NCBI GenBank assembly: GCA_036172245.1
Contig: JAYWIR010000106.1
Span: forward strand, 1-64,000
Source of the DNA: Raillietiella orientalis
Taxonomy: Eukaryota
Direction of reading: 5' to 3'
DNA: 64,000 bases
Shown: positions 1 to 64,000 of the stretch, in pieces
Position numbering within the stretch: position 1 is the first letter of the stretch
How the letters are laid out: the number at the start of each line of letters is the position of its first letter
Notes under the pieces: generated by a model
Databases searched by the model: none
The model's input: the letters and a program-made list of their open reading frames with translations, nothing else
What the model was told of the DNA's origin: nothing
Program-made: the position numbers and the translations under genes

Positions 1-3000
1 CGGCTACCCCTGGCCTGGCTGGAACATCCGGTTATTAAGGATAGGATGAGAGCTCTCATCATGGCCACGATCATCAACTCGCTCTCAGATTGGGATTCCT
101 TCAAGAGGACATTACAACGGTTGTGCGAAGACCAACCAACGCAGAATCTCCCAATAGGTTTCGGGGAAGAGGATACTCTACCCTCCAACTATTGGCAAGC
201 TAGGGATGTCAGACACCGTATGGATCCCAGGAAGTTCGCCGAGTACCGAGCCAAGGTAGAGCGACAATCCTGGCAATCAGGAGTCACCACTCTGCTGGAC
301 GGGAACGGCAGGATCCTATCAGCAGCGAACGAGATCAAGGATGAAGTAAAACGGTTCTACTCCGCTTTATACTCCAGATCGACGCCTCAATACGGAATCT
401 TGCAGTTGCTCCTCCCCGAGGAACATCCTGTGATAGGGAACGAGGAGCAGTCAAGGCTCAATGAGCCATTTACAACAGATGAAATCCACAGGGCCCTAAC
501 AACCCTGAAACTAAGGAAGGCTCCAGGAGAGGACGGTCTTCCCGGGGGGTTTTACAAAACTTTTGCGGAAGAGCTGTCGCCCCTGGTAAAACAACTAGAT
601 ACAGTAATGCGAGCCACCGGCGATGCACCCGATTCCTTTCGCTCCTCCAAGGTGAGACTTTTGCCGAAGGGGGGGACCTCCGTAGCTTGAATAGCTGGCG
701 TCCGATCACGCTCGTGAACACGGACGTCAAGCTATTCTCAAAGCTGTGGGTGACAAGATTGAGATCGGTGGCGGACCGAATTATCTGCCCGGAACAAAGT
801 TTTGCGGTACCCAGGGATGTATGGAGTCCAACCTGATCCAAGCCCAGTCGTGGTTCCACCTGCAACAATGGATGCAAAAAAGAAGAGCCGCACTAGCAAC
901 AAGCCTCCTCCAGCACGAGGAAATGGAGGGGGGTCTGGCGATAGCAGTAGACTTTCAAAAAGCCTTCGACTGCATCGACCCGGACCTACTGCTCCACTTA
1001 ATTGAAAGACTGGGACTCCCTCCCGCCCTATTCGAATACTTGCGCGCGACCTGGCGCAGAGCGATAACTAACATCTTTTTCAGTGGACGCTTTTTGCACG
1101 GAGTTCCGGTAAGTAGAGGCATCAGACAAGGAGGCAGCCTTAGTCCCTTTCTGTTTGCCATATATTTCGAGCTGGTATTGAAGGCTTGTAAGATCGCAGT
1201 TGCGAACCTACCTTCCAAAATGCGCATGCGCTCCAATGCTATCGGCATAGGCCGACGACCTTCTTCTTCTGCTACCTGACTCCACCCCCGCGGCCAAGAT
1301 CGAACTATTATTCGATCTGATCCAGGAAGGGACGGGCCTGAGAGTCAACATCCATAAGTCTGTGGTGGTCCCTACGAACGCTGCGTGGGTCGGACGCTCG
1401 GACTGGCAAAGCTTAGGTATCCAGATGTGCAAGCATATGGAATACCTAGGCATCCCGCTGGGGGCTTCTCGAAAGAGAAGGTCTGGTCCGAACGCCTCCG
1501 TCGTTCCGAAAAGGCGCTGGCTCCGTTCAGAGGCGGCAAATTCCTGCTACTGGAATGAGCCTTCATCTACAACACCTATGTCGCCCTTATTCTACGCCCG
1601 GTCCTATTTTCCTGCCCTCCCACCAAGAAAGGCAAACGGCGCGAAGACCGGAATATCAGAAAACTTCTATGGGGAGAAGGCCGGACCAGGGTGCGCCCTA
1701 AAGACGCGTGTGACCGGAGAGATTGGGCCGGCCTGAGCATAAAAACGCTCAGAACTCAGCAGGTGGAAACTCTTTTCCGCACCCTACTTTTCCTCCACGT
1801 TCACTGGAAGGACCATTGGTGTAATCCAATCAAAAATCCTCTTGTCCGTGCGACGGGCACTCGGGGACTCGCATCATTGTCGACGGTCGCAACCCCCCGG
1901 GGAATCGGCTACCTTTTGTCCCAGGTAATACAACTCATCCTAAGGTGCAATTGGATGTCCTGTAAACACGGAAATTTCTTGGCCTGGCGGCAGGAATCCC
2001 TGAAAACATGGATCCACCTGCATGGCAATCCACCAAGCGCATCGACACTCCCGGTATTCATGAGCAAGAGACCTTTGAAAGACCTCATGAAATTTCCGGA
2101 AAGAATTCCTCGGTGGCTGAAGGCACCGCTAAACACCTTCTGGACAGAGCTGAGAACCAATAGAGACAGTGACCAGCAGCCGAAATGGGAAATATCCTGC
2201 CGGATGGGGGATCTAGTCGTCCCACTCCTATCTCTGAAAGCCGCAAAACTAGCGACCAAAGCAACAGCAGGACATATGGCACAAGGCCTCAAACGTTGAG
2301 TCTGACTTCTAGGTATCCTCTTGACCGAGCTCTACATACCGCAGAGGTGCACAGACAGCACCCTATCCCTTGCGACGAGAAACCATACATTTCTACTTCT
2401 GAATTTGGGGCTTCAAAGCAACGCGAGAAAATTTCACAAAAGCGTCGGAAATATTCCCCCGCACAGCAAATACTGCGGTGTGAAGGAAACCCTGACCCAC
2501 CTGCTCATGGACTGCCCGTCTAAACGACCCCAGTGGAATCGTCTACGGCAGGCAATTGGTCTTCCAAATGAAGAGCCGAAACAATTAATGCGCAGATTTT
2601 TCTTACGCAACTGCCTCTCGGATGCAACGGTGCTGACAATTCTGTGCTTTCTCCACGGCATCACGAAGGCGAGAACTCAACTGGAGTTACACCAACGGAG
2701 AATCTCTGTATGGTGCATCGCAACCCCATAATTCCGAAACGCCCAGAACCGGAACTCTCTCCCAATCGCCACACGTAGATCTGGCGAACCTCTAACAATC
2801 CCTTAACATTAGGAGATCCGGTCTAGTCACAGCCCCCCCAAAAACCCCCTACATTTCCCCATTTTCAGCCCCCCCCACTTTCCCCCATACACCCCTCCAT
2901 ACCGGCCCCTCCACAACATATTTAGGGCTGCTTCCCCCCCCCCCAATTACTACTACTTCCAGATCCCAACTTTTCTACAAATTGTATGTTTATTTTCGTA

Positions 3001-3022
3001 ATAAACGCCCGGCGCAACCGGG
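1..3022 (+). mobile_element. L1/Tx1-like non-LTR retrotransposon, family 1: 3' part (decayed ORF2 RT, C-terminal zinc finger, C-rich 3'UTR)
   Basis: RT motifs are spread across frameshifted ORFs: KAPGEDG (46..690), then AVDFQKAFD and GIRQGGSLSPFLF (746..1279). YADD is mutated to tag-gcc-gac-gac at ~1248. YLG lies at ~1443 and CGVKETLTHLLMDCP in 2321..2731. A C-rich tract (2820-2945) is followed by AATAAA at 3000 and a small hairpin. Confidence 0.93.
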
Positions 3023-3158
3023 TAGAAACGAAGGGAGAGAACGCGGCGAGCGCACGTTTTCTTGCGGAGCTCCGTTTTCTCTTAACTTTTCGATATCGAC
3101 AGTGTAGAGTGCCGACTCGTTCTGACCACAACCACTGAAGTGGTGCACGCCTAGAACG

Positions 3159-4529
3159 ATGGATGCGGAATCCATCATGGCGTCCACCGAACCTACGCCG
3201 TCCGGTAGCGGACTGGCGGCTGCACCGCCCTCAGGAGCCGAGCGTTCCTGGAGTGATGTGGTGACGGCTTCAACCATCAAGGGCCCACCTCTGATGGAAG
3301 CCGAACTTGCCGCCTATATCCAAGAGGGGTAGAACCCCCTTATCATCTATAAGGTGAGACGGGAGGGTTCTAGACTAGCTGAACAGGAATTCTGTCGAGA
3401 GCTCACTCGTGTCGGTGTTCGCGAGGGTGACCTAAACGGGCTTTTGCCCATGAAAATTACAGGACCCTGGGGCGTCTTCTGCAAGGAAGTGTCGCTGGCG
3501 CAGCGCCTTTTGCAAACCGCGCTTTGCGTGAATGGCGCGAAAACGCTTCCCATCACGGAGGATCGTTCTTTAGTGGTGGAACTTAGTGCGATGCGTCCCG
3601 GCATCAGCGAGAGCAGCGTTAGGGAAGAACTCTCAAAATACGCTACCGTCTACGCGATGTGGCGTAAAAACCTGTCTAGCGACGGTTTCAGGAAGGTGTT
3701 CACGGGTATCCTTTCCACCCGTATCTCTACAACAGAGAAAGGAAGCCTCCCTTACTCGTTGCAGGTGGAGGGAACCAGGGTAGACCTCCGGTTTGTTGAC
3801 AAACCTCAAGTGTGCGGGGTATGCCATCAGACGGGGCATCCTCAAACAAGATGCCCGTCTGTGCGTTGCTCAGGGTGCAACCAATTAAGCCACACTCGCT
3901 CATGGTGCCCCTGGCGAAAGATCAGAACCCCTGCCAAGGATGGCCTAAGGATGAAAAAGGGCGTAACGGAGATCACATCAGCCTCCGAATCATCAGCATC
4001 GCCGGTGGCTATGACCGGCCCTCTAACTACGGAGGAAATCGTCGAAGGGTGGAAGGTGGTTGCGCAAGCGAGCAAACCGCCACACCCCACATCCTCCGGA
4101 AAAAGCAGCCAGCGACACCACTCAGGAGGTGCTCACGTCACAGGACACGGACGGGATCGCCCGTCCCCTAGGGAATCACTTCAGGGCGCTGAAGCCCCGA
4201 ACACCGAGACGACCAGAAGACGTCTTGCCTCAGGGTGTCAGGAGGTAGTTCTGTCCGATTCGAATGCGGAAACCGAAATCTGCCAATCCTCGGACCAACA
4301 AAACATTGCCATTCTGGGCAGATATGGCAAGAGGCGGAAGTGCGAACCGCGTTGCAGCTCAGGAACCCGTGACCAGGTTAGGGCGCCCAGGTGTCTTCGG
4401 TGTCAACAAACGCCGAAGTTACCGCAACTCCTGAACAGCCAATCGCGGAAACCGCGAGCGGTAACGATAACGCGGACGCAGTGGCCGCCCCACACTAGTG
4501 GGAGGGTCCAGATAACACCAATCCCTTAA
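3159..4529 (+). pseudogene. LINE ORF1 (type B; gag-like, two CCHC knuckles) with one premature stop
   Basis: ATG at 3159 is in frame with ORF 3354..4529. A TAG at 3330 replaces the Y of EGYNP. It carries an SWSDV N-terminal motif and the knuckles CGVCHQTGHPQTRC and CSGCNQLSHTRSWC. Confidence 0.88.
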
Positions 4530-4737
4530 TCCTCGAGGCTGCTGGTCTAGAGACACGCAGTGGAACAAACGCCTGCAAGATCGCGGGACCCGTAGAGCTC
4601 GGAATGCAGGACGGAGAGATAGCATCCCCCGTTTGAGCTTCTAAGTGCGGAACAGGGCTAGACAACCCCACCCCGAGATCGCACGAACACACATCGCTCC
4701 CAACGGAAGTGAAGGAGATCCCCGTCTGCGATTCTGA

Positions 4738-5160
4738 CGACTCACACAGCAAGGCAGCGCCTTAATCTTCTGCTTCATGCGGGCAACCGTAGTAGCACAG
4801 GAAGAGCGGGGAAAAAGAAAAAGGTCATGGATCTTCTCACTATGTCTCCCGCTCGGGAAAGCGGCGGCAAACTTGAGGTTACTCAACCAAACAGACAAAC
4901 AAGAACTCCATGAATTTACACGTAGGCTTCGAACCTCCCGCTCCACGATGGCGTTCCAAATATCCCCCCTCCCTCCCTCCCACAGCAGGAAACCCGAACC
5001 CCCCCACAAAACCTCGATTCGTTCCCCACCCCGCTAGTCCCACGCACTTTAGCGGGACAACCAACCGCAATAAATACACGATGGACTTAGGACAAGTTTA
5101 CTGACAAACAACGAATGTGTGAGAACAAGTACAATAAACGTACCTGTGCACCCGTGTATT
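4738..5160 (+). mobile_element. LINE family-2-like ORF2 C-terminal tail plus 3'UTR
   Basis: LIFCFMRATVVAQEE...LGKAAANLRLLNQTDKQEL aligns with LICFIRAALTERE...LATAATKWCFLNQQEKKEL at ~21320-21450. A C-rich tract and AATAAACG at 5133 follow. Confidence 0.75.
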
Positions 5161-5280
5161 AATTCTCCCCCCCAAGGGCGCCGAGGAGGACGAACAAGAT
5201 CTACAGTACATCGATAGCAGCAGTTTCCTTTTAGTGAAGTGTGTGGAGGTTTGGAACCAGGTGGAGGTTCCCCCTCCGTA

Positions 5281-6120
5281 ATGGTGGATCCACCGAAGGA
5301 GGCCGCTTCTGCGGCTTTCGCAGTGGAGGCCGCAGTAGCGAAGACCTCAAGATCCTGGAGTGAAGTCGCGACGGCAGCGGAGGTCGTCGGACCCAAACCG
5401 GACGATGCTGAGGCTATGGCCTATATGGAGCAGGGCTACAACCCAACGCTCCTATACATGGTAGGCAAGGATTCTTCCGAAGCCATTTTTGGAGAATTTG
5501 CCGCGGAGTTCACGCGGGTCGGGGTGAAGGGAGAAGATCTCCTCTCATTGATGCCTCTGGGGAGGACGGGGATTTGGGAGGTACGCTGCAAACGCGCGCA
5601 ACTTTCCCACGCTCTTTTGAGGACCCCGGTGCGCATCAACGATAGGAGAATATTCCCTACCTCGGAGGATCGCTCGTTCGTGATCCAATTGCGAGGCGTG
5701 CCTGCAGAGGCAACGGACGCCGAATTAAGGGAAGCTCTAGGAGCACACGCAGATGTATTCGCTGTATGGCGTAAACCTAACGCGCAAAGCGGATACATCA
5801 ACGTGAATACCGGTATGGCATCGGCCAGAATCTCTGTCGTGGTCAAGAGCCGACTACCCGTTACGATCAATGTGAAAGGTGCCACGGTGCATACGTGGTT
5901 CATCGGGAAACCGAGAATATGCGGTTACTGCGGTGAAACAGGGCACCTAATGCGAAGATACCCAAAGATCAAGTGCCGAAGGTGCGGCACAGAGGGTCAC
6001 ATCGGTAGAGTGTGTACCCAAAAACAAAGTATGCCTAGACCGGCTATTAGGAGGCCGGTTATGGTAGAAGGAACTTCGAGAACCCGACATCTCTGGAGGA
6101 GGCCGCATCCGCGGCTGTAG
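5281..6120 (+). pseudogene. LINE ORF1 (type C), 3'-truncated copy
   Basis: Close paralog of 6123..7490. The first knuckle is damaged (CGYCGETGHLMRRY). The copy switches into a second copy at ~6097. Confidence 0.88.
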
Positions 6121-6122
6121 CA

Positions 6123-7490
6123 ATGGAGGCCGCAGTGGCGACAACTTCGAGATCCTGGAGCGACGTTGCGGCGGCAGCGAAGGTCGTGGGACCAAAGCCT
6201 GAGGATGCGGAGGCTCTAGCCTACATGGAGCAGGGATACAACCCAACGCTCCTATACAAGGTAGGAAAGGCCTCAGCCGAAAATGTTTTTGGAGAATTCG
6301 CCGCGGAGTTCGCGCGAGTTGGTGTAAGTGGGGATGATCTTCTCTCCTTGATGCCTCTGGGGTGGACGGGCATGTGGGAGGTACGCTGCAAACGCGCGCA
6401 GCTCTCGCACGCTCTCCTAAGGACTCCGGTTCGCATCAATGGGAGGAGAATGTTCCCGGTTTCGGAGGATCGTTCCTTCGTAATACAGTTGCGAGGTGTG
6501 CCAGCGGAGGCGAACGACGCTGACATACGCGAGGGATTAGGAAGGAACGTTGAGGTATTCGCTGTGTGGCGCAAACCCAATGCGCAAAGCGGATACCTTA
6601 ACGTGAATACGGGCATGGCGGCGGCCAGAATATCTGTTGAGGCCAAAACGCAATTGCCCGTTACGATTTCTGTGAAAGGTGCTACGGTGCACACGTGGTT
6701 TCTCGGGAAACCAAGAATATGCGGTTTCTGCGGCGAGACGGGACACCTAATGCGAAGGTGCCCGAAGATCAAGTGCCGAAGGTGCGGCACAGAGGGCCAC
6801 ATAGGTAGAGTGTGTCCTCAAAAACAGCGTAGGTCTAGGCAGACTACTAGGATGCCGGCCAAGGAAGAAAGAACTTTGAGAACCCAACATCTCGATGAAT
6901 CCCCTCAGGTCGAGGCCGGGGATAAAGACGGTTGGGTTCTCGTGAGGAGGAAGGAAAGGCCGGAGAAGGCCCGAACGGTGGCACCAATAACTGGCAAGAA
7001 GGTAATAAAGGCGAAACCCCAGAAGGTAAGGCCCAATACCGGAAGCCAGTTGGTGCAGAAGACAAGCACATTCCCTGTTAAGGAGGCAGAGGAAGAGTTC
7101 AAGGAACAGCCCGCGAGCACGCCAGAGAGCGTGCCGAAGGACTCAGAGGCTATGGAGGTCCAGGAGGACAAGAAAAGGCCCGAGCCCGTGGTTGCAGAAG
7201 CAGAGCCTTCAAGGGTCGCTATCTTCATTGCCCCCAAGAAGATCACGCGCAAAGGGCGCGCTCAACTGGAGGACTCCGATGTTGAGTCTGAATGCAGCTC
7301 GAAGGAGGATTCCTTCAGAGTGACAGGCAGGCAGCCTAAGGCACGCAAGTGCCAGGGTGAGGAACCCGATACCATGGAAATACCATCAACCTCAAATAAT
7401 TGTGAGGAGATGGAGACCATGTCCGGGTCAACGCCCCAGGAGGGGTTGTTAATTGAAGAATTTTCAACCCCAACCCAGATGGATTGCTAG
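6123..7490 (+). CDS. LINE family 2 ORF1 (type C; two CCHC zinc knuckles, charged tail)
   Basis: Open 455-aa ORF containing CGFCGETGHLMRRC and CRRCGTEGHIGRVC, directly upstream of ORF2. Confidence 0.9.
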   Translation: MEAAVATTSRSWSDVAAAAKVVGPKPEDAEALAYMEQGYNPTLLYKVGKASAENVFGEFAAEFARVGVSGDDLLSLMPLGWTGMWEVRCKRAQLSHALLRTPVRINGRRMFPVSEDRSFVIQLRGVPAEANDADIREGLGRNVEVFAVWRKPNAQSGYLNVNTGMAAARISVEAKTQLPVTISVKGATVHTWFLGKPRICGFCGETGHLMRRCPKIKCRRCGTEGHIGRVCPQKQRRSRQTTRMPAKEERTLRTQHLDESPQVEAGDKDGWVLVRRKERPEKARTVAPITGKKVIKAKPQKVRPNTGSQLVQKTSTFPVKEAEEEFKEQPASTPESVPKDSEAMEVQEDKKRPEPVVAEAEPSRVAIFIAPKKITRKGRAQLEDSDVESECSSKEDSFRVTGRQPKARKCQGEEPDTMEIPSTSNNCEEMETMSGSTPQEGLLIEEFSTPTQMDC

Positions 7491-7495
7491 CCTCC

Positions 7496-10400
7496 ATGCG
7501 GAAACTCGAGATAGCTGTGTGGAATGTCAACGGGCTATCCGAGCAACGCAAGAGGCTAGCAATCGCGAAGACCCTAGAATCTTTCGACCTCGTACTTCTC
7601 CAGGAGGTACATCTGGTATCACACGAGATAGCACGGGATGTCGAAAGGATTACTGGGTCTGAAATGTTTTGGAGGAGCGGTGCCCTCCACACGAGAGGAG
7701 TGGCATTTCTCCTGAAGCCTAGGGTAAAGCGAACCCTGATAAGCATGCGCTTCGACGACAGGGGCAGAATTGGACAATTAACTCTAAAATGGTCACGAAA
7801 CATAGACCTCAGGGTTACCAATATCTATGCCCCTAGCAGCAACACACCAGTTCCTGAAAGGATCGCGTTTCTGCGAGACCTGAAGGAGAACTGGTGGTCG
7901 AATTGTAACGCCACCACGGCCCAACTAGTCGCGGGGGACTTCAACCTTCCACTCGCGCAAAATAGCAGGAAAGGAGGCCCGCTTTGTGCACACTGGCGCG
8001 ACGCGCTGGCCAGCATACACACAAAGAACGTATTGGACTGCAGTGTGGAGAACTCCAAGGCAATTGACCATGCCTTCCTCGACGAGCACCTGCATGGGCG
8101 GGTCAACAGGAGAGGTAGGATACGGTCAATATTATCCGACCACCCTAGGCTGGAGCTGGAGACTCTACCCAGGAACAAAGGCCCTGGGTTAGACATCTGG
8201 AGGATGCCAAGCGGTTGGTGGAGGACCAGGGATGTCAAAGAACACATGAAAGACTTCCTGAGCTCCCAACGAATTACGAAAACAGATGACTGGGATATAC
8301 TCAAGGAAGGCATACGCGACTTATGCTGCAGGTTCCCTCGGTCCGAGCTCCCTAGGGGCTTTGGCGAGGAAGAAATAAGACCCGTATACCACTCCTGCTT
8401 GGGACAGGTATACTGGCGGCCAAATATGCAGGAGCTCTCCCTGTACAAAGCGCACAAAGAACGTCAGGCGCTTCAGAGGAGTGCATGCACACTCTTGAAC
8501 CATCAGGGAGAGGCAAGGAAAAATCCCCAAGACATCATTGGGATCGTCCGCCGCTACTACACGGCGCTATACAGCGAACGGGAGATAGACTGGCAAAGAG
8601 CACAGTCTTTAATAGAGGGGGAGGTAGCGAAGCTCGATCCGGAGAGCGAGCATACACTGAGCACCCTGTTCACCCCAGCCGAGATTCTGGAGGGAATAAA
8701 ATCCCTCAAAAAGAGGAAAGCGCCCGGCGAAGATGGAATCCCGGCGGAATTTTACCGCTGTTATGCCGTGGAACTAGAACCTCTCATATCCCAACTTGCA
8801 AAATGCATGTGGGATACAGGGAAGGTTCCAACATCTTTTCGCTCTTCCAGGATGAGACTGATCCCGAAGTCGGGAGATCTCAGGTCTCTAGCAAACTGGC
8901 GCCCCATCACCTTGGTGAATGGGGACGCCAAACTATTTTCCAAGTTGTGGGCCAACAGGCTCAGAAGGCTGGCAAGCACCCTGGTAAACAGCCAACAAAC
9001 ATACGCGGTACCTGGTAGGAGCATGGATCTCAACCTGATCCAGGCATACTCCTGGTACGCTGCAAGGGGTTCGCAGGGTCATATCGCTGTGGCGGTAGAC
9101 TTCGCGAAGGCCTTTGACTCCGTCAACCAGAAGGTGCTTTTAGCGCTTCTGGAACGCATGCGCGCACCATCGGCGCTTCTGGCGTTTCTGCGCGGCTGCT
9201 GGCGGGGAGCGCAAGTCAACATCTTATACGGCAGCAGAACGATCTACGGAGTTCCAGTGAGGAGGGGCATCAGGCAGGGGGATAGCCTCAGTCCTCTCCT
9301 ATTCAGCTTATACTCCAATTTGATCGTGAATACCTGCAAGTCTAAATTGTGAAGTGACCCCTCCAGGGTGGGTCCCACATCCCCAGGGATATCGGCCTAC
9401 GCCGATGATCTACTTTTGCTCCTTGATCCCGCAACCCCCCCATCGGCACTGCAACATCTGTACAAAGAGTTGCACCGTGGAACGGGACTTCAAGTGAACG
9501 AAAGCAAAACTTTAGTACTGATCAAATCGCCGACTGCTCAGCAGACGGAAACCTGGACATAAGCCGGTATGAAGATTACCTCCCGTTTACAATACCTGGG
9601 TGCTCCGATAGGCAGTATTAATCAGGTACAAGAATGGAGAAAGGTGCATAGCACAATAGAGAACTCCCTGGCCACGCTAGAAGATCTTGAACTCCTTCTC
9701 CCGGAGCGTGTGGCAGCATGGAATTCATTCCACGCTCCTAAAATGAGAGCACTTCTATTCGTTTGTCCCATTCCCAAGGGGATGCGCAAACTCTTCAGAG
9801 CTGCAATGCGCAAGGCCCTTTGGGGAAACGGGCGATCTCGAATCAGGTTGAAAGACCTGGGAACATCGAAAGTCAAAGCGGGACTCGATCTCATTACACC
9901 GGAGATACTGAGCACCCAAATTTCATTAAGAATGCTGGAACTCGCCGCAGAACAGTGGGAGGAGCACTGGTTTCAATATGCGAGAGAAATGCTGCAGTCT
10001 GCATGCGGTAGCACCAATCTGGCGTGCTTGGCCGCACCAGGAACATCAAGCAGACTTTTAAGCCCTCTAAAGGAGATGTCCGCCCTGCTGACAAAACATC
10101 CGCAATGAAAATGCAGGCAGCAGAACTATCAAGCGCTACGGACGCTTACAATTGAATATTGGCTTCGCCTCAACGGAGAGGAAGAACAGTCACTACGTCA
10201 AAGGCTTCACCGCCTAAGAAAGATGACAGTCGCGCAGGTGGAGGAATCCTCGAGAGCTAGACTCAGATGGTCGGGTTCCCTGCTTGCCCAAGAGTGCTAC
10301 ACTCTAAAACATCGATGCGACTCTGCTTTACCTGCAAGGTGGTCCGTCACAACAAATACGGGCGGATCCAATCTTTCCACGCGACGCTGCAGGTCGTACC

Positions 10401-10900
10401 AGATAGCAGCTGAAATCCAACCAGCGAAAATCCCGGAGGGATTCAGAAGGTGGCAAAAATACTAAACGTGCCCCCCAGTGTCATTGCCACACCAACAATG
10501 CTCCATGAGGACAGAGGGATACCTCTCAAGGCCCAACACTCCCTGGGACTGGTCATACATGGGGCAGTTCCCAGGAACGCCCAACTGATACACCTCAACC
10601 CGCACACAAGCAGCGCAAACTGCAGCAGATGTGGCCAAAAAGAAACATTGGAACACCTGCTGCTGGACTGCGAAGCCCTACAACAGGCATGGAAACAGGT
10701 TGCAGAGGCAATGTTAATGCCTCAGGATACTGCGAGGGACCTACTCTCTGACTCTTCAGTCCCGACAGGCTAACGAAGCCGTGCAGAACCTTGATGTTCT
10801 GTTTCATCCGGGCAGCCATGATAGCGTGGGCGGAACAAGAAAAGAACAAGACCAGGAATTTTTTACAGATATGCCACACGCTAGGAAAGGCCACGAAAGC
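7496..10900 (+). pseudogene. LINE family 2 ORF2: APE endonuclease, RT and C-terminal zinc finger; few lesions
   Basis: APE motifs: WNVNGL, LQEVH, NIYAP, GDFN, IDH, SDH. RT motifs: WRPITL, VDFAKAFD, QGDSLSP, YADD, YLG. In-frame stops lie at 9350, 9560 and 10106, followed by frameshifts. Zinc finger: CSRCGQKETLEHLLLDC. Confidence 0.95.
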
Positions 10901-11513
10901 GGAGGGAGTATAAACCCCAACTGTGACTACTGTGGAGGGATAGACACCCTGCTCCACATACTGATGTATTGCCCGGCGAAACAATCCAATGGAGTCATCT
11001 CTGCCGGTTAATTGGACTTCCAAACAAAGATGCCAGAAGAATAACGCGCCAATTTTTCGTGCGCAATGGTCTATCGGATACTGCGGTGATGGCAACCCTT
11101 TGCTTCCTTCAGGGCATAACAAAAACCAGAATACGCCTCGAGGTAGACCAACGCAGAATCTCTGCGTGGTGCTTCGCAGCACCATTACTCCGTCATGCCA
11201 GGAGACGGACATCGCTTTTTATTCCCGCCACACGTACAGGACTGGCGTGTTACATCGAAAAACTAAATCTAAGGAGGACCGGTCTTGTCGAACATTGCCA
11301 TTTCACCCCCAGCCCCAACATAGTTAACCCTCTCCTCCCCCGTCCCCCACGAACATCTCTCCCCTTCATGCCCACCCAAAGGTCCTATCCCCAGCAAGGT
11401 TCCTCCAAATCACAGACGGGAAGGCATATCACCCCTCCCTTTTCACGCTTCCATCTTACCTTCAATGAAAATTGTACGTTTTGCTTGAAAAATACGTCGC
11501 GGCGCAACCGGGT
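10900..11513 (+). mobile_element. LINE family 1 3' end (zinc finger, C-terminal tail, 3'UTR)
   Basis: CDYCGGIDTLLHILMYCP...FFVRNGLSD...QRRISAWC matches 2321..2731. It ends in ggcgcaaccgggt, as at 3011-3023. Confidence 0.85.
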
Positions 11514-11650
11514 ACAACAGCCGGCATGTCCGTAGAAGGGAACGGATGTGTTTTTTCGGAGTTTCGTCCCCTCTCCATTTTCGTATAGCGAGATTGTGTA
11601 TAGTGCCGGCCCGCTTTAGCCACATTCCTCGACGGTGTCCACGCCGTGGA

Positions 11651-12511
11651 ATGCTGGAGGCGGTGACTGACAGTGAAGGCGCCCAGACCCCGACTTCGCA
11701 GGGCAAGCAGGCTGCTGCACCGGCTTCAGAAACGATGCGATCTTGGAGCGATGTGCTAACGGCGAAAACCATTAACGAACCACCCCCGATGGAGGCAGAA
11801 CTGGCAGCCTACTTAAAAGAGGGATACAACCGTCCCCTCATCTACAAGGTGAGACGGGCGGGATCAAGATCAGTGGAGCAGGAGTTCTGTAGCGAACTCA
11901 CGAGCGTCGGGGTTCGGGAAGAAAGACATCCAAATCCAATGGCAAACCTACAACTCAGAAATTGGCAAATGGACATCCTCAAAATCATCAGAACCACACC
12001 AGATGCCAGGAAAATATACTGGTTCTACGACCCCATCGGAGGAATCGGCAAAACCACCTTCGCGAAATTCCTCTACCTTAAAAAATCAGCAATCTACATG
12101 CACAGCTGCAAGAAAGCTGATGCAGCACATATTTATCATGGCGAAAGGATCATAATTGTAGACCTCACAAGGGACAACCAAGAAATAGTTCAGTACGGAT
12201 TTATAGAGACCTTGAAAAACGGAATCATCTTCGATTCCGAATATCAAGGATCCATCAAATACTTCGAACCTCCACACATAGTAGTCTTCAGTAACTGGGA
12301 ACCTGACTACTCCAAGATGTCCAGTGACCGATGGGTTGTAAAGAACATAAGCAAATCTGAAGCGACCAAATTGTGTCCATGGATGATCGATGACTCAGGA
12401 CTCGTGCTCCCTTGGGCCTGCCCTTCAGGCCCTAGTACAGGGCAGTCCCGAGACTCACCCGACTCCTCATGCTCCACTTTGTCACCCCCCTCACCAGAAG
12501 TAGACAAATAA
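11651..12511 (+). CDS. Chimeric ORF: LINE ORF1 N-terminus (91 aa) fused in frame to a CRESS Rep SF3 helicase domain (195 aa)
   Basis: ATG at 11651. The ORF1 part (SWSDV...EGYNRPLIYKVRR...VGVREE) runs into the Rep part at ~11924 with no stop. The Rep part has Walker A GGIGKTT, Walker B IIIVDL, motif C VVFSN and DRW. Confidence 0.85.
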   Translation: MLEAVTDSEGAQTPTSQGKQAAAPASETMRSWSDVLTAKTINEPPPMEAELAAYLKEGYNRPLIYKVRRAGSRSVEQEFCSELTSVGVREERHPNPMANLQLRNWQMDILKIIRTTPDARKIYWFYDPIGGIGKTTFAKFLYLKKSAIYMHSCKKADAAHIYHGERIIIVDLTRDNQEIVQYGFIETLKNGIIFDSEYQGSIKYFEPPHIVVFSNWEPDYSKMSSDRWVVKNISKSEATKLCPWMIDDSGLVLPWACPSGPSTGQSRDSPDSSCSTLSPPSPEVDK

Positions 12512-12543
12512 AACTACATTCTATTGCAAGTTTTCCATATTTT

Positions 12544-13467
12544 TCAAGTATACAGGGGAGGGTCTCTTAGATGTTTGAATTCCACATAAAACGTTCGAGT
12601 CAGTCTGTAAATAGGCCAACCCTGAGTTAACAATCCATTTTTAAAACACACACCAGACTGACAACCTTGCTTTATCGAGTCTGGGATATCCACACCAGAC
12701 ATGTGCTTCATCACATGCATACGATTCATAAACATTTCCACCAACAACTCTTGATCCAAACGAGAACCAAAACCACAATCAACCCAAGGACAATGCACAT
12801 AACGCTCCAAATTCCCTCCATAACAATGCATATCCTTCCTTATATAGGCCCTGGAATATAGCCGGATTCCACGAACACCGAAATAACGAACTAAACAGCC
12901 ACTCGTTTCCTTATGACCACTTATCACATCTTCCACCTTGTGATAAGGCATTCCTGCAAGCGATCCAAAAAATTCACCCTGATTGTGAGACTGATACAAC
13001 AAAACATTCCGATAAGACACTTTCATTCCAAACTCCTCAGCCATATTTCCTATCGTTAAATCCAAAGACAACGGTTCGATCTTCATAGCCACTCCACGCA
13101 ACCGTACATATCGATAATAACGACCAAACTCTTGCAAATTCAAATCCGTCAGTATACTTTGCAGATTTCCAGCACTCTCCGAATAAGTAAACATCCAAGA
13201 ACAATTTACATAATCTCCATCACCAGACCTCAACGATGCATAATGCTGCGCATTTAACATTATATCACGCGATACAACGCGCCTCGCACGAGACAGACGA
13301 CCTCGCGGACTAGGATACAATCGCAAACGCCGACGACGATTATACGGACGTCTACGCTTCTTGAAAGTCGAATAGCCACTGCGAGCTACACGCCTCCGCT
13401 TAACAGTTCCACTCGACGACTTCACCCCAAATCGCTTACGACCACGACGACCAACACGTTCAGCCAT
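12544..13467 (-). CDS. cap: CRESS virus capsid protein (circovirus-like), intact, 307 aa
   Basis: Arg/Lys-rich N-terminal arm. YYRYVRLRGVAMKIEP and the C-terminal TFYVEFKHLRDPPL resemble circovirus capsid motifs. Ambisense to Rep. Confidence 0.88.
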   Translation of the reverse strand: MAERVGRRGRKRFGVKSSSGTVKRRRVARSGYSTFKKRRRPYNRRRRLRLYPSPRGRLSRARRVVSRDIMLNAQHYASLRSGDGDYVNCSWMFTYSESAGNLQSILTDLNLQEFGRYYRYVRLRGVAMKIEPLSLDLTIGNMAEEFGMKVSYRNVLLYQSHNQGEFFGSLAGMPYHKVEDVISGHKETSGCLVRYFGVRGIRLYSRAYIRKDMHCYGGNLERYVHCPWVDCGFGSRLDQELLVEMFMNRMHVMKHMSGVDIPDSIKQGCQSGVCFKNGLLTQGWPIYRLTRTFYVEFKHLRDPPLYT

Positions 13468-13549
13468 CTCCGCGGTCGACCCTCAACTGACGTCACAGAT
13501 CCCCTTCCTCCCTACACTATGAGGCTGGTGGCGACACGCCATCCGACTC

Positions 13550-13636
13550 CCTAAGTCTTCCACGACGTCGGATCATGCCACGACCTGCACACGTGGACAA
13601 GTACATCTTGTTCCGCATTCCTAAGTCTTCCACGAC
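13550..13636. repeat. 17-nt direct repeat pair in the viral intergenic region (iteron-like)
   Basis: cctaagtcttccacgac at 13550-13566 and 13620-13636. The repeat is seen directly; its function is inferred. Confidence 0.7.
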
Positions 13637-13709
13637 TGCGGACGAAGACCAGACACCCTCATAAAAAACTTGCAATGTGACACAATTTCCAAGGTTTTGC
13701 CGAATAAGC

Positions 13710-13747
13710 TAGATGCTATCTGGGTAATACTAACCAGATAGCATCTA
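13710..13747 (-). promoter_or_regulatory. Rolling-circle origin stem-loop with nonanucleotide TAGTATTAC
   Basis: Perfect 14-bp stem, tagatgctatctgg (13710-13723) and ccagatagcatcta (13734-13747). The loop gtaatactaa reads TAGTATTAC on the - (cap-coding) strand. A TATA-like tatttata lies at 13764, upstream of Rep. Confidence 0.95.
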
Positions 13748-13827
13748 CTGCGTAGTTACCAAGTATTTATACCACCACAACAAGAGGCACAAACCAGTCT
13801 CAACTCGACAGAATTACCAACCACACC

Positions 13828-14917
13828 ATGCCTTACGGACACTTCATGTACTGGTGCTTCACCCTATGCAACTACTTAGAAAACGAACTCCTCCTGATAA
13901 AAGACTGGTGCAGACGACACTGCACATTCGCAGTTATCGGAAAAGAAACTGCAAGCACCGGCACACCACATCTACAGGGATATTTCCAACTCCGAGATCC
14001 ACGGACTTTACCGAGTTTGAAAAGACCGCCACTCGACAAAGCACACCTAGAGAGAGCAAAGGGAACACCACAGAGCAACTTACGGTACTGCACCAAAGAA
14101 GACCGCGAAGCTTGGACATATGGCCTCATTCAACAAGAAAAAGAAACCAACGACTATCAAGACATGGTAATATCATTTTTTAACTTTACCAAAATAACAC
14201 ATCAAATTTCAGATACTACAGCACATCAAAAATGGAGCTACAGAACTCGATATACTCGAACAACACACCAAGTTCTACTGAAAAAACATCAATTTTATTA
14301 AAGAATGCTTCCGCCTTACACGAAGCAGGACACACCCTAATCCTATGGCCAAATTGCAACTGCGCAGCTCGCAAATGCAAATCCTCAAACTCATCAGGAC
14401 GACACCCGATGCCAGAAAAATTTACTGGTATTTCGACCCAGAAGGAGGCCATGGCAAAACCACATTTGCCAAATTCCTGTACCTCAAAAAGAATGCTATC
14501 TACATGCACTCCTGCAAAAAGGCCGACGCTACCCACATCTACAACGGCGAACACATCATCGTTGTCGATCTAACCAGAGACAATCAGGAGATTGTACAAT
14601 ACGGCTTCATCGAAACAATGAAGAATGGCATCATCTTCGCATCGAAGTATCAAGGATCCATCAAATACTTTCAACCCCCCCACATCATTGTGTTCTCCAA
14701 CTGGGAACCTAACTACGAAAAAATGAGTATGGACAGATGGAGAGTTACAGATATTTCCCTCACTTCACAAAGCAAATTGTGTCCATGGATGTTGGATGAT
14801 GCTGGAGCCATCTTGCCTTGGGCCTGCCCTTCAGGCCCTAGTACAGGGCAGTCCCGCGACTCGCCAGACTCCAGTGAATCCACTTTGTCAGCCCCATCCC
14901 CAGAAGTTGATAAATAA
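13828..14917 (+). pseudogene. rep: CRESS Rep (HUH endonuclease plus SF3 helicase), spliced: exons 13828-14166 and 14213-14917; one premature TGA
   Basis: RCR motifs I FTLCN, II PHLQG and III YCTK; Walker A GGHGKTT, Walker B IIVVDL, motif C IVFSN. Removing the 46-nt GT..TTTCAG intron joins the two frames into ~347 codons, with a single TGA at 14279. AATAAA overlaps the stop. Confidence 0.92.
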
Positions 14918-14945
14918 AAGTACATTCCATTGCAAGTTTCATTTT

Positions 14946-15812
14946 TCAAGTATAGAGAGGAGGGTCTCTTAGATGTTTGAATTCCACATAAAACGTTCGA
15001 GTCAGTCTGTAAATAGGCCAACCCTGAGTTAACAATCCATTTTTAGGACATACACCAGACTGACAACCTTGCTTTATCGAATCTGGGATATCCACACCTG
15101 ACATATGCTTCATCACATGCATACGATTCATAAACATTTCCACCAGCAACTCTTGATCCAAACGAGAACCAAAACCACAATCAACCCAAGGACAACGCAC
15201 ATAACGCTCCAAATTCCCTCCATAACAATGCATATCCTTCCTTATATACGCCCTGGAATACAGCCGGATTCCACGAACACCGAAATAACGAACTAAACAG
15301 CCGCTCGTTTCCTTATGACCACTTATCACATCTTCCACCTTGTGATAAGGCATTCCTGCAAGCGATCCAAAAAATTCACCCTGATTATGAGACTGGTACA
15401 ATAAAAGATTCCGATAAGACACTTTCATCCCGAATTCTTCGGCCATATTTCCTATCGTTAAACCCAAAGACAACGGTTCGATCTTCATAGACATACCACG
15501 CAACCGTACATATCGATAATAACGACCAAACTCTTGCAAATTCAAATCCGTCAGTATACTTTGCAGATTTCCAGCACTCTCCGAATAAGTAAACATCCAA
15601 GAACAATGTACATAATCTCCATCACCAGACCTCAACGATGCATAATGCTGCGCATTTAACATTATATCACGCGATACAACGCGCCTCGCACGAGACAGAC
15701 GACCTCGCGGACTGCGATACAATCGCAAACGCCGACGACGATTATACGGACGTCTACGCTTCTTGAAAGTCGAATACCCACTGCCAGCTACACGCCTGCG
15801 CTTAGCAGTTCC
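14946..15812 (-). pseudogene. cap: Second capsid copy, lacking the first ~19 codons
   Basis: Near-identical to 12544..13467. It is cut at the LINE junction at ~15812. Confidence 0.9.
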
Positions 15813-16410
15813 TGCTAGGGCTTTCGCTCATGAAAATAAGAGGAGCCTGGGGCGTCTTCTGTAAAGAAGCGTCACTCGCTCAGCGTCTGTTGCGAACACC
15901 GCTTCGTGTGAACGGCGCAAAAACTCTCCCCATCACGGAGGATTGTTCGTTCGTGGTGGAACTGAGTGCGATGCGTCTGGGCATCAGTGAGAGCAACGTT
16001 AGGGCGGAACTCTCTGAATTCGCAAGTTTACGCGATTTTACTGCCTAAAAATCTGTCTAGCGACAGTTTCCGGAGGTTTACACGGGCGTTCTGGCCGCAA
16101 GAACTTCCGTTACGGTCAAGGGTAGCCTTCCCCATTCGTTCCTCATGGATGGGGCCGGGGTACACCTTTGGTACATAGGAAAACAGCAGGTGTGCCGTAT
16201 ATGTGGGCGTTCGGACCTCTCCAAACGAGATGGCCTACGATCCGCTGCTCAGGGTGCCATGAACTGGGCCACACTCGTCCCTGGTGCCCCCACCGCAGAA
16301 GCAAGGACTCTGCCGAAAGAGGGCGAACTAACAAGTGCATTGAGACGGAAGCGGTTCCGGCGCCCGATGCAAATTCCACGTCGGCGGCGCTACGCAGTTT
16401 GCTACGCAAT
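15811..16410 (+). pseudogene. Continuation of the LINE ORF1 interrupted by the virus (frameshifted)
   Basis: LLGLSLMKIRGAWGVFCKEASLAQRLL corresponds to DLNGLLPMKITGPWGVFCKEVSLAQRLL in the uninterrupted copy. The knuckle CSGCHELGHTRPWC follows. Confidence 0.88.
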
Positions 16411-16414
16411 CGGC

Positions 16415-16590
16415 CAATAAATAAACCACCAACACCATCCGCACCACCGTCTTACCTCGAATGAATTTCGCCAACAGCCAACATGCCGTATGCACTATTT
16501 TTCAACTGGTGTCTCACATTATGAAATTATTCAGAAGAATTTAAAGCTATAAAGCAGTGGTGCCGCTGCATTTGCATCTTTGCCTGCATT
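16415..16590 (+). pseudogene. rep: CRESS Rep 5' leader and N-terminal fragment from another viral variant
   Basis: ATG at 16483 gives MPYALFFNWCLTL*NYSEEFKAIKQWCRCIC, compared with MPYGHFMYWCFTLCNYLENELLLIKDWCRRHC at 13828. The upstream leader also resembles 13764-13827. Confidence 0.8.
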
Positions 16591-17620
16591 TGCCTGCAGC
16601 GCACAGTTGCATCCGCGGTATTTTGGCGGTTTGGAGTGGATCCAACGAAGTAGAGGATGCAAACGAAAGGAGTATGCAGCTCGCATTCTGCGAATAGCAA
16701 CCCGATCGCCCCACTTGGGAAACAAGCAGAACCTCGTCGGCATCCTGCAAAAGATGGAGACTCTACAAAGCGGACAGTAATCCCTTCCCGACCCTCCAAA
16801 TAACCATGGTTTTTTTTTCAGTTTTCTTTCATTTTTATTTTTCCCACCCTATCTGCTAACGTGGAGTGTCAAGTCGGTCTGCGCACCGACCACCCGGCAG
16901 TTCCCTAGTGCTATTGGCTGCAACGGGGCCTTGTACAGCAAATACAGAATGTTTTAATAAACGCCCCGGCTTGAACGGGTGAAAAAGTCGGCGGTAGGCA
17001 ACGAATCCTGTCGGAGGACGAAATCGCCGGGAGATGAAATCGCGCACGAGCAAGCATAAGCTACTGCAAGCGACATTAACCAAAAGTAAAAACCTACTGT
17101 GCCCTGTTAAGGATGGAATCGCAACCCAGGACCTGGATGGATTTATACGTTCCCTGGGAAACAAACATTTCTGGGCACATAAGCCGAGACTCAATGGCCA
17201 GACCACCAGAAGGCGTCGCGCCTCAGGGTCACATGAGATGACCCTGTCCGATTCGGACGAGAACGAAATCCGATCCAAATCGGAGAATAAAAATATAACT
17301 ATTCTAGGCAGACAACGCAAGAGTCGCAAACGCAAACTGCGATGTGACTCGGGAGCACTGGACTGCGAAAGAGAGATGTCCTGTGGATCACGGAACAGCT
17401 CTCTTCTATAGCTCCGTCGGTCGTTCTCCGCATTGAAATTCCCGAGGTTACGTCGACTCGACGAGCAAAAGACGCGGACGCGCAAGCGGTTCAGGAGTCA
17501 GCGTCTGCGAACGCTATCGCAACTCAACTCGCGAAGGCAGAAAACGCCGCAAACAACACCGACGTTGTAGCGGCGCCACACATCATGGACGACGCAGGGG
17601 CTGCGGCCGCGCAGTAGTCT
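16590..17620 (+). mobile_element. LINE fragments: a probable 3' end (AATAAACG plus hairpin at 16956) and an ORF1 type-B C-terminal piece
   Basis: 17200-17370 (TRRRRASGSHEMTLSDSDENEI...ILGR) matches 4205-4370. The terminal motif resembles the one at 3000. Confidence 0.6.
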
Positions 17621-17631
17621 GCGTTAGAGTC

Positions 17632-18513
17632 TGGTTAAGAGAAAAATTTTCTTATGCAATACTAGCAAAAGAAATTGGTATTCAAGGAACCAAACATATT
17701 CAAGGATACTTTCAACTAATAGATCCAACAACACCAAAACTAAAAAAAGTAATGGAATTCAGACGAGCAAACATAGAATCAAGCAGAGGAACTCCAAAAC
17801 AAGCTGCAGATTACTGCACGAAAAAAGACAAAGAACCTTGGATATATGGACTACTACAAACAGAAATTAAAATCTACAAACAGGTACAAAAAATTAATTA
17901 CATATAAAAAACATATTTCCAGGCACAAGATTGGATACACAATGGAAAAATTGAGAAATGGATATGGAAAGAAAAGCCTGATATATACGACAAACATGGA
18001 CAATTCATAAACGACACCATTCGATTCACAAAATCCTCTAATCAACATCCAATGGAAACAAAGACTTTACAATGGCAAAAGAATTTAATTGACATCATTT
18101 CCACTGAACCCAACGATAGACATCCACTGGTTCACCGATTACCAGGGCAATTCAGCAAGACAACAATTGCAAAACACATATATATAAAGTATGATGCTCT
18201 TTACTTAAAGAACTGCAAAAAAGCTGATGCCACTTATATGTACACTGGACAGAAGATAGTTATCATAGACCTCACAGAAGATGTACAAGAGATGATAAAT
18301 TATGGATTGATAGAAACCATAAAAAATGGCATACTATACTCAACAAAATATCAAGTTAAATGTTCTCAATTCCACGACAGCATTTTCGCAAACATGGATC
18401 CTAATTATGAAAAAATTAGTTCTGATAGATGCATAGTTCATTTCATCAATGAGAGAAATAAACAGACTACAAATCGTATCATAATATGTATTCTCCAGAA
18501 GGTTAATATTTAA
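17632..18513 (+). pseudogene. rep: Divergent AT-rich CRESS Rep relic with a 39-nt intron (17884-17922)
   Basis: KHIQGYFQL (motif II), DYCTK (motif III), degenerate Walker A, IVIIDLT, GILYSTKY, FAN. The intron contains an in-frame TAA. Confidence 0.88.
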
Positions 18514-18658
18514 TATCTCTGGCTCCTTTAAATTGAAAATGAAATTTTCTCCAAATTCGAAACATTGGTGCATCTTTGTTAATCACTTGCACTTTCTTAA
18601 TAGTTTTCTCTTGCGAACACTCAGTTGGTACCTTGTATCCAACAACGTATTTAGCAAA
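18503..18658 (-). pseudogene. cap: Capsid C-terminal fragment convergent with the 17.6-kb Rep
   Basis: KYVVGYKVP...PMFRIWRKFHFQFKGARDIKY* compared with KHMSGVDIP...PIYRLTRTFYVEFKHLRDPPLYT*. Confidence 0.72.
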
Positions 18659-19109
18659 GTTGGGATGCCCGACCCGTACAATCGGCCGACGATGGAACGA
18701 TGCTGTTTCCGTACGTTTTTAATCATCTTGATTCCCGACTTTGGGGACTGGTCATCGGGGCATGCGCGCCCAGCTACCAGGTCGGACCAATAGCACAATG
18801 GTCGGTCGCGACAATGGCAAGGCTGACCGTGCTAGGCGGACCCATGTGGGTGATGATCGTGCTCACCAATGTATCCACCCGCGTACGATCAGACACATGG
18901 CGAATGGGGTGCAGAAGGCAGGGCGTGGATATCCCAGTATGGAACGGAGCCGTCGCATTACGAGAGGCTGGCATTGATGCCAACGTTCTTGGAATGGTTT
19001 GGCATACCGGTTGCCAATCCGTGGGTTTCACGTGACCTCGGTGTGGCGTGGAACCTGCTGGCTAAGCGTACCAGGCTGGGCATTCGTGGGAGCCGGATGA
19101 ATGCCCTGG

Positions 19110-21857
19110 CCAGCGAACCGCGCGAGATAGACTGTCAAAAGGCACAGTCACTTATAGAGGGGGAGGAAGCCAAGCTCGACCCAGAGGGCGAGCTAGCACT
19201 GAGCTCACAGTTCACCCCAGCGGAAATTAGGGAGCGAATTAAATCCCTCAAAAACAGAGCACCGGCAGAGGATGGAATTCTGGCGGAATTCTACAGCTGC
19301 TTCGCCGCGCAATTAGAACCGCTCATATCCCAACTTGCTAAATGCACGCGGGATACAGGTAAGGTTCCAACATCCTTTCGCTCGGCCAGGATGAGATTGA
19401 TCCCGAAGTCGGGAGATCTCAGGTCTTTAGCAAACTGGCGCCCCATCACCTTGGTGAATGGGGACGCCAAACTGTTTTCAAAAATATGGACCAACAGATT
19501 AAGGAGGATGGCGGACACTCTGGTGAACAGGCAGCAAACTTATGCCGTACCAGGTAGAAGCATGGATCTTAACTTGATCCTAGCCTACTTCTCGTATCAA
19601 GCACGAGGCGCGCCAGTTCCATTGCTGTGTCCGTGAACTTTGCGAAAGCCTTTGACTGCGTTAATCAAGAGCTGCTACTTGTGCTACTGAGTCGCATGCG
19701 TGCACCATCGGCGCTCTTAGCATTTCTCCGCAGTTGTTGGCGAGGCACTCAGGTCAACATCACTTATGAAAGCAGCACGATCTACGGAGCTCCGGTGAGG
19801 AGGGGCATCAGGCAGGGGGATAGCCTGAGCCCGCTCCTGTTCAGTATCTACTTCAACTTGATCGTGAAGACCTGCAGAAATGTGCTATCCAAAGACACCC
19901 CCAGGGAGGGTCCCTTTTCGCCCGGGATTTCGGCGTACGCCGACGACCTATTGTTGTTCCTTGACCTCTCGACACCCCCATCGACACTTCCGCAAATCTA
20001 CAAAGAGCTGCGCAGTGGAACGGGACTACAAGTGAACGAAGACAAGACAGTGGTCGTGATGCCTTCGCCGAACGACCACCAAAAACAATCTGGGAAGACG
20101 CTCACATAGCAACATCGGACAGGTTTAAATACCTAGGTGCACCGATAGGAAACATTAACTCGAAAGAAGAATGGGAGAGGATCCACCGCAGAACTCAGGA
20201 ATCCCTGGCTACGTTGGAGGACCACAACCTCCTTCCGGAACGGGTTGCAGTATGGAATTCATTCCACGCACCGAAAATGAGAGCACTGCTATTCGTGTGC
20301 CCCATACCCAGGGAGATGCGCAAACTCTTTAGAGCTGCAATGCGCAAGGCCCTATGGGGAAGTAGGCGCTCGAAAATAAGACTCAAAGACCTTGTAACAC
20401 CAAAAAAAAAGGCGGGGTTCGATCTCATAACTCCGGAGATACTGAGCACCCAAATAACAATCAGGAAGCTGGAGCTCGCGGCGGAACAGTGGGAGGAGCA
20501 CTGGTTCCGATAAGCAAGGGAAATGCTGCAGTCTGCATGCGGAAGCACCAATATAGCGTGCTTGGCCGCACCAGCAACATCTAGAAGACTCCGAAGTCCT
20601 CTCAGGGAAATGTCTAACCTGCTAAAAAAATATCCGCAAATAAGGTGCAGGCAGGAGAACTACCAGGCGCTGCGGACGCTCACAGTTAAATACTGGATCC
20701 ACCTGAACGATGAAGAACCGTCTCAACGTCATAGGCCATATCGCCTAAGAACGAAGACAGTCGCGCGGGTGGAAGAATCCCCGAGCTAGACTCAGGTGGA
20801 CGGGGTCCCTTCTTGCACAAGAGTGCTATACTCTAAAGCAACGGTGCGACTCTGCATTACCTGCCAAGTGGTCCGTCACGATAAACAGAGGCAGGATCAC
20901 GCTCATCACACGACGGTGCAGATCATACCCGCTAGCAGCAGAAATTCTACTAACGAAAATCACGGAGGGATTCAAGAGATGGACAAGAATACTCAACGTG
21001 CCCCCAATGTCATTGCCACCCCAACAATGTTCCATGAGGACAGAGGGGTACCTCTGAAGGCCCAGCACACGCTAGGGCTCATCATACATGGGGCAGTTCC
21101 CAGGAACTCCCAACTACATCATTTTAACCCGCGCGTCAACAGCGCGAATTGCAGTAGGTGTGGAAATAAAGAAACCTTGGAACACCTGCTGCTGGACTGC
21201 GAAGCGCTGCAACGGGGATGGAAACAGGTTGCAGAGGCAATGTTTATGCCTCAGGATACTGCGAGGGACCTACTCCTGAAGTTCTTCAGTCCCGACAGGC
21301 TCACGAAGCCGAGCAGCACTTTGATCTGCTTCATCCGGGCCGCGCTGACAGAGCGGGAGGAAAAGGTTACGGCCCCCCTCCTGATATGTCGCACACTTGC
21401 AACAGCGGCGACAAAGTGGTGTTTTCTCAACCAACAAGAGAAAAAGGAACTTGTTTCCATAAACAGGCTTCGAGCCACCCCGGCTCACCTAATCGCGGGG
21501 GATTTTAACCTCTCACTCGCGCGGAATAGGCAGAAGGGCGGCCCACTGTGCGCACAATGGCGCGATACGCTAGCAGCGATACACACAGTGAACCTTCTGC
21601 ATCCAGCTCATGATGATTCCAAAGCAATCGACCATGCCTCCCTCGATGAGCTCCTGCAAGGGCGGCTCAACGAAAGGGGTAGGATAGGCTCAATACTGTC
21701 TGATCACCCTAGACTAGAGCTGAAGATTCTGCCCAGGAATAAAGGTCCCGAGCTGAAAATGTGGAGGATGTCAGGCGACTGGATGAGGTCAAGGGAAGCC
21801 AGGAACTTGCTGAGGAGCTTCCTACGTTGGCGATCTCTAGATATAATAGAGGATTGA
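19110..21857 (+). mobile_element. Second, decayed LINE family 2 ORF2 (RT to C-terminus), followed in frame by an APE fragment
   Basis: Colinear with 8570-10900 (WRPITL, QGDSLSP, YADD, CSRCGNKETLEH). From ~21480 it reads HLIAGDFN...SDH, which is APE sequence. Confidence 0.92.
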
Positions 21858-22446
21858 GACCGAAGTCCACGCTCAATCTGGAAACAATACTATAGTTGTT
21901 CTGGGCAGGCAGCCCAAGAGTCGAAAGCGGGAACTGCGATGCGACTCGTGAGCACTTGATGGGGTGAGCAAAATGCCCCGTAGATCACGGGAGAACTCGA
22001 TCTCTAGAGATGCCTCACTCGTTCACCCCGAATACAGGTATGAGTGGACCCCGATCTCGCTCCCTGGAGACGTGGACGCACTGGAGGCTTCAGAACCAAC
22101 GAAAAAACAGCAGTCGCAAATTGAAAAGGTGGAAATGACATATCCTTCGAAGCACGAGATGGGCATGGAGGCCTTAGTAGATACGCCTTTCGCCGCTTCG
22201 AAAAGGATCCCGAGCAAGGCACGTGCGAGCTAGGAGACTCTGATGCAGTTGAACTGTTGCTCTGCGGACGAAACCGTGAGGGTGAGTGGCACACAGTCGA
22301 AGGCGCGGAGGTGCAAAGGGGCTCATCCCGAGGCCTGGAAGACCCATGCTGTGTCGGGCATTCACGAGTCGATGGTACTCGCGTCGAAGTCAACGTCCCG
22401 CGAAGGGGCACATTGAAATTCCAATTCGATAATAGAAACAGAACGC

Positions 22447-22870
22447 TAGCCTCCATGCGAAGACTCAAGATGGCCTTTGGAATCTAAACGGGCCTTGAAG
22501 ATGCAGCAAGCTAGGGATCGCTTCTACCCAGGCCCCTTTTGATCTCGTTCTCCTACATGAGGTACGTCAAGTATCTCACGAAATGGCGAGCCAGATCGAC
22601 AGTCAGGTACTCAAATATTCCGGAGGAGCGGCTTCCCATACACTCGAGGAGTCGCCTTCCTTATTAAACCAAAAGTCGCGCGCGCTAAAAAGCATGCGCT
22701 CTGATGATCCGGGTAGCTTAGGTCAACTCACCCTACGATGGTTGAACAGCATGGAACTCGTGGTGACCAACATATGTCCCAACATAGAACAAAAGCGTGC
22801 GAGAACGCAATTGCTTTTTCCGAGAGCTAGACCGAGAGTGGATCAATGCTCGCGGACTGCACACAGCGCA
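22447..22870 (+). pseudogene. Degraded LINE ORF1/ORF2 junction and APE N-terminus
   Basis: tagcctccatgcg is identical to 7488-7500. The downstream sequence is colinear with 7496-7930. Confidence 0.75.
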
Positions 22871-22879
22871 CCTGGTGGC

Positions 22880-23740
22880 ACAGCGAAAAATATGGGACTA
22901 CCTCCAAAGGTATCACTGCAAAGGGTGTCACTGTCCATCTCCGACGACAGGCTACGATGTTTTGCATTTGACAGTGCTTACTTGGAACCAGCAATAGAAA
23001 GTTAGAAATAGAAAGTCCGGAAAGCATGAAATTTTACTGCTCCAAACTCGACCCATAACCATGGGTTTGAGGATCCGTCGACAATGAAACGGATAATTCA
23101 TACGAAACAAAGGTACTATTCCTCTACACACTTAATCTAATTCCAGCAGTTACAACTGATCAAAGCTGGCTACAACGAAAAGTACTTGCCAGAACACCAT
23201 ATCAGATTCTACTATAGAATGAATACAAAAAGGAATGCTTTTGTCAAAACTGACACTAGACACCTATGAACGGACTACAGCTGAGGGAAGGGCAACTAAC
23301 CATACTAAACATCTTCGAAAAACATGAATCCAAGAAATACAATCTGGATTAAAGACGAGAACGGATACGACGACTAGACTGCCTTCCCGAAATGGCTTTT
23401 CCTGAAGAAATCGGCATTTACCTACAATCATGCAAGAAAAGCAGACGCTGCCCATCTTTTTAACAGGGAAAAAATCAGTTTGATTGATCTCACCAGGGAC
23501 AAAAACCCGTATTGCACGAGTTCTTACTCGTGCAATACGGGTTCATTGAATCATCGAAAATGGCTATAAAATAGGAATCCATAAAATACTTGGCCACTGC
23601 ATAGGTCTTCTTTGTGAAGGTCAACTGATCACCAGACTACTTTGAACAAAGCATCCACTGATGACAGTTTATCACTATTGATGATCCCTCCACAAAAGAC
23701 CAACTTCACTAAGGATAAAGAAGGAAACAACACCTTTTGT
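22880..23740 (+). pseudogene. rep: Heavily decayed CRESS Rep relic with a 34-nt intron (23113-23146)
   Basis: DSAYLEPA, FYCSK, QLQLIKAG, KADAAH, LIDLTRD and VQYGFIE are recognisable despite stops and frameshifts. Confidence 0.8.
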
Positions 23741-23769
23741 TAAAACAAACAAAAACTATTAAACATATT

Positions 23770-24200
23770 TCATGTTTCATCTTTTCCATATATCTTACAT
23801 ATATAACTCGTAAAACCACGAAAGACAAAATGCAATCACCTCATCATACGATACAAATGAGAATACCTAATCCTAGTTCCTTCCATTGGGTTCAGCTCTC
23901 TACACGCAACCAATTTACAATAACCAACCACATTCTAAAACAAACTAAATGTCGAACCATATACACTCAAAGACATATCAGTCTTATCATCCAACTCCAC
24001 AAATTTAAAACGAACTCCTCTACTCTTCTGCCCATCTTCATAATTAATCCGGAACTTACGATAATACGGCACATAAAAACATACACCCTGTGTTCAAACA
24101 TACGCAATCCCAACTTTTCAGTATTTTCATGATCCATATTGCTATACACAGGCAACACCACCTCCATAAGACGCTTCGTATAAACCATTTGATTCCTACT
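23770..24200 (-). pseudogene. cap: Decayed capsid relic convergent with the 22.9-kb Rep
   Basis: The minus frame reads FYVPYYRK...VRFKFVEL...NVVGY...LYRMMR*LHFVFRGF, similar to the other capsid C-terminal halves. Confidence 0.55.
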
Positions 24201-24227
24201 CAGAAGATGCGAACACTTTCAGGAGTG

Positions 24228-24415
24228 CTTCCCAACCCCTCATGTATTCGTAATGCAAATTCGCCGCACCACTACTCGAAACTCAACGTCCACTGATGGG
24301 AGTTGAATACCATCGTCTACGCCAAAAAAAAAAAAAAAACCAACTTCATCATGGATGACGATGGAAACATAGCACCTTTTTTTAAAGGAAGACAAACAAT
24401 AAAATTCATTACAAT
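24228..24415 (+). pseudogene. rep: Another Rep C-terminal fragment
   Basis: FPTPHVFV/ANSPHHYSKLNVH*W...MDDDGNIAPF followed by AATAAA, compared with FEPPHIVVFSNWEPDYSKMSSDRW...MIDDSGLVLPW. Confidence 0.6.
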
Positions 24416-24454
24416 GTTTTCATGGGTTTTCGCTTTCATAGATCTTAAAGATAG

Positions 24455-24840
24455 CCCGCGTTTGATACCTGCTTCATCAAGAAGGCTTCGTAGCCCTGAA
24501 GGAACTACCAAACCAAAAAACATTAAGACAACACACCTACTGAAAGAAATGGCAAAAATACTGCAGTTGCACCGCGAACTGTGCAGCAAACCAGCAAACT
24601 ACGGAGCGTAGAGCACGTGGTTTCAGTGAAGTTTTGGATTCAGAACACTAACGAAGAGTGCCGGACCCCAACAAAGACACTTGCCGGCATAAAGGAGCTC
24701 ACCATCGAACAAGAGGGAACATCCCTCAGGGGATATCTCAGATGGGCAGTCACTCAAGTGGATAAAGAATTCAAAAATCAAAAAACAGGGCACACTCCCA
24801 TGAACCTGTCAGGTCGACAGTAATGTGGCTCGAAGGAACA
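24455..24840 (+). mobile_element. LINE ORF2 post-RT fragment
   Basis: PASSRRLRSP...LKEMAKIL...NYGA...VKFWIQ compared with PATSRRLRSPLREMSNLL...NYQA...VKYWIH at 20570-20700. Confidence 0.6.
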
Positions 24841-27800
24841 GGAATACTACAGAACAAATGCAATCCACAACGTGCGTAGCCTGCATCTCCTGATCATCAT
24901 GCAAACACACACACAGGGCCACTTGAAAGAAAAATTTGTTTCAGCAAAACAATGAAAAACATTCCATAGGATCCTGCATCCTTGCATCAGTGCCAAATAT
25001 TCACACCAGTTGGACAAAGCCAAAGCAGTAAACAAAGATAGTAATCTACAACCTTTCTTTTTGTTCAGGATCAAAGAAAAAGTCTTCAGTTATATAGTTT
25101 AGGTTTCCAGCTAGGTCAAGTGAATGGATGCACATTTGCAAAATGCTCCCACAAAACCAAAGACTGCAACTGAAGCATTTAAAAACTCATTCAACTAGAA
25201 GAGCAACATTTCCTGCCAAATACTTTGCAACTTCATTATTGCAGAGTCCACAAACCACAAGATCACAGAGCAATAACTTCTATTGGGCTCCCTCTCTAGA
25301 CCACCAGTTTCTGTAAGCAACATCAACCACACTGCAAATGATGTTTGCTAAGTAAGAATGCTAAGAAATCTTGAGTGCTGGGAAATTAAATAAACTCAAC
25401 AAATATTGATGATGAGCACTTTGTATACAAACAAAACATTGTATACATTTCGTATACCAACTCAATACTTTTGGTGTAGTTGCTCAACATGTGACTACTT
25501 CAGCTGCAAAACGTTTCCAAGAATGGTGAAGCATGCAAACGTTTACACAACAATCACACACTAAGAACATTCATGAACATAAATGCGAATGCAGCACGCT
25601 GTGAATACAATTTGCAACATACTGCCACTTATTTCAAACCCTTGGTTCTATGAAAGAAAATGCATCAAACAGCCATTCCACATTTTTCAAGGTTTATAAA
25701 AAATTCCATATTTCAGGGCAAACAAGTTCATCACAATGCAACCTACATGGAAAAACAAACACCCATGGTGTTCAATCTTATGTGCACTAGGACAATGCAA
25801 CACCCACAGATTACCACAGAGAGTTCAGTAAGTAACCAGGAAACAATAAAAGTAAAAAAAAGAATTTGATTCTTCATGTAATATTTTTTAATTCAAAGTG
25901 TTTGGTAATGGTCAAATGAACTACAAGTGTGCCACTACTCTCATGCTAACTGAATATTTACCATTCATTCAAAAAGCTTGCCAAAATGTCATCATTCGCT
26001 AAAAAGAAATTTGAGCTATCGCTTGCACATTACTAAGAAGATTACTATACAAATTCCATGTTTCAAAAAGACTTCAAAATAAGCAAGTGTCTGCTGGCAA
26101 CGCCACATCTATTCAGCAACACTTTACACAGCATTGGGTGTTGAAGCCATATCTAAAGGTAAAAACCTTTTGAAGCCTTACAGTGATCCACGAGGAAAAC
26201 AAACTTGTGAATGAGGAAACATGAGGACTTACCATACTACACACCAAGGTGAAATCCCTGCATTTTTGTGAAACTATTCCAATTCTTGTTCCATGTCATT
26301 GTTTCTTGTCTTCCCTTATTCAATGGGATCGTGCACCTTAATGCAATTGCTCCTAATGACAAATTCGAGAAAACGAATTTCCACGAGATGGGAAGTTACG
26401 TTAATATCGGTTTACAGACCAGTTGGAATAAAAAGCAGAAAAAATATACCTGCTTCTCAAATGCACAAAGATGGGATACTAACAAGTTCAGATTGAGGAC
26501 ATTTGCGTTCCGGGGCCTTAAGCGACTTTCCTAACTATGAACATTCCACGTCCATTTTGCAGGCGAGAAAGCAACGAAGGACAAGCAAACTTTAGATACC
26601 TAGGACGAGCACGCCACAGACAACTCCACCCTGCAACAACCTCACTGCCAACCACCCCAAAGCACATCCGGAGGGTCCATTTTGCTTCCGCTCGACAGAG
26701 CCCTCCGCACTGTGCTACTATCTCGGAGCAGGCGGCAGAAGTGGAGCTCTCGTTGTTACTCCGAACGCAGATCTTCGGCGTTCGGATACCGGATTCTGCG
26801 TTGGCTCTTCTCAACCGAGGTACTGAAGGACAGAGGAGGAGTACTCTTCGCTCTGATCCTCCCAGGTTGGATTTCGAGCTTCTTACCCCCGACAAGAGAC
26901 CTCCCAGACGCACAGCCACTTCAGTCACCCGGGTGCGTGCGGCCTGACCAAACAGAAGGCCGAAATAAGCGACAGGTCCGGCAACCCGGATCACAACTTG
27001 CACTGGACGAGGCGCTTCCCGACGGCGGTGGCCGCTCGCGCTATCGGAAAACGCAAGAAGCTAAAGTACTCAGGAGATGGTAAATGGCCAGCAGAACTTT
27101 TCCAACCTTTCGCGTTCACCTTAATGCAATTATTCGCCAGCGATGACGCATCGGCATCCTCAGTCCACTCCGAAGGCCTCTTCTCCGCCTGGGAGGCTTC
27201 CTGCATGTACCAGTGGAGATTCCGGCGACGTTCTACTGTCCCTATGAGGTGACAGGAATCAAGCCATCCCATGCAACGCGCTTGGACACCATTGGAGCAG
27301 AAAGAACGTGGCTCTAGGATGCTTAAGGAGCGTCACAACGCCGTACACGCAACCCAAGGTTGTGTGTGACTCTTGAGGTTATAAAGGATACCCTGGCAGA
27401 GGAAAACACTGTGAATCTAGGAAGGCCATGGAGAAACAAGACAGTTGTTTCTCTTATGGATGAAAGCATCCCTCATTCATCTGAATATTAAAATAAGAGA
27501 ATGAATCAATTTGCATGTGCATCGGCGCAGCACGTGCGTCCAAAGTCTTCCACGCGTCTAGTAGAAGTTGCGTAAAGTGCTGGTGAAGAGTAAAGGTGGG
27601 TAACCTCTGCATGGCATCTGGATGTCCTTGGTGGCGACTTGCGTTCGCAGCACGCGACAGGAAGAAGCGCCCGCGGAGCTCTTCAGAAATGACTTGTGGA
27701 ACAAAGGCAGGTCGCGCACCCGGTTGAAAGAACAAGACATACCGAACGGGGATGGCCGAGCAGGCCCTCGGATTCTCAATCGGATGGAGCGTCAGCTTCG

Positions 27801-28514
27801 GTCCGGCAGACCAGTCTCGTAGGCAGAGAACTCATCACGTGGTCGCCATGACGCCCCTCCGTTGATCAAGCATTCGCCAGCGATGGGCGGGCGTCGATGA
27901 TCCAGAAAACCTAAGCTTTTGAATGTGTAACAAATGAAAATTGTATTTCCCTTATCAAATACTAGTTACATCTCATTAATAATAATAACAATAAATGATG
28001 ATAGCTCCCCACAGCACAACCTGGAAGTGGACAGTGAAGGAAACCCGCCCCGAAATTCCTGAAAAGACCACAAGGGTCTGTCGTCTCCCAGTTTCGGATA
28101 GTAGTCAACGGGGGCATCCGATCACCAACGCGTACAGGTGACATACCGGAGCCACACCCCAGTGGGCTAGCCAAGCGCCTTCATCCCGCATGGGGACTCA
28201 AACCCACAACGCATCTCTTAACTCTTGGCGTCCATTCTCTGCAGGCATTCGAACTCGCGACGTTTGGTGCCACGCGCGGAAGCAGTCACCACACGGGCGC
28301 CAACGGGGGACTCCACCGCAGAGAATGGAAGAGGGAAGAGTTGAGCATACCGCAGGGACGTTTTGTCTGCCGGTGCTCTCAGCTCGGCAAGTTCGCTTGA
28401 AGCTGCCGACGTCTCTGGTTCTAGACAGACTCACATAGTGAAAGCCGAAGACAGGCCCGCAGGGATGACACTCTAGAGGTGTGACTACCGCCGGACACAC
28501 AAAACAACCTCCTG

Positions 28515-29075
28515 ATGTTCCATCATGGAGGAATCCTGAGTGAGTCTAGGATGAAACATAGGGCAAAAGAAGACGAGGATTGCAAAGCATGTGGGGATTT
28601 TCAGACAAGAATTCATATCTTGACCCGTCCCACACTATATGAATATTGGCAGACTCTGAAAAAAATCACAGAGCTGCAGACCTATTTGCCAACGGAAGTC
28701 GTGACCGAGACATTTCAAGGAAGCTGTAACGTCCCTTACTACAATTTCATGCTTAGGACGACCATTGTTCTGTTTATTACGGTCATCGTAATCAGATGGT
28801 GGAAGATGAGGACCAGTGGAACGGCCGTATCTCCCATGGAAATCCTGAGAGGGATCATCCAAAGAAAGATACGGATCTGTGGTGGAGAGCCAGCATGGAC
28901 ATACCAACATATCCTGAAAAGGATTGGGGTCAATGTCCTAACACACCCAAACCCACCCTAGTGCAAATCCTTAGTGCAGCGACCCCCCGAAGAAGACTTC
29001 AATGCAAAAATAATAATGAACTTTGTCTGAAGTGGAATGAATAGGTTTGTAGAATGAATGCAAAAGAAATAAAAT
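28515..29075 (+). mobile_element. Probable 3' end of another LINE (C-terminal zinc-finger remnant)
   Basis: CKACGDFQTRIHIL...YW pattern, followed by AATAAA at ~29068. Confidence 0.5.
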
Positions 29076-29723
29076 GTATGATTGGAAACACGTCCACATA
29101 ATGAAAGTCTTAAAGGATTTTCATTCTGTGAATCCTCTGGAAACAAGTTTGATACGCCGTGCCAAGCTAGTTCCTTGCATTCGGATCGGATGAGAATCTC
29201 CCCAAAGCTGCACCTTTGGCCTTTATGGAAATCTGTAGATTTTTCTGGAAACTCGTGGGTTATCGAAGGCCATGTGGCGGAAATTTCCTTAGCATCAGTT
29301 AGCAACTCTGCACCGCGCCTATGGCGCGATTTACGCCCTCAGGGGGTGGTGAGTTGGCTCCTGTGCGGGCTGGTAGAGGGCTTTACATTTTTTAACAAAA
29401 TTTCATTCCACATGAAATTCCTAAAAAAAATTGCTGATCCTACAAATATCTACATTGCAGGTAAAGCTAAATTTGATCCATTGTACACTGTTTACGAGCA
29501 TTTGGTTTTGTAGTGAGGGTGATTTGCAGTTGCGATTAAGTCGGGATAAAATGGATGAAGATGAAATTAAGCATATGGCTACGAAAGATTCTGACATCCA
29601 TTCCTCACAGTCCGATAGAAAGATGAAAGACCTAGGTCCAACAGCTAAGTATCAGGGACAAGCCCAATCAATAAAGTTGCTAACACAGGTACAAAGGTCA
29701 ACAGTGAAGTTGAAAGTGTAAAG

Positions 29724-32007
29724 CATGGTGTCAAGCTGACGGCCCTCGATGTTATTTTATGTGACCGCGATGCTCTGAAATGGAATGAAAAAACAGAAGA
29801 ATATGTTGCGAAGAAAATAGCAAGTCACCCCCGCGGCGTTGCTGTGTCACATGCCATGATGCAATGGTCAACCGTGTGGTCCAGCGGAAATCCCAAATGA
29901 AGCTTTCCTTCGAATTTTCACGAAAGGCATTGGCGCCAATTTCTTTGTCCCGATCGGCGTGCCAAAGATTTGCGAGCTCTTTCCTACCTTACTTAAAAAA
30001 AAAGGTAAGCGGTTGCGGTTCCTCCAATTTTTGCACTTTACATTGAACGGTTATTTTTTATACAGAAAATGTTGCTTTCCACGCTAAATAAAAAACGAGA
30101 GTTTGGTGAGGAGGGAAGAAGATTGCAAGAAAGGTGAGAGGTGAACTTTAGTGTGGAAATGGACAATAAAATCACATGTTTAATTTGCAAGCAATCAATT
30201 CGCCAAAGTGTCGTTAAAGAACACAACATGAAGCGTCATCACAGCACGAAATCACGAAGAACCGTTTTCGAGCTTCGAAGGAAATGCAAGAGAAGAAAAG
30301 TTGAAAAGAAGGAAGAAGAACTAACTGAATAGCCAGCAGCAACGAGTGCTCGCGAAATTCATGCAAAGCAGTGAATCAGTGACAAGAGCTCGTTCCGAAA
30401 TAAGCCATTTCCCATCAAAAGGTTCAAAATCAGCCACCGATGGCCCTTCAATGAAGGAACGTATGATAAATGCTGCCGAAATCGTCTGTCCAGAAATGTC
30501 AATCCTTATCAGGAAAGAGGGTGGCAGACGGAATTACTGAAATGGCAGATAACATCAGCTGACGACTACAGGAAATATCTACCAAAGTGCAATCCTTTTC
30601 GATGGCGATTGGTGAATGCACAGATGTGAGAGATGTTGCACAAGTTGCCGCTCTTTTTCTCCGCGGTTGCGATGACAACATGAGGGTCACGGAGGAATTG
30701 TCGGAAACTTGACGGCTCGTTTCTGTGACAACAACTGACGGCGCCAAAGCGAAAGGAAAACGATCCCAGGTGAAAGGAAAGGATTTGTGTCCAGACTAAC
30801 AGTAGAATTCCAAGATGAATATCCAGATAAACTGAAAATCAGGGTCTTCCATTGCCTCATCCACCTACGAGTTCCCTGTTTGAAAATATAGGAAATGGAG
30901 GAAGTACGTGAAGACAGTCAACTTGATTCCATCCGGAGCACTGAACCATCTCCAACTTACTTCGTTCCTTGAAGATTCAGAGTCCGAAGATCTTTCTTAT
31001 TCCGCAGAAGTTCTTTGGTTCTCCTGAAGAGCTTCTATCTGCTTTTGGGGGAAATTATCGTGCTTCCTGAAATGAAAAATGAAAGGAAGGAAAAGGGCGC
31101 CAAAGATGCTTTGTGGGTTGAAGACCTCGGATTTTTAGCAGATATTACAGGTCATCTGAACAATCTGAATATTACGTTGCAAGGCAAAGATCAATTAATA
31201 GGGAATAGGAACAGGCAATTGCAAGTTTTGTGCAAAAGCTTACGTTGTTCAAAAATCATTTACAACAAAACGCTTTCACATATTTTCCTACGTGTGAGCA
31301 GTGAAAAGCAGAAAATCAAATTCGCTCGATTTCACAATACTGTGATCCAATGGAAGAAATCAAAAACAAATTCGATAAACGTTTTCATCATTTCAGGGAG
31401 TGAGAAGAAATTTTTTCCTTCGAAGTGAAAAGAGCTCCCACTTCGATGCAACTGGGATGAATTGATTTCCAGAATGAGTCGGTTTTACAGGACAAACATC
31501 GAGAAGTAGGGATTTCCAAAATGAATTCTCATTGATGCGACAAGTACCCGGAAAACGAAAAGTTTCCCGCGCAAATTTGGTGCCATTTTGGGAGAACTTC
31601 CAGATTTTAGAGCAGTCCTTTCCGTGCAAGAAATGAAACAAAACGGCTTACAGATGAAGATGAACTGACGAGCATCCATCTGCCGTAATGGAGATTGTTT
31701 GTTCTCAGTCTCCGAATCCAAATATTCAAAAAGTGGGAGGAGGAAAGCGCCGGCAACTTTCTGCTGAAAAGGATGAAATTTCGTTTCATAAAGTCTTTGA
31801 ATTCAATGAATGTTCCAATAAAAGCAATTATATATCATTACAATTAAATGCACTCGATTACATAATGTGTTTTAACTATCCTATTTATATTCCTGAATCC
31901 CCACTCCAAAATGTAAATTTCAGAAAATTTGCAAATGTGATGCGTCCCGCGTGGACGCTATCGGTGGCATGAAATGGCCCGCGGCTGGAATGAGTGCGAC
32001 ACACCTC
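29724..32007 (+). mobile_element. Decayed hAT DNA transposon (GTF2IRD2/SPIN/Buster-like transposase)
   Basis: CLICKQ...KEHNMKRHH zinc finger, SVTTTDGA, FHCLIH, WVEDLGFLADITGHLNNLNITLQGK. Degenerate hAT-type ends: catggtgtcaa...ggccc and ggcccgcgg...gacacacct. Many stops. Confidence 0.85.
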
Positions 32008-32292
32008 GTCGAAATCGGCAAAGAAATGGAAGTGGTTGGACTCACATGACCGCGAAGAAAAAAGGACAAGCAAGAGCAGAATAGCAGCAGCTCAGCACAC
32101 GGTGCAACCTCCCCAAATGCCTCCTCCCACCACCCCCAGAACCCATCCCCTGCCCCCGTCCCCCGGCCCTCACCCCCCATCACGCCCCGTCCTCCCGCGA
32201 AGACTGCACGCGTCGAGTAAAAGACTCATCCAAGTTAAGCAACGCTATGTATGTCTATTCTTTAGAAGTAAACGCCCCGGCGCCCCCAGGCA
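32008..32292 (+). mobile_element. LINE family-2-like 3' end
   Basis: KSAKKWKWLDSHDREE resembles the family 2 ORF2 tail. A C-rich tract and agtaaacgccccggcg at 32267 follow. Confidence 0.6.
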
Positions 32293-35200
32293 ATGAGACA
32301 CCTGGTCAAAAGCTTACTTGAGGGGAGCGGAATACGAAAGGCAGTGTAATGCTAATAACCCTTTAGCATCGCAGGCGTACGCTTCAAGAATTTAGCACGC
32401 TTTCGGATGAACGCAGTCTGAGAAAGTTCTTGAGACCACGAGCGAATCGATGTACCCTCTTTGAAATCCTCGGTGGCCCGTTCTGATCTCACTCTGTACC
32501 AGCGTCTCATATGGTGGAACCGGAATTTTCTGGAGTCGCTCGACGTACAGCTAGCCCAGTCGGGATCCAAGAATCCAAGGAGTTTCAGTCTTCTTTGTCG
32601 CTCTCGCCAAGTACCTTGGCCATACCTACGAAGAGACTGCACAGCAACAGTTACAGTGGGGTGCCTTCGAGGATGGAGTACGATTCCGTCTCCCGAAGTG
32701 CCAGTGCTTGCATAAGCAGCTTCAATTTTCCTGATGTATAAATTATGAAAGTAAAGGTCTACACGGAGCGGTCACGTCTGCGATTCTTTCCTCGCTTCGA
32801 AATGTTTGTTTTGGAAGGAGAGAGTTTCAAGAGATGGAAAAACGCGCAACCACGAAAAAGATTGCCCTTCACAGCCTAGGAGGGAAAGAATGAGGACCAA
32901 GTGGACTCTGTCCAATACATTCGGAACATCCCATTTGGCTGCATTGGCTGGCAAGTTGCAGACGGTCCAGTGGAACGAAGTTGACCCGAAGCCTTCAAGA
33001 GCATGGCGAGTGTGCTCTCGGACGGGTGCACTCCTTTCGGAACCTCACCGGCAGGGAGAGATTCGCAAAAGTTGGCTGCCGCCGCCATTTGCGGAATGAT
33101 CGTGTGATGCAGCTAGGTGGGCGGCTGCAAGTTGTATCTCGAAGTTCCCCGATTGCCATGTACGTCCCTTTGCTTTTAGTGGACAAGTGTAGCCGGTTGT
33201 GAGGTTACTGGGTTTGGGAGCGATGCTTCCATCTGCAATGGTAATTCTCTTTGAGCGTGTTTTGCTTTTTCTTCCTTTGCAAGGAAAATATGCGCCCTGC
33301 TCCATCGAACCGTGGCTTCCAAAGCTGCGCTTTCAGCCAGAATCCACAAGCTCATTCGCAGCATCGTTTCCAGGCGTGCAACAGATGGTAGCATCGGATC
33401 CGCTAATTGGCATCTACTGATCGTTTGGTATCCATCTCGATGATGACGATACCCAAGTTTGTGTTCCCTCTCACTTTCGCGCCAATTTCCGCTTACCTTC
33501 AGCTGGCACGCAGTCCCTTGACTTGTGGAAGATTTTTCGCTCTCAGTCGGTGTCCCTGACGAAGCAAAAGTCGGCAATCCGAACGGATTATAATCATAAT
33601 GGCGACACTGAGTGCCGCCATCATGGAGACACGAAGCACTCAGCGCCCGAAGAATATTTCGCGGAACGTGCATCCGATTTTCGTTTTCTTCCTTGGTAGC
33701 TGGAGGTCGGTTGAAGCGGCGTTTCGCGAAACGTCGCTCGGAGCTGAACCTGAGTGGAAGGTCCGGAGACGCATCCCTATTGCTCTTGTCACATGAGGAA
33801 TTGAGAGCCGTCGAACATGCCGGCGGAGTGCGGCTCCCTGCAATCTGGAATCGCTGTTCGGAAAACGGGAGTAGCCGCGAAAGTTAGCCGCCGTCTGGGC
33901 GCTCCCGAAAGTGCGCTCGCTGCCATCCCTGCCTCCGGCCGTCGCGGCAGAACGGGAATCGACCAACAGGTTCGCAGATGCCGTGCACTGCTTGGGTTCC
34001 TGCTGATCAAGACTGCTAGGAGTTCACTCCGGACTTCTAAGTTGTACGAATGAAAATTTTGACCGTTTTCTGAGCTTGAATGCCAGGAGAAAGGATGGAA
34101 AACAAATCAGAGGGAGTGAAGAAGTCCCTCAGACTGCGGACTGCCATTTTTCATCTGCAGCGAAATAGTTTACTAGACGTGCCGCCGAGTTCGTTAACTA
34201 CATTTCCTGCTGTTATGAAGGCGGATACCAGTTAATAATACCTGTTAATGCGGATTCGTATACCAAGTAAGCCATTCCGTTTCTTTGATAATTCTATATT
34301 CGGGATGCCAAGTTCACCGTGACGGAGAACCGTGGAAATTGACACTGTGACTTCGCCCAGGTTCGTAGCGTAGGATTCCGTTCTTCGTTGGATTTTTCAC
34401 GTGCTCACCTATGTATGTGCGTCACTTCTGAAAGTGACGTTCACTTTGGAATGTGTCGCAACAAGTGGCGTTAAAAGAGAGACAACCCGACGAGTTTGGG
34501 ATTCAATTAGCAGAATGGAAAGACGATCACCATGACAACAAGGCGGATGAAAAGGTGATGATCAAAAGAAAACCGGGCCCAACCGAGGATTGCAGAATCA
34601 ACTTTAGAGATGGAAAGATTTCCGAGGGCAGCTACACGGAAATTCAGAACTCTAGACGAGACTGCTTCCACTTATCCGTTGGACTATTTCGAAAACAGCT
34701 CGCAGGAATTCTTCCTTAGTCCGAAAGTTGCAAAATTTGCAAAGGACGTGGAAAATAACACACCGAGTCGACGGAAGGTTACGATCATCTGAAGTGGACA
34801 CCAACTTCCTTCCAGAAAGCTTGTTTGCAAGAATACTTCTCCTTTAACTATGGTTGTATGCCAACGAGCTGAAGGAATTCTGCTTTTCCATCTTGGCTAG
34901 AGGACAAATTCAGCGTGGATGCAGAGGATTCCTCATGCAAAAAACTTTCAGAAGAGTTTTTGCTTAAATGTATTAATGTTCCAAGAACAAAAGAGCATGG
35001 AGGTAAACCAATGGCAACTCGGCGCAGGTTTGACCGGGACGGCGTCCGACATTTGGCCCCTGGTAGTGCCTTGCGGCCTAGCAAACGGCGCTTTCCACGT
35101 TGTTTGAGATGTGGACTATTGGGAAAGGCCACATGGTCTCAAAACTTCTTGAAAGTGGATGTTGAGCATTGGAAGGAGTTTCCTTAGAGAACCGAAAAAA

Positions 35201-38200
35201 AATGATTTCATTCCTCCATAACTATTAGTACATCATAGAATTAGAAACAGATAGAATCAAAGAATTGATCTTTCAAATGATATCTTTTCATTTCAAATAT
35301 TCTGTGCAACATTTGTTCCAAGGAATGATCTGAACTCTCATCTTAATATTACTACGCCTTCTTTTTTTCACAGTGTGCAATGCAGGGATGGGGATACCAT
35401 GAGCAATGGGATAGGAAAAAGCACAGGAAGCGCGAATGCTTTCAAAATACAATCTTCTCATTTCCAAGTTTCAAGATGCGATTCTGATGAAGATGCCGAT
35501 GGCTTTTGAAATGGAAATTTCCGGATGCGTTGATGCCATTGGACGATGCGATAGCAGATCGAATGCGAAGCTAGTTAAAGAAAGTCCAGTTAAAGAACAG
35601 TTGTGCAGCTAATGCTATCCTCGATGGCATTTTAATTTAAGAATGAAAGACAACTGCAACTGAGAGTCTGATCAGAACGAATAAAGGAAAGAAGAATGCA
35701 TCAAGATAAAAGTCCAGGAGAAGACTTATGCAGCATAAAAGACTTGCTGTTATGGAAGAACCTGCCACGAGTAATCCAAAGCAAGTTTGAAGATGGATTC
35801 CGATGATGCACTTGCAATCCCATTTTCATTTTTGTAGCTTCGGTCTATCCCTAATATCCAGTGGACTTTCGGGAATCTTTTTGTGGAAAATTTTTATCGC
35901 ATTTCGTTCAGGAAACTTGCAAAAAATGCGAAATATCCGAATTCTCACAGCAGAGCAGGATCAAATTTGGTCCACTGAGAAAACACTCGTATGCATGGAA
36001 ACCATTTGCAATCAAAAGAGACAACTCTCCAAGTTCAACGATGGAGAAATATATTATCGGAATGGAGCAGCAGTGCACATCCCGAAGAGAGCTTCTGGAT
36101 TGAAATTCTGGGATTGATGGGCGTCGAAGCGGAACACCCATCATGTTAAACATGATGTCAAACATGATGAGTGTGCAAATCATCCCATCAATATCAATAA
36201 GTTTTTGCAGAGAGTGCTGAAACGCAAGTCCATGTCTCAAGTGGTAGATGCGGATTTTAGAGGACTCTTGAAACGTCATGGCACTAAGAACTGCCAAGAT
36301 GCATAGACAGCTTATTGCGATCCAAAATCACTTTGGTTTGTCAATTGGATTCCGATCATGAAAACCTGTAATTGTGCATTAGATCGGGTCTTCAAGTGTT
36401 TGTGTACTTTAAGTCCATTCAGTATTTCACAAAGTCGACACGAAGGTGACTTTTCACGAAGAGCATTTTGCAGCATCGGCCGAGTTTAGCTTCAGTTTGG
36501 AAACGACAAGTTCGCTCTTCTAAGGGACTCGAAGACAAGAGTTTTCAATAGATTTCATGCTTCCTTGATGACTGAAAAGAGCCAATTACGCTAAAAGGGC
36601 ATTAAGCACGAGAGGAGGCTCTGCTAAGATTCCAGGGGTATACTGGTATCTTAGCAAAATTTATCGACCTCGGCTCGAATCTTTCGCTGCTTCATGATGG
36701 TCAGATGGAAACGGCAGAGACCACAAAACAAAGAGGAAAGAGAAAATACGAAAACCAGGGAAAATGGAACAAGTTCCTTGGAGTAGCAGCAACAGGATCA
36801 ATGTTTTCGTGCTGGCTCCAACTCAGTGCAGATGCTTTCTCAACTTGAGCAGAATCTGGACTTTCAGCGAGCCATGCTGAGACATAACCTTTCAAAACAC
36901 GGAAGAAGCAGATTCGTTTGTTCCCCGTCTGCATATCAATGTACCGTAATTGATATACATGACGGCACTCGGATCTAGCGCAAATGCAAGCTGCATTGCG
37001 AGCTGCCTTCAGGCGTGACCTCCGTCTCACCAAATCCTGAGTATCCAGGACAAAATCCAAGAAAAACTCGCTATCGGTCTCGGAGTCGGTTTGAGGGGGC
37101 ACCAAGGTGCGACCGGGCTTGAATCACGTCGCTCTTTCTAGTTCATCCATAACACCCCTTGCATTTGCTTCGCCACCATATTTCCAGAATGCCGTCACCT
37201 CAACTCATCAACCTTCCGTGAACATAAGAATGCTGCTGGAGTTTCTTTGGATGCTGGTCGCAGATTTCCTCTTAGGTGTTCATCGACTGAGACTTCTTTA
37301 TGGAATATCTAACAACATCAAGTAGCTGATGATTGGAGAAAGAGTTGGCATGTGTCTTGAAAATTGTTTTTTCGATCTCTTCACGGATGTCTCAGTGCTT
37401 CCTCAACTTTTCAGGATTTCGTTTGAAACTCGTAAATCCAACACATTTTTGTTCCGCATTGGAAAAAGAGAATGCCCATGCAATGAATTTCCGTCTGTTC
37501 CAATATATCGGTACTTGCATTCGTCTGGAATGATGTTCGCAATGTTGGTACACAAAATGTGCATCACACATCTGTGAGATGCCCGTGAACTCAAGACAGT
37601 CTCCTGGACCTCATTTGAAAAATTGAAGTAATTTTGACAATTGCAAACTCTGGTGTAGGGAACAGATCTTGGCTCAGAAAACCGCTCCGTGTCAACTCAC
37701 TGGTTCGAATGGGACGGCGTGTCTCATTTCCTGATTTCCTTCGGAATTTCTCCAGATTTCCCTACAACTTGTTCCCTTTCCCTTAGAACCATTCATCAGG
37801 GTGATGAATTTAGGAAGTCGTTCCAAAATTTTCGTTTGTAATTTTCCTTAATGCTGTAGAGAGAAAAACTGTGCTGCCATTGAAGAGCTCGGAAAGAAAG
37901 GAGATGCGAACTTTGCAGTAATGAATGTAATTTTTGGAATGGTTAGTGAGACTCTGTAGGCCATAGAAGAAACGCACTGATATGCAAGAAGGATGTACAC
38001 TTGTTCTTGACGGAATCAATAAGTTACAAGAAGACGAGAGGATAATACCAAGGTGAGCTTCCGTTGTGGGTGATTTCACAAAATATGTAGATACTGTAAC
38101 ACGACTTCCTCCGATGCACGTGTGCCCAAACTTGACAGATCAGGTAGCACTCTAGATCAGTTGAGCAATGCTATTCGACCTGAAGGTATTTGACATGGTA

Positions 38201-38508
38201 ATTTGTAACTTGTTATAAATCACCAGCTATTCCAAAAGGTGCAGAGGATACTTTGACATTTGCTACACTTCACGTGCTGCACTATGCTTTACAAACTTAT
38301 GTTCCTTTCTTTGAGTGTGGTTACAGAAAAGCTTCAAGAAACAACACTTCCCATAGTGGCAGATCAGTCAGAAGGAATAATGAGAAAAGCTGATTTCAGT
38401 AAGTCAGATGTTGAAACACCAATTTGAGAGTAGAAGAATGGAGCAAACGTCATCAAAGCCACCCAACACCCTTCATTCAGCATAGAACTTGTAAGTTTAT
38501 TTGCGAAT

Positions 38509-39569
<1,061 letters not shown>

Positions 39570-42500
39570 TTTTCTGAAAAGAAACTGCTGAGAAGGAGGC
39601 ACATCCATCCGGACAGACGAAAAGAGCATTCGTGTGTACTTATCGGCAACATCCACACAACGAGAAAGCATCTTTCTTTTCTTCCAAAGGGCTCCACTGC
39701 TGAAGACTCACCAAGTCTGCGTATTTGTTGACGGACAGCCGAAAACCCACTTCTCCTCTCGCGTGTTTGTCGTTGTGTTCGTCGATTAGGCGCTTATTGC
39801 TCAAAAACACCGATCGTCTATGCCGTTCTTCTGCAGAGTTGCGGTACGATTTTTGGTGCGTGAGCTGAAACCAGAGAACAGGGGTTGCGTTTCACGAATG
39901 GTCAGGCAGCGAGAGGGCGGAAACCCCTTCCAGTCGGTCCCTATTTTAAAATAGCAGTCCCGCCGCGATTGCGTCGGTGTTCTCGGAGCAGCATCCGTCC
40001 CCATCAGCATTGAATGCCGACTATCTCCACCGAATCACTGCGGCGTCCATTAAGCGGATACCAGCGCTCGGCTTTCCATAGTTTGCCCTCTCCCCCACAA
40101 CCCCTGCGGAAGCATGGGGTTTCGCGTGCCGTCTGAGCGCCCAATCGGTTCCCGGATACGGAAACGACACAAATCTCACCGTTTCGCCTCTCGTACGGAA
40201 CGGCTGGCTTTAGTGGCAGCGCTCCCCTCTGTACGGTACTACGTTCGCTTCCCCCTTGCAGCGGGCGTTGCATGCATTGCAAAAGCCGACAGAAAAATAC
40301 GTTCTAAAAATTTCACTCTTCTACACTCTTTTTCCTTTCGTTCAGTTCATGGCCATAGGCAGTTGACCGCTCTTGACATTCGCAAGTTCAAAGTAACGCA
40401 TTGTCCACGGCGCTGTCAGAGGTCCTCTTAGCTCACCTTAAAGTGTAACCACTCCTCCCTGGAAGCGGATGCAATGGTTACCAATAGAGGGAAGGCCAGG
40501 AGCAAGACTGCAGAGTACTTCATCTTCGCGAGGAGCTCTGAAATGACAAGGAAATCCTTCTGCCAAATTGGTCTGCAGTTCCCGCCTATTAATATCCTTT
40601 GCCGATGTCGAGGACGTGCTTATCAGGGAGCAGGTGTCCTCCTGAAGAGATAATTTACAAATTTAAAATCCGTAATCTTCAAGTATCTCAAGCAGATGGA
40701 AAGTCGTGGCTTCATCGTGAGATACGCACGATTAAAAGGATGTTTTGTGGTAACCCTCCTTTTGTCATTTCTCGTGCAGGGGTCGATTCACAACCATCAC
40801 CTTGACTCGATGCAATCCTTCAGACCCAAGCGTGAGCGCGCGGGTGTTTGCAGTGAGCTGCGTTCAAAAAAGGCACACAACAGAAGTTGCTTCCGGAACT
40901 CTTGCACACTCTTTCGCTCTTTCCATTGAGGCAACCAAACGCGCAATGAATTCCCAATCACTCTGGTGCTGCTGCGCTGACCTCTCTGCTGCAAATTCCT
41001 ATTGACATACTGAGAAATCGCACGAGGAACCCCCATTACCAGAAATGTGGAATGCACACAGTAGAACGTGCACACGAAGGTTGGTCAGGAGAGCGAGAAC
41101 CTTATGCGTGCCTCAACGGGGAAGGCGGCGGTGAAATTGAACGATTCCTTTATGAACTGACGTTGGCGGGCAGGAAAGCCGCACTTTCGGGACTTCTTTT
41201 CAGATGCATGGAGAGGGCTCGCAGAACGCGACTTTCAATCCCTCCTTTGCCTCCGTAGCCTGTGGCTTGAGCACGGTGGACAGCAGACATTTTAGAAATT
41301 TTTTCGCTGCCTTAGGACCTTGGGCATCGAGGTTATCCTCTGCACCTCGATGCTTCCGGTTTTCTGGCTTTCGGCGTGCAATTGATATTCGCTTCCTGCT
41401 TTCCAATTCTCTTCTGATTCACTTGATGCACCGGACATTTGTGCTTTGCGATCTTTGCCAAATTGCCTTCTGTGCCTGAGGGAACCCTTTGGCCAGTTCT
41501 TCGTCCCAAAACGTCTCTCCTGTAGATTTGCCATACTACATAGCGGTTCCAGGATCAAGTGGTGTATGGACGAAGTTTGCGTTCTTCCACTCTACCCCAC
41601 AAAGATGGGGTCAACGATTAGGATGCTGCGACAGACGCACTGATCTGTTTCGAAGCTGAGGATGCTGGGAGTGCTATGGTGCGTGATGCGTCCAAGCAAA
41701 GAGCATAATGAATGTCGGAGATTTCTCAAAAGCTGAAGGAATTATTCGTATGCCAAACGATGAACTCTCCATAATTTTGAAAACTAGGACGGTAGAGTTT
41801 TCAAAGGAAGAAATGCGCAAGTTCAGTGTTGCCAGCGCAGTCGACATTGCTGGGTCACTTCTACTCATGACTTCCGCCTGAATTAGACAAGCGAGTCGAA
41901 TCCAGAGAGACTGTTAGAAGAATCAGTTATGCGTTGCGTTGGTTTTCGTAGATACAGCGATGGAAAGACACTGTCATTCCAAGGTGTCCACATGTCATTC
42001 TTGTCCTTTGAAGAAGCCTTTGCGGGCTGCGCGCACTTTTTCGTCGCATTCTGACCTTTGAAGATAACGGAAGCGCGATGAGTTCAGTTCACGTCATAAC
42101 GAAGGGTAATAGCAACATGTGGTTGGATTTCCACGGTTATCAACCAGAGTACGTCATATGTGCTCGCTACTATCCCAGTAAGAAATGCGTTCCTATCATA
42201 AAAGAAACGTTGCTCGTCTAAAAGAGTTTCTCTCTTGTTTCTGAGTTAGCAATGGAAGGGTTCTCAATTGAATCGAAGAGAGGATTGTTTCTAGGTGACG
42301 ATTGAGGTCAATGGCACAGTTTCAACAGCAAATGTCAACACTTTTATCAATAAAGACTTCCCAATGGTTCATGCAGCTCACCAGTCCTGGAACGAACTCT
42401 TTCCTTCCGACTTGCCCTTGCAAAGTGGTTGACCGCCAGGGAGAAGAAAAAATCTTTCCTGAAAACATAGAGCAGTTGCTTGCTATTCCTTTCTTCGCCT

Positions 42501-45119
42501 TTGCATCTTCTTCAGCATCAGTGTCTCCGGTAGAGAACGATGTATTAGAACCAGAGGACAATTGTTTGGAAGATGGCAGAAAAGACATCAGGCATGGGAA
42601 GAAAAGTTGCTGCTGTGACCGAATGGGTGAAAGTTTGGGCATAACTTGCTGTAGTCGCCTGCAAGAAATGATAACTAAGTGTTAGCTGCGGAAACATTCC
42701 ATCAAAGTGCTTGTTTCTCCAAAAAGACGAGATTTCATGTCCGAATGTGCATTTCCATAGTCGCGTGATGTAGCAGGATCTCTGCGAGCTGGCCGGCTGG
42801 TTAGCTGACTGTGACGTCCACGTGTTTGCGCAGCCACTCGGTCCACGACAGTGCCTCCGCATTCCCCCTGTCAACGCTTGATGGTACCTTTCTGTATTCG
42901 TAAGAGGATTCTCCTTGCTTACTTCACGTTCTCTGATTTCTTCAAAGAATTGCCACGAATCTGAAGATGAATCTCGAAGTCAGAGTTTAGGGATTTGCGT
43001 CCAAATCTGCTGACAACTTTCGCCACTGCCGGTTCGTAGCGCGAGGTCACTCATCATGCTGCTCAGCAAATTTCGTTTTTCCATCTGAAGGCGCACATCA
43101 CTGATGCTAAGGGTTGACGGTGATTGAGGCCACCTCTTCTGGTCCTTGCCGAATTCTTTCAGATTCTTGGATCCACGTCACGCAGACTGCTTTCAGCTGC
43201 GGAGCATTGCGTTCCCCTGGCGGTCAGAAGATTCACTGACGTTCTCTTCGCAGGTCCGCGGACTGTCTCCCTGGAATCCCGGTCGCTCTTCTGCTGTCCG
43301 GGTAGCGGGGTAGCGACGATGGAGTTCTCTCGCTGTGCTTCTAGTGTATCAGGATTCCAGACTCCCCGATGCACGAACGCTGCCCCTAGTTTTCGGCGAT
43401 CCAAAGTCATGGGCGCACCTTCGCTCTTACGGAAAAGACAGGTCGCATTTCTTATGGAGCCGTCCGACCTACTCCAGAAAATGTATCTTTCTTCTTTGGA
43501 GGAAAGGCAAACTTTTGTTAGCCACTGCGAAAGATGCACGTCGTGTTTCCCTTCTCGGACGAACAACACCCATCCTCGATCTACCACCACTGGATTTTCG
43601 AACTTCAGCAGCATACCCGCACTCCGCTGGTGCTTCGCAGTTTTAGAGCTTTCCTACGGCCGCCACTGCGCTCTATGCTGTCCAACAGGGCTGTTGCGGC
43701 TTTTGAGTTGACTGTGAGACCTCTCTGTCCTCCCGAGTGGCTCTCGATAAAGGGAAATACTTGGGAGTTCTGCATTTGTTTCTTTGTTCCAGCTGTTCGG
43801 TGGGGTGAGGAAGAGTTCTCTTTTTTTTCATCGTTGAGAGGTGAGGAACCGTTCTACCTACTTGAGGGAAACTTCGACACCGTCACTGGAGGATGCTTTC
43901 TGATTCTTCAAGTTCCAGGTGGTGGTATCTCCGGAGGCACTAACCCATAAATGCAAGACTGCTCCTGCGGAAGAAGGCTGTTGCTCTTACGTCTGGGAGC
44001 GAACGCCAAAAGGAACCCTCTTCCCCGGTCTTCTTCGAAGAGAACTCCCGTGAAAACTACCTGTGCCAGGCCACCGACTCGGGCAGTGTGAATGACTGTG
44101 TATTGGAAACTATCACGAGAGCTCAATTCATCTGTGCCTTCGATGCTCTCTGCAGTGGTTCCACGTGTATGCTGGTCACAGGATGTCATCCAACAAGGAG
44201 GACACGTGCGGCCACTCAGAAAGCGCGTAGAAGAGGACACTTTCGTGGAAAGGACTGTCCACTTGCTATAAGCCTCAACAGTTCTTGCATCAGAACAACA
44301 GATCGGTTGCTGAAAGCCGAAGAATTCGGTTTGCTTCGAGACGAAAGCCAGTGACCTCAATCGGTGGTTTGGTCAGCATCTCTGCAGGTAAGACAGCTGC
44401 AGATGCGTAGTTTGTGAAAGACGGACGTTGTGCTGGTTGACGACTGGCATTCACCGTGCAAAATCCATCAAAGTTTTCGTAATCCTGATACCATCCTTGC
44501 TGTTCCTTTTGAAGTTGCCATGTTGCTTCCTGCAGGCTGGCTGGCAGGAACCGCGCCAGGTTTCCCTAGCCTCACTGCGCATCAGTTAGCTAGACCTCAT
44601 GCGATGCCCATCCATCATCAGCTTCCCGTTCGGGCGAATAGCTCCTGAAGCTGCTGAAGTGTTTTTTTCCGGTTCTCGGAGCAGAGTCCAGGCTGCCAGC
44701 CGAAACCCTTCATTGCAGCTGCAAGAGTGACGGTGGCTGCCACTCTCTCCAGCTCCAGAGGGCGTACAGCCGTTAGCACAGTGCGAACGGGCAACTAGGA
44801 AAGAAATTTGCGCAACGCGCCTGCCTCATGAAACGACGCGCGCCCAACTGACACGCACGCACGCGCGCACACGCGCTTGAACTCTTCGCCAGCATATTCC
44901 CCTCAGGGACTGCAGAATTCTTCAGCATAGGATTCCTAGCGAAGTTTCCGTCGAAGGAGAGAGCAAGGATTCCTTCGGAAGGGAAGTGGATGCTCTGCTC
45001 CTGCCATCTGCAGGCAGTGTCCACTTCCCCTTCCGCAGGTGCTTATCCCAATACCCGAAGATTAGAAAAAAGAAACACACATGCCTATTCTCCACAGGTT
45101 AGCGTACAAATTCTTGGTT

Positions 45120-46010
45120 ATTCCTATTGATTATTAGTAGCAGAAACATTATTGGAAAACACATTCATTAAGGTTAAGTGACAGAGTCCATTTATCAAAT
45201 GTACACGTAGTTGAAGTGTGTGTACAAGATTATAAATACATATACAGACAAATAGATGCGTTTATTTCATGCGTAGAGTATAAACATCCATATTGATCCA
45301 CTAATTATATAAGATGCATGGATATACATACCCAATGAATGGATACATTGCTACGAAATGGATATATATACATATGTACTCGACGAACACACATTCATAA
45401 TAAAGGAGCACATATATATAGTGGATGAACATGCATATGTAGTTAATGAACATAAATATCATAAATAAATGTAAACGTAATAAACGATTAGACATAGAAT
45501 CAATGAATAATAAATATGGATATTTGAAATATAAAACTAACTGTGACCAAAATGGTGAGGACAAACAAAAACCAAACAAATTCACAAAACTTAACAAAAA
45601 AAATGGATTAATGAAAACGTGTATTCTAAAGCTGCATGTACACATACACATACATACACACACGGATTTACCTATTCATTATAATCTTGTTCAGATATAT
45701 TGTTCAGTTATTAATTTTAATGTAAATATATGCGCATGAATATGTACGTTTTTATTAGTTTTCGTATACATTCATGTATATAGAAATGTATATGATGACC
45801 TCATACAACTATGTTTCATAATGTTCCGTGTGTTTACGGATAATATAATCTGCATCGTATCTATTACAATAATAAAAATAGGATAATTAATTACAGGAAA
45901 CGGTATTACTGTTAATGATGTGAAAGCTAACAAACTGAATGACTGCGTGTATGAAAACGAATGTGTATATGAATACACGTACACTGAGCGTATGTGTATT
46001 TTCTTTTTCT
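45120..46010. repeat. AT-rich low-complexity block (TA/CA/TG-rich)
   Basis: Abrupt drop in GC content, with degenerate atat, acac and gtat runs. Confidence 0.7.
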
Positions 46011-47689
46011 GAGTTCTCGGGATCTCCGAGCATCCGATTCGCGGACCAAAGTCCCGTTCCATACCAAGAACTCTCCTCCAGGGAGTGCACTTTACCCCCG
46101 AGAAAGGAAGGACGCTGGCGCTTCCGTCCAGCCCTTCTGCGAAGAAGGAGTCGTCGTCCCCAAACGATCGTCCTTCAGGTCCAACAGCCTCGGAGCTGTC
46201 CACGGAGACTTCTGCTGTCTAACCGAATTCCTCTCCCACCAGGTCCGAAGGACTGCATCCAGGGGCGATGCAGTTCGGCCCGCCGAAGAAGAGATTGTTT
46301 GGGAGCAGTGCCTCCGGCATAGAGGATCTCCCGGACATCCCGGTGCAGTCCCAAATCCCGTCATATCCTTCGGCGTGACTCTTCGGCGGCTGTTCGGAGA
46401 CTCTGACGTGCCGAAAAACGGTGCCAATACTCGTGTGGGAGAGCGCCGAAGGAGTGTCACCGCTACGGGAAGGCGAGGACCGCGACGCACGCGCGCCTGT
46501 GACGCAGGAGGGATGGAAGGGCGTTGCCGAGGAGGCGATCCAGCTTCCTATAGGCCTTGTCCACGAAAGAGGTGGAACGGTTACCTCCTAGGTGGCGATT
46601 GACCACAGCGTGCAGCTGGCAGGGGCTCCCTTAATGGGTCAGCGGAGCTGCGATCGCCTTCTCCTGTCAGAGAACGGCAGCGAAATGTGGGATGTGAGTT
46701 CCAAGGTCCTCGGTGCGCATACTGAGCACCGTGATGCAGTCCACTCCATTTCCTATGTAATCATCCAATCATAGGTACTACCAAGTTTTTGTCCCTAGTG
46801 GGGGAAGTCCCTTTGGTTTCGAGCCGGCTCGCATCCCCCTTTCCCTTACCGCACCAATCCGATTAATTTCGCGTGAAGAAATGGTACAGCCATTCGAGAT
46901 GAGAAAGTGCCACTGTTCAGTGGCCTCCAGCGCACATCGGTGCAACGAGCGTTGCAACAAGTAATCCTGAATCCGAATTTAAGATTTGTTGGCGCCGAAC
47001 CAGGATTCCGGCCAGGGAGTCCTGACTTCCCCGGGAATTCCCCGTGGTGCGGCCACGCATGCCTCATCTTCGAAAGGTGCACCGGCAGCAAAGGGTCGCT
47101 CTGGATGCTGTACCGGTTACAGAAATTGGCTTCACCCTGAGCAACTCGCCTCCCTCCTGAAAGGCCAACCATCGATCTCCTGCCATTCCCTGGAGTGCAC
47201 TTCTTGGAGGCAGCAGGAGGTCGTGGCTTTCGGCCTGGGCGCCCACGAATGCGGCCAGCGGAGCCTCAACCCATGCGACTCTTCTTCAGACATGCTTTGA
47301 AAGAGGTACTGGGGACCAGAATTTGCGGAGCCTGGTCACCACATCTCTTTCCACAGTGCCATCTACCCTGAGGCGATCAACGACGGCTGTTCCTCCTGCC
47401 CGGCCAATTGTGTGCTGTACAGAGCCATCGCAGGAGAGAGAAGTCAGGCTGGGTAGGCTTGCACACTCCACTGCGCATCGTCTTCGTCGAAAGACCCGCT
47501 CGGCGTGTCCTCAGAAGAAGTACCCTTGTTCCTTCCCCTTTGTAGAGTCACTGCAGTGCTCCGCTATGGTGGAAACAAGAAGTTCTGCAGTTTCTGCGCT
47601 GGAGCTTTCAGCAAAACTAGCGCAGGCACCTGGTATCTGCCGAAGGTGTGTCACCAAGCTGCTTGAGATGCGAGTGCTTTGGCATCGTT

Positions 47690-47971
47690 CCTGAACCTTG
47701 TGATGGACTGCGGCAGTCTTGAAGAAGCGTGGAGGATAGCGTCTTCAGCACTCTGGCATCATGGGGAGATCGCGAAGTACCGGCTGCGAAGATTACTCGC
47801 ACGTGGAGGACTCTCGGCAGAAGCCGTTGTGGCGACATCATCGCGGTCCACTCGAAAAACCCCATTCCAGTCTTCACCTTCCCTCCCCTTCGTTTTTATC
47901 TATTCATTTGGGAACTGGTTTCGCATTTATGTTTATAGAACTGTTCTCTAAATATCCCGGCGTCGTCGGGT
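47690..47971 (+). mobile_element. Probable LINE 3' end (a decayed element may extend back to ~46000)
   Basis: Pyrimidine-rich tail ending in taaatat-cccgg-cgtcg-tcgggt, the same hairpin type as at 3008. The coding remnant resembles 16590-16700. Confidence 0.45.
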
Positions 47972-50767
47972 TCAGTCACGTTGTGCCCACCTCCCGCTGT
48001 TTGCTCCCCTAAGCTGTTAACCCTTTGTGTGCAGAGCGCATCAGATTTTAGTGTTCTGCGTGGACGGCACGCGACCAGTGTTGCCATCTCTGTAGACGGA
48101 GTGTTCTATCTCGTACCGTGTGTTCTATCGAGTGCTGCTTAAAGCCACCATCGGAATCGTTTATCTACACCACATCATACAAAATATTTTAATTTTTGCC
48201 AAACACATGTTGCCTATTTGAAATTTTTCATCATAATGCCAATAGAAGCAATAATTCCTTTGGGTGCAATGCAATATAATAAATTCCATACGATTTCTGT
48301 AGTCCCACGAGGGTGGGATCATTCGATCTTCTACTCTTTCACTCCACAGTCACGTAAGTTATGTACGACACACAGCTATGCAACTATGCTATTCTCGGTG
48401 TTTCAGAGAGGTGATCGAAAAACCGAGCATCGTTAGCCGATCAAAGTGGCATTTTGTTTACTTCTTTGTGTGCAAGCGAATCATAAGAACGTAAGTGTAT
48501 GCGTGCATTTCAAACATGGATGGTGTTAAATGACGTCAGGAGCACAAGATGAAAGCATTTGCCAGGTGCGTCCATAGCACTCGAGGATATCACGAAGGAA
48601 TTTCAGTTAGGCAGGTGAAAGCGCTGGACCAACTGCAACGTATGCCTTGCATGCTGCAAAACCGTGAGGTGTGCATCGGAAACTTTTGGGCTCTTCCCCG
48701 AAGCTGTGAGAAGGTTCACTGTGAATTTGAAAAAGAGAGAGAGAGCTGCGCGCTGCTTACAGATAAGAGGAGGCCGTCCGTCCGGCAAACTAAAACTTCT
48801 CCATTCCTATCTCTTTAATTGATACGTACTGCTTCCGTTCTCCGCGTTTCTGGGTCGTCGGAAACACTTTGTCTCGCCAAGTGTTCCCTGTTGCCAACGT
48901 TTTGGAGTGCCTCTCCAATCCTTTAAAGGGAAACGAACGTCAGCAAATCAGATAATCCCTCCATTCAATCCATTCTGGTCATGCAGGGTCTCCTGCTTAC
49001 GATAAGCTCTCTTTGGAAGGCGGTAGGCGTGCCTCGAAGTTAACCCAACTCCAGCGGAATTATCTGAGCAGCCATAGGCTCGAGGGTTTTCAGCACGCGC
49101 GTCTCACTGCCTGTTGCTGCTATATACGGTTTCCCGAGCTTGCATCTACTCTTTCACTGAGCATTCAAAAGTGCTCATTCAAGGAGTGGCGGGGGATGGA
49201 GTCTACAGCCTCTGCTAAGGCCGCGAAGCGTTCCGAGTTGGCATCGATCTTACTCCGTTACCTTCAGCACTGCTGAGGAATGATGTGGATAGGAGTGGAA
49301 AATGAGGAACCCAAAGATCCGTTTGTGAGCACTTGTGAAATTCTGAGACTTCAGCAAGTACCCACAAACCGTCGTGTGTGGTCTGGTGTGTCGCTCTGCG
49401 TCGTTTCGTGCTGGAGCTTCACTGTGATCACGTCAATTCCTTTCCGAGCTTTGACATAGTCGCGGGCAGCACATCCGCACGTCGATTTGCTTTCCATCCG
49501 AGTTCCGCGAGATCCACGAAGCCGAAGGAGGGAAGACGCAGCCTGCCTACGGCACTCAGGCGATGTCATGTTGCTCATCTACAAATCCAGTACTCTTCTC
49601 GATAGGTAATGGGTGCTGCACCGGTGGATGCAATCTCCAATGGATATATGTCTCCTGTTGCCGATGTGATTCTCGAAAGTCTTTTGGTCCAATGAGAATC
49701 GTCTGTGCACGTTTTCGTGTTTTCAGTTCTTGTTTATCTCAAATAAAGTAAGCGTTCGAACTCGTCTTTATTTCTTCTGAGGTCTCCAATTTCTGTCCTA
49801 TTTGGCAAAGTCAGTAGTAAAGGATTTGATGGAAAAATGGTTCCACGAGAAATCATTCCCTTTCAGGTAATTAGATTACTAGATTGAGAACATTTTTCCT
49901 TTTGAAAAGTACATCATTATTGGCTGAAATTCCCTACTTATTCTCGAGGTTTCCCTTGGAAGCGTTTCCTAAGCAAATACTACCTCAACTGCCGCAAGAG
50001 GAAGTTTGCCAAATTGAATAATGCATAGGAGTAACAGATATTTAAAACGCATGAGTGAATTTTTGCAACTGGCACACGGTTTTTGCGAACATGAGTAAAT
50101 CAATTTGGACGATGTCGCGATGGTTAAATAATTATGAACTTTGGATATTTTTGTCTCAGTTTATGGATAATTTCGACATGAATATACATCTGCAGTCCGT
50201 AAAAAATAGTTACGATTTGAATGAAAAGGGTTCTTGAAACTCATTAGATTTCAAAGCCAAGAGAAAAGGAATGGAAACTGAGTTTTTAAGAATTGTAGTT
50301 CTTGTATAGTTTTGCTTTAGAAAATTGTAATTGCATGTACTCAGAAGGAAAGCTTGCTGCTTTCTATATTCAGCTCATTCGATTTTATTACTTAAATTTC
50401 TTCGTTAGGTGAATGTTGAATCACATTTTCCGGCTGGAGCTCCAGTTAGAGGATTATGTACTGACTTTAGAGTACGAAGAAAGCTGGAAACTGCCTTTAC
50501 TAGACGGAAATACCGAATTGGTTTGATTAGGAATTCGATTCGTCAGCTTTCAGAAAATTCACGATTTGATCAGGTCATGCATAAAACTGAAATGGACTAT
50601 GCTTTTATGAGATCAGTTCTGCAAAGTACTTGGATTTCTCTAATTAGTATTCGTCTTGTATCTTTTATCGATGTAGCTAATGTGGCACCCCTACCATTGT
50701 TTAAACTGCTTGTTGCGGAAAGTGGAATCCGTGTGCGGTTGTAATGCTTGATTGAAAAGCATGAAAC

Positions 50768-53510
50768 ATGACTGGTAGTAAGCAACATTCTTCCATAAGT
50801 AATACAAATTCTTATAGCGGAGTCAATAAACCTAATTTGCCCAAAGATGCTCATATTATAATCGCGATATTAAAGGATCTTGGGGTTCATGAGTATGAGT
50901 CGAAAGTAGTGAACCAATTGTTGGATTTTACCTATAGTAAGTTATTTATTCCTGTTTGCATAAGCATGAAAGAACTTTTCTGCAAGGGTATGTCACTGGT
51001 ATATTAGAAGATGCAAGAATCTATGCTGGGCATGCAAAAAAAAAACAAATCGATATTGAAGATATCAAACTGGCAGTTCGGCTTCAGACGGACAGAAGTT
51101 TTACCTCTCCTCCACCAAGAGATGTATGGGATTTGATTTCTTTCGTGCTGATGTAGTGTATTATTTGAAAGCAAGTGTAGGTTTGCTTTGGTACTGATTT
51201 GAAATGTCACAAGAGAATGAACTTCGTCAGGGTGTTGGGAATTAAATCAGTTGTACATATTTAATGCATAGTTCGGTTGAGTGTGTAAGTCTCTAAAAAC
51301 ATGGTAACTTGTGTATTTTCTAGCTCCTTTTAGAAATTGCTCGAGTACGCAATGCAAATCCTTTACCGCCAATAAAACCTCACTGTGGTATAAGACTACC
51401 ACCAGATCGCTATTGCTTAACTTCTAGCAACCTGAAACTGAAAGGTCTAAAGAAGGTAAGGATGAAATTGCAAATGGAAACTAGCAATGTTATGTGCGTA
51501 GCAAGCGCGTTTTCAGTATGCTGATGCAAATTACATTCACTGTAAATGTTCTCTTGTGCTGGAAACTTTTCAGCTCCTTTTGATTAGTCTACAATTAGCG
51601 TGGTATGATGACTGTTGAGTACTTGTGTATTTTCTTTTGTGCCTGGATTGCATGTGAGAGTTAATATCTATGGATTTGTGGTGTATATCATCGAGCTAAC
51701 ATTTTGTGTGATGTTACTACGACCAGTCACATGTTATTTTCCCTATTGTTTGTTGGAAGACACTAAATAAAGTATGCTCCATTGTTTTCAACTGTTGTAG
51801 AGTTTAAAGGTCTATGATTACTACACCATGAAGTGAAAGTGGTTTTGAAGTGTTTCCGTTGCACACTTTATGCTCCTAGCGTGAACTTGAAAATTTTTGA
51901 ATCCTTTCTGGTGTTGGGGTTTAAGTTTTTCTGTTCAATTTTCTACCGCCCTGAACAATGCTGGGTTTTCATATCACAGTGGGCTTTTATGTGACAAAGA
52001 ATGTTTGATTTGAAATGTTGACTTTTTTCATTTAATAAAGAATGGAATTTGAACAACGTTGGCGTTCTATTGTGTTTTGATGAAAAGATTTTTCCTATTA
52101 CTTTTTGTCTTTTTTTCGATTTGCTCTCGTTCTTGTGCATGTTACTCATGTAGCTTTTGTGTCGCATTTGACATTGTAATTCAGAAAATTCTGGGAAAGA
52201 ATATATTGAATGTCGTTACAGTTTTCATTTATATGTTACGTTGCTGCAAGCAGCATGGTGAATTTCCCCTTAAAAATGAGTTTTTCTTTCGGAAGATTGT
52301 TCTTTCTGGGACCCAGGAATGAATTATGAATTTGGAGACATTAGGTATCCAGCTTGAAAATCTTCTGGATGTTCTGTGGATGATTTGAGGAATGTATTTA
52401 TCTTCTAAATGTGTCATCTATAAAAAAAGGGAAAGCGGTCTGCCTGTTAGTCCACAGTATCAAGCTGGACATGATTGAAGATAGTTGTACAGACCATGAG
52501 ATGTCGTTGAATACCACATGTTAATCTATGACAGACTTGGTAACAATATTTGTATTGTTTTTGTGTTTAAAACGGAAATCTGCAGTGAAAATGCTGAGTA
52601 CTTTGTATTGAGAATAAGCAAGTTACATAAATACATGGGACATGATTCCGATAGGGTGCTGTTTCTTAGTCCATTTTGTTAGTAATATTTGAACATATCT
52701 GTATTTTATAATGAAAGTCCTACTCAAGTTTGTTGTTTTAAAGGTGTTGAAATGATAGTTAAGGTATAATTAAGATGAGTTCTGATTCCATAATAATAAA
52801 TTGTTAATCATCAACAATCAACAAGTGACTGGTTTAGAATGATATAGCACATTATAAGAACTAAAAGAATGGATTTAGTTTGTGGAGTATTCATCTCAAT
52901 CAATCCAACTTTCTGACTTGCATGTGTTGATAATCAAAATTAACCCCAAATGATCTTGTGGAATGCAGTGAAGATGTAAACAGCAGTTCACATGCTTCTG
53001 TGCATGCACACATTGATTGCGTTGAACTATGAACTCATGTATTTTGAATGGTTTTTGCCCTGTCCATAGCCTCCGGTTGCAGTTCCATCCCGCAGCAGCT
53101 TTCATGTTTCATGTAGTCCAGCATCACGTCAGCCTATTAGCACTCCTGCAGTGAGCTTTGTGAAGCAAGGAGGCACATCCATTGCCATTCCCACAAATGC
53201 ATTAATGTCTTCAAATATATCCTCTCTCAACACCAAACCCAAGATTATCACAATGCCAAAGCCTGGAACCCCATTAATCCGCATGACATCAGGTAGACTT
53301 GAGTGTCAGGAAATTTTTAATTCTCCTTCCTACCAAGGTCAACCAAATACAGTTCCCAAGGTACAAGTGAGTAATAGTTCAGTACCTATGGTGCAAAGCG
53401 GCTCGAACCTCAAATTCGAAAATAACACGAAGCACGAACCTGTTCCTGACGGCAACACATCCATTAAGCGCAAACGAGATGCTTATGATGATTATGATGA
53501 AGAAACGTAA
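50768..53510 (+). CDS. TAF9: TFIID subunit 9
   Basis: Exons 50768-50936, 50987-51123, 51324-51455, 53070-53292 and 53338-53510; the last 45-nt intron is in frame and optional. Histone fold [16 protein letters not shown]...YVTGILEDA, then [17 protein letters not shown] and a KRKRD acidic tail. Confidence 0.95.
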
Positions 53511-55049
53511 ATGGCTGAAATTGCAGAGCGGTCGGATTGAGAATGTACCGCAATTTGGATGGGTTACGGATTCTGTACATTTTGCAGTTGGAGGTGTAAC
53601 AAAAATTGGATTCTGTATCGTTTTCATTGATTGGCGTTTTTCTGTACCTTTTATATGTGTATGTAATGAAAATCACTGTCGAAAGACTGTCGCGTGAAAG
53701 TGTTTCCACGTTCCCATGCCATATGCAGTTGAAACGCGGGTCGTCACCTACGTTTTGCTTCCCCCCCCCCTTTTTTTTTGTCATTTTCCTTTTTGCATTT
53801 CGTCTTCTCCTGCGTGTCACGTTGCCTGCTGTGTTCTCCACGAATTCGGTTTGCGGTCCGCAGGCGAGCGTGCCGCTGTTTCGCAAAGGGAAACATGAAA
53901 TCCGAAGCTTGGGGTAGTGTATAAGGTGAAGAAGATTCGAGAAGGGTCTCCCCCATTCGGATTGCCTTTTTCCTTCGTGTTACTTCGAGTTGATCTTGAC
54001 GAACGAAACAAGAACCGTAAAACTGATCGGCAACCTTTGATTTTGCGAACCCATCTCCTCGTTGCAAGCAGCGTGCATGCTTGACAGCGGTGAGGACACG
54101 CCACGCACCTCAGGGGAACAGCAGGACGGTCGCGACCGTTTCGGAGGCACCATCTTAGCCTCTTTTGATCTCAAAGAGATGCCTTAGGGTGGTATGTGCC
54201 GTATTTGCGATAGGCGGCACAATGGAAAGTCGACATGGAAGAGTTGGCGATGTTGAATTTGAAATACCTGCAGTCGTGGAGTTCAGTGTACGCCCGTTGA
54301 TCCGTACGTGGTATGTGATACCATTTTGGAGGTGGCCAAGTTGACGACCTTTTTCCACGAGCTCGAGCTCCATCGTGATCCGGGCGATATGAACGCAAGC
54401 TGTCCAAAGCGTCTTACCTCGGAAGTGTTATCAGGTGCTGGCCTGGACCAGCTTCCTGAAAACGTGATTTTCACGGCAAGGGTCGGGGATGTTTCGGGAA
54501 GCCATTTCACAGGAGTGGCCTCTACGAAGCGGCAGGGACTGCAGTTTACTTGGGTGTGCTATGAAGACCGAAAGTTGAGATCACCATAAAGTCTCGCACG
54601 AGGAGTTTAGCTGGGATGTCCAGCGGATGACAATCGCGACGCGTGGAGAAGTGTTTTCAGCCGCGTAAGACCGTAGTACACCTCACACATTTTGTTCGCA
54701 TCCAGAGAAGTCCGAATGAAATTTACCAACAGCTCGAAGCAGGATCGGGATTTTTGTCTCCCATGAGCAAATCCACGTTCTTAATCACGTTGATTAAGTG
54801 ATCAAACTGATCACTCAGGGCAGCATTCGGAAGTCGATCCCACACCTGAAAGGTGAATAACCAAATTGTCAATCTAAGATGGCGTCACCATACCATGAGT
54901 AACTGAGGAACCATTTCATTTTTCTCTGGCCGTTTTCTTTCCCAGAAACCCATCCAAGGGCGCGAGAAGGCTCCTCGCCTCCCTAGCAGTGGCACACGAC
55001 AACGGCGGGACCATCGGCCGTGACGCGTTCCCCACGGACGACCTGCGAC

Positions 55050-57620
55050 CGTGCCCTCGCCTCCCTATCCGCTCCCAGCACCGGTTCCCGGGTGCTCCGA
55101 ACGCGGCGGCATGGTGACGCTGCACGGGTTGGCGCACCTGCCGACGAGCACGTCCCTGTGCCAAGAGGTGCCCCCGGGACTCGTCGACCGCCACTGCCGT
55201 GGGCTTCTGGACCTGGTCCAGTTCTTCGGCCTGCAGTGCAGGCGCGATCGCGAGGAGCGCCGCTACCTGGACGAGCATTCCTGCTGGAAAGCTGCCCCTC
55301 CCGATGGTGACGCTCTCGCTGCCGTAGGCGGGCGTCTGATCTGGAGTCGGTGTCCCTGAACGGTCCCATGCCCTTCTCGCCCCTCATCTAAGAACCCTGC
55401 TGCTACCGGGAGAGCGTGACGCTTCGTCATCTACGCGCTCATCCACGGGGGCGTTGTCCACGTGAACGTGCTCGTCCTGCGCTTCCCCCTGGAGAGGTTG
55501 CACCGCCGCTGGCACGTCCTGGCCATCTACGTTGTCGGAATGCTCGCCGTCACCCGCCGGAGCGGCGGTCTGCCAATTTTTCTCGACGGGCCGTCCGACG
55601 GGGTCTACTCGCTCCCCTGCACCCTCCTCGTCAGCGTCATCCTGGCGAGCTGATTCTCGCTTTCTCCTTCCTCTGCTCTCTCCGCCGGAGAGAGCCGAGG
55701 CGTGGGTTTCGAAATATCAGAAAGAGTAGAACAGGCTCGTGGTGAATGCCGTGCGTACTTACGAGAAAGAACAAAAACTGACTGAATTGATCGAAAAGAA
55801 GATCTCTTTTCCCACGCTGATTTGCTGTTCGCAGTCCCAGAGATGTAAGCGAGTGGCACTTGTGATCCACTTTTTTCTGGATGGCTACGACGTGTCCATT
55901 AAGAAGCCCATTCCCGAAGCGTACCATGCGCAATCGTCGTCCGATGACCGCCGGCATGTGGATGGCAGACTACAGAAGGGGCAGATTCATATCCTTGTAG
56001 CAAGCGTCTCTTTCACTGCTGGTCTGTGCTACCACGAGCTGAGGTACGTGGTGGTTTACGCTATGCCTTTGGGATTCGATAGTCTCGTGTCCCATATATC
56101 GATGCTCGATACAAAGGAGTGCCAAGTAGAGTGTTACGTGTTGTGCGCCGATCAGGATGCTGCTGCCTTGGAACCGAAGAGGGAGATTAACGCACACAGG
56201 ACTACCCGTCTCATGATTCGAAAATTGCTGGAGGCGGTGTTCTCTCCTCCCAAACGTTCTACAACCGCAGGATCAAAGGGTTATTACAAACCGTTCTCCG
56301 CCAGCGAGCTGCAACAGAAGTTGAATTTGAACCAGGAAACAATAGAAATGTTACTGCTGCTGTTGTCACAGCACCCGGCCTCAAAAGTGTCGTGGCAGCG
56401 GTGTTTCTACGCCACGTGCATACCGACAGATTACTCATGGACGAAAAATATCCGAGATATTCTGGAGAACAGTTTTTTCCTGAGTGGGAATCTGCGTTTG
56501 AATCAAAGGATCCGGAGGCAGGCGTCCATCAGCGTTGCAAGCGTTGCCGACATCATGGGGTTCGAGCCGTTCGTGGTTCGTGACCTCCTGTGGAAATTGT
56601 CAACGCAGCACCGCATGAACTCACGTTTCTCCGAGTGGAGCTCCTGCGTGCACGTGGAAGAGCAGATGGGGGGAAGCGCATCGGATAGGCTGCTGGATGA
56701 CATTTACGCCTCGGCGATGCACCTGTTGGGTCTGAGATTTCACTTGCTATCCTTTTTCCTTGCGGCGTGCTCCATGACATCGGCCATCCACTTAAAAGCC
56801 CTGTCGTCTCAGTACGTCGAGCAAGATTTTCGAGCCACGGTTCTTCGAGACGTCAGGGCAAATGAGCCCGAGGTCGAAAAGGGACTGGAAGTTGCTGTGA
56901 AGCAATTCCTTGACGGACACATGGAGGACAAAACGTGGTCGGGATTCGACGTGGCGAGAATTCTGCAAGGTATCAGAAACCCGCACAATCGGTTGTGGTC
57001 TCAGAAGGCAGGATTCTGGAAAACCTTCCGAAATCTTGATTTCCAAACGATCGAGGGAGCGGCTAATAACATGACGTTAAAGAAGATGAGTGTGGAATCG
57101 CTCGTAGAAGGCAGCGTTCACGTCTGAGAAACTGCAGTGAGACGCTAGACGTTCGAGTTCTCCTATTCAGAGTGCGCCGTACTTCATATCCGTCATTTCA
57201 CTTTTGTGGTAGCATCACGAGGAAATACACATATCGACAACTTGGTTTTGCAGTGATCGGTTTATACTGCTGGACGATGCCTCCTGCCATAACTGGTCCG
57301 TGATGAATTTCATCCCCTTGCAGCTCATCTTCCTGCTGGTGGGCTCCGGCCTGGGCGTCGCCGTGCACAGCCGCTAAGCCAATAGAGGGCCGACTATGTC
57401 GCCCACCTGGCGAGTAGCGCCGCCGACCTCTTCGTGGACATCAGCGTCCTTATGAACCTTCGCGTTCACCCCTGAGCGCGAGTGGCTCTTTGGATATCCC
57501 ACGTCCTCTACGTGGCCCTCATGCTCACCACCCATGTCCAGGGGAACGCCGTGTTCCCCTGGGACTTCTCGCCCGAAGAAGTGATTGGATGCGTCGTGCA
57601 ATGGGCTCTCCATGCTCAAG
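55050..57620 (+). pseudogene. Rhomboid intramembrane protease pseudogene (RHBDL/rom-like), interrupted by the RecQ4-like ORF
   Basis: *RFVIYALIHGG, FPLERLH..W.VLAIYVVG, GPSDGVY (for GASGGVY) at ~55590, and DYVAHLA...ISVL at ~57392. Stops and frameshifts are present. Confidence 0.75.
55739..57127 (+). CDS. RECQL4-like protein (second RecA domain plus C-terminal region) with degenerate helicase motifs
   Basis: EAYHA, ILVASVSF, ETIEMLLLLL and VARILQGI...FWKTFRNLDF parallel the RECQL4 C-terminal half as recalled. Motif VI QxxGRAGR is replaced by HISMLDTK. 462 open codons with no ATG at the start. Confidence 0.78.
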   Translation: MVNAVRTYEKEQKLTELIEKKISFPTLICCSQSQRCKRVALVIHFFLDGYDVSIKKPIPEAYHAQSSSDDRRHVDGRLQKGQIHILVASVSFTAGLCYHELRYVVVYAMPLGFDSLVSHISMLDTKECQVECYVLCADQDAAALEPKREINAHRTTRLMIRKLLEAVFSPPKRSTTAGSKGYYKPFSASELQQKLNLNQETIEMLLLLLSQHPASKVSWQRCFYATCIPTDYSWTKNIRDILENSFFLSGNLRLNQRIRRQASISVASVADIMGFEPFVVRDLLWKLSTQHRMNSRFSEWSSCVHVEEQMGGSASDRLLDDIYASAMHLLGLRFHLLSFFLAACSMTSAIHLKALSSQYVEQDFRATVLRDVRANEPEVEKGLEVAVKQFLDGHMEDKTWSGFDVARILQGIRNPHNRLWSQKAGFWKTFRNLDFQTIEGAANNMTLKKMSVESLVEGSVHV

Positions 57621-60600
57621 GACGGACCCAAGGGGAGGAGGAAGGGGGAAGAGAAAAGTCAGGGAAGGGTGTCGCTCCTTGCCTCGCCCTCCGTTGCAGG
57701 GCTTCGTCGGCACGCTGGGCTTGGCGCTGCAGTCGGAGCGGCGGATGGAAAAAGGAAATAAAGAGAAAAAAAAAAAAAAATAATGAAACGGAAGCTGCAA
57801 GTTGGCTCTTCATAAACAGTTGTAACCACTAGCTCCGGCGTAATTCTGCAGGACAGGCAGTTATCTGATGCGCTGCCTGCCGATTTGCACTATTCAAATG
57901 TTGCTAAGCCCATGGCCCCGTGCCCGCTAAATACATTCTCCACGCCATCTCGCGATTCGGGAACGTCTGACGATCAGGACGGGAGGACCAAAGTACGGTT
58001 ACGAAGGGTGCGACACGTCCGAGAACGAAAGCGCAGAACCTCACTTGAAACCACTCAAAGGAGATTCGGAAAACAGGAAGAAAGTGGCAGTCGTAAATGA
58101 ATAAGCAACAGCAGGCGCCTGGAACTGTGATGATCGGTGTGATGATCACGTTTCCCGGAGGAGAGTGCTTTCTTCCAGCAAACGCCGGAGCTGCAACTCG
58201 GAGACGGGGAACAGGCTGCGTAGTAAGCGGGCAATCGCCAGGTTCTCTTGGTTCTGCAAGCCTGTCTTTTGGTCGCCAAGTACTCAAGAACCGCTCGCCT
58301 CGGGAAGCTCTGTGGTGATGTCCACGCCGTGCGAGGGTGCGTGTGGGAACTCTTCAAGTTAGGAGTTGCCCCGGAAGGGGACCATGGCATTCTAGAGTCG
58401 CCATAGGGAAGCGAACCTGGGTTCGTTACTGCTGCCCAGACGTGCACTCCGCTTCCCGGAACGTATTTTCGTTCCCCCACTGCCGATTCCATTTTTGCGA
58501 AACACGGGCGCGGATGCCAAAGACTGCTGGAGGGAAATGAAAAAAATGGAAACAGCAAAAAGATACCCTTCTCGGTTCTCTTCCAGCCGTGCAGCGAGCA
58601 CCGCGGATGTTCCGATAGAGCGTTACCGCGCGCTTCTTTCGCGGGCGAGGAACGAACTTTCTCGTGAGATTATGCACGCCAGCAGGTACCTTGGGAAATT
58701 CGCATTCCGTGTCCAGCGATGGTACGATTTGGCGATCCTGCCAAGATTAGTGGGAGCATTGCCGCAGGCAAAGCTTTTTTCCTTCTGCTTTTTGATTGCC
58801 CCCTGAAGATCGAAGACGGAAGTCGTAACACGTGGTCGCTTTTGTCACCGCCCCGCGGAGTCGCTTTGAAAGATGCAGAGATACCTGCAGCTGCGGCATC
58901 GCGAGCGCACTGATTCGGATCAACTTGAGAGAAAAATGTCGGTCAAGCGACACTGCACGCGGTCGCATTTTTATCCGGATGCCTCGGGGCATTCATTTGG
59001 CAAACACCAACAAGCGAGGTGGGCAACCGTCCCGGCGAACAAAGGCGCAACAATCATGCAAACAAACGAACAATGTCAAGGGGAATGGGTGGGGATAACG
59101 CGACACGCGGGTCGTTTGCTGGGACGATCCGAAGCGGAAGGGAAAGGGACGAGAATTGAATCAATAAAGGTGTAGCGGGGACAGTGCGCAAACTGCGGGC
59201 CATTTTCGCGGCTACCTTGTCTTCTTGTTCCGAATGAGGCGACCTCGCAGCCGTGCCCACGGAGGCAGCTGGACGAAGATCCTCCTGCAAGCGGCGGGCT
59301 GCGACGATGACGTGGACGCAATCACGGCGCCCGCCTGGAGTGTGGCTGGCGGTGCCAAGATTCGTCGCATCAGATCCTCGGAGGTGATCTCGGGTGGATG
59401 GGCGCTCGAACCAATCAGCGCCAAAGCTCTGAAAAGACACTGCAGTCCGCCAACAGGCTCGAGGACGTTTCAGTGCATCTGCTCCTCAGACGGAATGCCA
59501 AAGCTGCTGCGCTGGACATCCGAGTGGCCACACTGGAAGGTATCGGCTTTCCGTGTCAGGGGTAACACAGAAGTATCTAGAAGAGGAGCCATCGGTTACA
59601 AGGAAGCGATGCTACAAGATTCGCTCCGCTGCGAAAGAGTCTCTTCTGTCCTTAGGCTGGCCCTCTGGATAAAACGGCTGCAGTCTTGAAGTCGAGAAGC
59701 TCCTCGACGGCAGCAAGAAAAGCGCGTCGGTGTTCGGTGCTATTGCTCATTTGCGGACGAAGAGACCTTTTCCTTGTTTACCAGCTGGTTACGCCGGGAC
59801 GTTTATTATCAAACATAAGCATTCATGCGTAGGGCCATCGCCCCGCATTGCCCGAGAATGCTCGGAAACCGCTGAGAAACCGGCAGCCGAACCGGCGTGC
59901 ATCAACTCGGCAGCGAATGGGGAGGGGACAAACAAACATGAAAACCAAACAAGAAGGTATATAGAAAGAATGGGGAAGGTTAGGGAAAAAATCATCGGGA
60001 GCTGGAAGGCGGGCGCATCTTTTCTAGGATGCCGGTAAGTTCCGTTGAGTGTGCTCCAGGACAGGCCATCTGGCTGCCGTCTTTACGAAGCGCAGGGCGA
60101 AGCAGATCCCGTCCTCCTATGGCGTACTTCCAGGCCGCCGCCATCCCACATAGACAGAATAAAGCTGCTAGGGATGCATCAGGCGAAAGGCTCACGAAGA
60201 GACGCTTTCTCACGTCCCTGGGATTGTCCGTCGATGCATTAAGGGTCGTAACGTGACCCAATCACAGGGGCCGGAAGGCAGCACTGTATGCAAGGAGATG
60301 CGGAAGGGATTTTCATTCCACGCAACAGCACCAGATGCGGTCACGGTCCATCAGCCCCCCGGGTCGACTGAGACCGGCGGGCGTAGCAAGGAGACCTCAG
60401 TGCAATAACTCAAGTGCCGAATTCCGCCACTTCAGGGGGAGTTCTCGGCTGTTCATTAGCGCTGGTGGGCACTCGAGCAATTTGCGTGGCATTCCCAGTA
60501 GCTCTTCTTAGCGCAATAGTCCCTTTGGTGGAGCACTTCGGGATCGCGTTGAGATCCGTGGACCAAACATCCAGTTCCCTTACTCTTCCACGGATCTCAG

Positions 60601-61689
60601 AACGGGCCCCTCATTTGACCGGCTGCTTACTGCCCAGGTGCTCCCTGAGTGGTTGCAGAACCGCACCTCTGGAGTTCTTAGCTCCCACGCCCACAGGTAA
60701 GCTGAGATATATAACGTCTTGCATCGAACGGCTGTTGCAGGCAGGGTGCAGTATTCTCTGCTGGATCTCCGGACTTGCTTCGTTCTTCTGAGATCATGTG
60801 CGGACTGTTTCCTGCAGACACACACTACCGTCCGCGGTCGGTCGAAGACCCAGTTGCTACTCCTCATCAACTTGGCGAATATTCGCCTTAGAACCAGTCC
60901 TCAGCGGGATATGCTGCGTCTGCGTCGCCGTACCACGAACGAAGACAGTCCCGCGGAATCGGTGGCTCACTTGATGTGGTTTCGCACGAATTCGTGCTCC
61001 AAAGTTTCGCCATTAGGGCAAACTTCCTCCATAGAAACCGCCGCTTCGGACGCCCCAGCATCAGGAGGCGGAGTTCTCCTTCGCGATGCGTAGCGCGTGC
61101 CCTCCCTGTGCCCCGGAAAGCGATTCTGAGGAGACCCTCCGTTCACTTTTAATGCTACTCGGTAGGGTCAAACAGAAAGCAGGAGTCGCTAGAGGAGGGC
61201 CACATACGAGTTCCGCTCCGCTGACCCTTTCGGGAAGGGAAATTTGCCATCCTGGAACGGACCGATCGTCAAATCTGCTGTTTGGAAGCAACAGTTCCAC
61301 GCTTCCACTCGAGAATAGTCCACTAAATGTACACCGAGCTACATAAAGTACCGAACCATGGAAATCTCGAAGAAGATCCAGTCCAGCTGCCCTGCCCACT
61401 CCGAACAGACTGCAACCACGAACGATTTCCCTATGTTTACCTGCAGCCGTGTCCTGCGGCTTAACCGCCCTGAGAAATACTCGAGTGCGGGACGGACATG
61501 TGCTGCAGTCTCTCCCTCGCGTGTGGTTGCTTTCCGGTTATTTAGTGTGTTGTGTGGAGATTCGGTGATGGGAAGGACAGTTATGACTGACACCAGCACC
61601 AGCAGAGGACAGGGGCGATGTCGTGATCGTTCCCAGAGGCTATGGAAGTGGAAACACATGCTCTCACAGATTGGTCCCCGATCAAGCGA

Positions 61690-62400
61690 GGATTCGGAAC
61701 GGCGTGGCTGCGGCGACTACGCCTGCGACCACAGCAGAAATGGGGGTCCAACTGGGAGAGGGACACAACCCTACTCTCCTAAATTTACAATCCAACTCCT
61801 CACAGCGGTAGAATATTTATATTCCCTCGAGAGCTCGCGCGTCTTCTTATAGGTGGCGTGCGCTCTCGGCCCGCAAACGGAGAAGCTTCGGGGGATGTCT
61901 ATCCGCAGCAGAGGTCAATATATGGAAGTTCTCTACTAGGAGACAACTATTGAGCAGAGACTTCCCAAACTCTCCGTTGCGAAGGGAAGCCATAGGCTCC
62001 ATTCGATCACGAAGGACCTCTCGGTGGTCATCCATCTAACCGGAATAAAGCTGCAAATAACTGAGGAAACCATCCGCAACGAATTGAACGAATTCGCAAC
62101 GATACACGCGCTGTGGACAAAGCCCACTCCCACCGTCGAGTTGGACGGACTTCTCCGCGATGTGGCGGTAGCGAGAGTGGCCGTCCACGAGAAGCGTAGT
62201 TGCTTCACAAAACTACAAGCCATCGGGGAATCGGTTAACGTGCGGTACGTGAGGAAACCCAGGTACTGTGGCTTTTGCAACATTCGGGCCACATGAAACA
62301 GAGGTGCCCGAACTCGCCGTGCCAACAGTGCAAATGTAAGGGGCACATAGGTCAGGTGGACCCCCAAAATGAAGTCCGAGTAGCGTCTGACAGGATGCGG
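61690..62400 (+). pseudogene. Decayed LINE ORF1 related to types B and C
   Basis: GEGHNPTLL, VVIHLTG...IRNELNEFATIHALW, KPRYCGFC..GH...C, CQQCKCKGH. Confidence 0.8.
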
Positions 62401-63299
62401 GAAAAGCGCACCGCGAAAAAATTCAAAAAATTCACAGTGAGAACCGCCACTAAGTACGTGACCACCACACCAACGGCCACAGGCGACACCGAGACCGCGG
62501 TGGAAAATGTCCCAAACGTCGACAATAACGGCCACCATCCTGGTTGACAAGTGGTCCAGTTCGAAAAGAAAAATCAAGAAACAATAAAATGTCGGGAACT
62601 GGAGGAAAAGGACAGTAAATAAAGACAAAAAGATATGGCTGGGGGAAACAGGGGTCGTTGGATTCGGCCGTTCCTTCCTTTCAGAATCGGCCTTGAAGAT
62701 TTCCTTCCTCCTTCTGGAAGATGAGGCCAGCTGGCAGTCGTCGTCATCTTGACGTCGGCGATTGCGAATGAACATCTGGTGTGACCGGTGACCGACAAGT
62801 TGCTGTGACGTAGTAAACCGTAAGGCTCACCACAGAAAAAACGTGATGTCCTTTTATTCTTGGGAATGAATCCCTTGGAAAATCCTGGTGGGAATGCTGC
62901 CTCGTGCAAATGTGTTTTTGTTTCGCTCCGTGCAAGTACGCTCAGGTTACGTTTATGCGGAGTTTTGGGGTCGTTTGAAGGCAGAAATGCCGGATAACGC
63001 CGCCTGTATGGCGAAGGGAGACGAGGGAATCTTTGCTTCCAAGTGGATTCTATGTTTCCCTACTGTCCTTCTCTGCCTATTGGGGCAGACTTCAGGCGTC
63101 TCGAATTGTTGAGCAGCTGCGAGTGGACTTCCTGCTCCGCACTAGTCCACTCGTCCCATTTGGTGGCAAGATCCAGGATTTGTCACACGTCCAGCAGATC
63201 CACGGATCGCTCGAGCGATTTTCTCGCCGCCCCGCCCTTGTCTCGTGGTCGGCACAGCAGTTTTAGTCTGACGCGCAGCTTGAACTCTTTCCAAATTAT

Positions 63300-64000
63300 T
63301 TTTCCCTGCAGTTCCACCTCCTCGCTCGTTGGTTCATCCAGTCGTCAGAAGGCCTCTCTGAAGAGCACCTTGGGAAGGAGGACACCGTTACACAGGTTTG
63401 CCCTCTGCATTAGGCAAACGTCGAGTCCGACGTTGTTTGCAGCCTCTTCTCTCTTTCACCCTAGGATTTCTTTACACATCTATTGCAAAGCCGAGGCGTC
63501 GGCAATGTGGATTCCCAGGTACTTGATGTCGTCCACCACTCGGAGTCCTGTCTCCGTTGAGGCGGATCGGTGCAGGATTCCGATGGGCAATTGCTGGGAT
63601 TTCTGGGGATTGATCTTCAAGTTCAGGCTTCTCCCCATGGACTCGACGACAAAGAGGACCGCGTGCTGATCCCTCTCTACCTTCAGGAAGAAAAGGAGAT
63701 CGTCGGCATACACCAGGTGCATCAGTCTGTCCTCGTCTAGTCTAAGTCCTTGCAAACGGCCGCCACAGTGCATCAGTGACAACACTGCCTTTATGGACAC
63801 CAGGAACAGCATCGAACTAAAAGCGTCTCCTTGGCAGATATTCCTTTCCATCCGTATGACAGACGTGTCTTGCCCGTTGATGGTTATCCTGAAGTAGTGT
63901 TCTTCTGGATTCTTCTCCATGTAGTCGCCGAAGTATTCCGGTAAGCCCAGTTTCCTCAAAATCTTCAGAAGAAGCATCCCATGGTCCACGATGTCAAACG
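63300..64000 (-). mobile_element. L1/Tx1-like RT fragment (continues beyond the window)
   Basis: VDH, ICQGDAFSSMLF, VYADDL, LKINPQKS, IKYLG. Confidence 0.9.

What the first reader, a model, noticed from the sequence alone, without database searches (positions are those of the whole stretch)
1..24840. Strand-polarised archive of LINE and ssDNA-virus fragments: candidate small-RNA memory (trap) locus
Seen: about a dozen LINE pieces and six Rep pieces are joined end to end over ~25 kb with almost no host DNA between them. All LINE ORFs and all Reps are on +. Joints fall in mid-ORF, and I found no poly(A) tails or target-site duplications. Established: uni-strand piRNA clusters (Drosophila flamenco; mosquito EVE clusters) are co-oriented TE and virus fragment arrays, but the well-known cases are mostly LTR elements with RNA-virus pieces. 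Inference: this locus repeatedly captures LINEs and CRESS viruses and may template antisense small RNAs against ORF1, ORF2 and Rep. If the host is a nematode lineage without PIWI, it would be a piRNA-independent equivalent.
Basis: partly seen in the sequence, partly recalled or inferred. Interest (0 to 1): 0.88.

Follow-up and report, generated by a model that had tools for sequence, protein, structure and literature searches.

The report
LINE pile-up holding integrated CRESS viruses
A 25-kb stack of same-direction LINE retrotransposon copies in an unidentified animal genome has taken in at least four different small circular DNA viruses, one nearly whole; it is a good place to test the idea of a small-RNA "virus memory" locus, but nothing in the sequence shows that it works as one.

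Summary
The observation largely holds. In window 1-24840, 39 of 39 tblastn rows for LINE ORF1/ORF2 and Rep lie on +. About 64% of the block is L1-like LINE, 23% is CRESS-DNA virus and 14% is unassigned. Two capsid genes lie on the minus strand, next to an origin stem-loop carrying TAGTATTAC. One insert is 1.6 units of a 2406-nt genome, sitting cleanly inside a LINE ORF1. Retained 46-nt and 39-nt Rep introns, the origin, a TATA box and the antisense Cap show that the virus entered as DNA, not as retro-copied mRNA. At least four virus lineages are present. Two share a capsid (91-99% nt) but have very different Rep helicase parts (62-77% nt, omega 0.07). The LINE copies differ from each other under purifying selection (omega 0.15-0.27). 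They are therefore separate insertions, not local duplications. Half of the LINE-LINE joints (4 of 8) are tail-to-head or tail-to-internal, the known signature of repeated insertion at one site, which forces co-orientation. Rep co-orientation rests on only 4-5 events (p about 0.03-0.06). Small-RNA production could not be tested because no genome and no sequencing runs were available. Verdict: a real LINE nest with repeated virus capture; the small-RNA "archive" function remains open (about 0.3).

The parts
1..3100 (+). P1: LINE-A, ORF2 from about residue 249 to the zf-RVT C-terminus, then the 3' UTR. Cut by the window start. About 5 frame breaks.
   Evidence: Pfam RVT_1; tblastn rows on +; ORF list
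3100..4529 (+). P2: LINE-A' 5' UTR and the whole ORF1 (open frame 3333-4526, CCHC knuckles). It joins the P1 tail head-to-tail with no poly(A). No ORF2 follows.
4530..5296 (.). Unassigned 767 nt, possibly the 5' UTR of P3 (the ORF1 ATG lies near 5281).
   Evidence: no Pfam hit; only a 67-nt match to 21385-21451; translation
5297..6093 (+). P3: LINE-B-like ORF1 fragment (start to about residue 297), cut at its 3' side.
   Evidence: 81% nt to 6097-6893; omega 0.156, dS 0.70 against P4, so a separate copy and not a local duplication
6097..10835 (+). P4: near full-length LINE-B. ORF1 frame 6051-7487 (CCHC). ORF2 7457-10770 (APE endonuclease, RT, zf-RVT) with 3-4 frame breaks. Short 3' UTR, no poly(A).
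   Evidence: Pfam; best solved relative is human L1 ORF2p, E 2.8e-48
10878..11919 (+). P5 and the start of P6: LINE-A-like ORF2 C-terminus and 3' UTR, joined head-to-tail to the LINE-A'' 5' UTR and the first ~31 ORF1 codons. The joint is the same as at ~3100.
   Evidence: 65.5% nt over 1067 nt to 2421-3424, continuous across the joint
11920..15817 (.). Virus 1 insert: 1.6 units of a 2406-nt ambisense CRESS-DNA genome inside LINE-A'' ORF1. 13 nt of LINE are lost, there is 5 nt of filler, and there is no target-site duplication.
   Evidence: self-match 11926-13410 against 14332-15812; junctions
11926..12508 (+). Rep helicase half of lineage 1a. The frame is open and fused in frame to the LINE ORF1 start (frame 11489-12511).
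   Evidence: Pfam RNA_helicase; 78% aa to 1b; omega 0.07
12547..13467 (-). Cap of unit 1: complete, 307 codons, arginine-rich N-terminus.
   Evidence: Pfam Circo_capsid below cut-off (22 bits against 36.2); Atlas top clusters are Cressdnaviricota, score 0.96; no sequence homologue
13710..13747 (-). Origin stem-loop: 14-bp stem, and a loop with TAGTATTAC read on the minus (Cap) strand. A 31-nt repeat occurs twice at 13542-13572 and 13612-13642. A TATA-like box lies at 13764-13771.
   Evidence: DNA fold -13.2 kcal/mol, z -5.07, 0 of 200 shuffles as good
13828..14914 (+). Rep of lineage 1b: exon 1 13828-14166 (HUH nuclease), 46-nt intron 14167-14212, exon 2 14213-14914 (helicase). One in-frame TGA at 14279-14281.
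   Evidence: Pfam Viral_Rep 1.7e-14; circovirus Rep nuclease structures, E 5.7e-14; intron; collinear with the intron-less Rep of IMG/VR locus L004 and with virus 2
14949..15827 (-). Cap of unit 2. The frame is open; the N-terminal ~19 codons are cut off by the right junction.
   Evidence: 95% aa to unit 1; dS 0.146, omega 0.17
15818..16443 (+). LINE-A'' ORF1, residues 34 to about 254. It resumes directly after the virus 1 insert.
16414..16576 (+). Virus fragment k: Rep promoter region (TATA-like) and the first ~37 Rep codons, with one stop. It lies inside the same LINE ORF1. 16577-17192 is unassigned.
   Evidence: 57% aa to 1b; nt alignment to 13759-13932
17193..17625 (+). LINE-A'' ORF1, residues 290 to the end region.
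17630..18655 (+). Virus 2 (GC 32%): Rep from about residue 35 to the stop, with a 39-nt intron at 17884-17922, plus the last ~45 Cap codons on the minus strand (weak).
   Evidence: Pfam Viral_Rep and RNA_helicase; 43% aa to 1b; sequence; weak Cap tail, E 0.14; composition
19076..21362 (+). P7: LINE-B', 5'-truncated (ORF2 residue ~361 to the end) with an intact 3' end. 18656-19075 upstream is unassigned.
   Evidence: 79% nt to 8572-10835; omega 0.15-0.27
21474..21911 (+). P8: LINE ORF2 residues 152-318 (endonuclease). It is read in one open frame with the P7 C-terminus (frame 20790-21857).
21856..22880 (+). P9: LINE ORF1 C-terminus to ORF2 residue 159. Its order is permuted relative to P8.
22996..23568 (+). 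Virus 3: degenerate Rep fragment (motif III region to mid-helicase).
   Evidence: 44% aa to 1b over 56 residues
23569..24840 (.). Unassigned right edge, with virus-like composition skews and an A16 run at 24324-24339.

Best explanation
The block is a LINE landing site: a nest of L1-like, poly(A)-less LINE copies from at least two families (A and B). It was built by repeated target-primed insertion next to and into earlier copies. Because the target is strand-specific, successive insertions come out head-to-tail or tail-to-internal in one orientation. At least four lineages of circovirus-like (CRESS-DNA) virus were later joined into this nest as double-stranded DNA by non-homologous end joining. 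Three of these inserts lie in a single LINE ORF1. Virus 1 entered either as a mixed dimer of two co-infecting recombinants, or in two steps, with a circular genome recombining with an already integrated fragment through their shared Cap region.

Shown: the anatomy, the DNA-level origin of the virus pieces, the independent origin of the LINE copies, and the small amount of decay since virus 1 integrated.

Inferred: same-site insertion as the cause of LINE polarity; capture of virus DNA at breaks, possibly breaks made by the LINE endonuclease; and the view that Rep co-orientation (4-5 events) is chance or a weak bias rather than design.
For: LINE identity: EN, RT, zf-RVT and CCHC domains. ORF2 is closest to human L1 ORF2p among solved structures (E 2.8e-48).

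Independent insertions: pairwise omega is 0.15-0.27 in 6 of 6 LINE comparisons, including the apparent tandem duplication 5297-6093 against 6097-6893. Fisher p is 1e-13 to 1e-25 for the three comparisons tested.

Joint types: 4 of 8 LINE-LINE joints have an intact 3' end on the left partner (~3100, 10835, ~11350, 21362). Two are the same tail-to-head joint, aligned continuously over 1067 nt. This is the pattern that McGurk and Barbash 2018 (PMC5932611, passages read) report for most Drosophila non-LTR elements and attribute to double insertion.

Virus entered as DNA:
- ORF1 is collinear across the virus 1 insert, with 13 nt lost and no duplication.
- Unspliced introns of 46 and 39 nt are retained in two lineages. 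The exon join is confirmed by the intron-less Rep of L004.
- The origin stem-loop, intergenic repeats and TATA box are present, and fragment k includes the TATA region.
- Cap lies antisense.

Two lineages in virus 1: the Rep helicase part is 62-77% nt identical and Cap is 91-99%. RepC omega is 0.07 with dS saturated; Cap omega is 0.17 with dN 0.025 (Fisher p 3.6e-8). Most differences therefore arose in free viruses, and little decay followed integration.

No CpG depletion relative to the flanks (o/e 0.73-1.44 in the LINE pieces and virus 1, against 0.76-1.00 in the flanks).
Against: - Three virus inserts in one 1.3-kb ORF1, and five virus pieces within 12 kb, are far more clustered than random integration would give. 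The model needs a hot spot or a retention effect that I did not show.
- All 4-5 virus events have Rep in the LINE sense (p 0.03-0.06 by chance), which end joining does not predict.
- 4 of 8 LINE joints are internal-to-internal or have a 3'-truncated left partner. Simple double insertion does not produce these, so later deletions or 5' joins must be assumed.
- No target-site duplication could be identified at any LINE joint.
- The genome-wide frequency of co-oriented LINE neighbours is unknown (no genome).
- The explanation of origin says nothing about whether the block is now transcribed.
Confidence: 0.6

Rival explanations
1. Uni-strand small-RNA (piRNA-type) source locus. A long minus-strand precursor starts to the right of the block and is processed into small RNAs antisense to LINE ORF1/ORF2 and Rep. 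Insertions in this orientation are kept because they silence the matching LINE or virus. This concerns present function and is compatible with the origin given above.
For: - 39 of 39 LINE/Rep rows are on + in a block of at least 25 kb, while LINE-like hits outside the block are mixed (1 on +, 2 on minus).
- Five virus pieces from at least four lineages lie within 12 kb, all Rep-sense with the LINEs. The chance of that orientation is 0.03-0.06.
- Fragmentary, nested, mid-ORF joints.
- Virus-derived elements sit preferentially in piRNA clusters in arthropods, and 81.4% of those inside clusters give primary piRNAs (bioRxiv 10.1101/396382, passages read). In mosquitoes, core clusters are enriched for antisense virus elements and depend on read-through from upstream genes (bioRxiv 10.1101/2022.08.22.504762, abstract start only).
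- A cathepsin L gene lies on the minus strand 13.7 kb to the right.
Against: - No small-RNA or RNA data could be obtained.
- Only L1-like LINE families and CRESS viruses were recognised. I found no LTR elements or DNA transposons, whereas known trap clusters (recalled) hold many TE families.
- LINE polarity has a mechanical explanation.
- The viruses are ambisense. A minus-strand precursor is sense to Cap, and either orientation would give antisense RNA to one viral gene, so orientation is a weak predictor.
- The host and its small-RNA machinery are unknown.
- No promoter could be assessed.
Confidence: 0.3
2. One or a few giant chimeric cDNAs. During a target-primed insertion the LINE reverse transcriptase switched templates serially among LINE RNAs and viral Rep-sense transcripts. 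Every piece is then in RNA sense, with mid-ORF joints, no internal poly(A) and no duplications.
For: - All pieces are in one sense, and two joints are precise tail-to-head joints.
- The block has a single A16 run, near its right (3') edge.
- The P3/P4 joint is resolved to within 3 nt.
- End-to-end template jumping by LINE reverse transcriptases is known (recalled, not read here).
Against: - The virus pieces keep introns.
- They also keep non-transcribed or upstream regions: the origin, intergenic repeats and TATA box.
- Virus 1 is longer than one unit and built from two lineages.
- LINE ORF1 continues across the virus 1 insert with only 13 nt missing, as expected for insertion into existing DNA.
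- Frame damage differs between pieces: about 5 breaks in P1, 3-4 in P4, and 1 in 3.3 kb of virus 1 coding sequence. This argues for different ages.
Confidence: 0.05
3. Assembly artefact: repeats and episomal virus reads were wrongly joined into one contig.
For: The region is repeat-rich, and I could not check read support.
Against: - The virus 1 insert is flanked on both sides by collinear parts of one LINE ORF1 that differ from every other copy in the window (57-78% aa).
- The two virus units differ from each other, so this is not a collapsed or expanded repeat.
- All copies are diverged (65-87% nt), which assemblers resolve easily.
Confidence: 0.05

Closest known systems
Uni-strand piRNA clusters (Drosophila flamenco; mosquito clusters rich in endogenous viral elements)
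   Same: Co-oriented, fragmentary, nested TE pieces together with virus-derived pieces, lying next to unique DNA. Virus elements inside clusters commonly give piRNAs (10.1101/396382).
   Different: Here the scaffold is LINE only and the viruses are ssDNA (CRESS) with ambisense genes. No small RNA, promoter or PIWI evidence is available. Features of flamenco are recalled, not read.
Endogenous circoviral elements: tandem full-length genomes in cyprinid fish, and Rep elements embedded in LINE-1 in carnivores (Dennis et al. 2019, PMC6372831, passages read)
   Same: Greater-than-unit-length tandem integration of a circovirus-like genome, and physical association with LINEs.
   Different: In carnivores the element is spread by LINE retrotransposition. 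Here the retained introns argue against any passage through RNA. Here the two tandem units belong to different lineages, several lineages share one locus, and the viruses are far from known ones (Rep N-terminus at most 43% identical to IMG/VR contigs; no Cap homologue).
[quoted passage not shown]
   Same: Intact 3' end joined to the 5' end, or to a 5'-truncated end, of the next copy. Neighbours are independent insertions in the same orientation.
   Different: No target-site duplication was recognised at the joints. Half of the joints are not of this type. Two different LINE families are interleaved.
Telomeric retrotransposon arrays (HeT-A/TART type; recalled)
   Same: Head-to-tail LINE stacks in one orientation.
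   Different: Those elements keep intact 3' ends. Here 4 of 8 left partners are 3'-truncated, no telomeric repeats were seen, and the position on the chromosome is unknown.

Membership tests
Uni-strand piRNA/small-RNA cluster | TE fragments predominantly in one orientation over tens of kb | tested here: met
   39 of 39 LINE/Rep tblastn rows on + in 1-24840
Uni-strand piRNA/small-RNA cluster | Abundant small RNAs from one strand, antisense to the TEs | not testable with these tools
   no sequencing run was listed; no genome held
Uni-strand piRNA/small-RNA cluster | Fragments of many different TE families (a general trap) | tested here: not met
   Only L1-like LINE families and CRESS virus were recognised. 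46 gap ORFs gave no family above cut-off. The host TE repertoire is unknown, so this weighs only lightly.
Uni-strand piRNA/small-RNA cluster | Host has a PIWI/piRNA or equivalent pathway, and a promoter drives a long precursor | not testable with these tools
   Host unidentified. The promoter scan offered is for bacterial promoters and was not used.
Endogenous CRESS-DNA (Cressdnaviricota) virus element | Rep with an HUH rolling-circle nuclease domain and an SF3 helicase domain | tested here: met
   Pfam Viral_Rep 1.7e-14 and RNA_helicase 5.9e-5; circovirus Rep nuclease structures, E 5.7e-14 to 1.7e-9
Endogenous CRESS-DNA (Cressdnaviricota) virus element | Origin stem-loop with a conserved nonanucleotide in the loop, between Rep and Cap | tested here: met
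   14-bp stem with TAGTATTAC in the loop at 13710-13747; z -5.07. The consensus is recalled.
Endogenous CRESS-DNA (Cressdnaviricota) virus element | Capsid protein with an arginine-rich N-terminus and jelly-roll fold | tested here: inconclusive
   Circo_capsid at 22-26.5 bits, below the 36.2 cut-off. Atlas features point to Cressdnaviricota clusters, score 0.96. No sequence homologue. The structure model was unusable, pLDDT 33.6.
Endogenous CRESS-DNA (Cressdnaviricota) virus element | Joined to host DNA on both sides | tested here: met
   Collinear LINE ORF1 on both flanks
Family Circoviridae (Circovirus/Cyclovirus) | Rep phylogeny and identity within the family; genome of about 1.7-2.1 kb (recalled) | tested here: not met
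   The unit is 2406 nt. Rep has only E 1e-9 to 1e-14 matches to circovirus Rep structures, and identity to IMG/VR contigs is at most 43%. No tree was built. I do not file it in this family.
L1-like APE-type LINE | ORF2 with an APE endonuclease followed by a reverse transcriptase; ORF1 nucleic-acid-binding protein | tested here: met
   Exo_endo_phos 5.8e-12, RVT_1 5.2e-18, zf-CCHC; human L1 ORF2p, E 2.8e-48
L1-like APE-type LINE | Poly(A) tail and target-site duplications | tested here: not met
   No A-run of 7 or more at the 3' ends near 3100, 10835, 11350 or 21362. No duplications recognised.
Non-LTR tandems by double insertion | Intact 3' end of one copy joined to the 5' end, or a 5'-truncated end, of an independent copy | tested here: met
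   4 of 8 joints. Neighbours diverged with omega 0.15-0.27.
Non-LTR tandems by double insertion | A copy of the target-site duplication inside the joint | tested here: inconclusive
   Element ends cannot be placed to the base with two diverged copies
Telomeric LINE array | Every element keeps its 3' end; only 5' truncation occurs | tested here: not met
   P2, P3, P6/P8 and P9 lack 3' parts

The most novel reading that the evidence does not exclude
The block is a working one-strand small-RNA source in a non-model animal. Its scaffold is made only of LINEs, and it archives DNA viruses: several lineages of an unknown CRESS-virus group, one integrated very recently. This would be a DNA-virus counterpart of the RNA-virus memory clusters of mosquitoes. 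A linked possibility is that breaks made by the LINE endonuclease at this landing site are what capture the virus DNA, so that LINE activity itself feeds the archive.
Probability: 0.3. Interest if true: 0.7.

Novelty: new member of a known kind. Interest (0 to 1): 0.45.

Why it matters
If the block proves to be a small-RNA source, it would extend heritable antiviral memory to ssDNA viruses and to LINE-built clusters outside arthropods. Even without that function the locus is useful in three ways. First, it preserves an almost undecayed genome of a CRESS-virus group whose capsid has no detectable relative among 1.8 billion representative proteins. It links that group to an animal host, because the 39-46-nt Rep introns match the 38-52-nt introns of the host's own gene. 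Second, it records natural recombination between two lineages that share a capsid. Third, it shows several DNA-level virus captures inside one LINE ORF1, which calls for a mechanistic explanation.

Tried and rejected
Steps that led nowhere:
- No whole genome is held for the window, so LINE orientation genome-wide and other copies of the junctions could not be examined.
- Sequencing runs: none was listed, so no reads were laid.
- Earlier findings of the scan: nothing by place, sequence or words.
- Cap homologues: none in the word-indexed search (1905 candidates, 0 scored) and none in the full HMMER search of 1.84 billion representatives.
- RepC: 0 relatives in IMG/VR with single-sequence patterns. 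The protein search gave one weak hit (E 4.7e-4).
- Cap structure from the single sequence: pLDDT 33.6. The model was unusable and was not sent to fold search.
- Rfam: 0 families at gathering score.
- Tandem Repeats Finder: 3 short rows and no telomere-like arrays.
- Pfam on 46 gap ORFs found nothing above cut-off. Pfam on 144 flank ORFs found only cathepsin propeptide and TAF9.
- Host identification: the best named cathepsin L hit is 77% identical (a nemertean), and the other hits come from mixed animal groups.

Readings considered and rejected:
(1) Local segmental or tandem duplication of LINE units. Rejected because all six LINE pairs differ with omega 0.15-0.27.
(2) A homodimer of one virus made by rolling-circle replication. 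Rejected because Rep is 62-77% identical between the units while Cap is 91-99%.
(3) Rep-mediated integration at the origin. Rejected because no virus end maps to the nonanucleotide.
(4) A retro-copy of spliced Rep mRNA. Rejected because the introns are retained.
(5) A telomeric array. Rejected because many pieces are 3'-truncated.
(6) A C. elegans-type 21U cluster. The motif occurs 3 times against 3.4 expected.
(7) A CpG-methylation footprint. None is seen.

Full report
**What is there**

The window has no N and a GC content of 36-57%. In 1-24840, stop-to-stop frames on the + strand carry two sets of Pfam families (15 of 37 ORFs scanned):
- LINE families: RVT_1, Exo_endo_phos, zf-CCHC and zf-RVT.
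- CRESS-virus Rep families: Viral_Rep and RNA_helicase.

Two long minus-strand frames give sub-threshold Circo_capsid matches.

I used the window's own best frames as tblastn queries on both strands. 41 of 44 rows fall in the block. All 39 LINE/Rep rows are on +, and the 2 Cap rows are on minus. A second query set agrees, and it adds LINE-like hits outside the block on both strands.

By my map the block is about 64% LINE, 23% virus and 14% unassigned. Pfam on 46 frames from the unassigned gaps found nothing above cut-off.

**The LINEs**

ORF2 has an APE endonuclease, a reverse transcriptase and a zf-RVT domain. Its closest solved relative is human L1 ORF2p (E 2.8e-48), ahead of R2 (4.5e-23). 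ORF1 has CCHC knuckles.

I distinguish nine pieces, P1 to P9 (see the parts list), from at least two families, A and B. No A-run of 7 or more sits at any 3' end. The only poly(A)-like run in the block is A16 at 24324-24339.

The self-comparison gives 7 matches at 65-87% identity, all direct. I first read these as local duplications. Nei-Gojobori counts reject that reading. All six LINE pairs have omega 0.15-0.27 with dS 0.37-0.96, including the apparent tandem 5297-6093 against 6097-6893 (Fisher p down to 1e-25 for the three pairs tested). The copies diverged as working elements and arrived separately.

Of the 8 joints between the nine pieces, 4 have an intact 3' end on the left partner:
- Two are tail-to-head (~3100 and ~11350). 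These two align with each other continuously across the joint, 65.5% over 1067 nt.
- Two are tail-to-internal (10835 and 21362).

McGurk and Barbash 2018 (PMC5932611, passages read) describe this pattern for most Drosophila non-LTR elements. They attribute it to repeated insertion at one site, which forces one orientation. The other four joints are internal-to-internal and need later deletion or 5' end joining.

**The viruses**

Virus 1 occupies 11920-15817 and is 1.6 units of a 2406-nt genome. It contains:
- the Rep helicase half of lineage 1a (+);
- a complete 307-codon Cap (minus);
- an intergenic region with two 31-nt repeats and a 14-bp stem-loop, whose loop reads TAGTATTAC on the Cap strand (z -5.07, with 0 of 200 shuffles as stable);
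- a TATA-like box;
- Rep of lineage 1b (+);
- a second Cap (minus), cut at its N-terminus by the junction.

The nonanucleotide pattern has 6 matches in the window against 3.2 expected. I examined only the match in the stem-loop.

Rep exon 1 matches solved circovirus Rep nuclease domains (E 5.7e-14).

Rep 1b is interrupted by a 46-nt GT..AG intron (14167-14212) and has one in-frame TGA. Removing the intron makes it collinear with the Rep of virus 2 and with the intron-less Rep of IMG/VR locus L004. In that comparison exon 2 matched in 5 of 29 loci and Cap in 0 of 29.

Cap has no sequence relative. Its language-model features are nearest to Cressdnaviricota clusters, score 0.96, in which 14-49% of members carry Circo_capsid. 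That is a lead, not proof. The structure model was unusable.

With a two-sequence Rep alignment, 29 IMG/VR loci encode relatives at 32-43% identity, mostly on 2.0-2.7-kb contigs. This is a divergent circovirus-like group, and I do not place it in Circoviridae.

**How virus 1 got in**

The LINE ORF1 on the left ends at 11919. On the right it resumes at 15818. These positions correspond to 3424 and 3438 of the uninterrupted copy. So 13 nt were lost, there are 5 nt of filler, and there is no duplication. The virus ends lie in mid-Rep and at the Cap N-terminus, not at the origin. This is end joining of double-stranded DNA into an existing LINE.

The two units are not copies of one genome. The Rep helicase part is 62-77% identical per 100 nt, and Cap is 91-99%. 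RepC has omega 0.07 with saturated dS. Cap has dS 0.146, dN 0.025 and omega 0.17 (p 3.6e-8). Nearly all differences therefore arose under selection in free viruses. Two recombinant lineages sharing a capsid are joined here, and decay since integration is small, bounded by dN 0.025 for the pair.

Either a mixed dimer integrated in one event, or a circular 1b genome recombined with an integrated 1a fragment through the shared Cap. I cannot tell these apart.

**Other virus pieces**

- Fragment k (16414-16576) carries the TATA-like region and the first ~37 Rep codons (57% aa to 1b). It replaces about 35 codons of the same LINE ORF1.
- Virus 2 (17630-18655, GC 32% against 55-57% on either side) runs from Rep residue ~35 to the stop. 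It has a 39-nt intron at the homologous place, followed by a weak Cap tail on the minus strand (E 0.14). It is 43% identical to 1b.
- Virus 3 (22996-23568) is a degenerate Rep fragment.

Together these make at least four lineages (1a, 1b, 2 and 3), with k unassigned.

The retained introns, the TATA box and origin sequences, and the antisense Cap all argue against copies of spliced mRNA. They also argue against passage of the LINE-virus chimera through RNA.

**Host**

A cathepsin L gene lies on the minus strand at 38512-39891, with introns of about 38-52 nt. A TAF9 exon lies at 50765-51004.

The longest cathepsin exon is at most 77% identical to any of the 120 listed proteins. The named hits are arthropods, fishes, a nemertean, Hydra and others; none is a nematode. 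The host is an unidentified animal.

The viral introns are in the host's intron size class, which suggests that these viruses replicate in this kind of host (inference).

CpG observed/expected is 0.73-1.44 in the LINE pieces and virus 1, and 0.76-1.00 in the flanks. There is no methylation footprint.

**Weighing the readings**

LINE polarity is adequately explained by repeated insertion at one site. I could check this only within the window.

The virus pieces entered as DNA, so their orientation should be random. Four or five events all in the Rep-sense orientation have p = 0.06-0.03. That is suggestive but not decisive.

What remains unexplained is the clustering: five virus pieces in 12 kb, three of them in one 1.3-kb ORF1. 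A break-prone LINE landing site, retention in a protected or selected locus, or one complex repair event could each account for it.

Tandem circovirus genomes, and circovirus Rep elements embedded in LINE-1, are already described (PMC6372831). So is the enrichment of virus-derived elements in piRNA clusters (10.1101/396382). I therefore rate this a new member of a known kind with unusually informative anatomy.

My probabilities:
- 0.6 for a plain LINE nest with DNA-level virus capture.
- 0.3 that the block is also a one-strand small-RNA source.
- 0.05 for serial template switching.
- 0.05 for an assembly artefact.

**Limits**

No genome, reads or RNA data were available. LINE element ends could not be placed to the base.

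Noticed in passing
window 11489-12511 (+): One open frame of 340 codons fuses the LINE-A'' ORF1 start (about 95 residues from its ATG) in frame to the Rep helicase half of lineage 1a, with an intact Walker A motif. This is probably chance (a 1 in 3 frame match on a young insert), but it is a possible chimeric protein.
   Followed up: partly
window 20790-21857 (+): A 355-codon open frame reads through the joint at 21362, from the LINE-B' ORF2 C-terminus into an endonuclease fragment (residues 152-318) of another LINE.
   Followed up: partly
window 21474-22880: Two adjacent LINE pieces are circularly permuted: ORF2 residues 152-318 comes first, then ORF1 residue 313 to ORF2 residue 159. The breakpoint lies at ORF2 residues 152-159. 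This looks like the remnant of a tandem of an internal segment.
   Followed up: no
window 38512-39891 (-): Host cathepsin L gene (I29 propeptide and Peptidase_C1) with introns of about 38-52 nt. The integrated Rep genes carry introns of the same size class (39 and 46 nt), ending in TTTCAG or TTTCCAG.
   Followed up: partly
window 50765-51004 (+): Exon of a TAF9 (TFIID 31 kDa) homologue, Pfam E 5.1e-11.
   Followed up: no
window 55730-57127 (+); 61324-63998: A 465-codon open frame has a weak Helicase_C match (E 4.2e-4). Further LINE-like pieces lie in both orientations: ORF1-like on + at 61940-62379, and RT-like on minus at 61324-61452 and 63483-63998.
   Followed up: no
window 13542-13572 and 13612-13642: A 31-nt repeat occurs twice (84% identity, 70 nt apart) in the viral intergenic region upstream of the origin stem-loop. 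These are candidate Rep-binding iterons.
   Followed up: no
The block may extend further as unrecognisable old fragments. No Pfam family was found there.
   Followed up: partly

What the first reader, a model, noticed from the sequence alone, without database searches (positions are those of the whole stretch)
12421..14826. Complete, reconstructable genome of an apparently unusual CRESS virus
Seen: a full ~2.4-kb unit with intact Cap and a perfect ori, and a Rep one nonsense codon from intact. The nonanucleotide is on the cap strand, as in cycloviruses. The helicase motifs (RKIYW..P.GG.GKTTFAK, VDLTR, GIIFASKY, HIIVFSN, DRW) look nanovirus/alphasatellite-type rather than having the circovirid DDF Walker B, while Cap looks circovirus-like. 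Inference: a chimeric Arfiviricetes lineage whose host is revealed by endogenisation. The greater-than-unit-length layout resembles infectious clones and could release circles by recombination.
Basis: partly seen in the sequence, partly recalled or inferred. Interest (0 to 1): 0.85.

Follow-up and report, generated by a model that had tools for sequence, protein, structure and literature searches.

The report
Young endogenous CRESS virus tandem insert
A small circular-DNA virus of an unclassified lineage is integrated, about 1.6 genome lengths long and almost undamaged, inside a repeat of a eukaryotic genome, which ties a virus known only from sequence surveys to a host but is a known kind of genomic fossil.

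Summary
Window 11922-15812 is a 3.9-kb head-to-tail insert, 1.62 units of about 2406 nt, of a CRESS-DNA virus. It has an intact 307-aa cap, one perfect stem-loop with TAGTATTAC on the cap strand, and a rep with one in-frame TGA. That intron matches the 40-52-nt introns of a host gene in the window.

The flanks are paralogous to one contiguous LINE-associated repeat elsewhere in the window, so this is a real insertion and not contamination.

The two copies are not one dimer. The helicase parts are 73% identical and the cap parts 96%, both with dN/dS near 0.1, so two virus variants were joined.

The [quoted passage not shown] reading is supported. However, this combination and the origin on the strand opposite rep are shared by dozens of uncultured CRESS genomes, so this is not a new chimera.

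Cap has no detectable homologue, and "circovirus-like" rests mostly on its basic arm.

There is only one origin and the only full rep is broken, so autonomous release is not expected.

Verdict: a new member of a known kind (near-complete CRESS EVE), of moderate interest.

The parts
10878..11921 (+). Left host flank: 5' region of a LINE-associated repeat
   Evidence: 65.5% identical to window 2421-3424. Junction alignment.
11922..15812 (.). Whole viral insert, 3891 nt = 1.62 units of about 2406 nt
   Evidence: In the paralog (3424|3438) the flanks are contiguous. About 4 nt of target are missing and there is 2-3 nt of microhomology at the right junction.
11922..12511 (+). Variant-A rep 3' fragment (SF3 helicase plus C-terminal tail), open and fused in frame to the upstream repeat ORF (ORF 11546-12511)
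   Evidence: tblastn 78% aa identity to the full rep. Pfam RNA_helicase E 6e-4. Profile HMM 176 bits.
12544..13467 (-). Cap copy 1, intact, 307 aa, arginine-rich N-terminal arm, TGA stop
   Evidence: dN/dS 0.12 against copy 2, with differences by codon position 7/4/21. Atlas nearest clusters are Cressdnaviricota capsids.
13468..13827 (.). Intergenic region between the divergent cap and rep starts. It holds two 31-nt direct repeats (13542-13572, 13612-13642) and a TATA-like TATTTATA at 13764-13771
   Evidence: (repeat family D4) and sequence read. The regulatory role is inferred.
13710..13747 (-). Origin stem-loop: 14-bp perfect stem, loop with nonanucleotide TAGTATTAC (13732->13724) on the cap-coding strand
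   Evidence: It is the only such hairpin in the window.
13828..14166 (+). Rep exon 1: HUH nuclease domain (motifs CFTL.., HLQG, YCTK), 113 codons
   Evidence: Pfam Viral_Rep E 5.6e-15. PDB circovirus Rep nuclease domains E 6e-14 to 2e-9.
14167..14212 (+). Putative 46-nt rep intron (GTAATA...TTTCAG); shifts the frame by one
   Evidence: It carries stops in the downstream frame. The spliced reading aligns continuously with the unspliced second Rep copy. Its size and 5' site match host introns of 52, 40 and 52 nt. No RNA evidence.
14213..14920 (+). Rep exon 2: linker, SF3 helicase (GGHGKTT, VVDLTR, IIVFSN, DRW), C-terminal tail, TAA stop. In-frame TGA at 14279-14281
   Evidence: AF2 model of 14345-14917 has pLDDT 84.5. 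BFVD matches.
14946..15812 (-). Cap copy 2, 5'-truncated at the host junction (lacks the start and about 15-20 codons), otherwise open
   Evidence: tblastn 95% aa identity. 32 of 852 nt differ from copy 1.
15813..16290 (+). Right host flank: continuation of the same repeat
   Evidence: 73% identical to window 3438-3911. Junction.

Best explanation
This is a young endogenous viral element: a greater-than-unit-length (1.62x) double-stranded form of a CRESS-DNA virus. It was joined by non-homologous end joining into the 5' region of a LINE-associated repeat in the germline of a eukaryote with very short introns.

The virus had a genome of about 2.4 kb, ambisense, with the nick site on the cap strand. 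Rep was spliced, with a circovirus-like HUH nuclease and a nanovirus/alphasatellite-like SF3 helicase. The capsid protein has no detectable sequence relatives. It belongs to a large, unclassified clade of uncultured CRESS viruses that shares this Rep type and origin placement.

The insert is built from two virus variants. They share nearly the same cap but have divergent rep genes, with the switch at the junction between the 3' ends of rep and cap. This implies rep/cap modular recombination in the exogenous population, followed either by integration of a mixed concatemer or by a second genome recombining into a resident fragment.

Shown: anatomy, junctions, selection signatures, and relatives. 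Inferred: the integration mechanism, the splicing, and that the host of the window is the virus's host. As it stands the element is a fossil. The only full-length rep is interrupted and there is a single origin, so it most likely does nothing as a virus. At most it is transcribed.
For: Real insertion: the two flanks (10878-11919 and 15818-16290) match adjacent parts (2421-3424 and 3438-3911) of one repeat elsewhere in the window. The junctions show a small target loss and microhomology.

Virus identity: Pfam Viral_Rep E 5.6e-15 and RNA_helicase E 8e-5. A 14-bp stem-loop carries TAGTATTAC.

Two variants: identity steps from about 0.72 to about 0.97 at 12535/14937. Helicase dN 0.165 and dS 1.4-2.2; cap dN 0.015 and dS 0.126. 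Differences are concentrated at third codon positions: 36/24/91 (chi-square p 1e-11) and 7/4/21 (p 4e-4).

Young: there is one stop in 3429 nt of coding sequence, and P(<=1 stop) falls to 0.033 at 3% neutral divergence. By contrast, the flanking repeat copies are 27-35% diverged.

Clade: the best Rep matches are 41% (helicase, 17 hits among 91 candidates) and 47-48% (nuclease, 13 hits among 68 candidates) to uncultured 1.7-2.3-kb contigs. 80 IMG/VR loci carry a related Rep. In 58 of 77 small ones the nonanucleotide hairpin is on the strand opposite rep, in 0 on the rep strand, and in 19 none was found.

Helicase type: a profile of the clade aligns with the full-length PCV2 Rep chain only over the nuclease (positions 29-128 to residues 11-111). 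In BFVD the first ICTV-classified hits are banana bunchy top virus M-Rep (rank 41, 32% identity) and its satellite S2 Rep (rank 46, 34%). No named circovirus is among the 20 named rows of the top 50.

Host link: the rep intron is 46 nt with GTAAT...CAG, against host cathepsin-L introns of 52, 40 and 52 nt. Three Rep helicase copies of the window form one clade (100/99) among 71 viral relatives.
Against: No reads could be laid, so the junctions and copy number rest on the assembly alone (one search listed no runs; no whole genome is held).

The intron has no RNA evidence. The linker around the splice site is poorly conserved, with 7- and 3-residue gaps next to the junction. None of the 80 related viral loci showed a comparable split rep; the 2 flagged were contig-end artefacts.

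30 of the top 50 BFVD rows carried no name, so a circovirus could be hidden among them.

The capsid assignment is indirect. There was no homologue among 1.84 billion representatives, and single-sequence AF2 gave pLDDT 33.6.

Low dN/dS between copies could in principle also come from selection in the host.
Confidence: 0.8

Rival explanations
1. Assembly artefact: reads of an exogenous virus contaminating the sample were collapsed into a host repeat contig.
For: The coding content is nearly intact. No read data were available to check depth or junctions.
Against: Both flanks continue one repeat family at adjacent positions of a paralog. The two copies are different variants joined in register. 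One cap copy is truncated exactly at the host junction. Further decayed Rep pieces of the same clade lie within 8 kb.
Confidence: 0.05
2. The element is still biologically active as a virus source. Circles excised by recombination between the 1.5-kb direct repeats would replicate with Rep supplied in pieces or in trans by an exogenous relative.
For: The direct repeats are 87% identical, and 96-97% over about 870 nt of cap. Cap and origin are intact. A start codon lies just upstream of the helicase domain (ORF 14345-14917). The insert is young.
Against: The window has a single origin, so no Rep-mediated release between two nick sites is possible. The only full-length rep has a premature stop between nuclease and helicase. 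TGA is a true stop here, because cap itself ends in TGA. No exact match to the origin was found in IMG/VR or JGI metagenomes.
Confidence: 0.07
3. Co-option: cap, or the helicase fragment fused to the repeat ORF, is kept by the host as a gene or as a template for antiviral small RNAs. The whole region would be an EVE/transposon cluster of the piRNA-cluster type.
For: Five Rep-derived pieces (11922-12511, 13828-14917, about 16400-16590, 17437-18510, 23230-23568) and the LINE ORFs all lie on the + strand. Open frames persist. dN/dS is about 0.1.
Against: The low dN/dS is shared by the truncated, start-less cap copy, so it is better explained by divergence before integration. There are no expression or small-RNA data. 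An in-frame fusion has a 1 in 3 chance expectation.
Confidence: 0.08

Closest known systems
Whole-genome and tandem CRESS EVEs of Entamoeba and Giardia (Naryaviridae, Nenyaviridae, Vilyaviridae; Kinsella et al. 2020, PMC7493932, passages read)
   Same: Complete CRESS genomes including cap are integrated in a eukaryotic genome, one as a 10-kb tandem repeat. They were used to assign a host to viruses known only from metagenomes.
   Different: The host here has LINEs and 40-52-nt introns. No exogenous counterpart was found. The tandem is a heterodimer of two variants. Sequence relationship to those families was not tested, because no named references were at hand.
Cyclovirus (Circoviridae) and its EVEs in mites and ants (Dennis et al. 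2018, PMC6069186, passages read)
   Same: Ambisense two-gene genome, TAGTATTAC on the cap strand, spliced rep in some members (recalled), nuclease domain most like circovirus Reps.
   Different: The genome is 2.4 kb rather than 1.7-2.1 kb. The helicase is not alignable to PCV2 Rep by profile. Cap is below the Pfam Circo_capsid cut-off (22.2 vs 36.2 bits). That survey found only rep-derived elements in invertebrates, no cap.
Nanoviridae M-Rep and Alphasatellitidae Rep
   Same: The SF3 helicase is 32-34% identical and superposes at TM about 0.6 (BBTV M-Rep and BBTV satellite S2). The Walker B is of the D-x-x-R kind rather than DD (read; the family motifs are recalled).
   Different: Those are about 1-kb single-gene components or satellites of plants. 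Here the genome is a 2.4-kb ambisense rep+cap unit, and the nuclease scores higher with circovirus than with nanovirus domains (55 and 46 vs 32 bits).
Unclassified CRESS groups at the base of nanoviruses/alphasatellites (CRESS4/5) and chimeric Reps (Kazlauskas et al. 2018, PMC5923481, passages and section 3.4 read)
   Same: Mixed affinities of the two Rep domains; environmental 2-kb genomes.
   Different: Membership could not be tested without their sequences. Within my set this Rep is no more discordant than its peers (top-20% overlap 0.29 vs median 0.36).
Greater-than-unit-length endogenous plant viruses (tandem geminivirus-related DNA in tobacco; activatable endogenous pararetroviruses) - recalled, not read here
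   Same: Tandem, more-than-one-genome integrants flanked by host DNA.
   Different: The activatable cases carry complete functional genomes. Here rep is interrupted and only one origin is present.

Membership tests
Endogenous viral element of a CRESS-DNA virus (Cressdnaviricota) | Rep with HUH nuclease motifs I-III plus SF3 helicase | tested here: met
   Pfam Viral_Rep E 5.6e-15 and RNA_helicase E 8.3e-5. Motifs read.
Endogenous viral element of a CRESS-DNA virus (Cressdnaviricota) | Stem-loop origin with NANTATTAC nonanucleotide | tested here: met
   14-bp stem with TAGTATTAC in the loop.
Endogenous viral element of a CRESS-DNA virus (Cressdnaviricota) | Viral DNA contiguous with host DNA on both sides | tested here: met
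   The flanks are paralogous to one contiguous repeat. This holds in the assembly only; no reads were available.
Endogenous viral element of a CRESS-DNA virus (Cressdnaviricota) | Germline, heritable, present in other individuals | not testable with these tools
   No genome or runs are held.
Circoviridae, genus Cyclovirus | Ambisense rep/cap with the nonanucleotide on the cap-coding strand | tested here: met
Circoviridae, genus Cyclovirus | Genome of about 1.7-2.1 kb (size as given in PMC6069186) | tested here: not met
   The unit is 2402-2406 nt.
Circoviridae, genus Cyclovirus | Rep, both domains, inside the Circoviridae clade | tested here: not met
   The clade profile aligns to PCV2 Rep in the nuclease only. 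No named circovirus is among the 20 named rows of the top 50 BFVD helicase matches; 30 rows were unnamed. No tree with named references could be built.
Circoviridae, genus Cyclovirus | Capsid of the Circo_capsid family | tested here: inconclusive
   22.2 bits against a cut-off of 36.2. Without the basic arm, 12.7 bits and E 0.15. The Atlas feature search points to Cressdnaviricota clusters in which 14-49% of members carry PF02443.
Nanoviridae / Alphasatellitidae | About 1-kb single-ORF components; no cap on the rep molecule (recalled) | tested here: not met
   Rep and cap share one 2.4-kb unit.
Nanoviridae / Alphasatellitidae | Rep helicase of that type | tested here: inconclusive
   These are the first classified hits in BFVD, but only at ranks 41 and 46 and 32-34% identity. 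Unclassified CRESS Reps are closer, up to 47%.
Uncultured CRESS clade represented by IMG/VR loci L002-L081 | Rep related in both domains | tested here: met
   104 ORFs hit by the nuclease and 116 by the helicase. 91 were hit by both, from 71 loci.
Uncultured CRESS clade represented by IMG/VR loci L002-L081 | Origin hairpin on the strand opposite rep | tested here: met
   58 of 77 contigs; 0 on the rep strand; 19 none found.
Uncultured CRESS clade represented by IMG/VR loci L002-L081 | Related capsid | tested here: not met
   Cap was compared with 127 non-Rep ORFs of at least 180 aa from those loci. The best profile hit was 6.7 bits, confined to the basic arm, and the best hhalign probability was 15%.

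The most novel reading that the evidence does not exclude
The insert is a very recent capture from a still-circulating, host-specific CRESS virus family that has not been described. Its capsid founds a new capsid family, and its rep intron is tuned to a host with about 45-nt introns. The co-oriented pile-up of at least four independent Rep-derived integrations in one LINE array marks a locus that records and perhaps counters these infections through small RNAs. In that case the array could also still give rise to episomal circles in some tissues.
Probability: 0.15. Interest if true: 0.65.

Novelty: new member of a known kind. Interest (0 to 1): 0.45.

Why it matters
Most CRESS-DNA viruses are known only as circles from environmental or faecal metagenomes, with no host. 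A near-intact integrated genome that keeps rep, cap and origin together, sits inside host repeats and carries a host-sized intron gives a direct, testable host link. That link covers one branch of a large uncultured Rep clade (80 related IMG/VR loci). It also pairs that Rep with a capsid gene that sequence searches cannot recognise. This is exactly the gap noted for invertebrate CRESS fossils, where only rep was found (PMC6069186). The heterodimer further gives a snapshot of rep/cap modular recombination between co-circulating variants. It does not change the picture of what CRESS EVEs are.

Tried and rejected
Sequencing runs: none was listed for 11500-16300, and no RNA holder was listed. No whole genome is held for the window. 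Read depth, junction reads, splicing and expression therefore remain open.

Cap homologues were sought in several ways:
- Word-index search: 1428 candidates, none at E<=0.001.
- Full HMMER scan of 1,835,955,588 representatives: 0 hits.
- IMG/VR peptide patterns: 3 stretches, none confirmed.
- ORFs of the 81 fetched loci: best E 0.066.
- Profiles of their capsid clusters, and hhalign: nothing beyond the basic arm.
- PDB sequences: only chance S-layer hits, E 0.45.
- Single-sequence AlphaFold2: pLDDT 33.6, unusable, so no fold search was run on it.

Exact-match scans with the origin hairpin found 0 matches in IMG/VR and 0 in JGI metagenomes.

Introns in related viral reps: 2 of 80 loci looked split, but these and other split cases were contig-end overlaps.

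Host identity: the Atlas search with the LINE ORF2 gave mixed animal and fungal taxa and was not informative.

Earlier findings of this scan: nothing on this genome or these sequences. One unrelated note on a bacterial element turned up.

TGA as a sense codon was rejected, because cap ends in TGA. A second intron around the TGA was also rejected: the only GT..AG span I saw by eye around it is 32 nt and would shift the frame, and the codon aligns with a sense codon in the second Rep copy.

No tool gave named Cressdnaviricota sequences.
Full report
**1. What is in the sequence**

The region holds two long direct repeats, spaced 2402 nt apart in cap and 2406 nt apart in rep. In a self-BLAST of the window, 11926-13410 matches 14332-15812 at 87% over 1485 nt.

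Read from left to right the region contains:
- a 3' rep fragment, 11922-12511 (+);
- a 360-nt intergenic region;
- a full rep, 13828-14917 (+);
- a second cap copy, 14946-15812 (-), which lacks its start and about 15-20 codons.

Pfam recognises:
- the rep N-terminus as Viral_Rep (E 5.6e-15);
- both helicase copies as RNA_helicase (E 8e-5 and 6e-4; the second, 20.6 bits, is just under the 21.5-bit cut-off);
- cap only weakly as Circo_capsid (E 1.9e-4, 22.2 bits against a cut-off of 36.2).

The origin is a 14-bp perfect stem, 13710-13723 paired with 13734-13747. Its 10-nt loop carries TAGTATTAC at 13732->13724 on the cap-coding strand. It folds at -13.3 kcal/mol, and 0 of 200 shuffles fold as well. 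It is the only such hairpin in the 64 kb.

**2. Rep needs a splice as well as having a stop**

The HUH part (13828-14166, 113 codons) and the rest (from 14213) lie in different frames. The 46 nt between them start GTAATA and end TTTCAG, and they carry stops in the downstream frame.

With this segment removed, and the one in-frame TGA (14279-14281) read as X, the product aligns end to end with a second, unspliced Rep-like copy in the window. That alignment is 39% identical over 279 columns and runs through the junction. The linker is poorly conserved and has 7- and 3-residue gaps nearby.

A host cathepsin-L gene at 38512-39555 (-) becomes one open frame of 217 codons once three introns of 52, 40 and 52 nt are removed. 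Two of these introns begin GTAAT. The rep intron is therefore of the host's size class.

None of the 80 related viral loci showed a comparable intron, and I have no RNA evidence, so the intron is inferred. TGA is a genuine stop in this system because cap itself ends in TGA.

**3. It is an insertion, not contamination**

The left flank 10878-11919 is 65.5% identical to window 2421-3424. The right flank 15818-16290 is 73% identical to 3438-3911. These are adjacent parts of one LINE-associated repeat that is uninterrupted at its other copy.

The junction alignment puts the viral DNA at about 11922-15812. About 4 nt of target are missing and there are 2-3 nt of microhomology. This pattern is expected of end joining, not of Rep-mediated or homologous insertion. 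That mechanism is inferred.

The surroundings are eukaryotic:
- LINE ORFs with zinc knuckle, APE endonuclease and reverse transcriptase;
- a cathepsin-L gene and a TAF9-like gene.

No runs were listed and no genome is held, so everything rests on the assembly.

**4. The tandem is made of two variants**

Sliding identity between the copies is about 0.72 across the helicase and 0.80-0.85 in the rep tail. It jumps to about 0.97 at 12535/14937, the gap between the two stop codons, and stays there through cap.

| Region | nt differences | dN | dS | Differences by codon position | p |
|---|---|---|---|---|---|
| Helicase | 151 of 570 | 0.165 | 1.4-2.2 | 36/24/91 | 1e-11 |
| Cap | 32 of 852 | 0.015 | 0.126 | 7/4/21 | 4e-4 |

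Both parts therefore diverged under purifying selection, that is, mostly before they became dead DNA. One cap copy cannot be functional, because it has no start. The copies are thus two related viruses that share nearly the same cap but have distinct reps. This implies rep/cap modular exchange in the exogenous population.

Whether a mixed concatemer integrated once, or a second genome recombined into a resident fragment, cannot be told from this sequence.

**5. Age**

The 3429 nt of coding sequence (both reps, both caps) contain one stop and no frameshift. About 5.1% of possible substitutions would create a stop. P(<=1 stop) is 0.48 at 1% neutral divergence, 0.14 at 2% and 0.033 at 3%.

The insert is therefore young, whereas the repeat it sits in is 27-35% diverged from its paralog.

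**6. Which virus**

Nearest proteins:
- Helicase part: 41% identity at best, with 17 proteins at E<=0.001 among 91 candidates.
- Nuclease: 47-48% identity, with 13 proteins among 68 candidates.
- All come from 0.7-2.9-kb contigs, except one helicase hit (P0008) on a 14-kb contig, and none is named.

A profile search of IMG/VR returned 80 loci with a related Rep, mostly 2.0-2.5-kb contigs. Both domains find relatives in that same set, 91 ORFs from 71 loci.

Against solved structures, the nuclease scores:
- 55 bits with 7KII, the Muscovy duck circovirus Rep nuclease according to the listing of PMC9973303;
- 46 bits with PCV2;
- 32 bits with the two 94-95-residue Rep nuclease chains 2HWT/6H8O, which I recall as a nanovirus.

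The helicase finds no circovirus chain. Its best Rep hit is 9PQJ at E 0.32, which is redondovirus Rep (PMC12981564).

A 76-sequence profile of the clade aligns with the full-length PCV2 Rep chain 7LAR only over residues 11-111.

The AlphaFold model of the helicase (pLDDT 84.5) was searched in BFVD. It matches unclassified CRESS Reps first, at up to 47% identity. The first viruses of classified families are:
- rows labelled Cruciviridae sp. at ranks 30-31;
- banana bunchy top virus M-Rep at rank 41 (32%);
- its satellite S2 Rep at rank 46 (34%).

No true circovirus is among the 20 named rows of the 50 shown; 30 rows had no name.

**7. But it is not an unusual chimera**

I read 9 of the 13 best nuclease relatives (P0020-26, 28 and 29; P0027 and P0030-32 were not read):
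- 6, including the top four, carry the same kind of helicase (GKT, then D/H/N-x-x-R in place of DD, then FAN/FSN);
- 3 carry the circovirus kind.

A top-20% hit-overlap test in the spirit of Kazlauskas et al. gave 0.29 for this Rep. The median for its 71 peers was 0.36, and 44% of peers scored no higher. That set was chosen by helicase similarity, so the test is weak.

The nonanucleotide hairpin lies on the strand opposite rep in 58 of 77 related small contigs, on the rep strand in 0, and was not found in 19. The "cyclovirus-like" origin placement is thus a trait of the clade.

Kazlauskas et al. report that 71% of unclassified CRESS Reps are chimeric, and that groups CRESS4 and CRESS5 sit at the base of nanoviruses and alphasatellites (PMC5923481, passages and section 3.4). 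Membership in those groups could not be tested.

**8. Cap**

Cap is the distinctive part. No homologue appeared in any of these searches:
- the word-index search;
- 1.84 billion representatives;
- IMG/VR;
- the capsid candidates of Rep relatives;
- PDB sequences.

Without its first 67 residues the Pfam Circo_capsid signal drops to 12.7 bits, E 0.15. Most of the "circovirus-like" look is therefore the arginine-rich arm.

The protein-language-model search puts it next to Cressdnaviricota capsid clusters (score 0.96, 216 of 256 features). PF02443 occurs in 14-49% of the members of those clusters. This is a lead only. Single-sequence folding failed.

That it is a real protein-coding gene is shown by the codon-position pattern. 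That it is the capsid is inferred from position, orientation, size and the basic arm.

**9. Neighbours**

Within 12 kb on the same strand lie three further Rep-derived pieces:
- About 16400-16590: rep 5' leader plus the first 37 codons, 57% aa identity, one stop.
- 17437-18510: a near full-length, decayed Rep with no intron and a degenerate Walker A. It may have a cap tail on the opposite strand at 18515-18652 (E 0.14).
- 23230-23568: a helicase fragment.

In a helicase tree the two copies of the insert and the 17437-18510 copy form one clade (100/99) among 71 viral relatives. The decayed copy sits on a long branch. The same virus lineage therefore entered this genome repeatedly, which supports a true host relationship.

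**10. Can it come out?**

There is one origin only, so release between two nick sites is not possible. The direct repeats could in principle recombine, but the only complete rep is interrupted. I found no exogenous counterpart of the origin. I rate continuing activity at about 0.07.

**11. Precedent and novelty**

Whole CRESS genomes, and a 10-kb tandem EVE, are described in Entamoeba and Giardia and were used for host assignment (PMC7493932). Surveys of animal genomes found many invertebrate CRESS EVEs, all rep-derived. Those authors noted that the cap genes of such lineages might be unrecognisable (PMC6069186).

My literature searches listed nothing on an element like this one. I could not search by host name, because the host is unknown to me.

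This is a new member of a known kind. Its value lies in linking Rep, an orphan Cap, an origin and a host in one locus.

Noticed in passing
window 17437-18510 (+), possibly to 18652: A second, older Rep-like element of the same clade: 39% aa identity to the main rep, one frame with in-frame stops, no intron, Walker A degenerate. A weak cap-tail-like match lies on the opposite strand right after its 3' end (18515-18652, E 0.14). It is truncated by a LINE fragment that starts near 18655.
   Followed up: partly
window 16400-16590 (+): A fragment covering the rep 5' leader and the first 37 codons (57% aa identity, one stop). It is inserted in the same repeat copy as the main insert. Its homology starts just downstream of where the origin hairpin would be, and no hairpin is retained.
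   Followed up: partly
window 23230-23568 (+): Another decayed Rep helicase fragment (45% aa identity over 56 residues, one stop), around the Walker A and Walker B region.
   Followed up: no
window 11546-12511 (+): A 321-codon ORF with an ATG that fuses about 125 codons of repeat-derived sequence in frame to the variant-A helicase fragment with intact Walker A, Walker B and motif C. This may be chance (1 in 3) or an expressed fusion.
   Followed up: no
window 1-22800: The region looks like a head-to-tail array of LINE copies: 5' region 2421-4529, ORF1 with CCHC 5218-7487, ORF2 with APE+RT 7457-10835, repeated from 10878. All CRESS pieces and LINE ORFs are on the + strand, as in unistrand transposon/EVE clusters.
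   Followed up: partly
window 38512-39555 (-) and 50834-51126 (+): Host genes in the lower-GC stretches: a cathepsin-L-like protease with 52-, 40- and 52-nt introns, and a TAF9-like histone-fold gene that seems to have a similarly short intron (read by eye). The repeats are about 52-57% GC, against about 35-45% for these stretches.
   Followed up: partly
L035, L044, L057 (IMG/VR contigs of 14-22 kb): Three Rep relatives that group in the 10-row supported clade holding the window's helicases lie not on 2-kb circles but on long contigs. Next to the Rep, L044 has a Shotoku_capsid-family ORF and a SET-domain ORF. They may be larger viruses or host DNA carrying captured Reps.
   Followed up: partly
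window 13542-13572 and 13612-13642: Two 31-nt direct repeats, 84% alike, each with inverted ends (TCCGAC...GTCGGA in the first; TCCGCA...TGCGGA in the second), lie in the intergenic region upstream of cap. A TGACGTCA palindrome also lies near 13488. They are possible promoter or Rep-binding elements.
   Followed up: no

Follow-up and report, generated by a model that had tools for sequence, protein, structure and literature searches.

Results

The window, i.e., the whole 64,000-nt stretch of DNA that was analysed, contains an integrated viral block at 11920..15817, which lies within a LINE copy and consists of 1.62 head-to-tail units with a period of 2406 nt (in self-alignment, positions 11926-13410 pair with 14332-15812). 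Its units are made up of a Rep gene, an opposed Cap gene and a TAGTATTAC stem-loop. The sequences flanking the block, 10878-11919 and 15818-16290, match a paralogous LINE that represents the empty site (at its positions 2421-3424 and 3438-3911), the two matching sides being collinear and 13 nt apart (3424|3438). The LINE copy hosting the block is rearranged, LINE fragments are interspersed with Rep copies 2 and 3, and all Rep copies are found within 12 kb of each other. The locus shows the features by which endogenous elements are recognized: junctions with a transposon, a paralog in which the site is empty, and mutations that disable the genes. The initial annotation had held that mature mRNA was not the captured molecule; the 1.62-unit head-to-tail block, which carries both opposed genes and the origin, supports the capture of DNA.

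Copy 0, in unit 0, comprises only the helicase half of Rep (11926..12511, plus strand), an intact ORF that begins downstream of the intron site and matches Pfam RNA_helicase. The first exon of copy 1 (13828..14166, plus strand) encodes an HUH nuclease with the motifs FTLCN, HLQG and YCTK (Pfam Viral_Rep, 5.6e-15) and matches solved Rep nuclease domains (5.7e-14), and its second exon (14213..14917, plus strand) encodes the linker and an SF3 helicase with the Walker A motif GGHGKT (Pfam RNA_helicase, 5.9e-5), interrupted by one in-frame TGA at 14279-14281. RCR motifs I-III, Walker A and the domain family matches that characterize a CRESS-DNA Rep are all present in copy 1. Copy 2, which is 43.5% identical to copy 1 in amino acids, has a first exon (17614..17883, plus strand) that lacks RCR motif I and retains HIQG and YCTK (Pfam Viral_Rep, 1.8e-9), followed by a helicase exon (17923..18513, plus strand) with a degenerate Walker A motif and a deletion of 3 residues. 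Copy 3 is reduced to a remnant of exon 1 around motif III, with stops (22996..23112, plus strand), and to remnants of exon 2 with several stops and frame changes (23147..23570, plus strand). Stops, truncations or frame changes disable every Rep copy, and the integrated Reps are pseudogenes.

The Cap gene of unit 0 (12544..13482, minus strand) is an intact ORF of 307 aa from Met with a weak Circo_capsid match of 22 bits, and that of unit 1 (14946..15827, minus strand) has lost its 5' end at the integration border. Circo_capsid scores of 26.5 and 22 bits fall under the Pfam cut-off of 36.2; the Atlas clusters nearest to Cap are Cressdnaviricota capsids, 14-49% of whose members carry Circo_capsid. 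A C-terminal Cap remnant at 18515..18652 (minus strand) lies tail to tail with copy 2 and aligns in tblastn with residues 259-307 of Cap 0 (26.5% identity, E 4.7e-4 in a search space of 421 nt); for copy 3, no Cap remnant could be demonstrated by tblastn (best E 1.6). The origin-like stem-loop (13710..13747, minus strand) is placed on the Cap-coding strand and has a 14-bp stem and the loop TTAGTATTAC. Its DNA fold of -13.2 kcal/mol (z -4.9) was equalled by 0 of 200 shuffles. The units have the ambisense Rep/Cap arrangement and the NAGTATTAC stem-loop expected of Circoviridae, as the motif is defined in the excerpted text of PMC8622408. The copies represent endogenous elements of CRESS-DNA viruses.

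Position and anatomy of the putative introns

The three Rep copies that cover the end of the nuclease domain are each interrupted by a GT-AG gap in phase 0, with the positions, lengths and junctions that the initial annotation had given. The putative intron of copy 1 (14167..14212, plus strand) measures 46 nt, runs from GTAATA to ATTTCAG and joins YQDM|ILQHIKNG; that of copy 2 (17884..17922, plus strand) measures 39 nt, runs from GTACAA to TTTCCAG and joins IYKQ|AQDWIHNG; and that of copy 3 (23113..23146, or to 23149, plus strand) begins with GTACTA and joins YETK|QLQLIKAG. Only for copy 3 does the length of 34 nt proposed earlier have to be widened: the acceptor is a CAGCAG pair, ATTCCAG(CAG), and 34 and 37 nt are nearly equal in score (3.8 vs 3.9 bits). 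All three gaps start with GT, end with AG and have an AT-/pyrimidine-rich 3' part, as spliceosomal introns do, and their GC content is lower than that of the exons (0.22 vs 0.45-0.47 in copy 1, 0.18 vs 0.33-0.34 in copy 2 and 0.35 vs 0.39-0.40 in copy 3). The gap sequences cannot be aligned with each other, and all of them have the form GTA...TTYCAG. The site is common to 3 of 3 copies covering it, with the acceptor exactly 22 codons upstream of a conserved [FI]Y, and the three copies are 27-45% identical in protein. As judged from the sequence, the candidate intron position is in the linker that immediately follows the nuclease domain, and removal of the putative intron would join the nuclease and helicase halves.

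The earlier claim that each gap has to be removed to mend the reading holds for most of what breaks it. Removal restores the frame in copies 1 and 3. The gap of copy 2 keeps the frame by its length; the sole internal stop of the 300-codon reading is codon 98, inside the intron codons 91-103, and the exons give 286 codons without a stop. The TGA at 14279-14281 in copy 1 persists after removal. Left unspliced, copy 1 reads as 157 aa (13828-14301), exactly as had been claimed, and the read-through tails amount to 44 codons in copy 1 and 7 codons in copy 2. By analogy, unspliced RNA may have given a RepA-like, nickase-only product, as predicted from the reading frames. Splicing at the present day may be irrelevant, because all three copies are pseudogenes.

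We then compared the spliced and retained readings with a profile of 77 full-length intronless Reps, considering as splice options the frame-compatible GT..AG pairs within +-75 nt. Spliced copy 1 gave an unbroken alignment (hmm 7-302, 339.5-339.7 bits) with the junction between profile positions 112 and 113. Spliced copy 2 scored 207.9-208.0 bits and its retained form 201.9 bits, the 13 retained codons aligning as an insertion; for copy 3, a badly decayed copy with a weak match, the scores were 13.8 bits spliced and 4.0 bits retained. Among three frame-compatible pairs each, the proposed one ranked top in copy 1 (339.7 vs 335.7 and 310.8 bits) and in copy 2 (208.0 vs 195.7 and 192.5 bits), and copy 3 offered 10 such pairs. 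In tblastn, homologs pass over the gap of copy 1: for each of the 3 queries whose HSPs end and begin at the joints, the query gap was 0 to -3 residues. Homologous Reps therefore do not align better with the gaps translated, which was the outcome named beforehand as counting against introns, and in this comparison the gaps behave like introns. The three copies have a common ancestry, and their splice signals are not three independent observations.

Lineage, selection and environmental relatives

A tree of 128 Reps unites copies 0, 1 and 2 in a clade that excludes all others (support 0.96). The nearest sampled relatives of this clade (P0145, P0146, P0074 and P0108) are single-ORF Reps without the intron. 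Rep copies 0 and 1 are 78% identical in amino acids and ~75% in nucleotides (pS 0.72, pN 0.14), Cap 0 and Cap 1 are 97% identical in nucleotides (dS 0.12), and both genes of units 0 and 1 bear the mark of purifying selection (omega 0.06 for Rep-C and 0.13 for Cap). These values support the view that the copies diverged under selection as viruses. The mosaic, with nucleotide identities of 75% in Rep-C and 97% in Cap, suggests that the viral genomes were recombinant.

A word-based protein search returned 1 weak match, and an exhaustive one 7275 matches, the best full-length ones being 35-48% identical. The top match, P0002, carries the label of a bacterial MAG protein and reads as helicases in tandem. 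A profile search for named Reps matched proteins that were nearly all unnamed, and a single-protein scan of viral contigs contained no close exogenous relatives. For the environmental loci, we scanned with a 6-sequence alignment, as a set of 20 sequences was too diverse. The Rep is split in 15 of 133 sampled environmental relatives, at three distinct sites, and at profile position 112/113 in 0 of the 133 loci; no exogenous virus with this intron is known for that reason. Taken at face value, the positions of these putative introns show that Rep introns arose more than once within the nuclease-helicase linker, the window copies representing a fourth site.

Host introns

A host cathepsin-L-like gene (38512..39870, minus strand; Pfam Peptidase_C1) served as the reference for host introns through a homolog-based exon map. 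Its joined exons give a 303-aa reading without stops, and its introns measure 306, 52, 40 and 52 nt (n=4, one gene), compared with 46, 39 and 34/37 nt for the viral ones. The three short host introns occupy 39165-39216, 38933-38972 and 38715-38766. Of the 40-, 50- and 52-nt host introns reported earlier from the window, those of 40 and 52 nt were verified, one of 50 nt was not found and the 306-nt intron is to be added. The viral lengths are consistent with the label "host-sized", which is based on these 4 introns of one gene, and from the same 4 introns it may be proposed that the virus was adapted to the spliceosome of its host. The host acceptors (CATCAG, CTCTAG, CTCTAG and TTGCAG; n=4) are unlike the viral TTYCAG. 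A nematode host is not supported: TTTCAG occurs in 0 of 4 host acceptors and, among the viral ones, only in copy 1, and the cathepsin gene is neutral as to phylum, with homologs 49-59% identical in nematodes, arthropods, molluscs, annelids and a tunicate. The Atlas taxa that match the LINE are mixed, and the window gave no Rfam or tRNA matches.

Discussion

Origin of the intron

We consider it probable that the gaps represent one ancestral spliceosomal GT-AG mini-intron of viral origin, belonging to an unsampled CRESS-DNA lineage whose diverged members were integrated as DNA. The intron is most likely ancestral and viral, and DNA was captured, because the copies form an exclusive clade and diverged under purifying selection. 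In the mechanism that we propose, the viruses of this lineage would have carried a TAGTATTAC origin, a Cap in opposed orientation and a Rep combining an HUH nuclease with an SF3 helicase; diverged members would have entered, as DNA, a region rich in LINEs in the genome of an animal whose introns go down to 40-52 nt; and the integrated copies would have retained the intron before decaying to pseudogenes. We infer that the host spliceosome removes the intron and that its short length reflects what the host splicing machinery accepts.

The intron could instead have been gained in the host, if a single old integration had been kept as a host gene, had taken up a spliceosomal intron and had then undergone local duplication, divergence under selection at the level of the host, and decay. 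Such a history would agree with the proximity of all copies within 12 kb, with their exclusive clade, with an intron length near that of the host's short introns, and with nearest relatives that are intronless and 133 environmental loci, none of which yielded an exogenous relative carrying the intron. However, units 0 and 1 come with Cap and the origin stem-loop, and copy 2 with its tail-to-tail Cap remnant; Cap, too, is under purifying selection (omega 0.13), and a joint domestication of the capsid would be hard to explain. The Rep-C/Cap mosaic within one block (75% vs 97% in nucleotides) resembles viral recombination rather than local duplication, and the 286 exon codons of copy 2 are free of stops even though its protein shares only ~43% identity with that of copy 1. 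We therefore regard gain in the host as unlikely.

Still less probable is that the gaps were never spliced and are insertions or products of pseudogene decay, with a GT start and an AG end by chance. Every copy is indeed broken elsewhere, and the heavily decayed copy 3, with its 10 frame-compatible GT..AG pairs, would be open to such a reading. Against this, chance would have to account for an identical codon position and phase in three copies that share 27-45% of their protein sequence, for the preservation of GTA...TTYCAG in gaps that are otherwise unalignable, for homologs that lack residues for the gap, and for the location of the sole stop of copy 2 inside it. An ancestral unspliced insertion would also destroy Rep, yet the lineage kept diverging under selection. 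The least credible explanation of all is contamination by virus, or a chimeric assembly of viral with host sequence, which the nearly intact state of units 0 and 1 (Cap 0 an intact ORF, Rep 1 with a single stop) might suggest. At each of its borders the block breaks into the same LINE copy, whose sides are collinear with the paralog and 13 nt apart; copies 2 and 3 are truncated and decayed and alternate with LINE fragments; and the block is a 1.62-unit mosaic rather than a clean circle.

Implications of a viral mini-intron

If the intron is viral and ancestral, it is tempting to speculate further, although the following points, taken jointly, make up a doubtful reading. The lineage would be host-specific, and its intron of 34-46 nt, possibly the shortest yet in a CRESS-DNA virus, would act as a switch, deciding whether a nuclease-only protein or full Rep is made, so that the RepA/Rep strategy of mastreviruses would have evolved a second time, independently. 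The several diverged integrations within one LINE would then identify a place where viral DNA is captured, which may also produce small RNA. Most CRESS-DNA viruses are known from metagenomes and have no known host. Were this speculative reading true, intron length would be a host signature that could help to assign hosts to orphan CRESS genomes. An integrated copy links a viral lineage to its host, and an intron that matched in size the exceptionally short ones of that host would provide another host mark, independent of the first and readable from the viral genome alone. Apart from the intron and the host mark, the locus is an ordinary endogenous viral element. Rep introns are already known in CRESS viruses, and the position of this putative intron is new among the 133 sampled environmental relatives. 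As Rep introns recur in the linker, gene callers that are blind to splicing will split or truncate such Reps.

Comparison with known systems

Spliced Reps occur in mastreviruses. The further precedents invoked in the initial annotation, those of cycloviruses and genomoviruses, are borne out by the excerpted texts of PMC3684831, PMC8622408, PMC11052389 and PMC11463337, in which cyclovirus rep introns of 166 nt (PMC3684831) and, putatively, 56 nt (PMC8622408) as well as genomovirus Rep introns (PMC11052389, PMC11463337) are described. Like cycloviruses, the window units have a small ambisense Rep/Cap genome, a TAGTATTAC nonanucleotide topping a stem-loop and hardly any 3' intergenic region (28 nt in the window unit). 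Placement of TAGTATTAC on the Cap-coding strand, as in the window copies, is the cyclovirus orientation. A GT-AG intron interrupting the Rep ORF is likewise shared with cycloviruses, but their introns of 56 and 166 nt contrast with 34-46 nt in the window (both points after the excerpts of PMC8622408 and PMC3684831), the window unit measures 2.4 kb and its Circo_capsid match is under the Pfam cut-off. For the helicase half, a circovirus-like Rep was ruled out: of the circovirus helicase motifs WWDGY, DDFYGW and DRYP, as listed in the excerpt of PMC3684831, 0 of 3 occur in copies 0, 1 and 2, and phmmer matched none of the solved Reps, circovirus Rep included, to this half at E <= 0.01.

The split Reps of environmental relatives (an IMG/VR clade of L020, L036, L041-L045, L053, L054, L063 and L064, and the metagenome locus L095) share with the window copies the Rep domains, 37-44% identity in the helicase and a putative GT-AG intron in the nuclease-helicase linker. 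They differ in forming a clade of their own (support 0.98), which is not the sister group of the window copies, and in the predicted intron: at the 6 loci where one option was clearly best, it would interrupt the G codon of GKRNDLE in phase 1, 8 codons further upstream (profile position 105), and measure 59-104 nt. L020, L036, L054 and L063 were left out of these details; their top-scoring option places the acceptor within a GAG codon and is probably wrong for that reason.

In the RepA/Rep system of mastreviruses, full-length Rep requires splicing between the nuclease and helicase parts. The introns of mastrevirus and genomovirus Reps are longer than those of the window. Full Rep of genomoviruses likewise depends on splicing between these two parts, according to the excerpt of PMC11052389. 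In both groups, as in the window, where this is predicted from the reading frames alone, unspliced RNA would end shortly past the nuclease domain; they differ from the window in belonging to other virus families with other hosts, and the read-through tails of the window show no conservation from copy 1 to copy 2.

Endogenous CRESS or circovirus-like elements have been reported in helminths and arthropods (excerpt of PMC6186406). Such elements of invertebrates (mites, parasitic worms) and protists resemble those of the window in being chromosomal Reps with or without Cap, and often fragments. In contrast, one rearranged LINE in the window holds, within 12 kb, at least 3 diverged members of the same lineage, and all of the copies that cover the site retain the putative mini-intron.

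Short GT-AG gaps in three endogenous Rep genes

Three integrated CRESS-DNA virus Rep genes (copies 1, 2 and 3) are each interrupted on the forward strand by a phase 0 gap of the form GTA..TTYCAG, at 14167-14212 (46 nt), 17884-17922 (39 nt) and 23113-23146 (34 nt), respectively, as the initial annotation had placed them. It had also held that every gap must be removed to restore the frame or lose a stop, and this was borne out. Removal restores the frame in copies 1 and 3 and eliminates a stop in copy 2, where the gap is in frame and the sole internal stop of the 300-codon reading is codon 98, inside intron codons 91-103. One correction is that an in-frame TGA remains in copy 1 after splicing, at 14279-14281. 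In copy 3, the acceptor reads CAGCAG, a tandem (23141-23149) that suits an intron of 34 nt as well as one of 37 nt. The GC content of the gaps is lower than that of the exons (0.22 versus 0.45-0.47 in copy 1, 0.18 versus 0.33-0.34 in copy 2 and 0.35 versus 0.39-0.40 in copy 3). In every copy, the acceptor lies exactly 22 residues upstream of a conserved [FI]Y, and the distance from motif III to the site differs among them by 1-3 residues.

An exhaustive homolog search (E <= 0.001) returned 7275 hits, and a profile was built from 77 full-length Reps of 270-345 aa among the best 150. Spliced copy 1 gave an unbroken alignment (profile positions 7-302, 339.5 bits), with the junction between positions 112 and 113. 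Copy 2 scored 207.9 bits spliced versus 201.9 bits retained, the 13 retained codons forming an insertion, and copy 3 scored 13.8 versus 4.0 bits. In tblastn searches, three of the 77 queries produced HSPs ending at the copy 1 donor and starting at the acceptor, between which 40-43 nt of DNA are skipped and the query gap is 0 to -3 residues; four others continue in frame 1 beyond the donor at 26-34% identity, which is weak read-through and not homology. The proposed splice pair is the top-scoring of three frame-compatible GT..AG pairs within ±75 nt in copy 1 and likewise of three in copy 2, and the best two of the ten pairs in copy 3 are the NAGNAG alternatives. The initial annotation regarded a better alignment of homologs with the gap translated as evidence against an intron; we ran this comparison and, judging from the profile, tblastn, GT..AG pair, GC and [FI]Y-distance results, the gap-translated alignment is not better.

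Viral units and their integration into a LINE

Pfam assigns Viral_Rep to the first exons and RNA_helicase to the second, and the nuclease half of Rep matches solved Rep nuclease domains. The opposed ORFs at 12544-13482 and 14946-15827 gave a weak, below-cut-off match to Circo_capsid, and the Atlas clusters closest to Cap are Cressdnaviricota capsids. The segment 11926-13410 recurs at 14332-15812 with a period of 2406 nt, so the block 11920-15817 comprises 1.62 head-to-tail units (units 0 and 1) in the order Rep-C, Cap, origin, Rep, Cap. An origin-like stem-loop (13710-13747, Cap-coding strand; 14-bp stem, loop TTAGTATTAC) lies between Cap 0 and Rep 1 and folds with a z of -4.9, none of 200 shuffles folding as well. 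In unit 1, only 28 nt separate the Rep stop from the Cap stop, and an AATAAA at 14912-14917 overlaps the copy 1 Rep stop codon.

In copy 2 (17614-18513), RCR motif I is missing and Walker A is degenerate, and a Cap C-terminal remnant (18515-18652) lies tail to tail with it; copy 3 (22996-23570) contains many stops. A six-frame profile scan found no further Rep. By tblastn, an extra Rep N-terminal piece was seen at 16483-16590 (+), which begins at the start codon, ends near residue 34 and has one stop and 57% identity to copy 1. Its alignment and that of copy 2 overlap by about 10 residues, so the piece does not simply supply the N-terminus that copy 2 lacks.

The flanks of the block, 10878-11919 and 15818-16290, match 2421-3424 (66% identity) and 3438-3911 (73% identity) of an upstream LINE copy, and therefore the block interrupts a LINE where its paralog is empty. 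More LINE segments surround copies 2 and 3 in rearranged order which, together with the interrupted LINE, argues against contamination or chimeric assembly. Both opposed genes, an origin and more than one unit are present in the block, which therefore originated from DNA, in agreement with the earlier proposal that mature mRNA was not what was captured. The LINE around the viral pieces (2421-10400 versus 10878-22773) encodes a zf-CCHC ORF1, an APE endonuclease and an RT; its segments follow the same order as the upstream paralog, about 4.2 kb is absent at copy 2, and other fragments are out of order. Through the left integration border, a frame at 11489-12511 (+) stays open for 340 codons, with about 145 codons of LINE ORF1-like sequence in frame with the intact helicase half of copy 0, a possible chimeric ORF.

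Origin of the intron

Judged from sequence, the gaps probably represent an ancestral viral spliceosomal mini-intron that endogenous members of a new CRESS lineage have kept. Between units 0 and 1, 72% of synonymous versus 14% of non-synonymous sites are different in the Rep helicase half (omega 0.06), and Cap 0 versus Cap 1 gave a dS of 0.12 and an omega of 0.13. The units are thus a mosaic, with Rep-C at ~75% nucleotide identity and saturated synonymous sites, and Cap at ~97%. Such a mosaic is typical of recombining viruses and is a sign of a viral multimer that was recombinant or mixed, or else of gene conversion at a later stage. Copies 0, 1 and 2 make up an exclusive clade (support 0.96) in the tree built from 128 Reps, despite only ~43% protein identity between copies 1 and 2. 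Copy 2 retains 286 exon codons without a stop at a GC of 0.33, which indicates divergence under selection and a fairly recent integration. The omega values, the mosaic, the exclusive clade and the stop-free copy 2 together favour a history in which one diverse viral lineage, already bearing the intron, was integrated several times. That the intron was instead gained in a domesticated host gene, which was then duplicated locally, would accord with the lack of any known exogenous member that has it; beside these four observations, we consider it quite unlikely.

If the gaps are an ancestral viral intron, transcription from an origin-proximal promoter would, by analogy, yield a pre-mRNA in the virus, from which the host spliceosome would excise the mini-intron and so link the nuclease domain with the oligomerisation and helicase part. 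Translation of unspliced RNA would end past the nuclease domain: copy 1 would give a 157-aa product, and in copy 2 the reading would extend 7 codons into the intron. Mastreviruses use RepA, a short Rep product, and it may be asked whether the short unspliced product would be used in the same way; the read-through tails past the donor are not conserved between copies. In their present state, none of the integrated copies can yield Rep. Replicative release as a rule requires two origins and, as the block has one origin copy only, is not expected.

The only clear host gene in the window is cathepsin-L-like (38512-39870, minus strand); its introns are 306, 52, 40 and 52 nt long, and its joined exons read through 303 aa without a stop. 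Of the host introns of 40, 50 and 52 nt reported initially, those of 40 and 52 nt were thus recovered and that of 50 nt was not. The description of the viral introns as host-sized is consistent with these lengths, which come from four introns of one gene. The acceptors are CATCAG, CTCTAG, CTCTAG and TTGCAG, with TTTCAG in none of the four. Some introns of the host, an animal and possibly a nematode, are very short; cathepsin-L homologs are 49-59% identical in nematodes, arthropods, molluscs, annelids and a tunicate alike. Rfam and tRNA scans gave no matches. A 465-aa open frame at 55730-57124 (+), with a weak, below-cut-off Helicase_C match only, may be a host gene or a transposon.

Comparison with environmental and known Reps

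The nearest sampled relatives (homologs P0145, P0146, P0074 and P0108) are single-ORF Reps. Among 80 IMG/VR loci, 36 carry a one-frame Rep covering profile positions <=15 to >=290, 10 have a frame change at contiguous profile coordinates, and 34 are truncated or have divergent linkers; the corresponding counts for 53 metagenome loci are 12, 5 and 36. Breaks lie near profile positions 89-107, ~152 and ~205, and none of the 80 and 53 loci has one at 112/113 by the frame-change rule, which is blind to multiple-of-three introns. Ten IMG/VR loci and L041 fall into one clade (support 0.98; 11 leaves, one intronless) that is not sister to the window clade. Six loci have one clearly best option (L041, L042, L043, L045, L053 and L064), and in these the intron is in phase 1 at the G of GKRNDLE, 59-104 nt long and 8 codons upstream of the window site. 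Introns thus arose repeatedly in the linker, and the window position is its own. The clade with a phase 1 GT-AG intron directly before GKRNDLE comprises L041-L045, L053 and L064 (IMG/VR) and L095, L092 and L096 (metagenome), and a second group (L104, L106, L112, L113 and L115) has breaks near positions 150 and 205. The best database match, P0002 (354 aa, labelled Methylococcales MAG), reads through two tandem Rep helicase halves and has the appearance of a CRESS multimer or integration that was mis-binned.

The helicase motifs WWDGY, DDFYGW and DRYP, listed for circoviruses in PMC3684831, occur in none of copies 0, 1 or 2. The helicase half has no match to solved Reps at E <= 0.01 and the viral unit measures 2.4 kb; with the missing motifs, this leads us not to assign these viruses to Circoviridae but to treat them as an unclassified CRESS-DNA lineage. 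Endogenous CRESS elements are described in mites, helminths and protists (PMC6186406). The occurrence of spliced Reps in cycloviruses and genomoviruses, stated in the initial annotation, is documented by a cyclovirus Rep intron of 166 nt (PMC3684831), by a putative 56-nt intron and a statement of introns for various cycloviruses (PMC8622408), and by Rep introns in genomoviruses and geminiviruses (PMC11052389); PMC11463337 reports that none were found in Smacoviridae or the genus Circovirus. Searches of the open-access literature yielded no account of a Rep intron below 50 nt or of intron length as a host mark. Cycloviruses carry the nonanucleotide motif on the Cap strand, and the window viruses resemble them in their ambisense layout, their nonanucleotide and their tiny 3' intergenic region.
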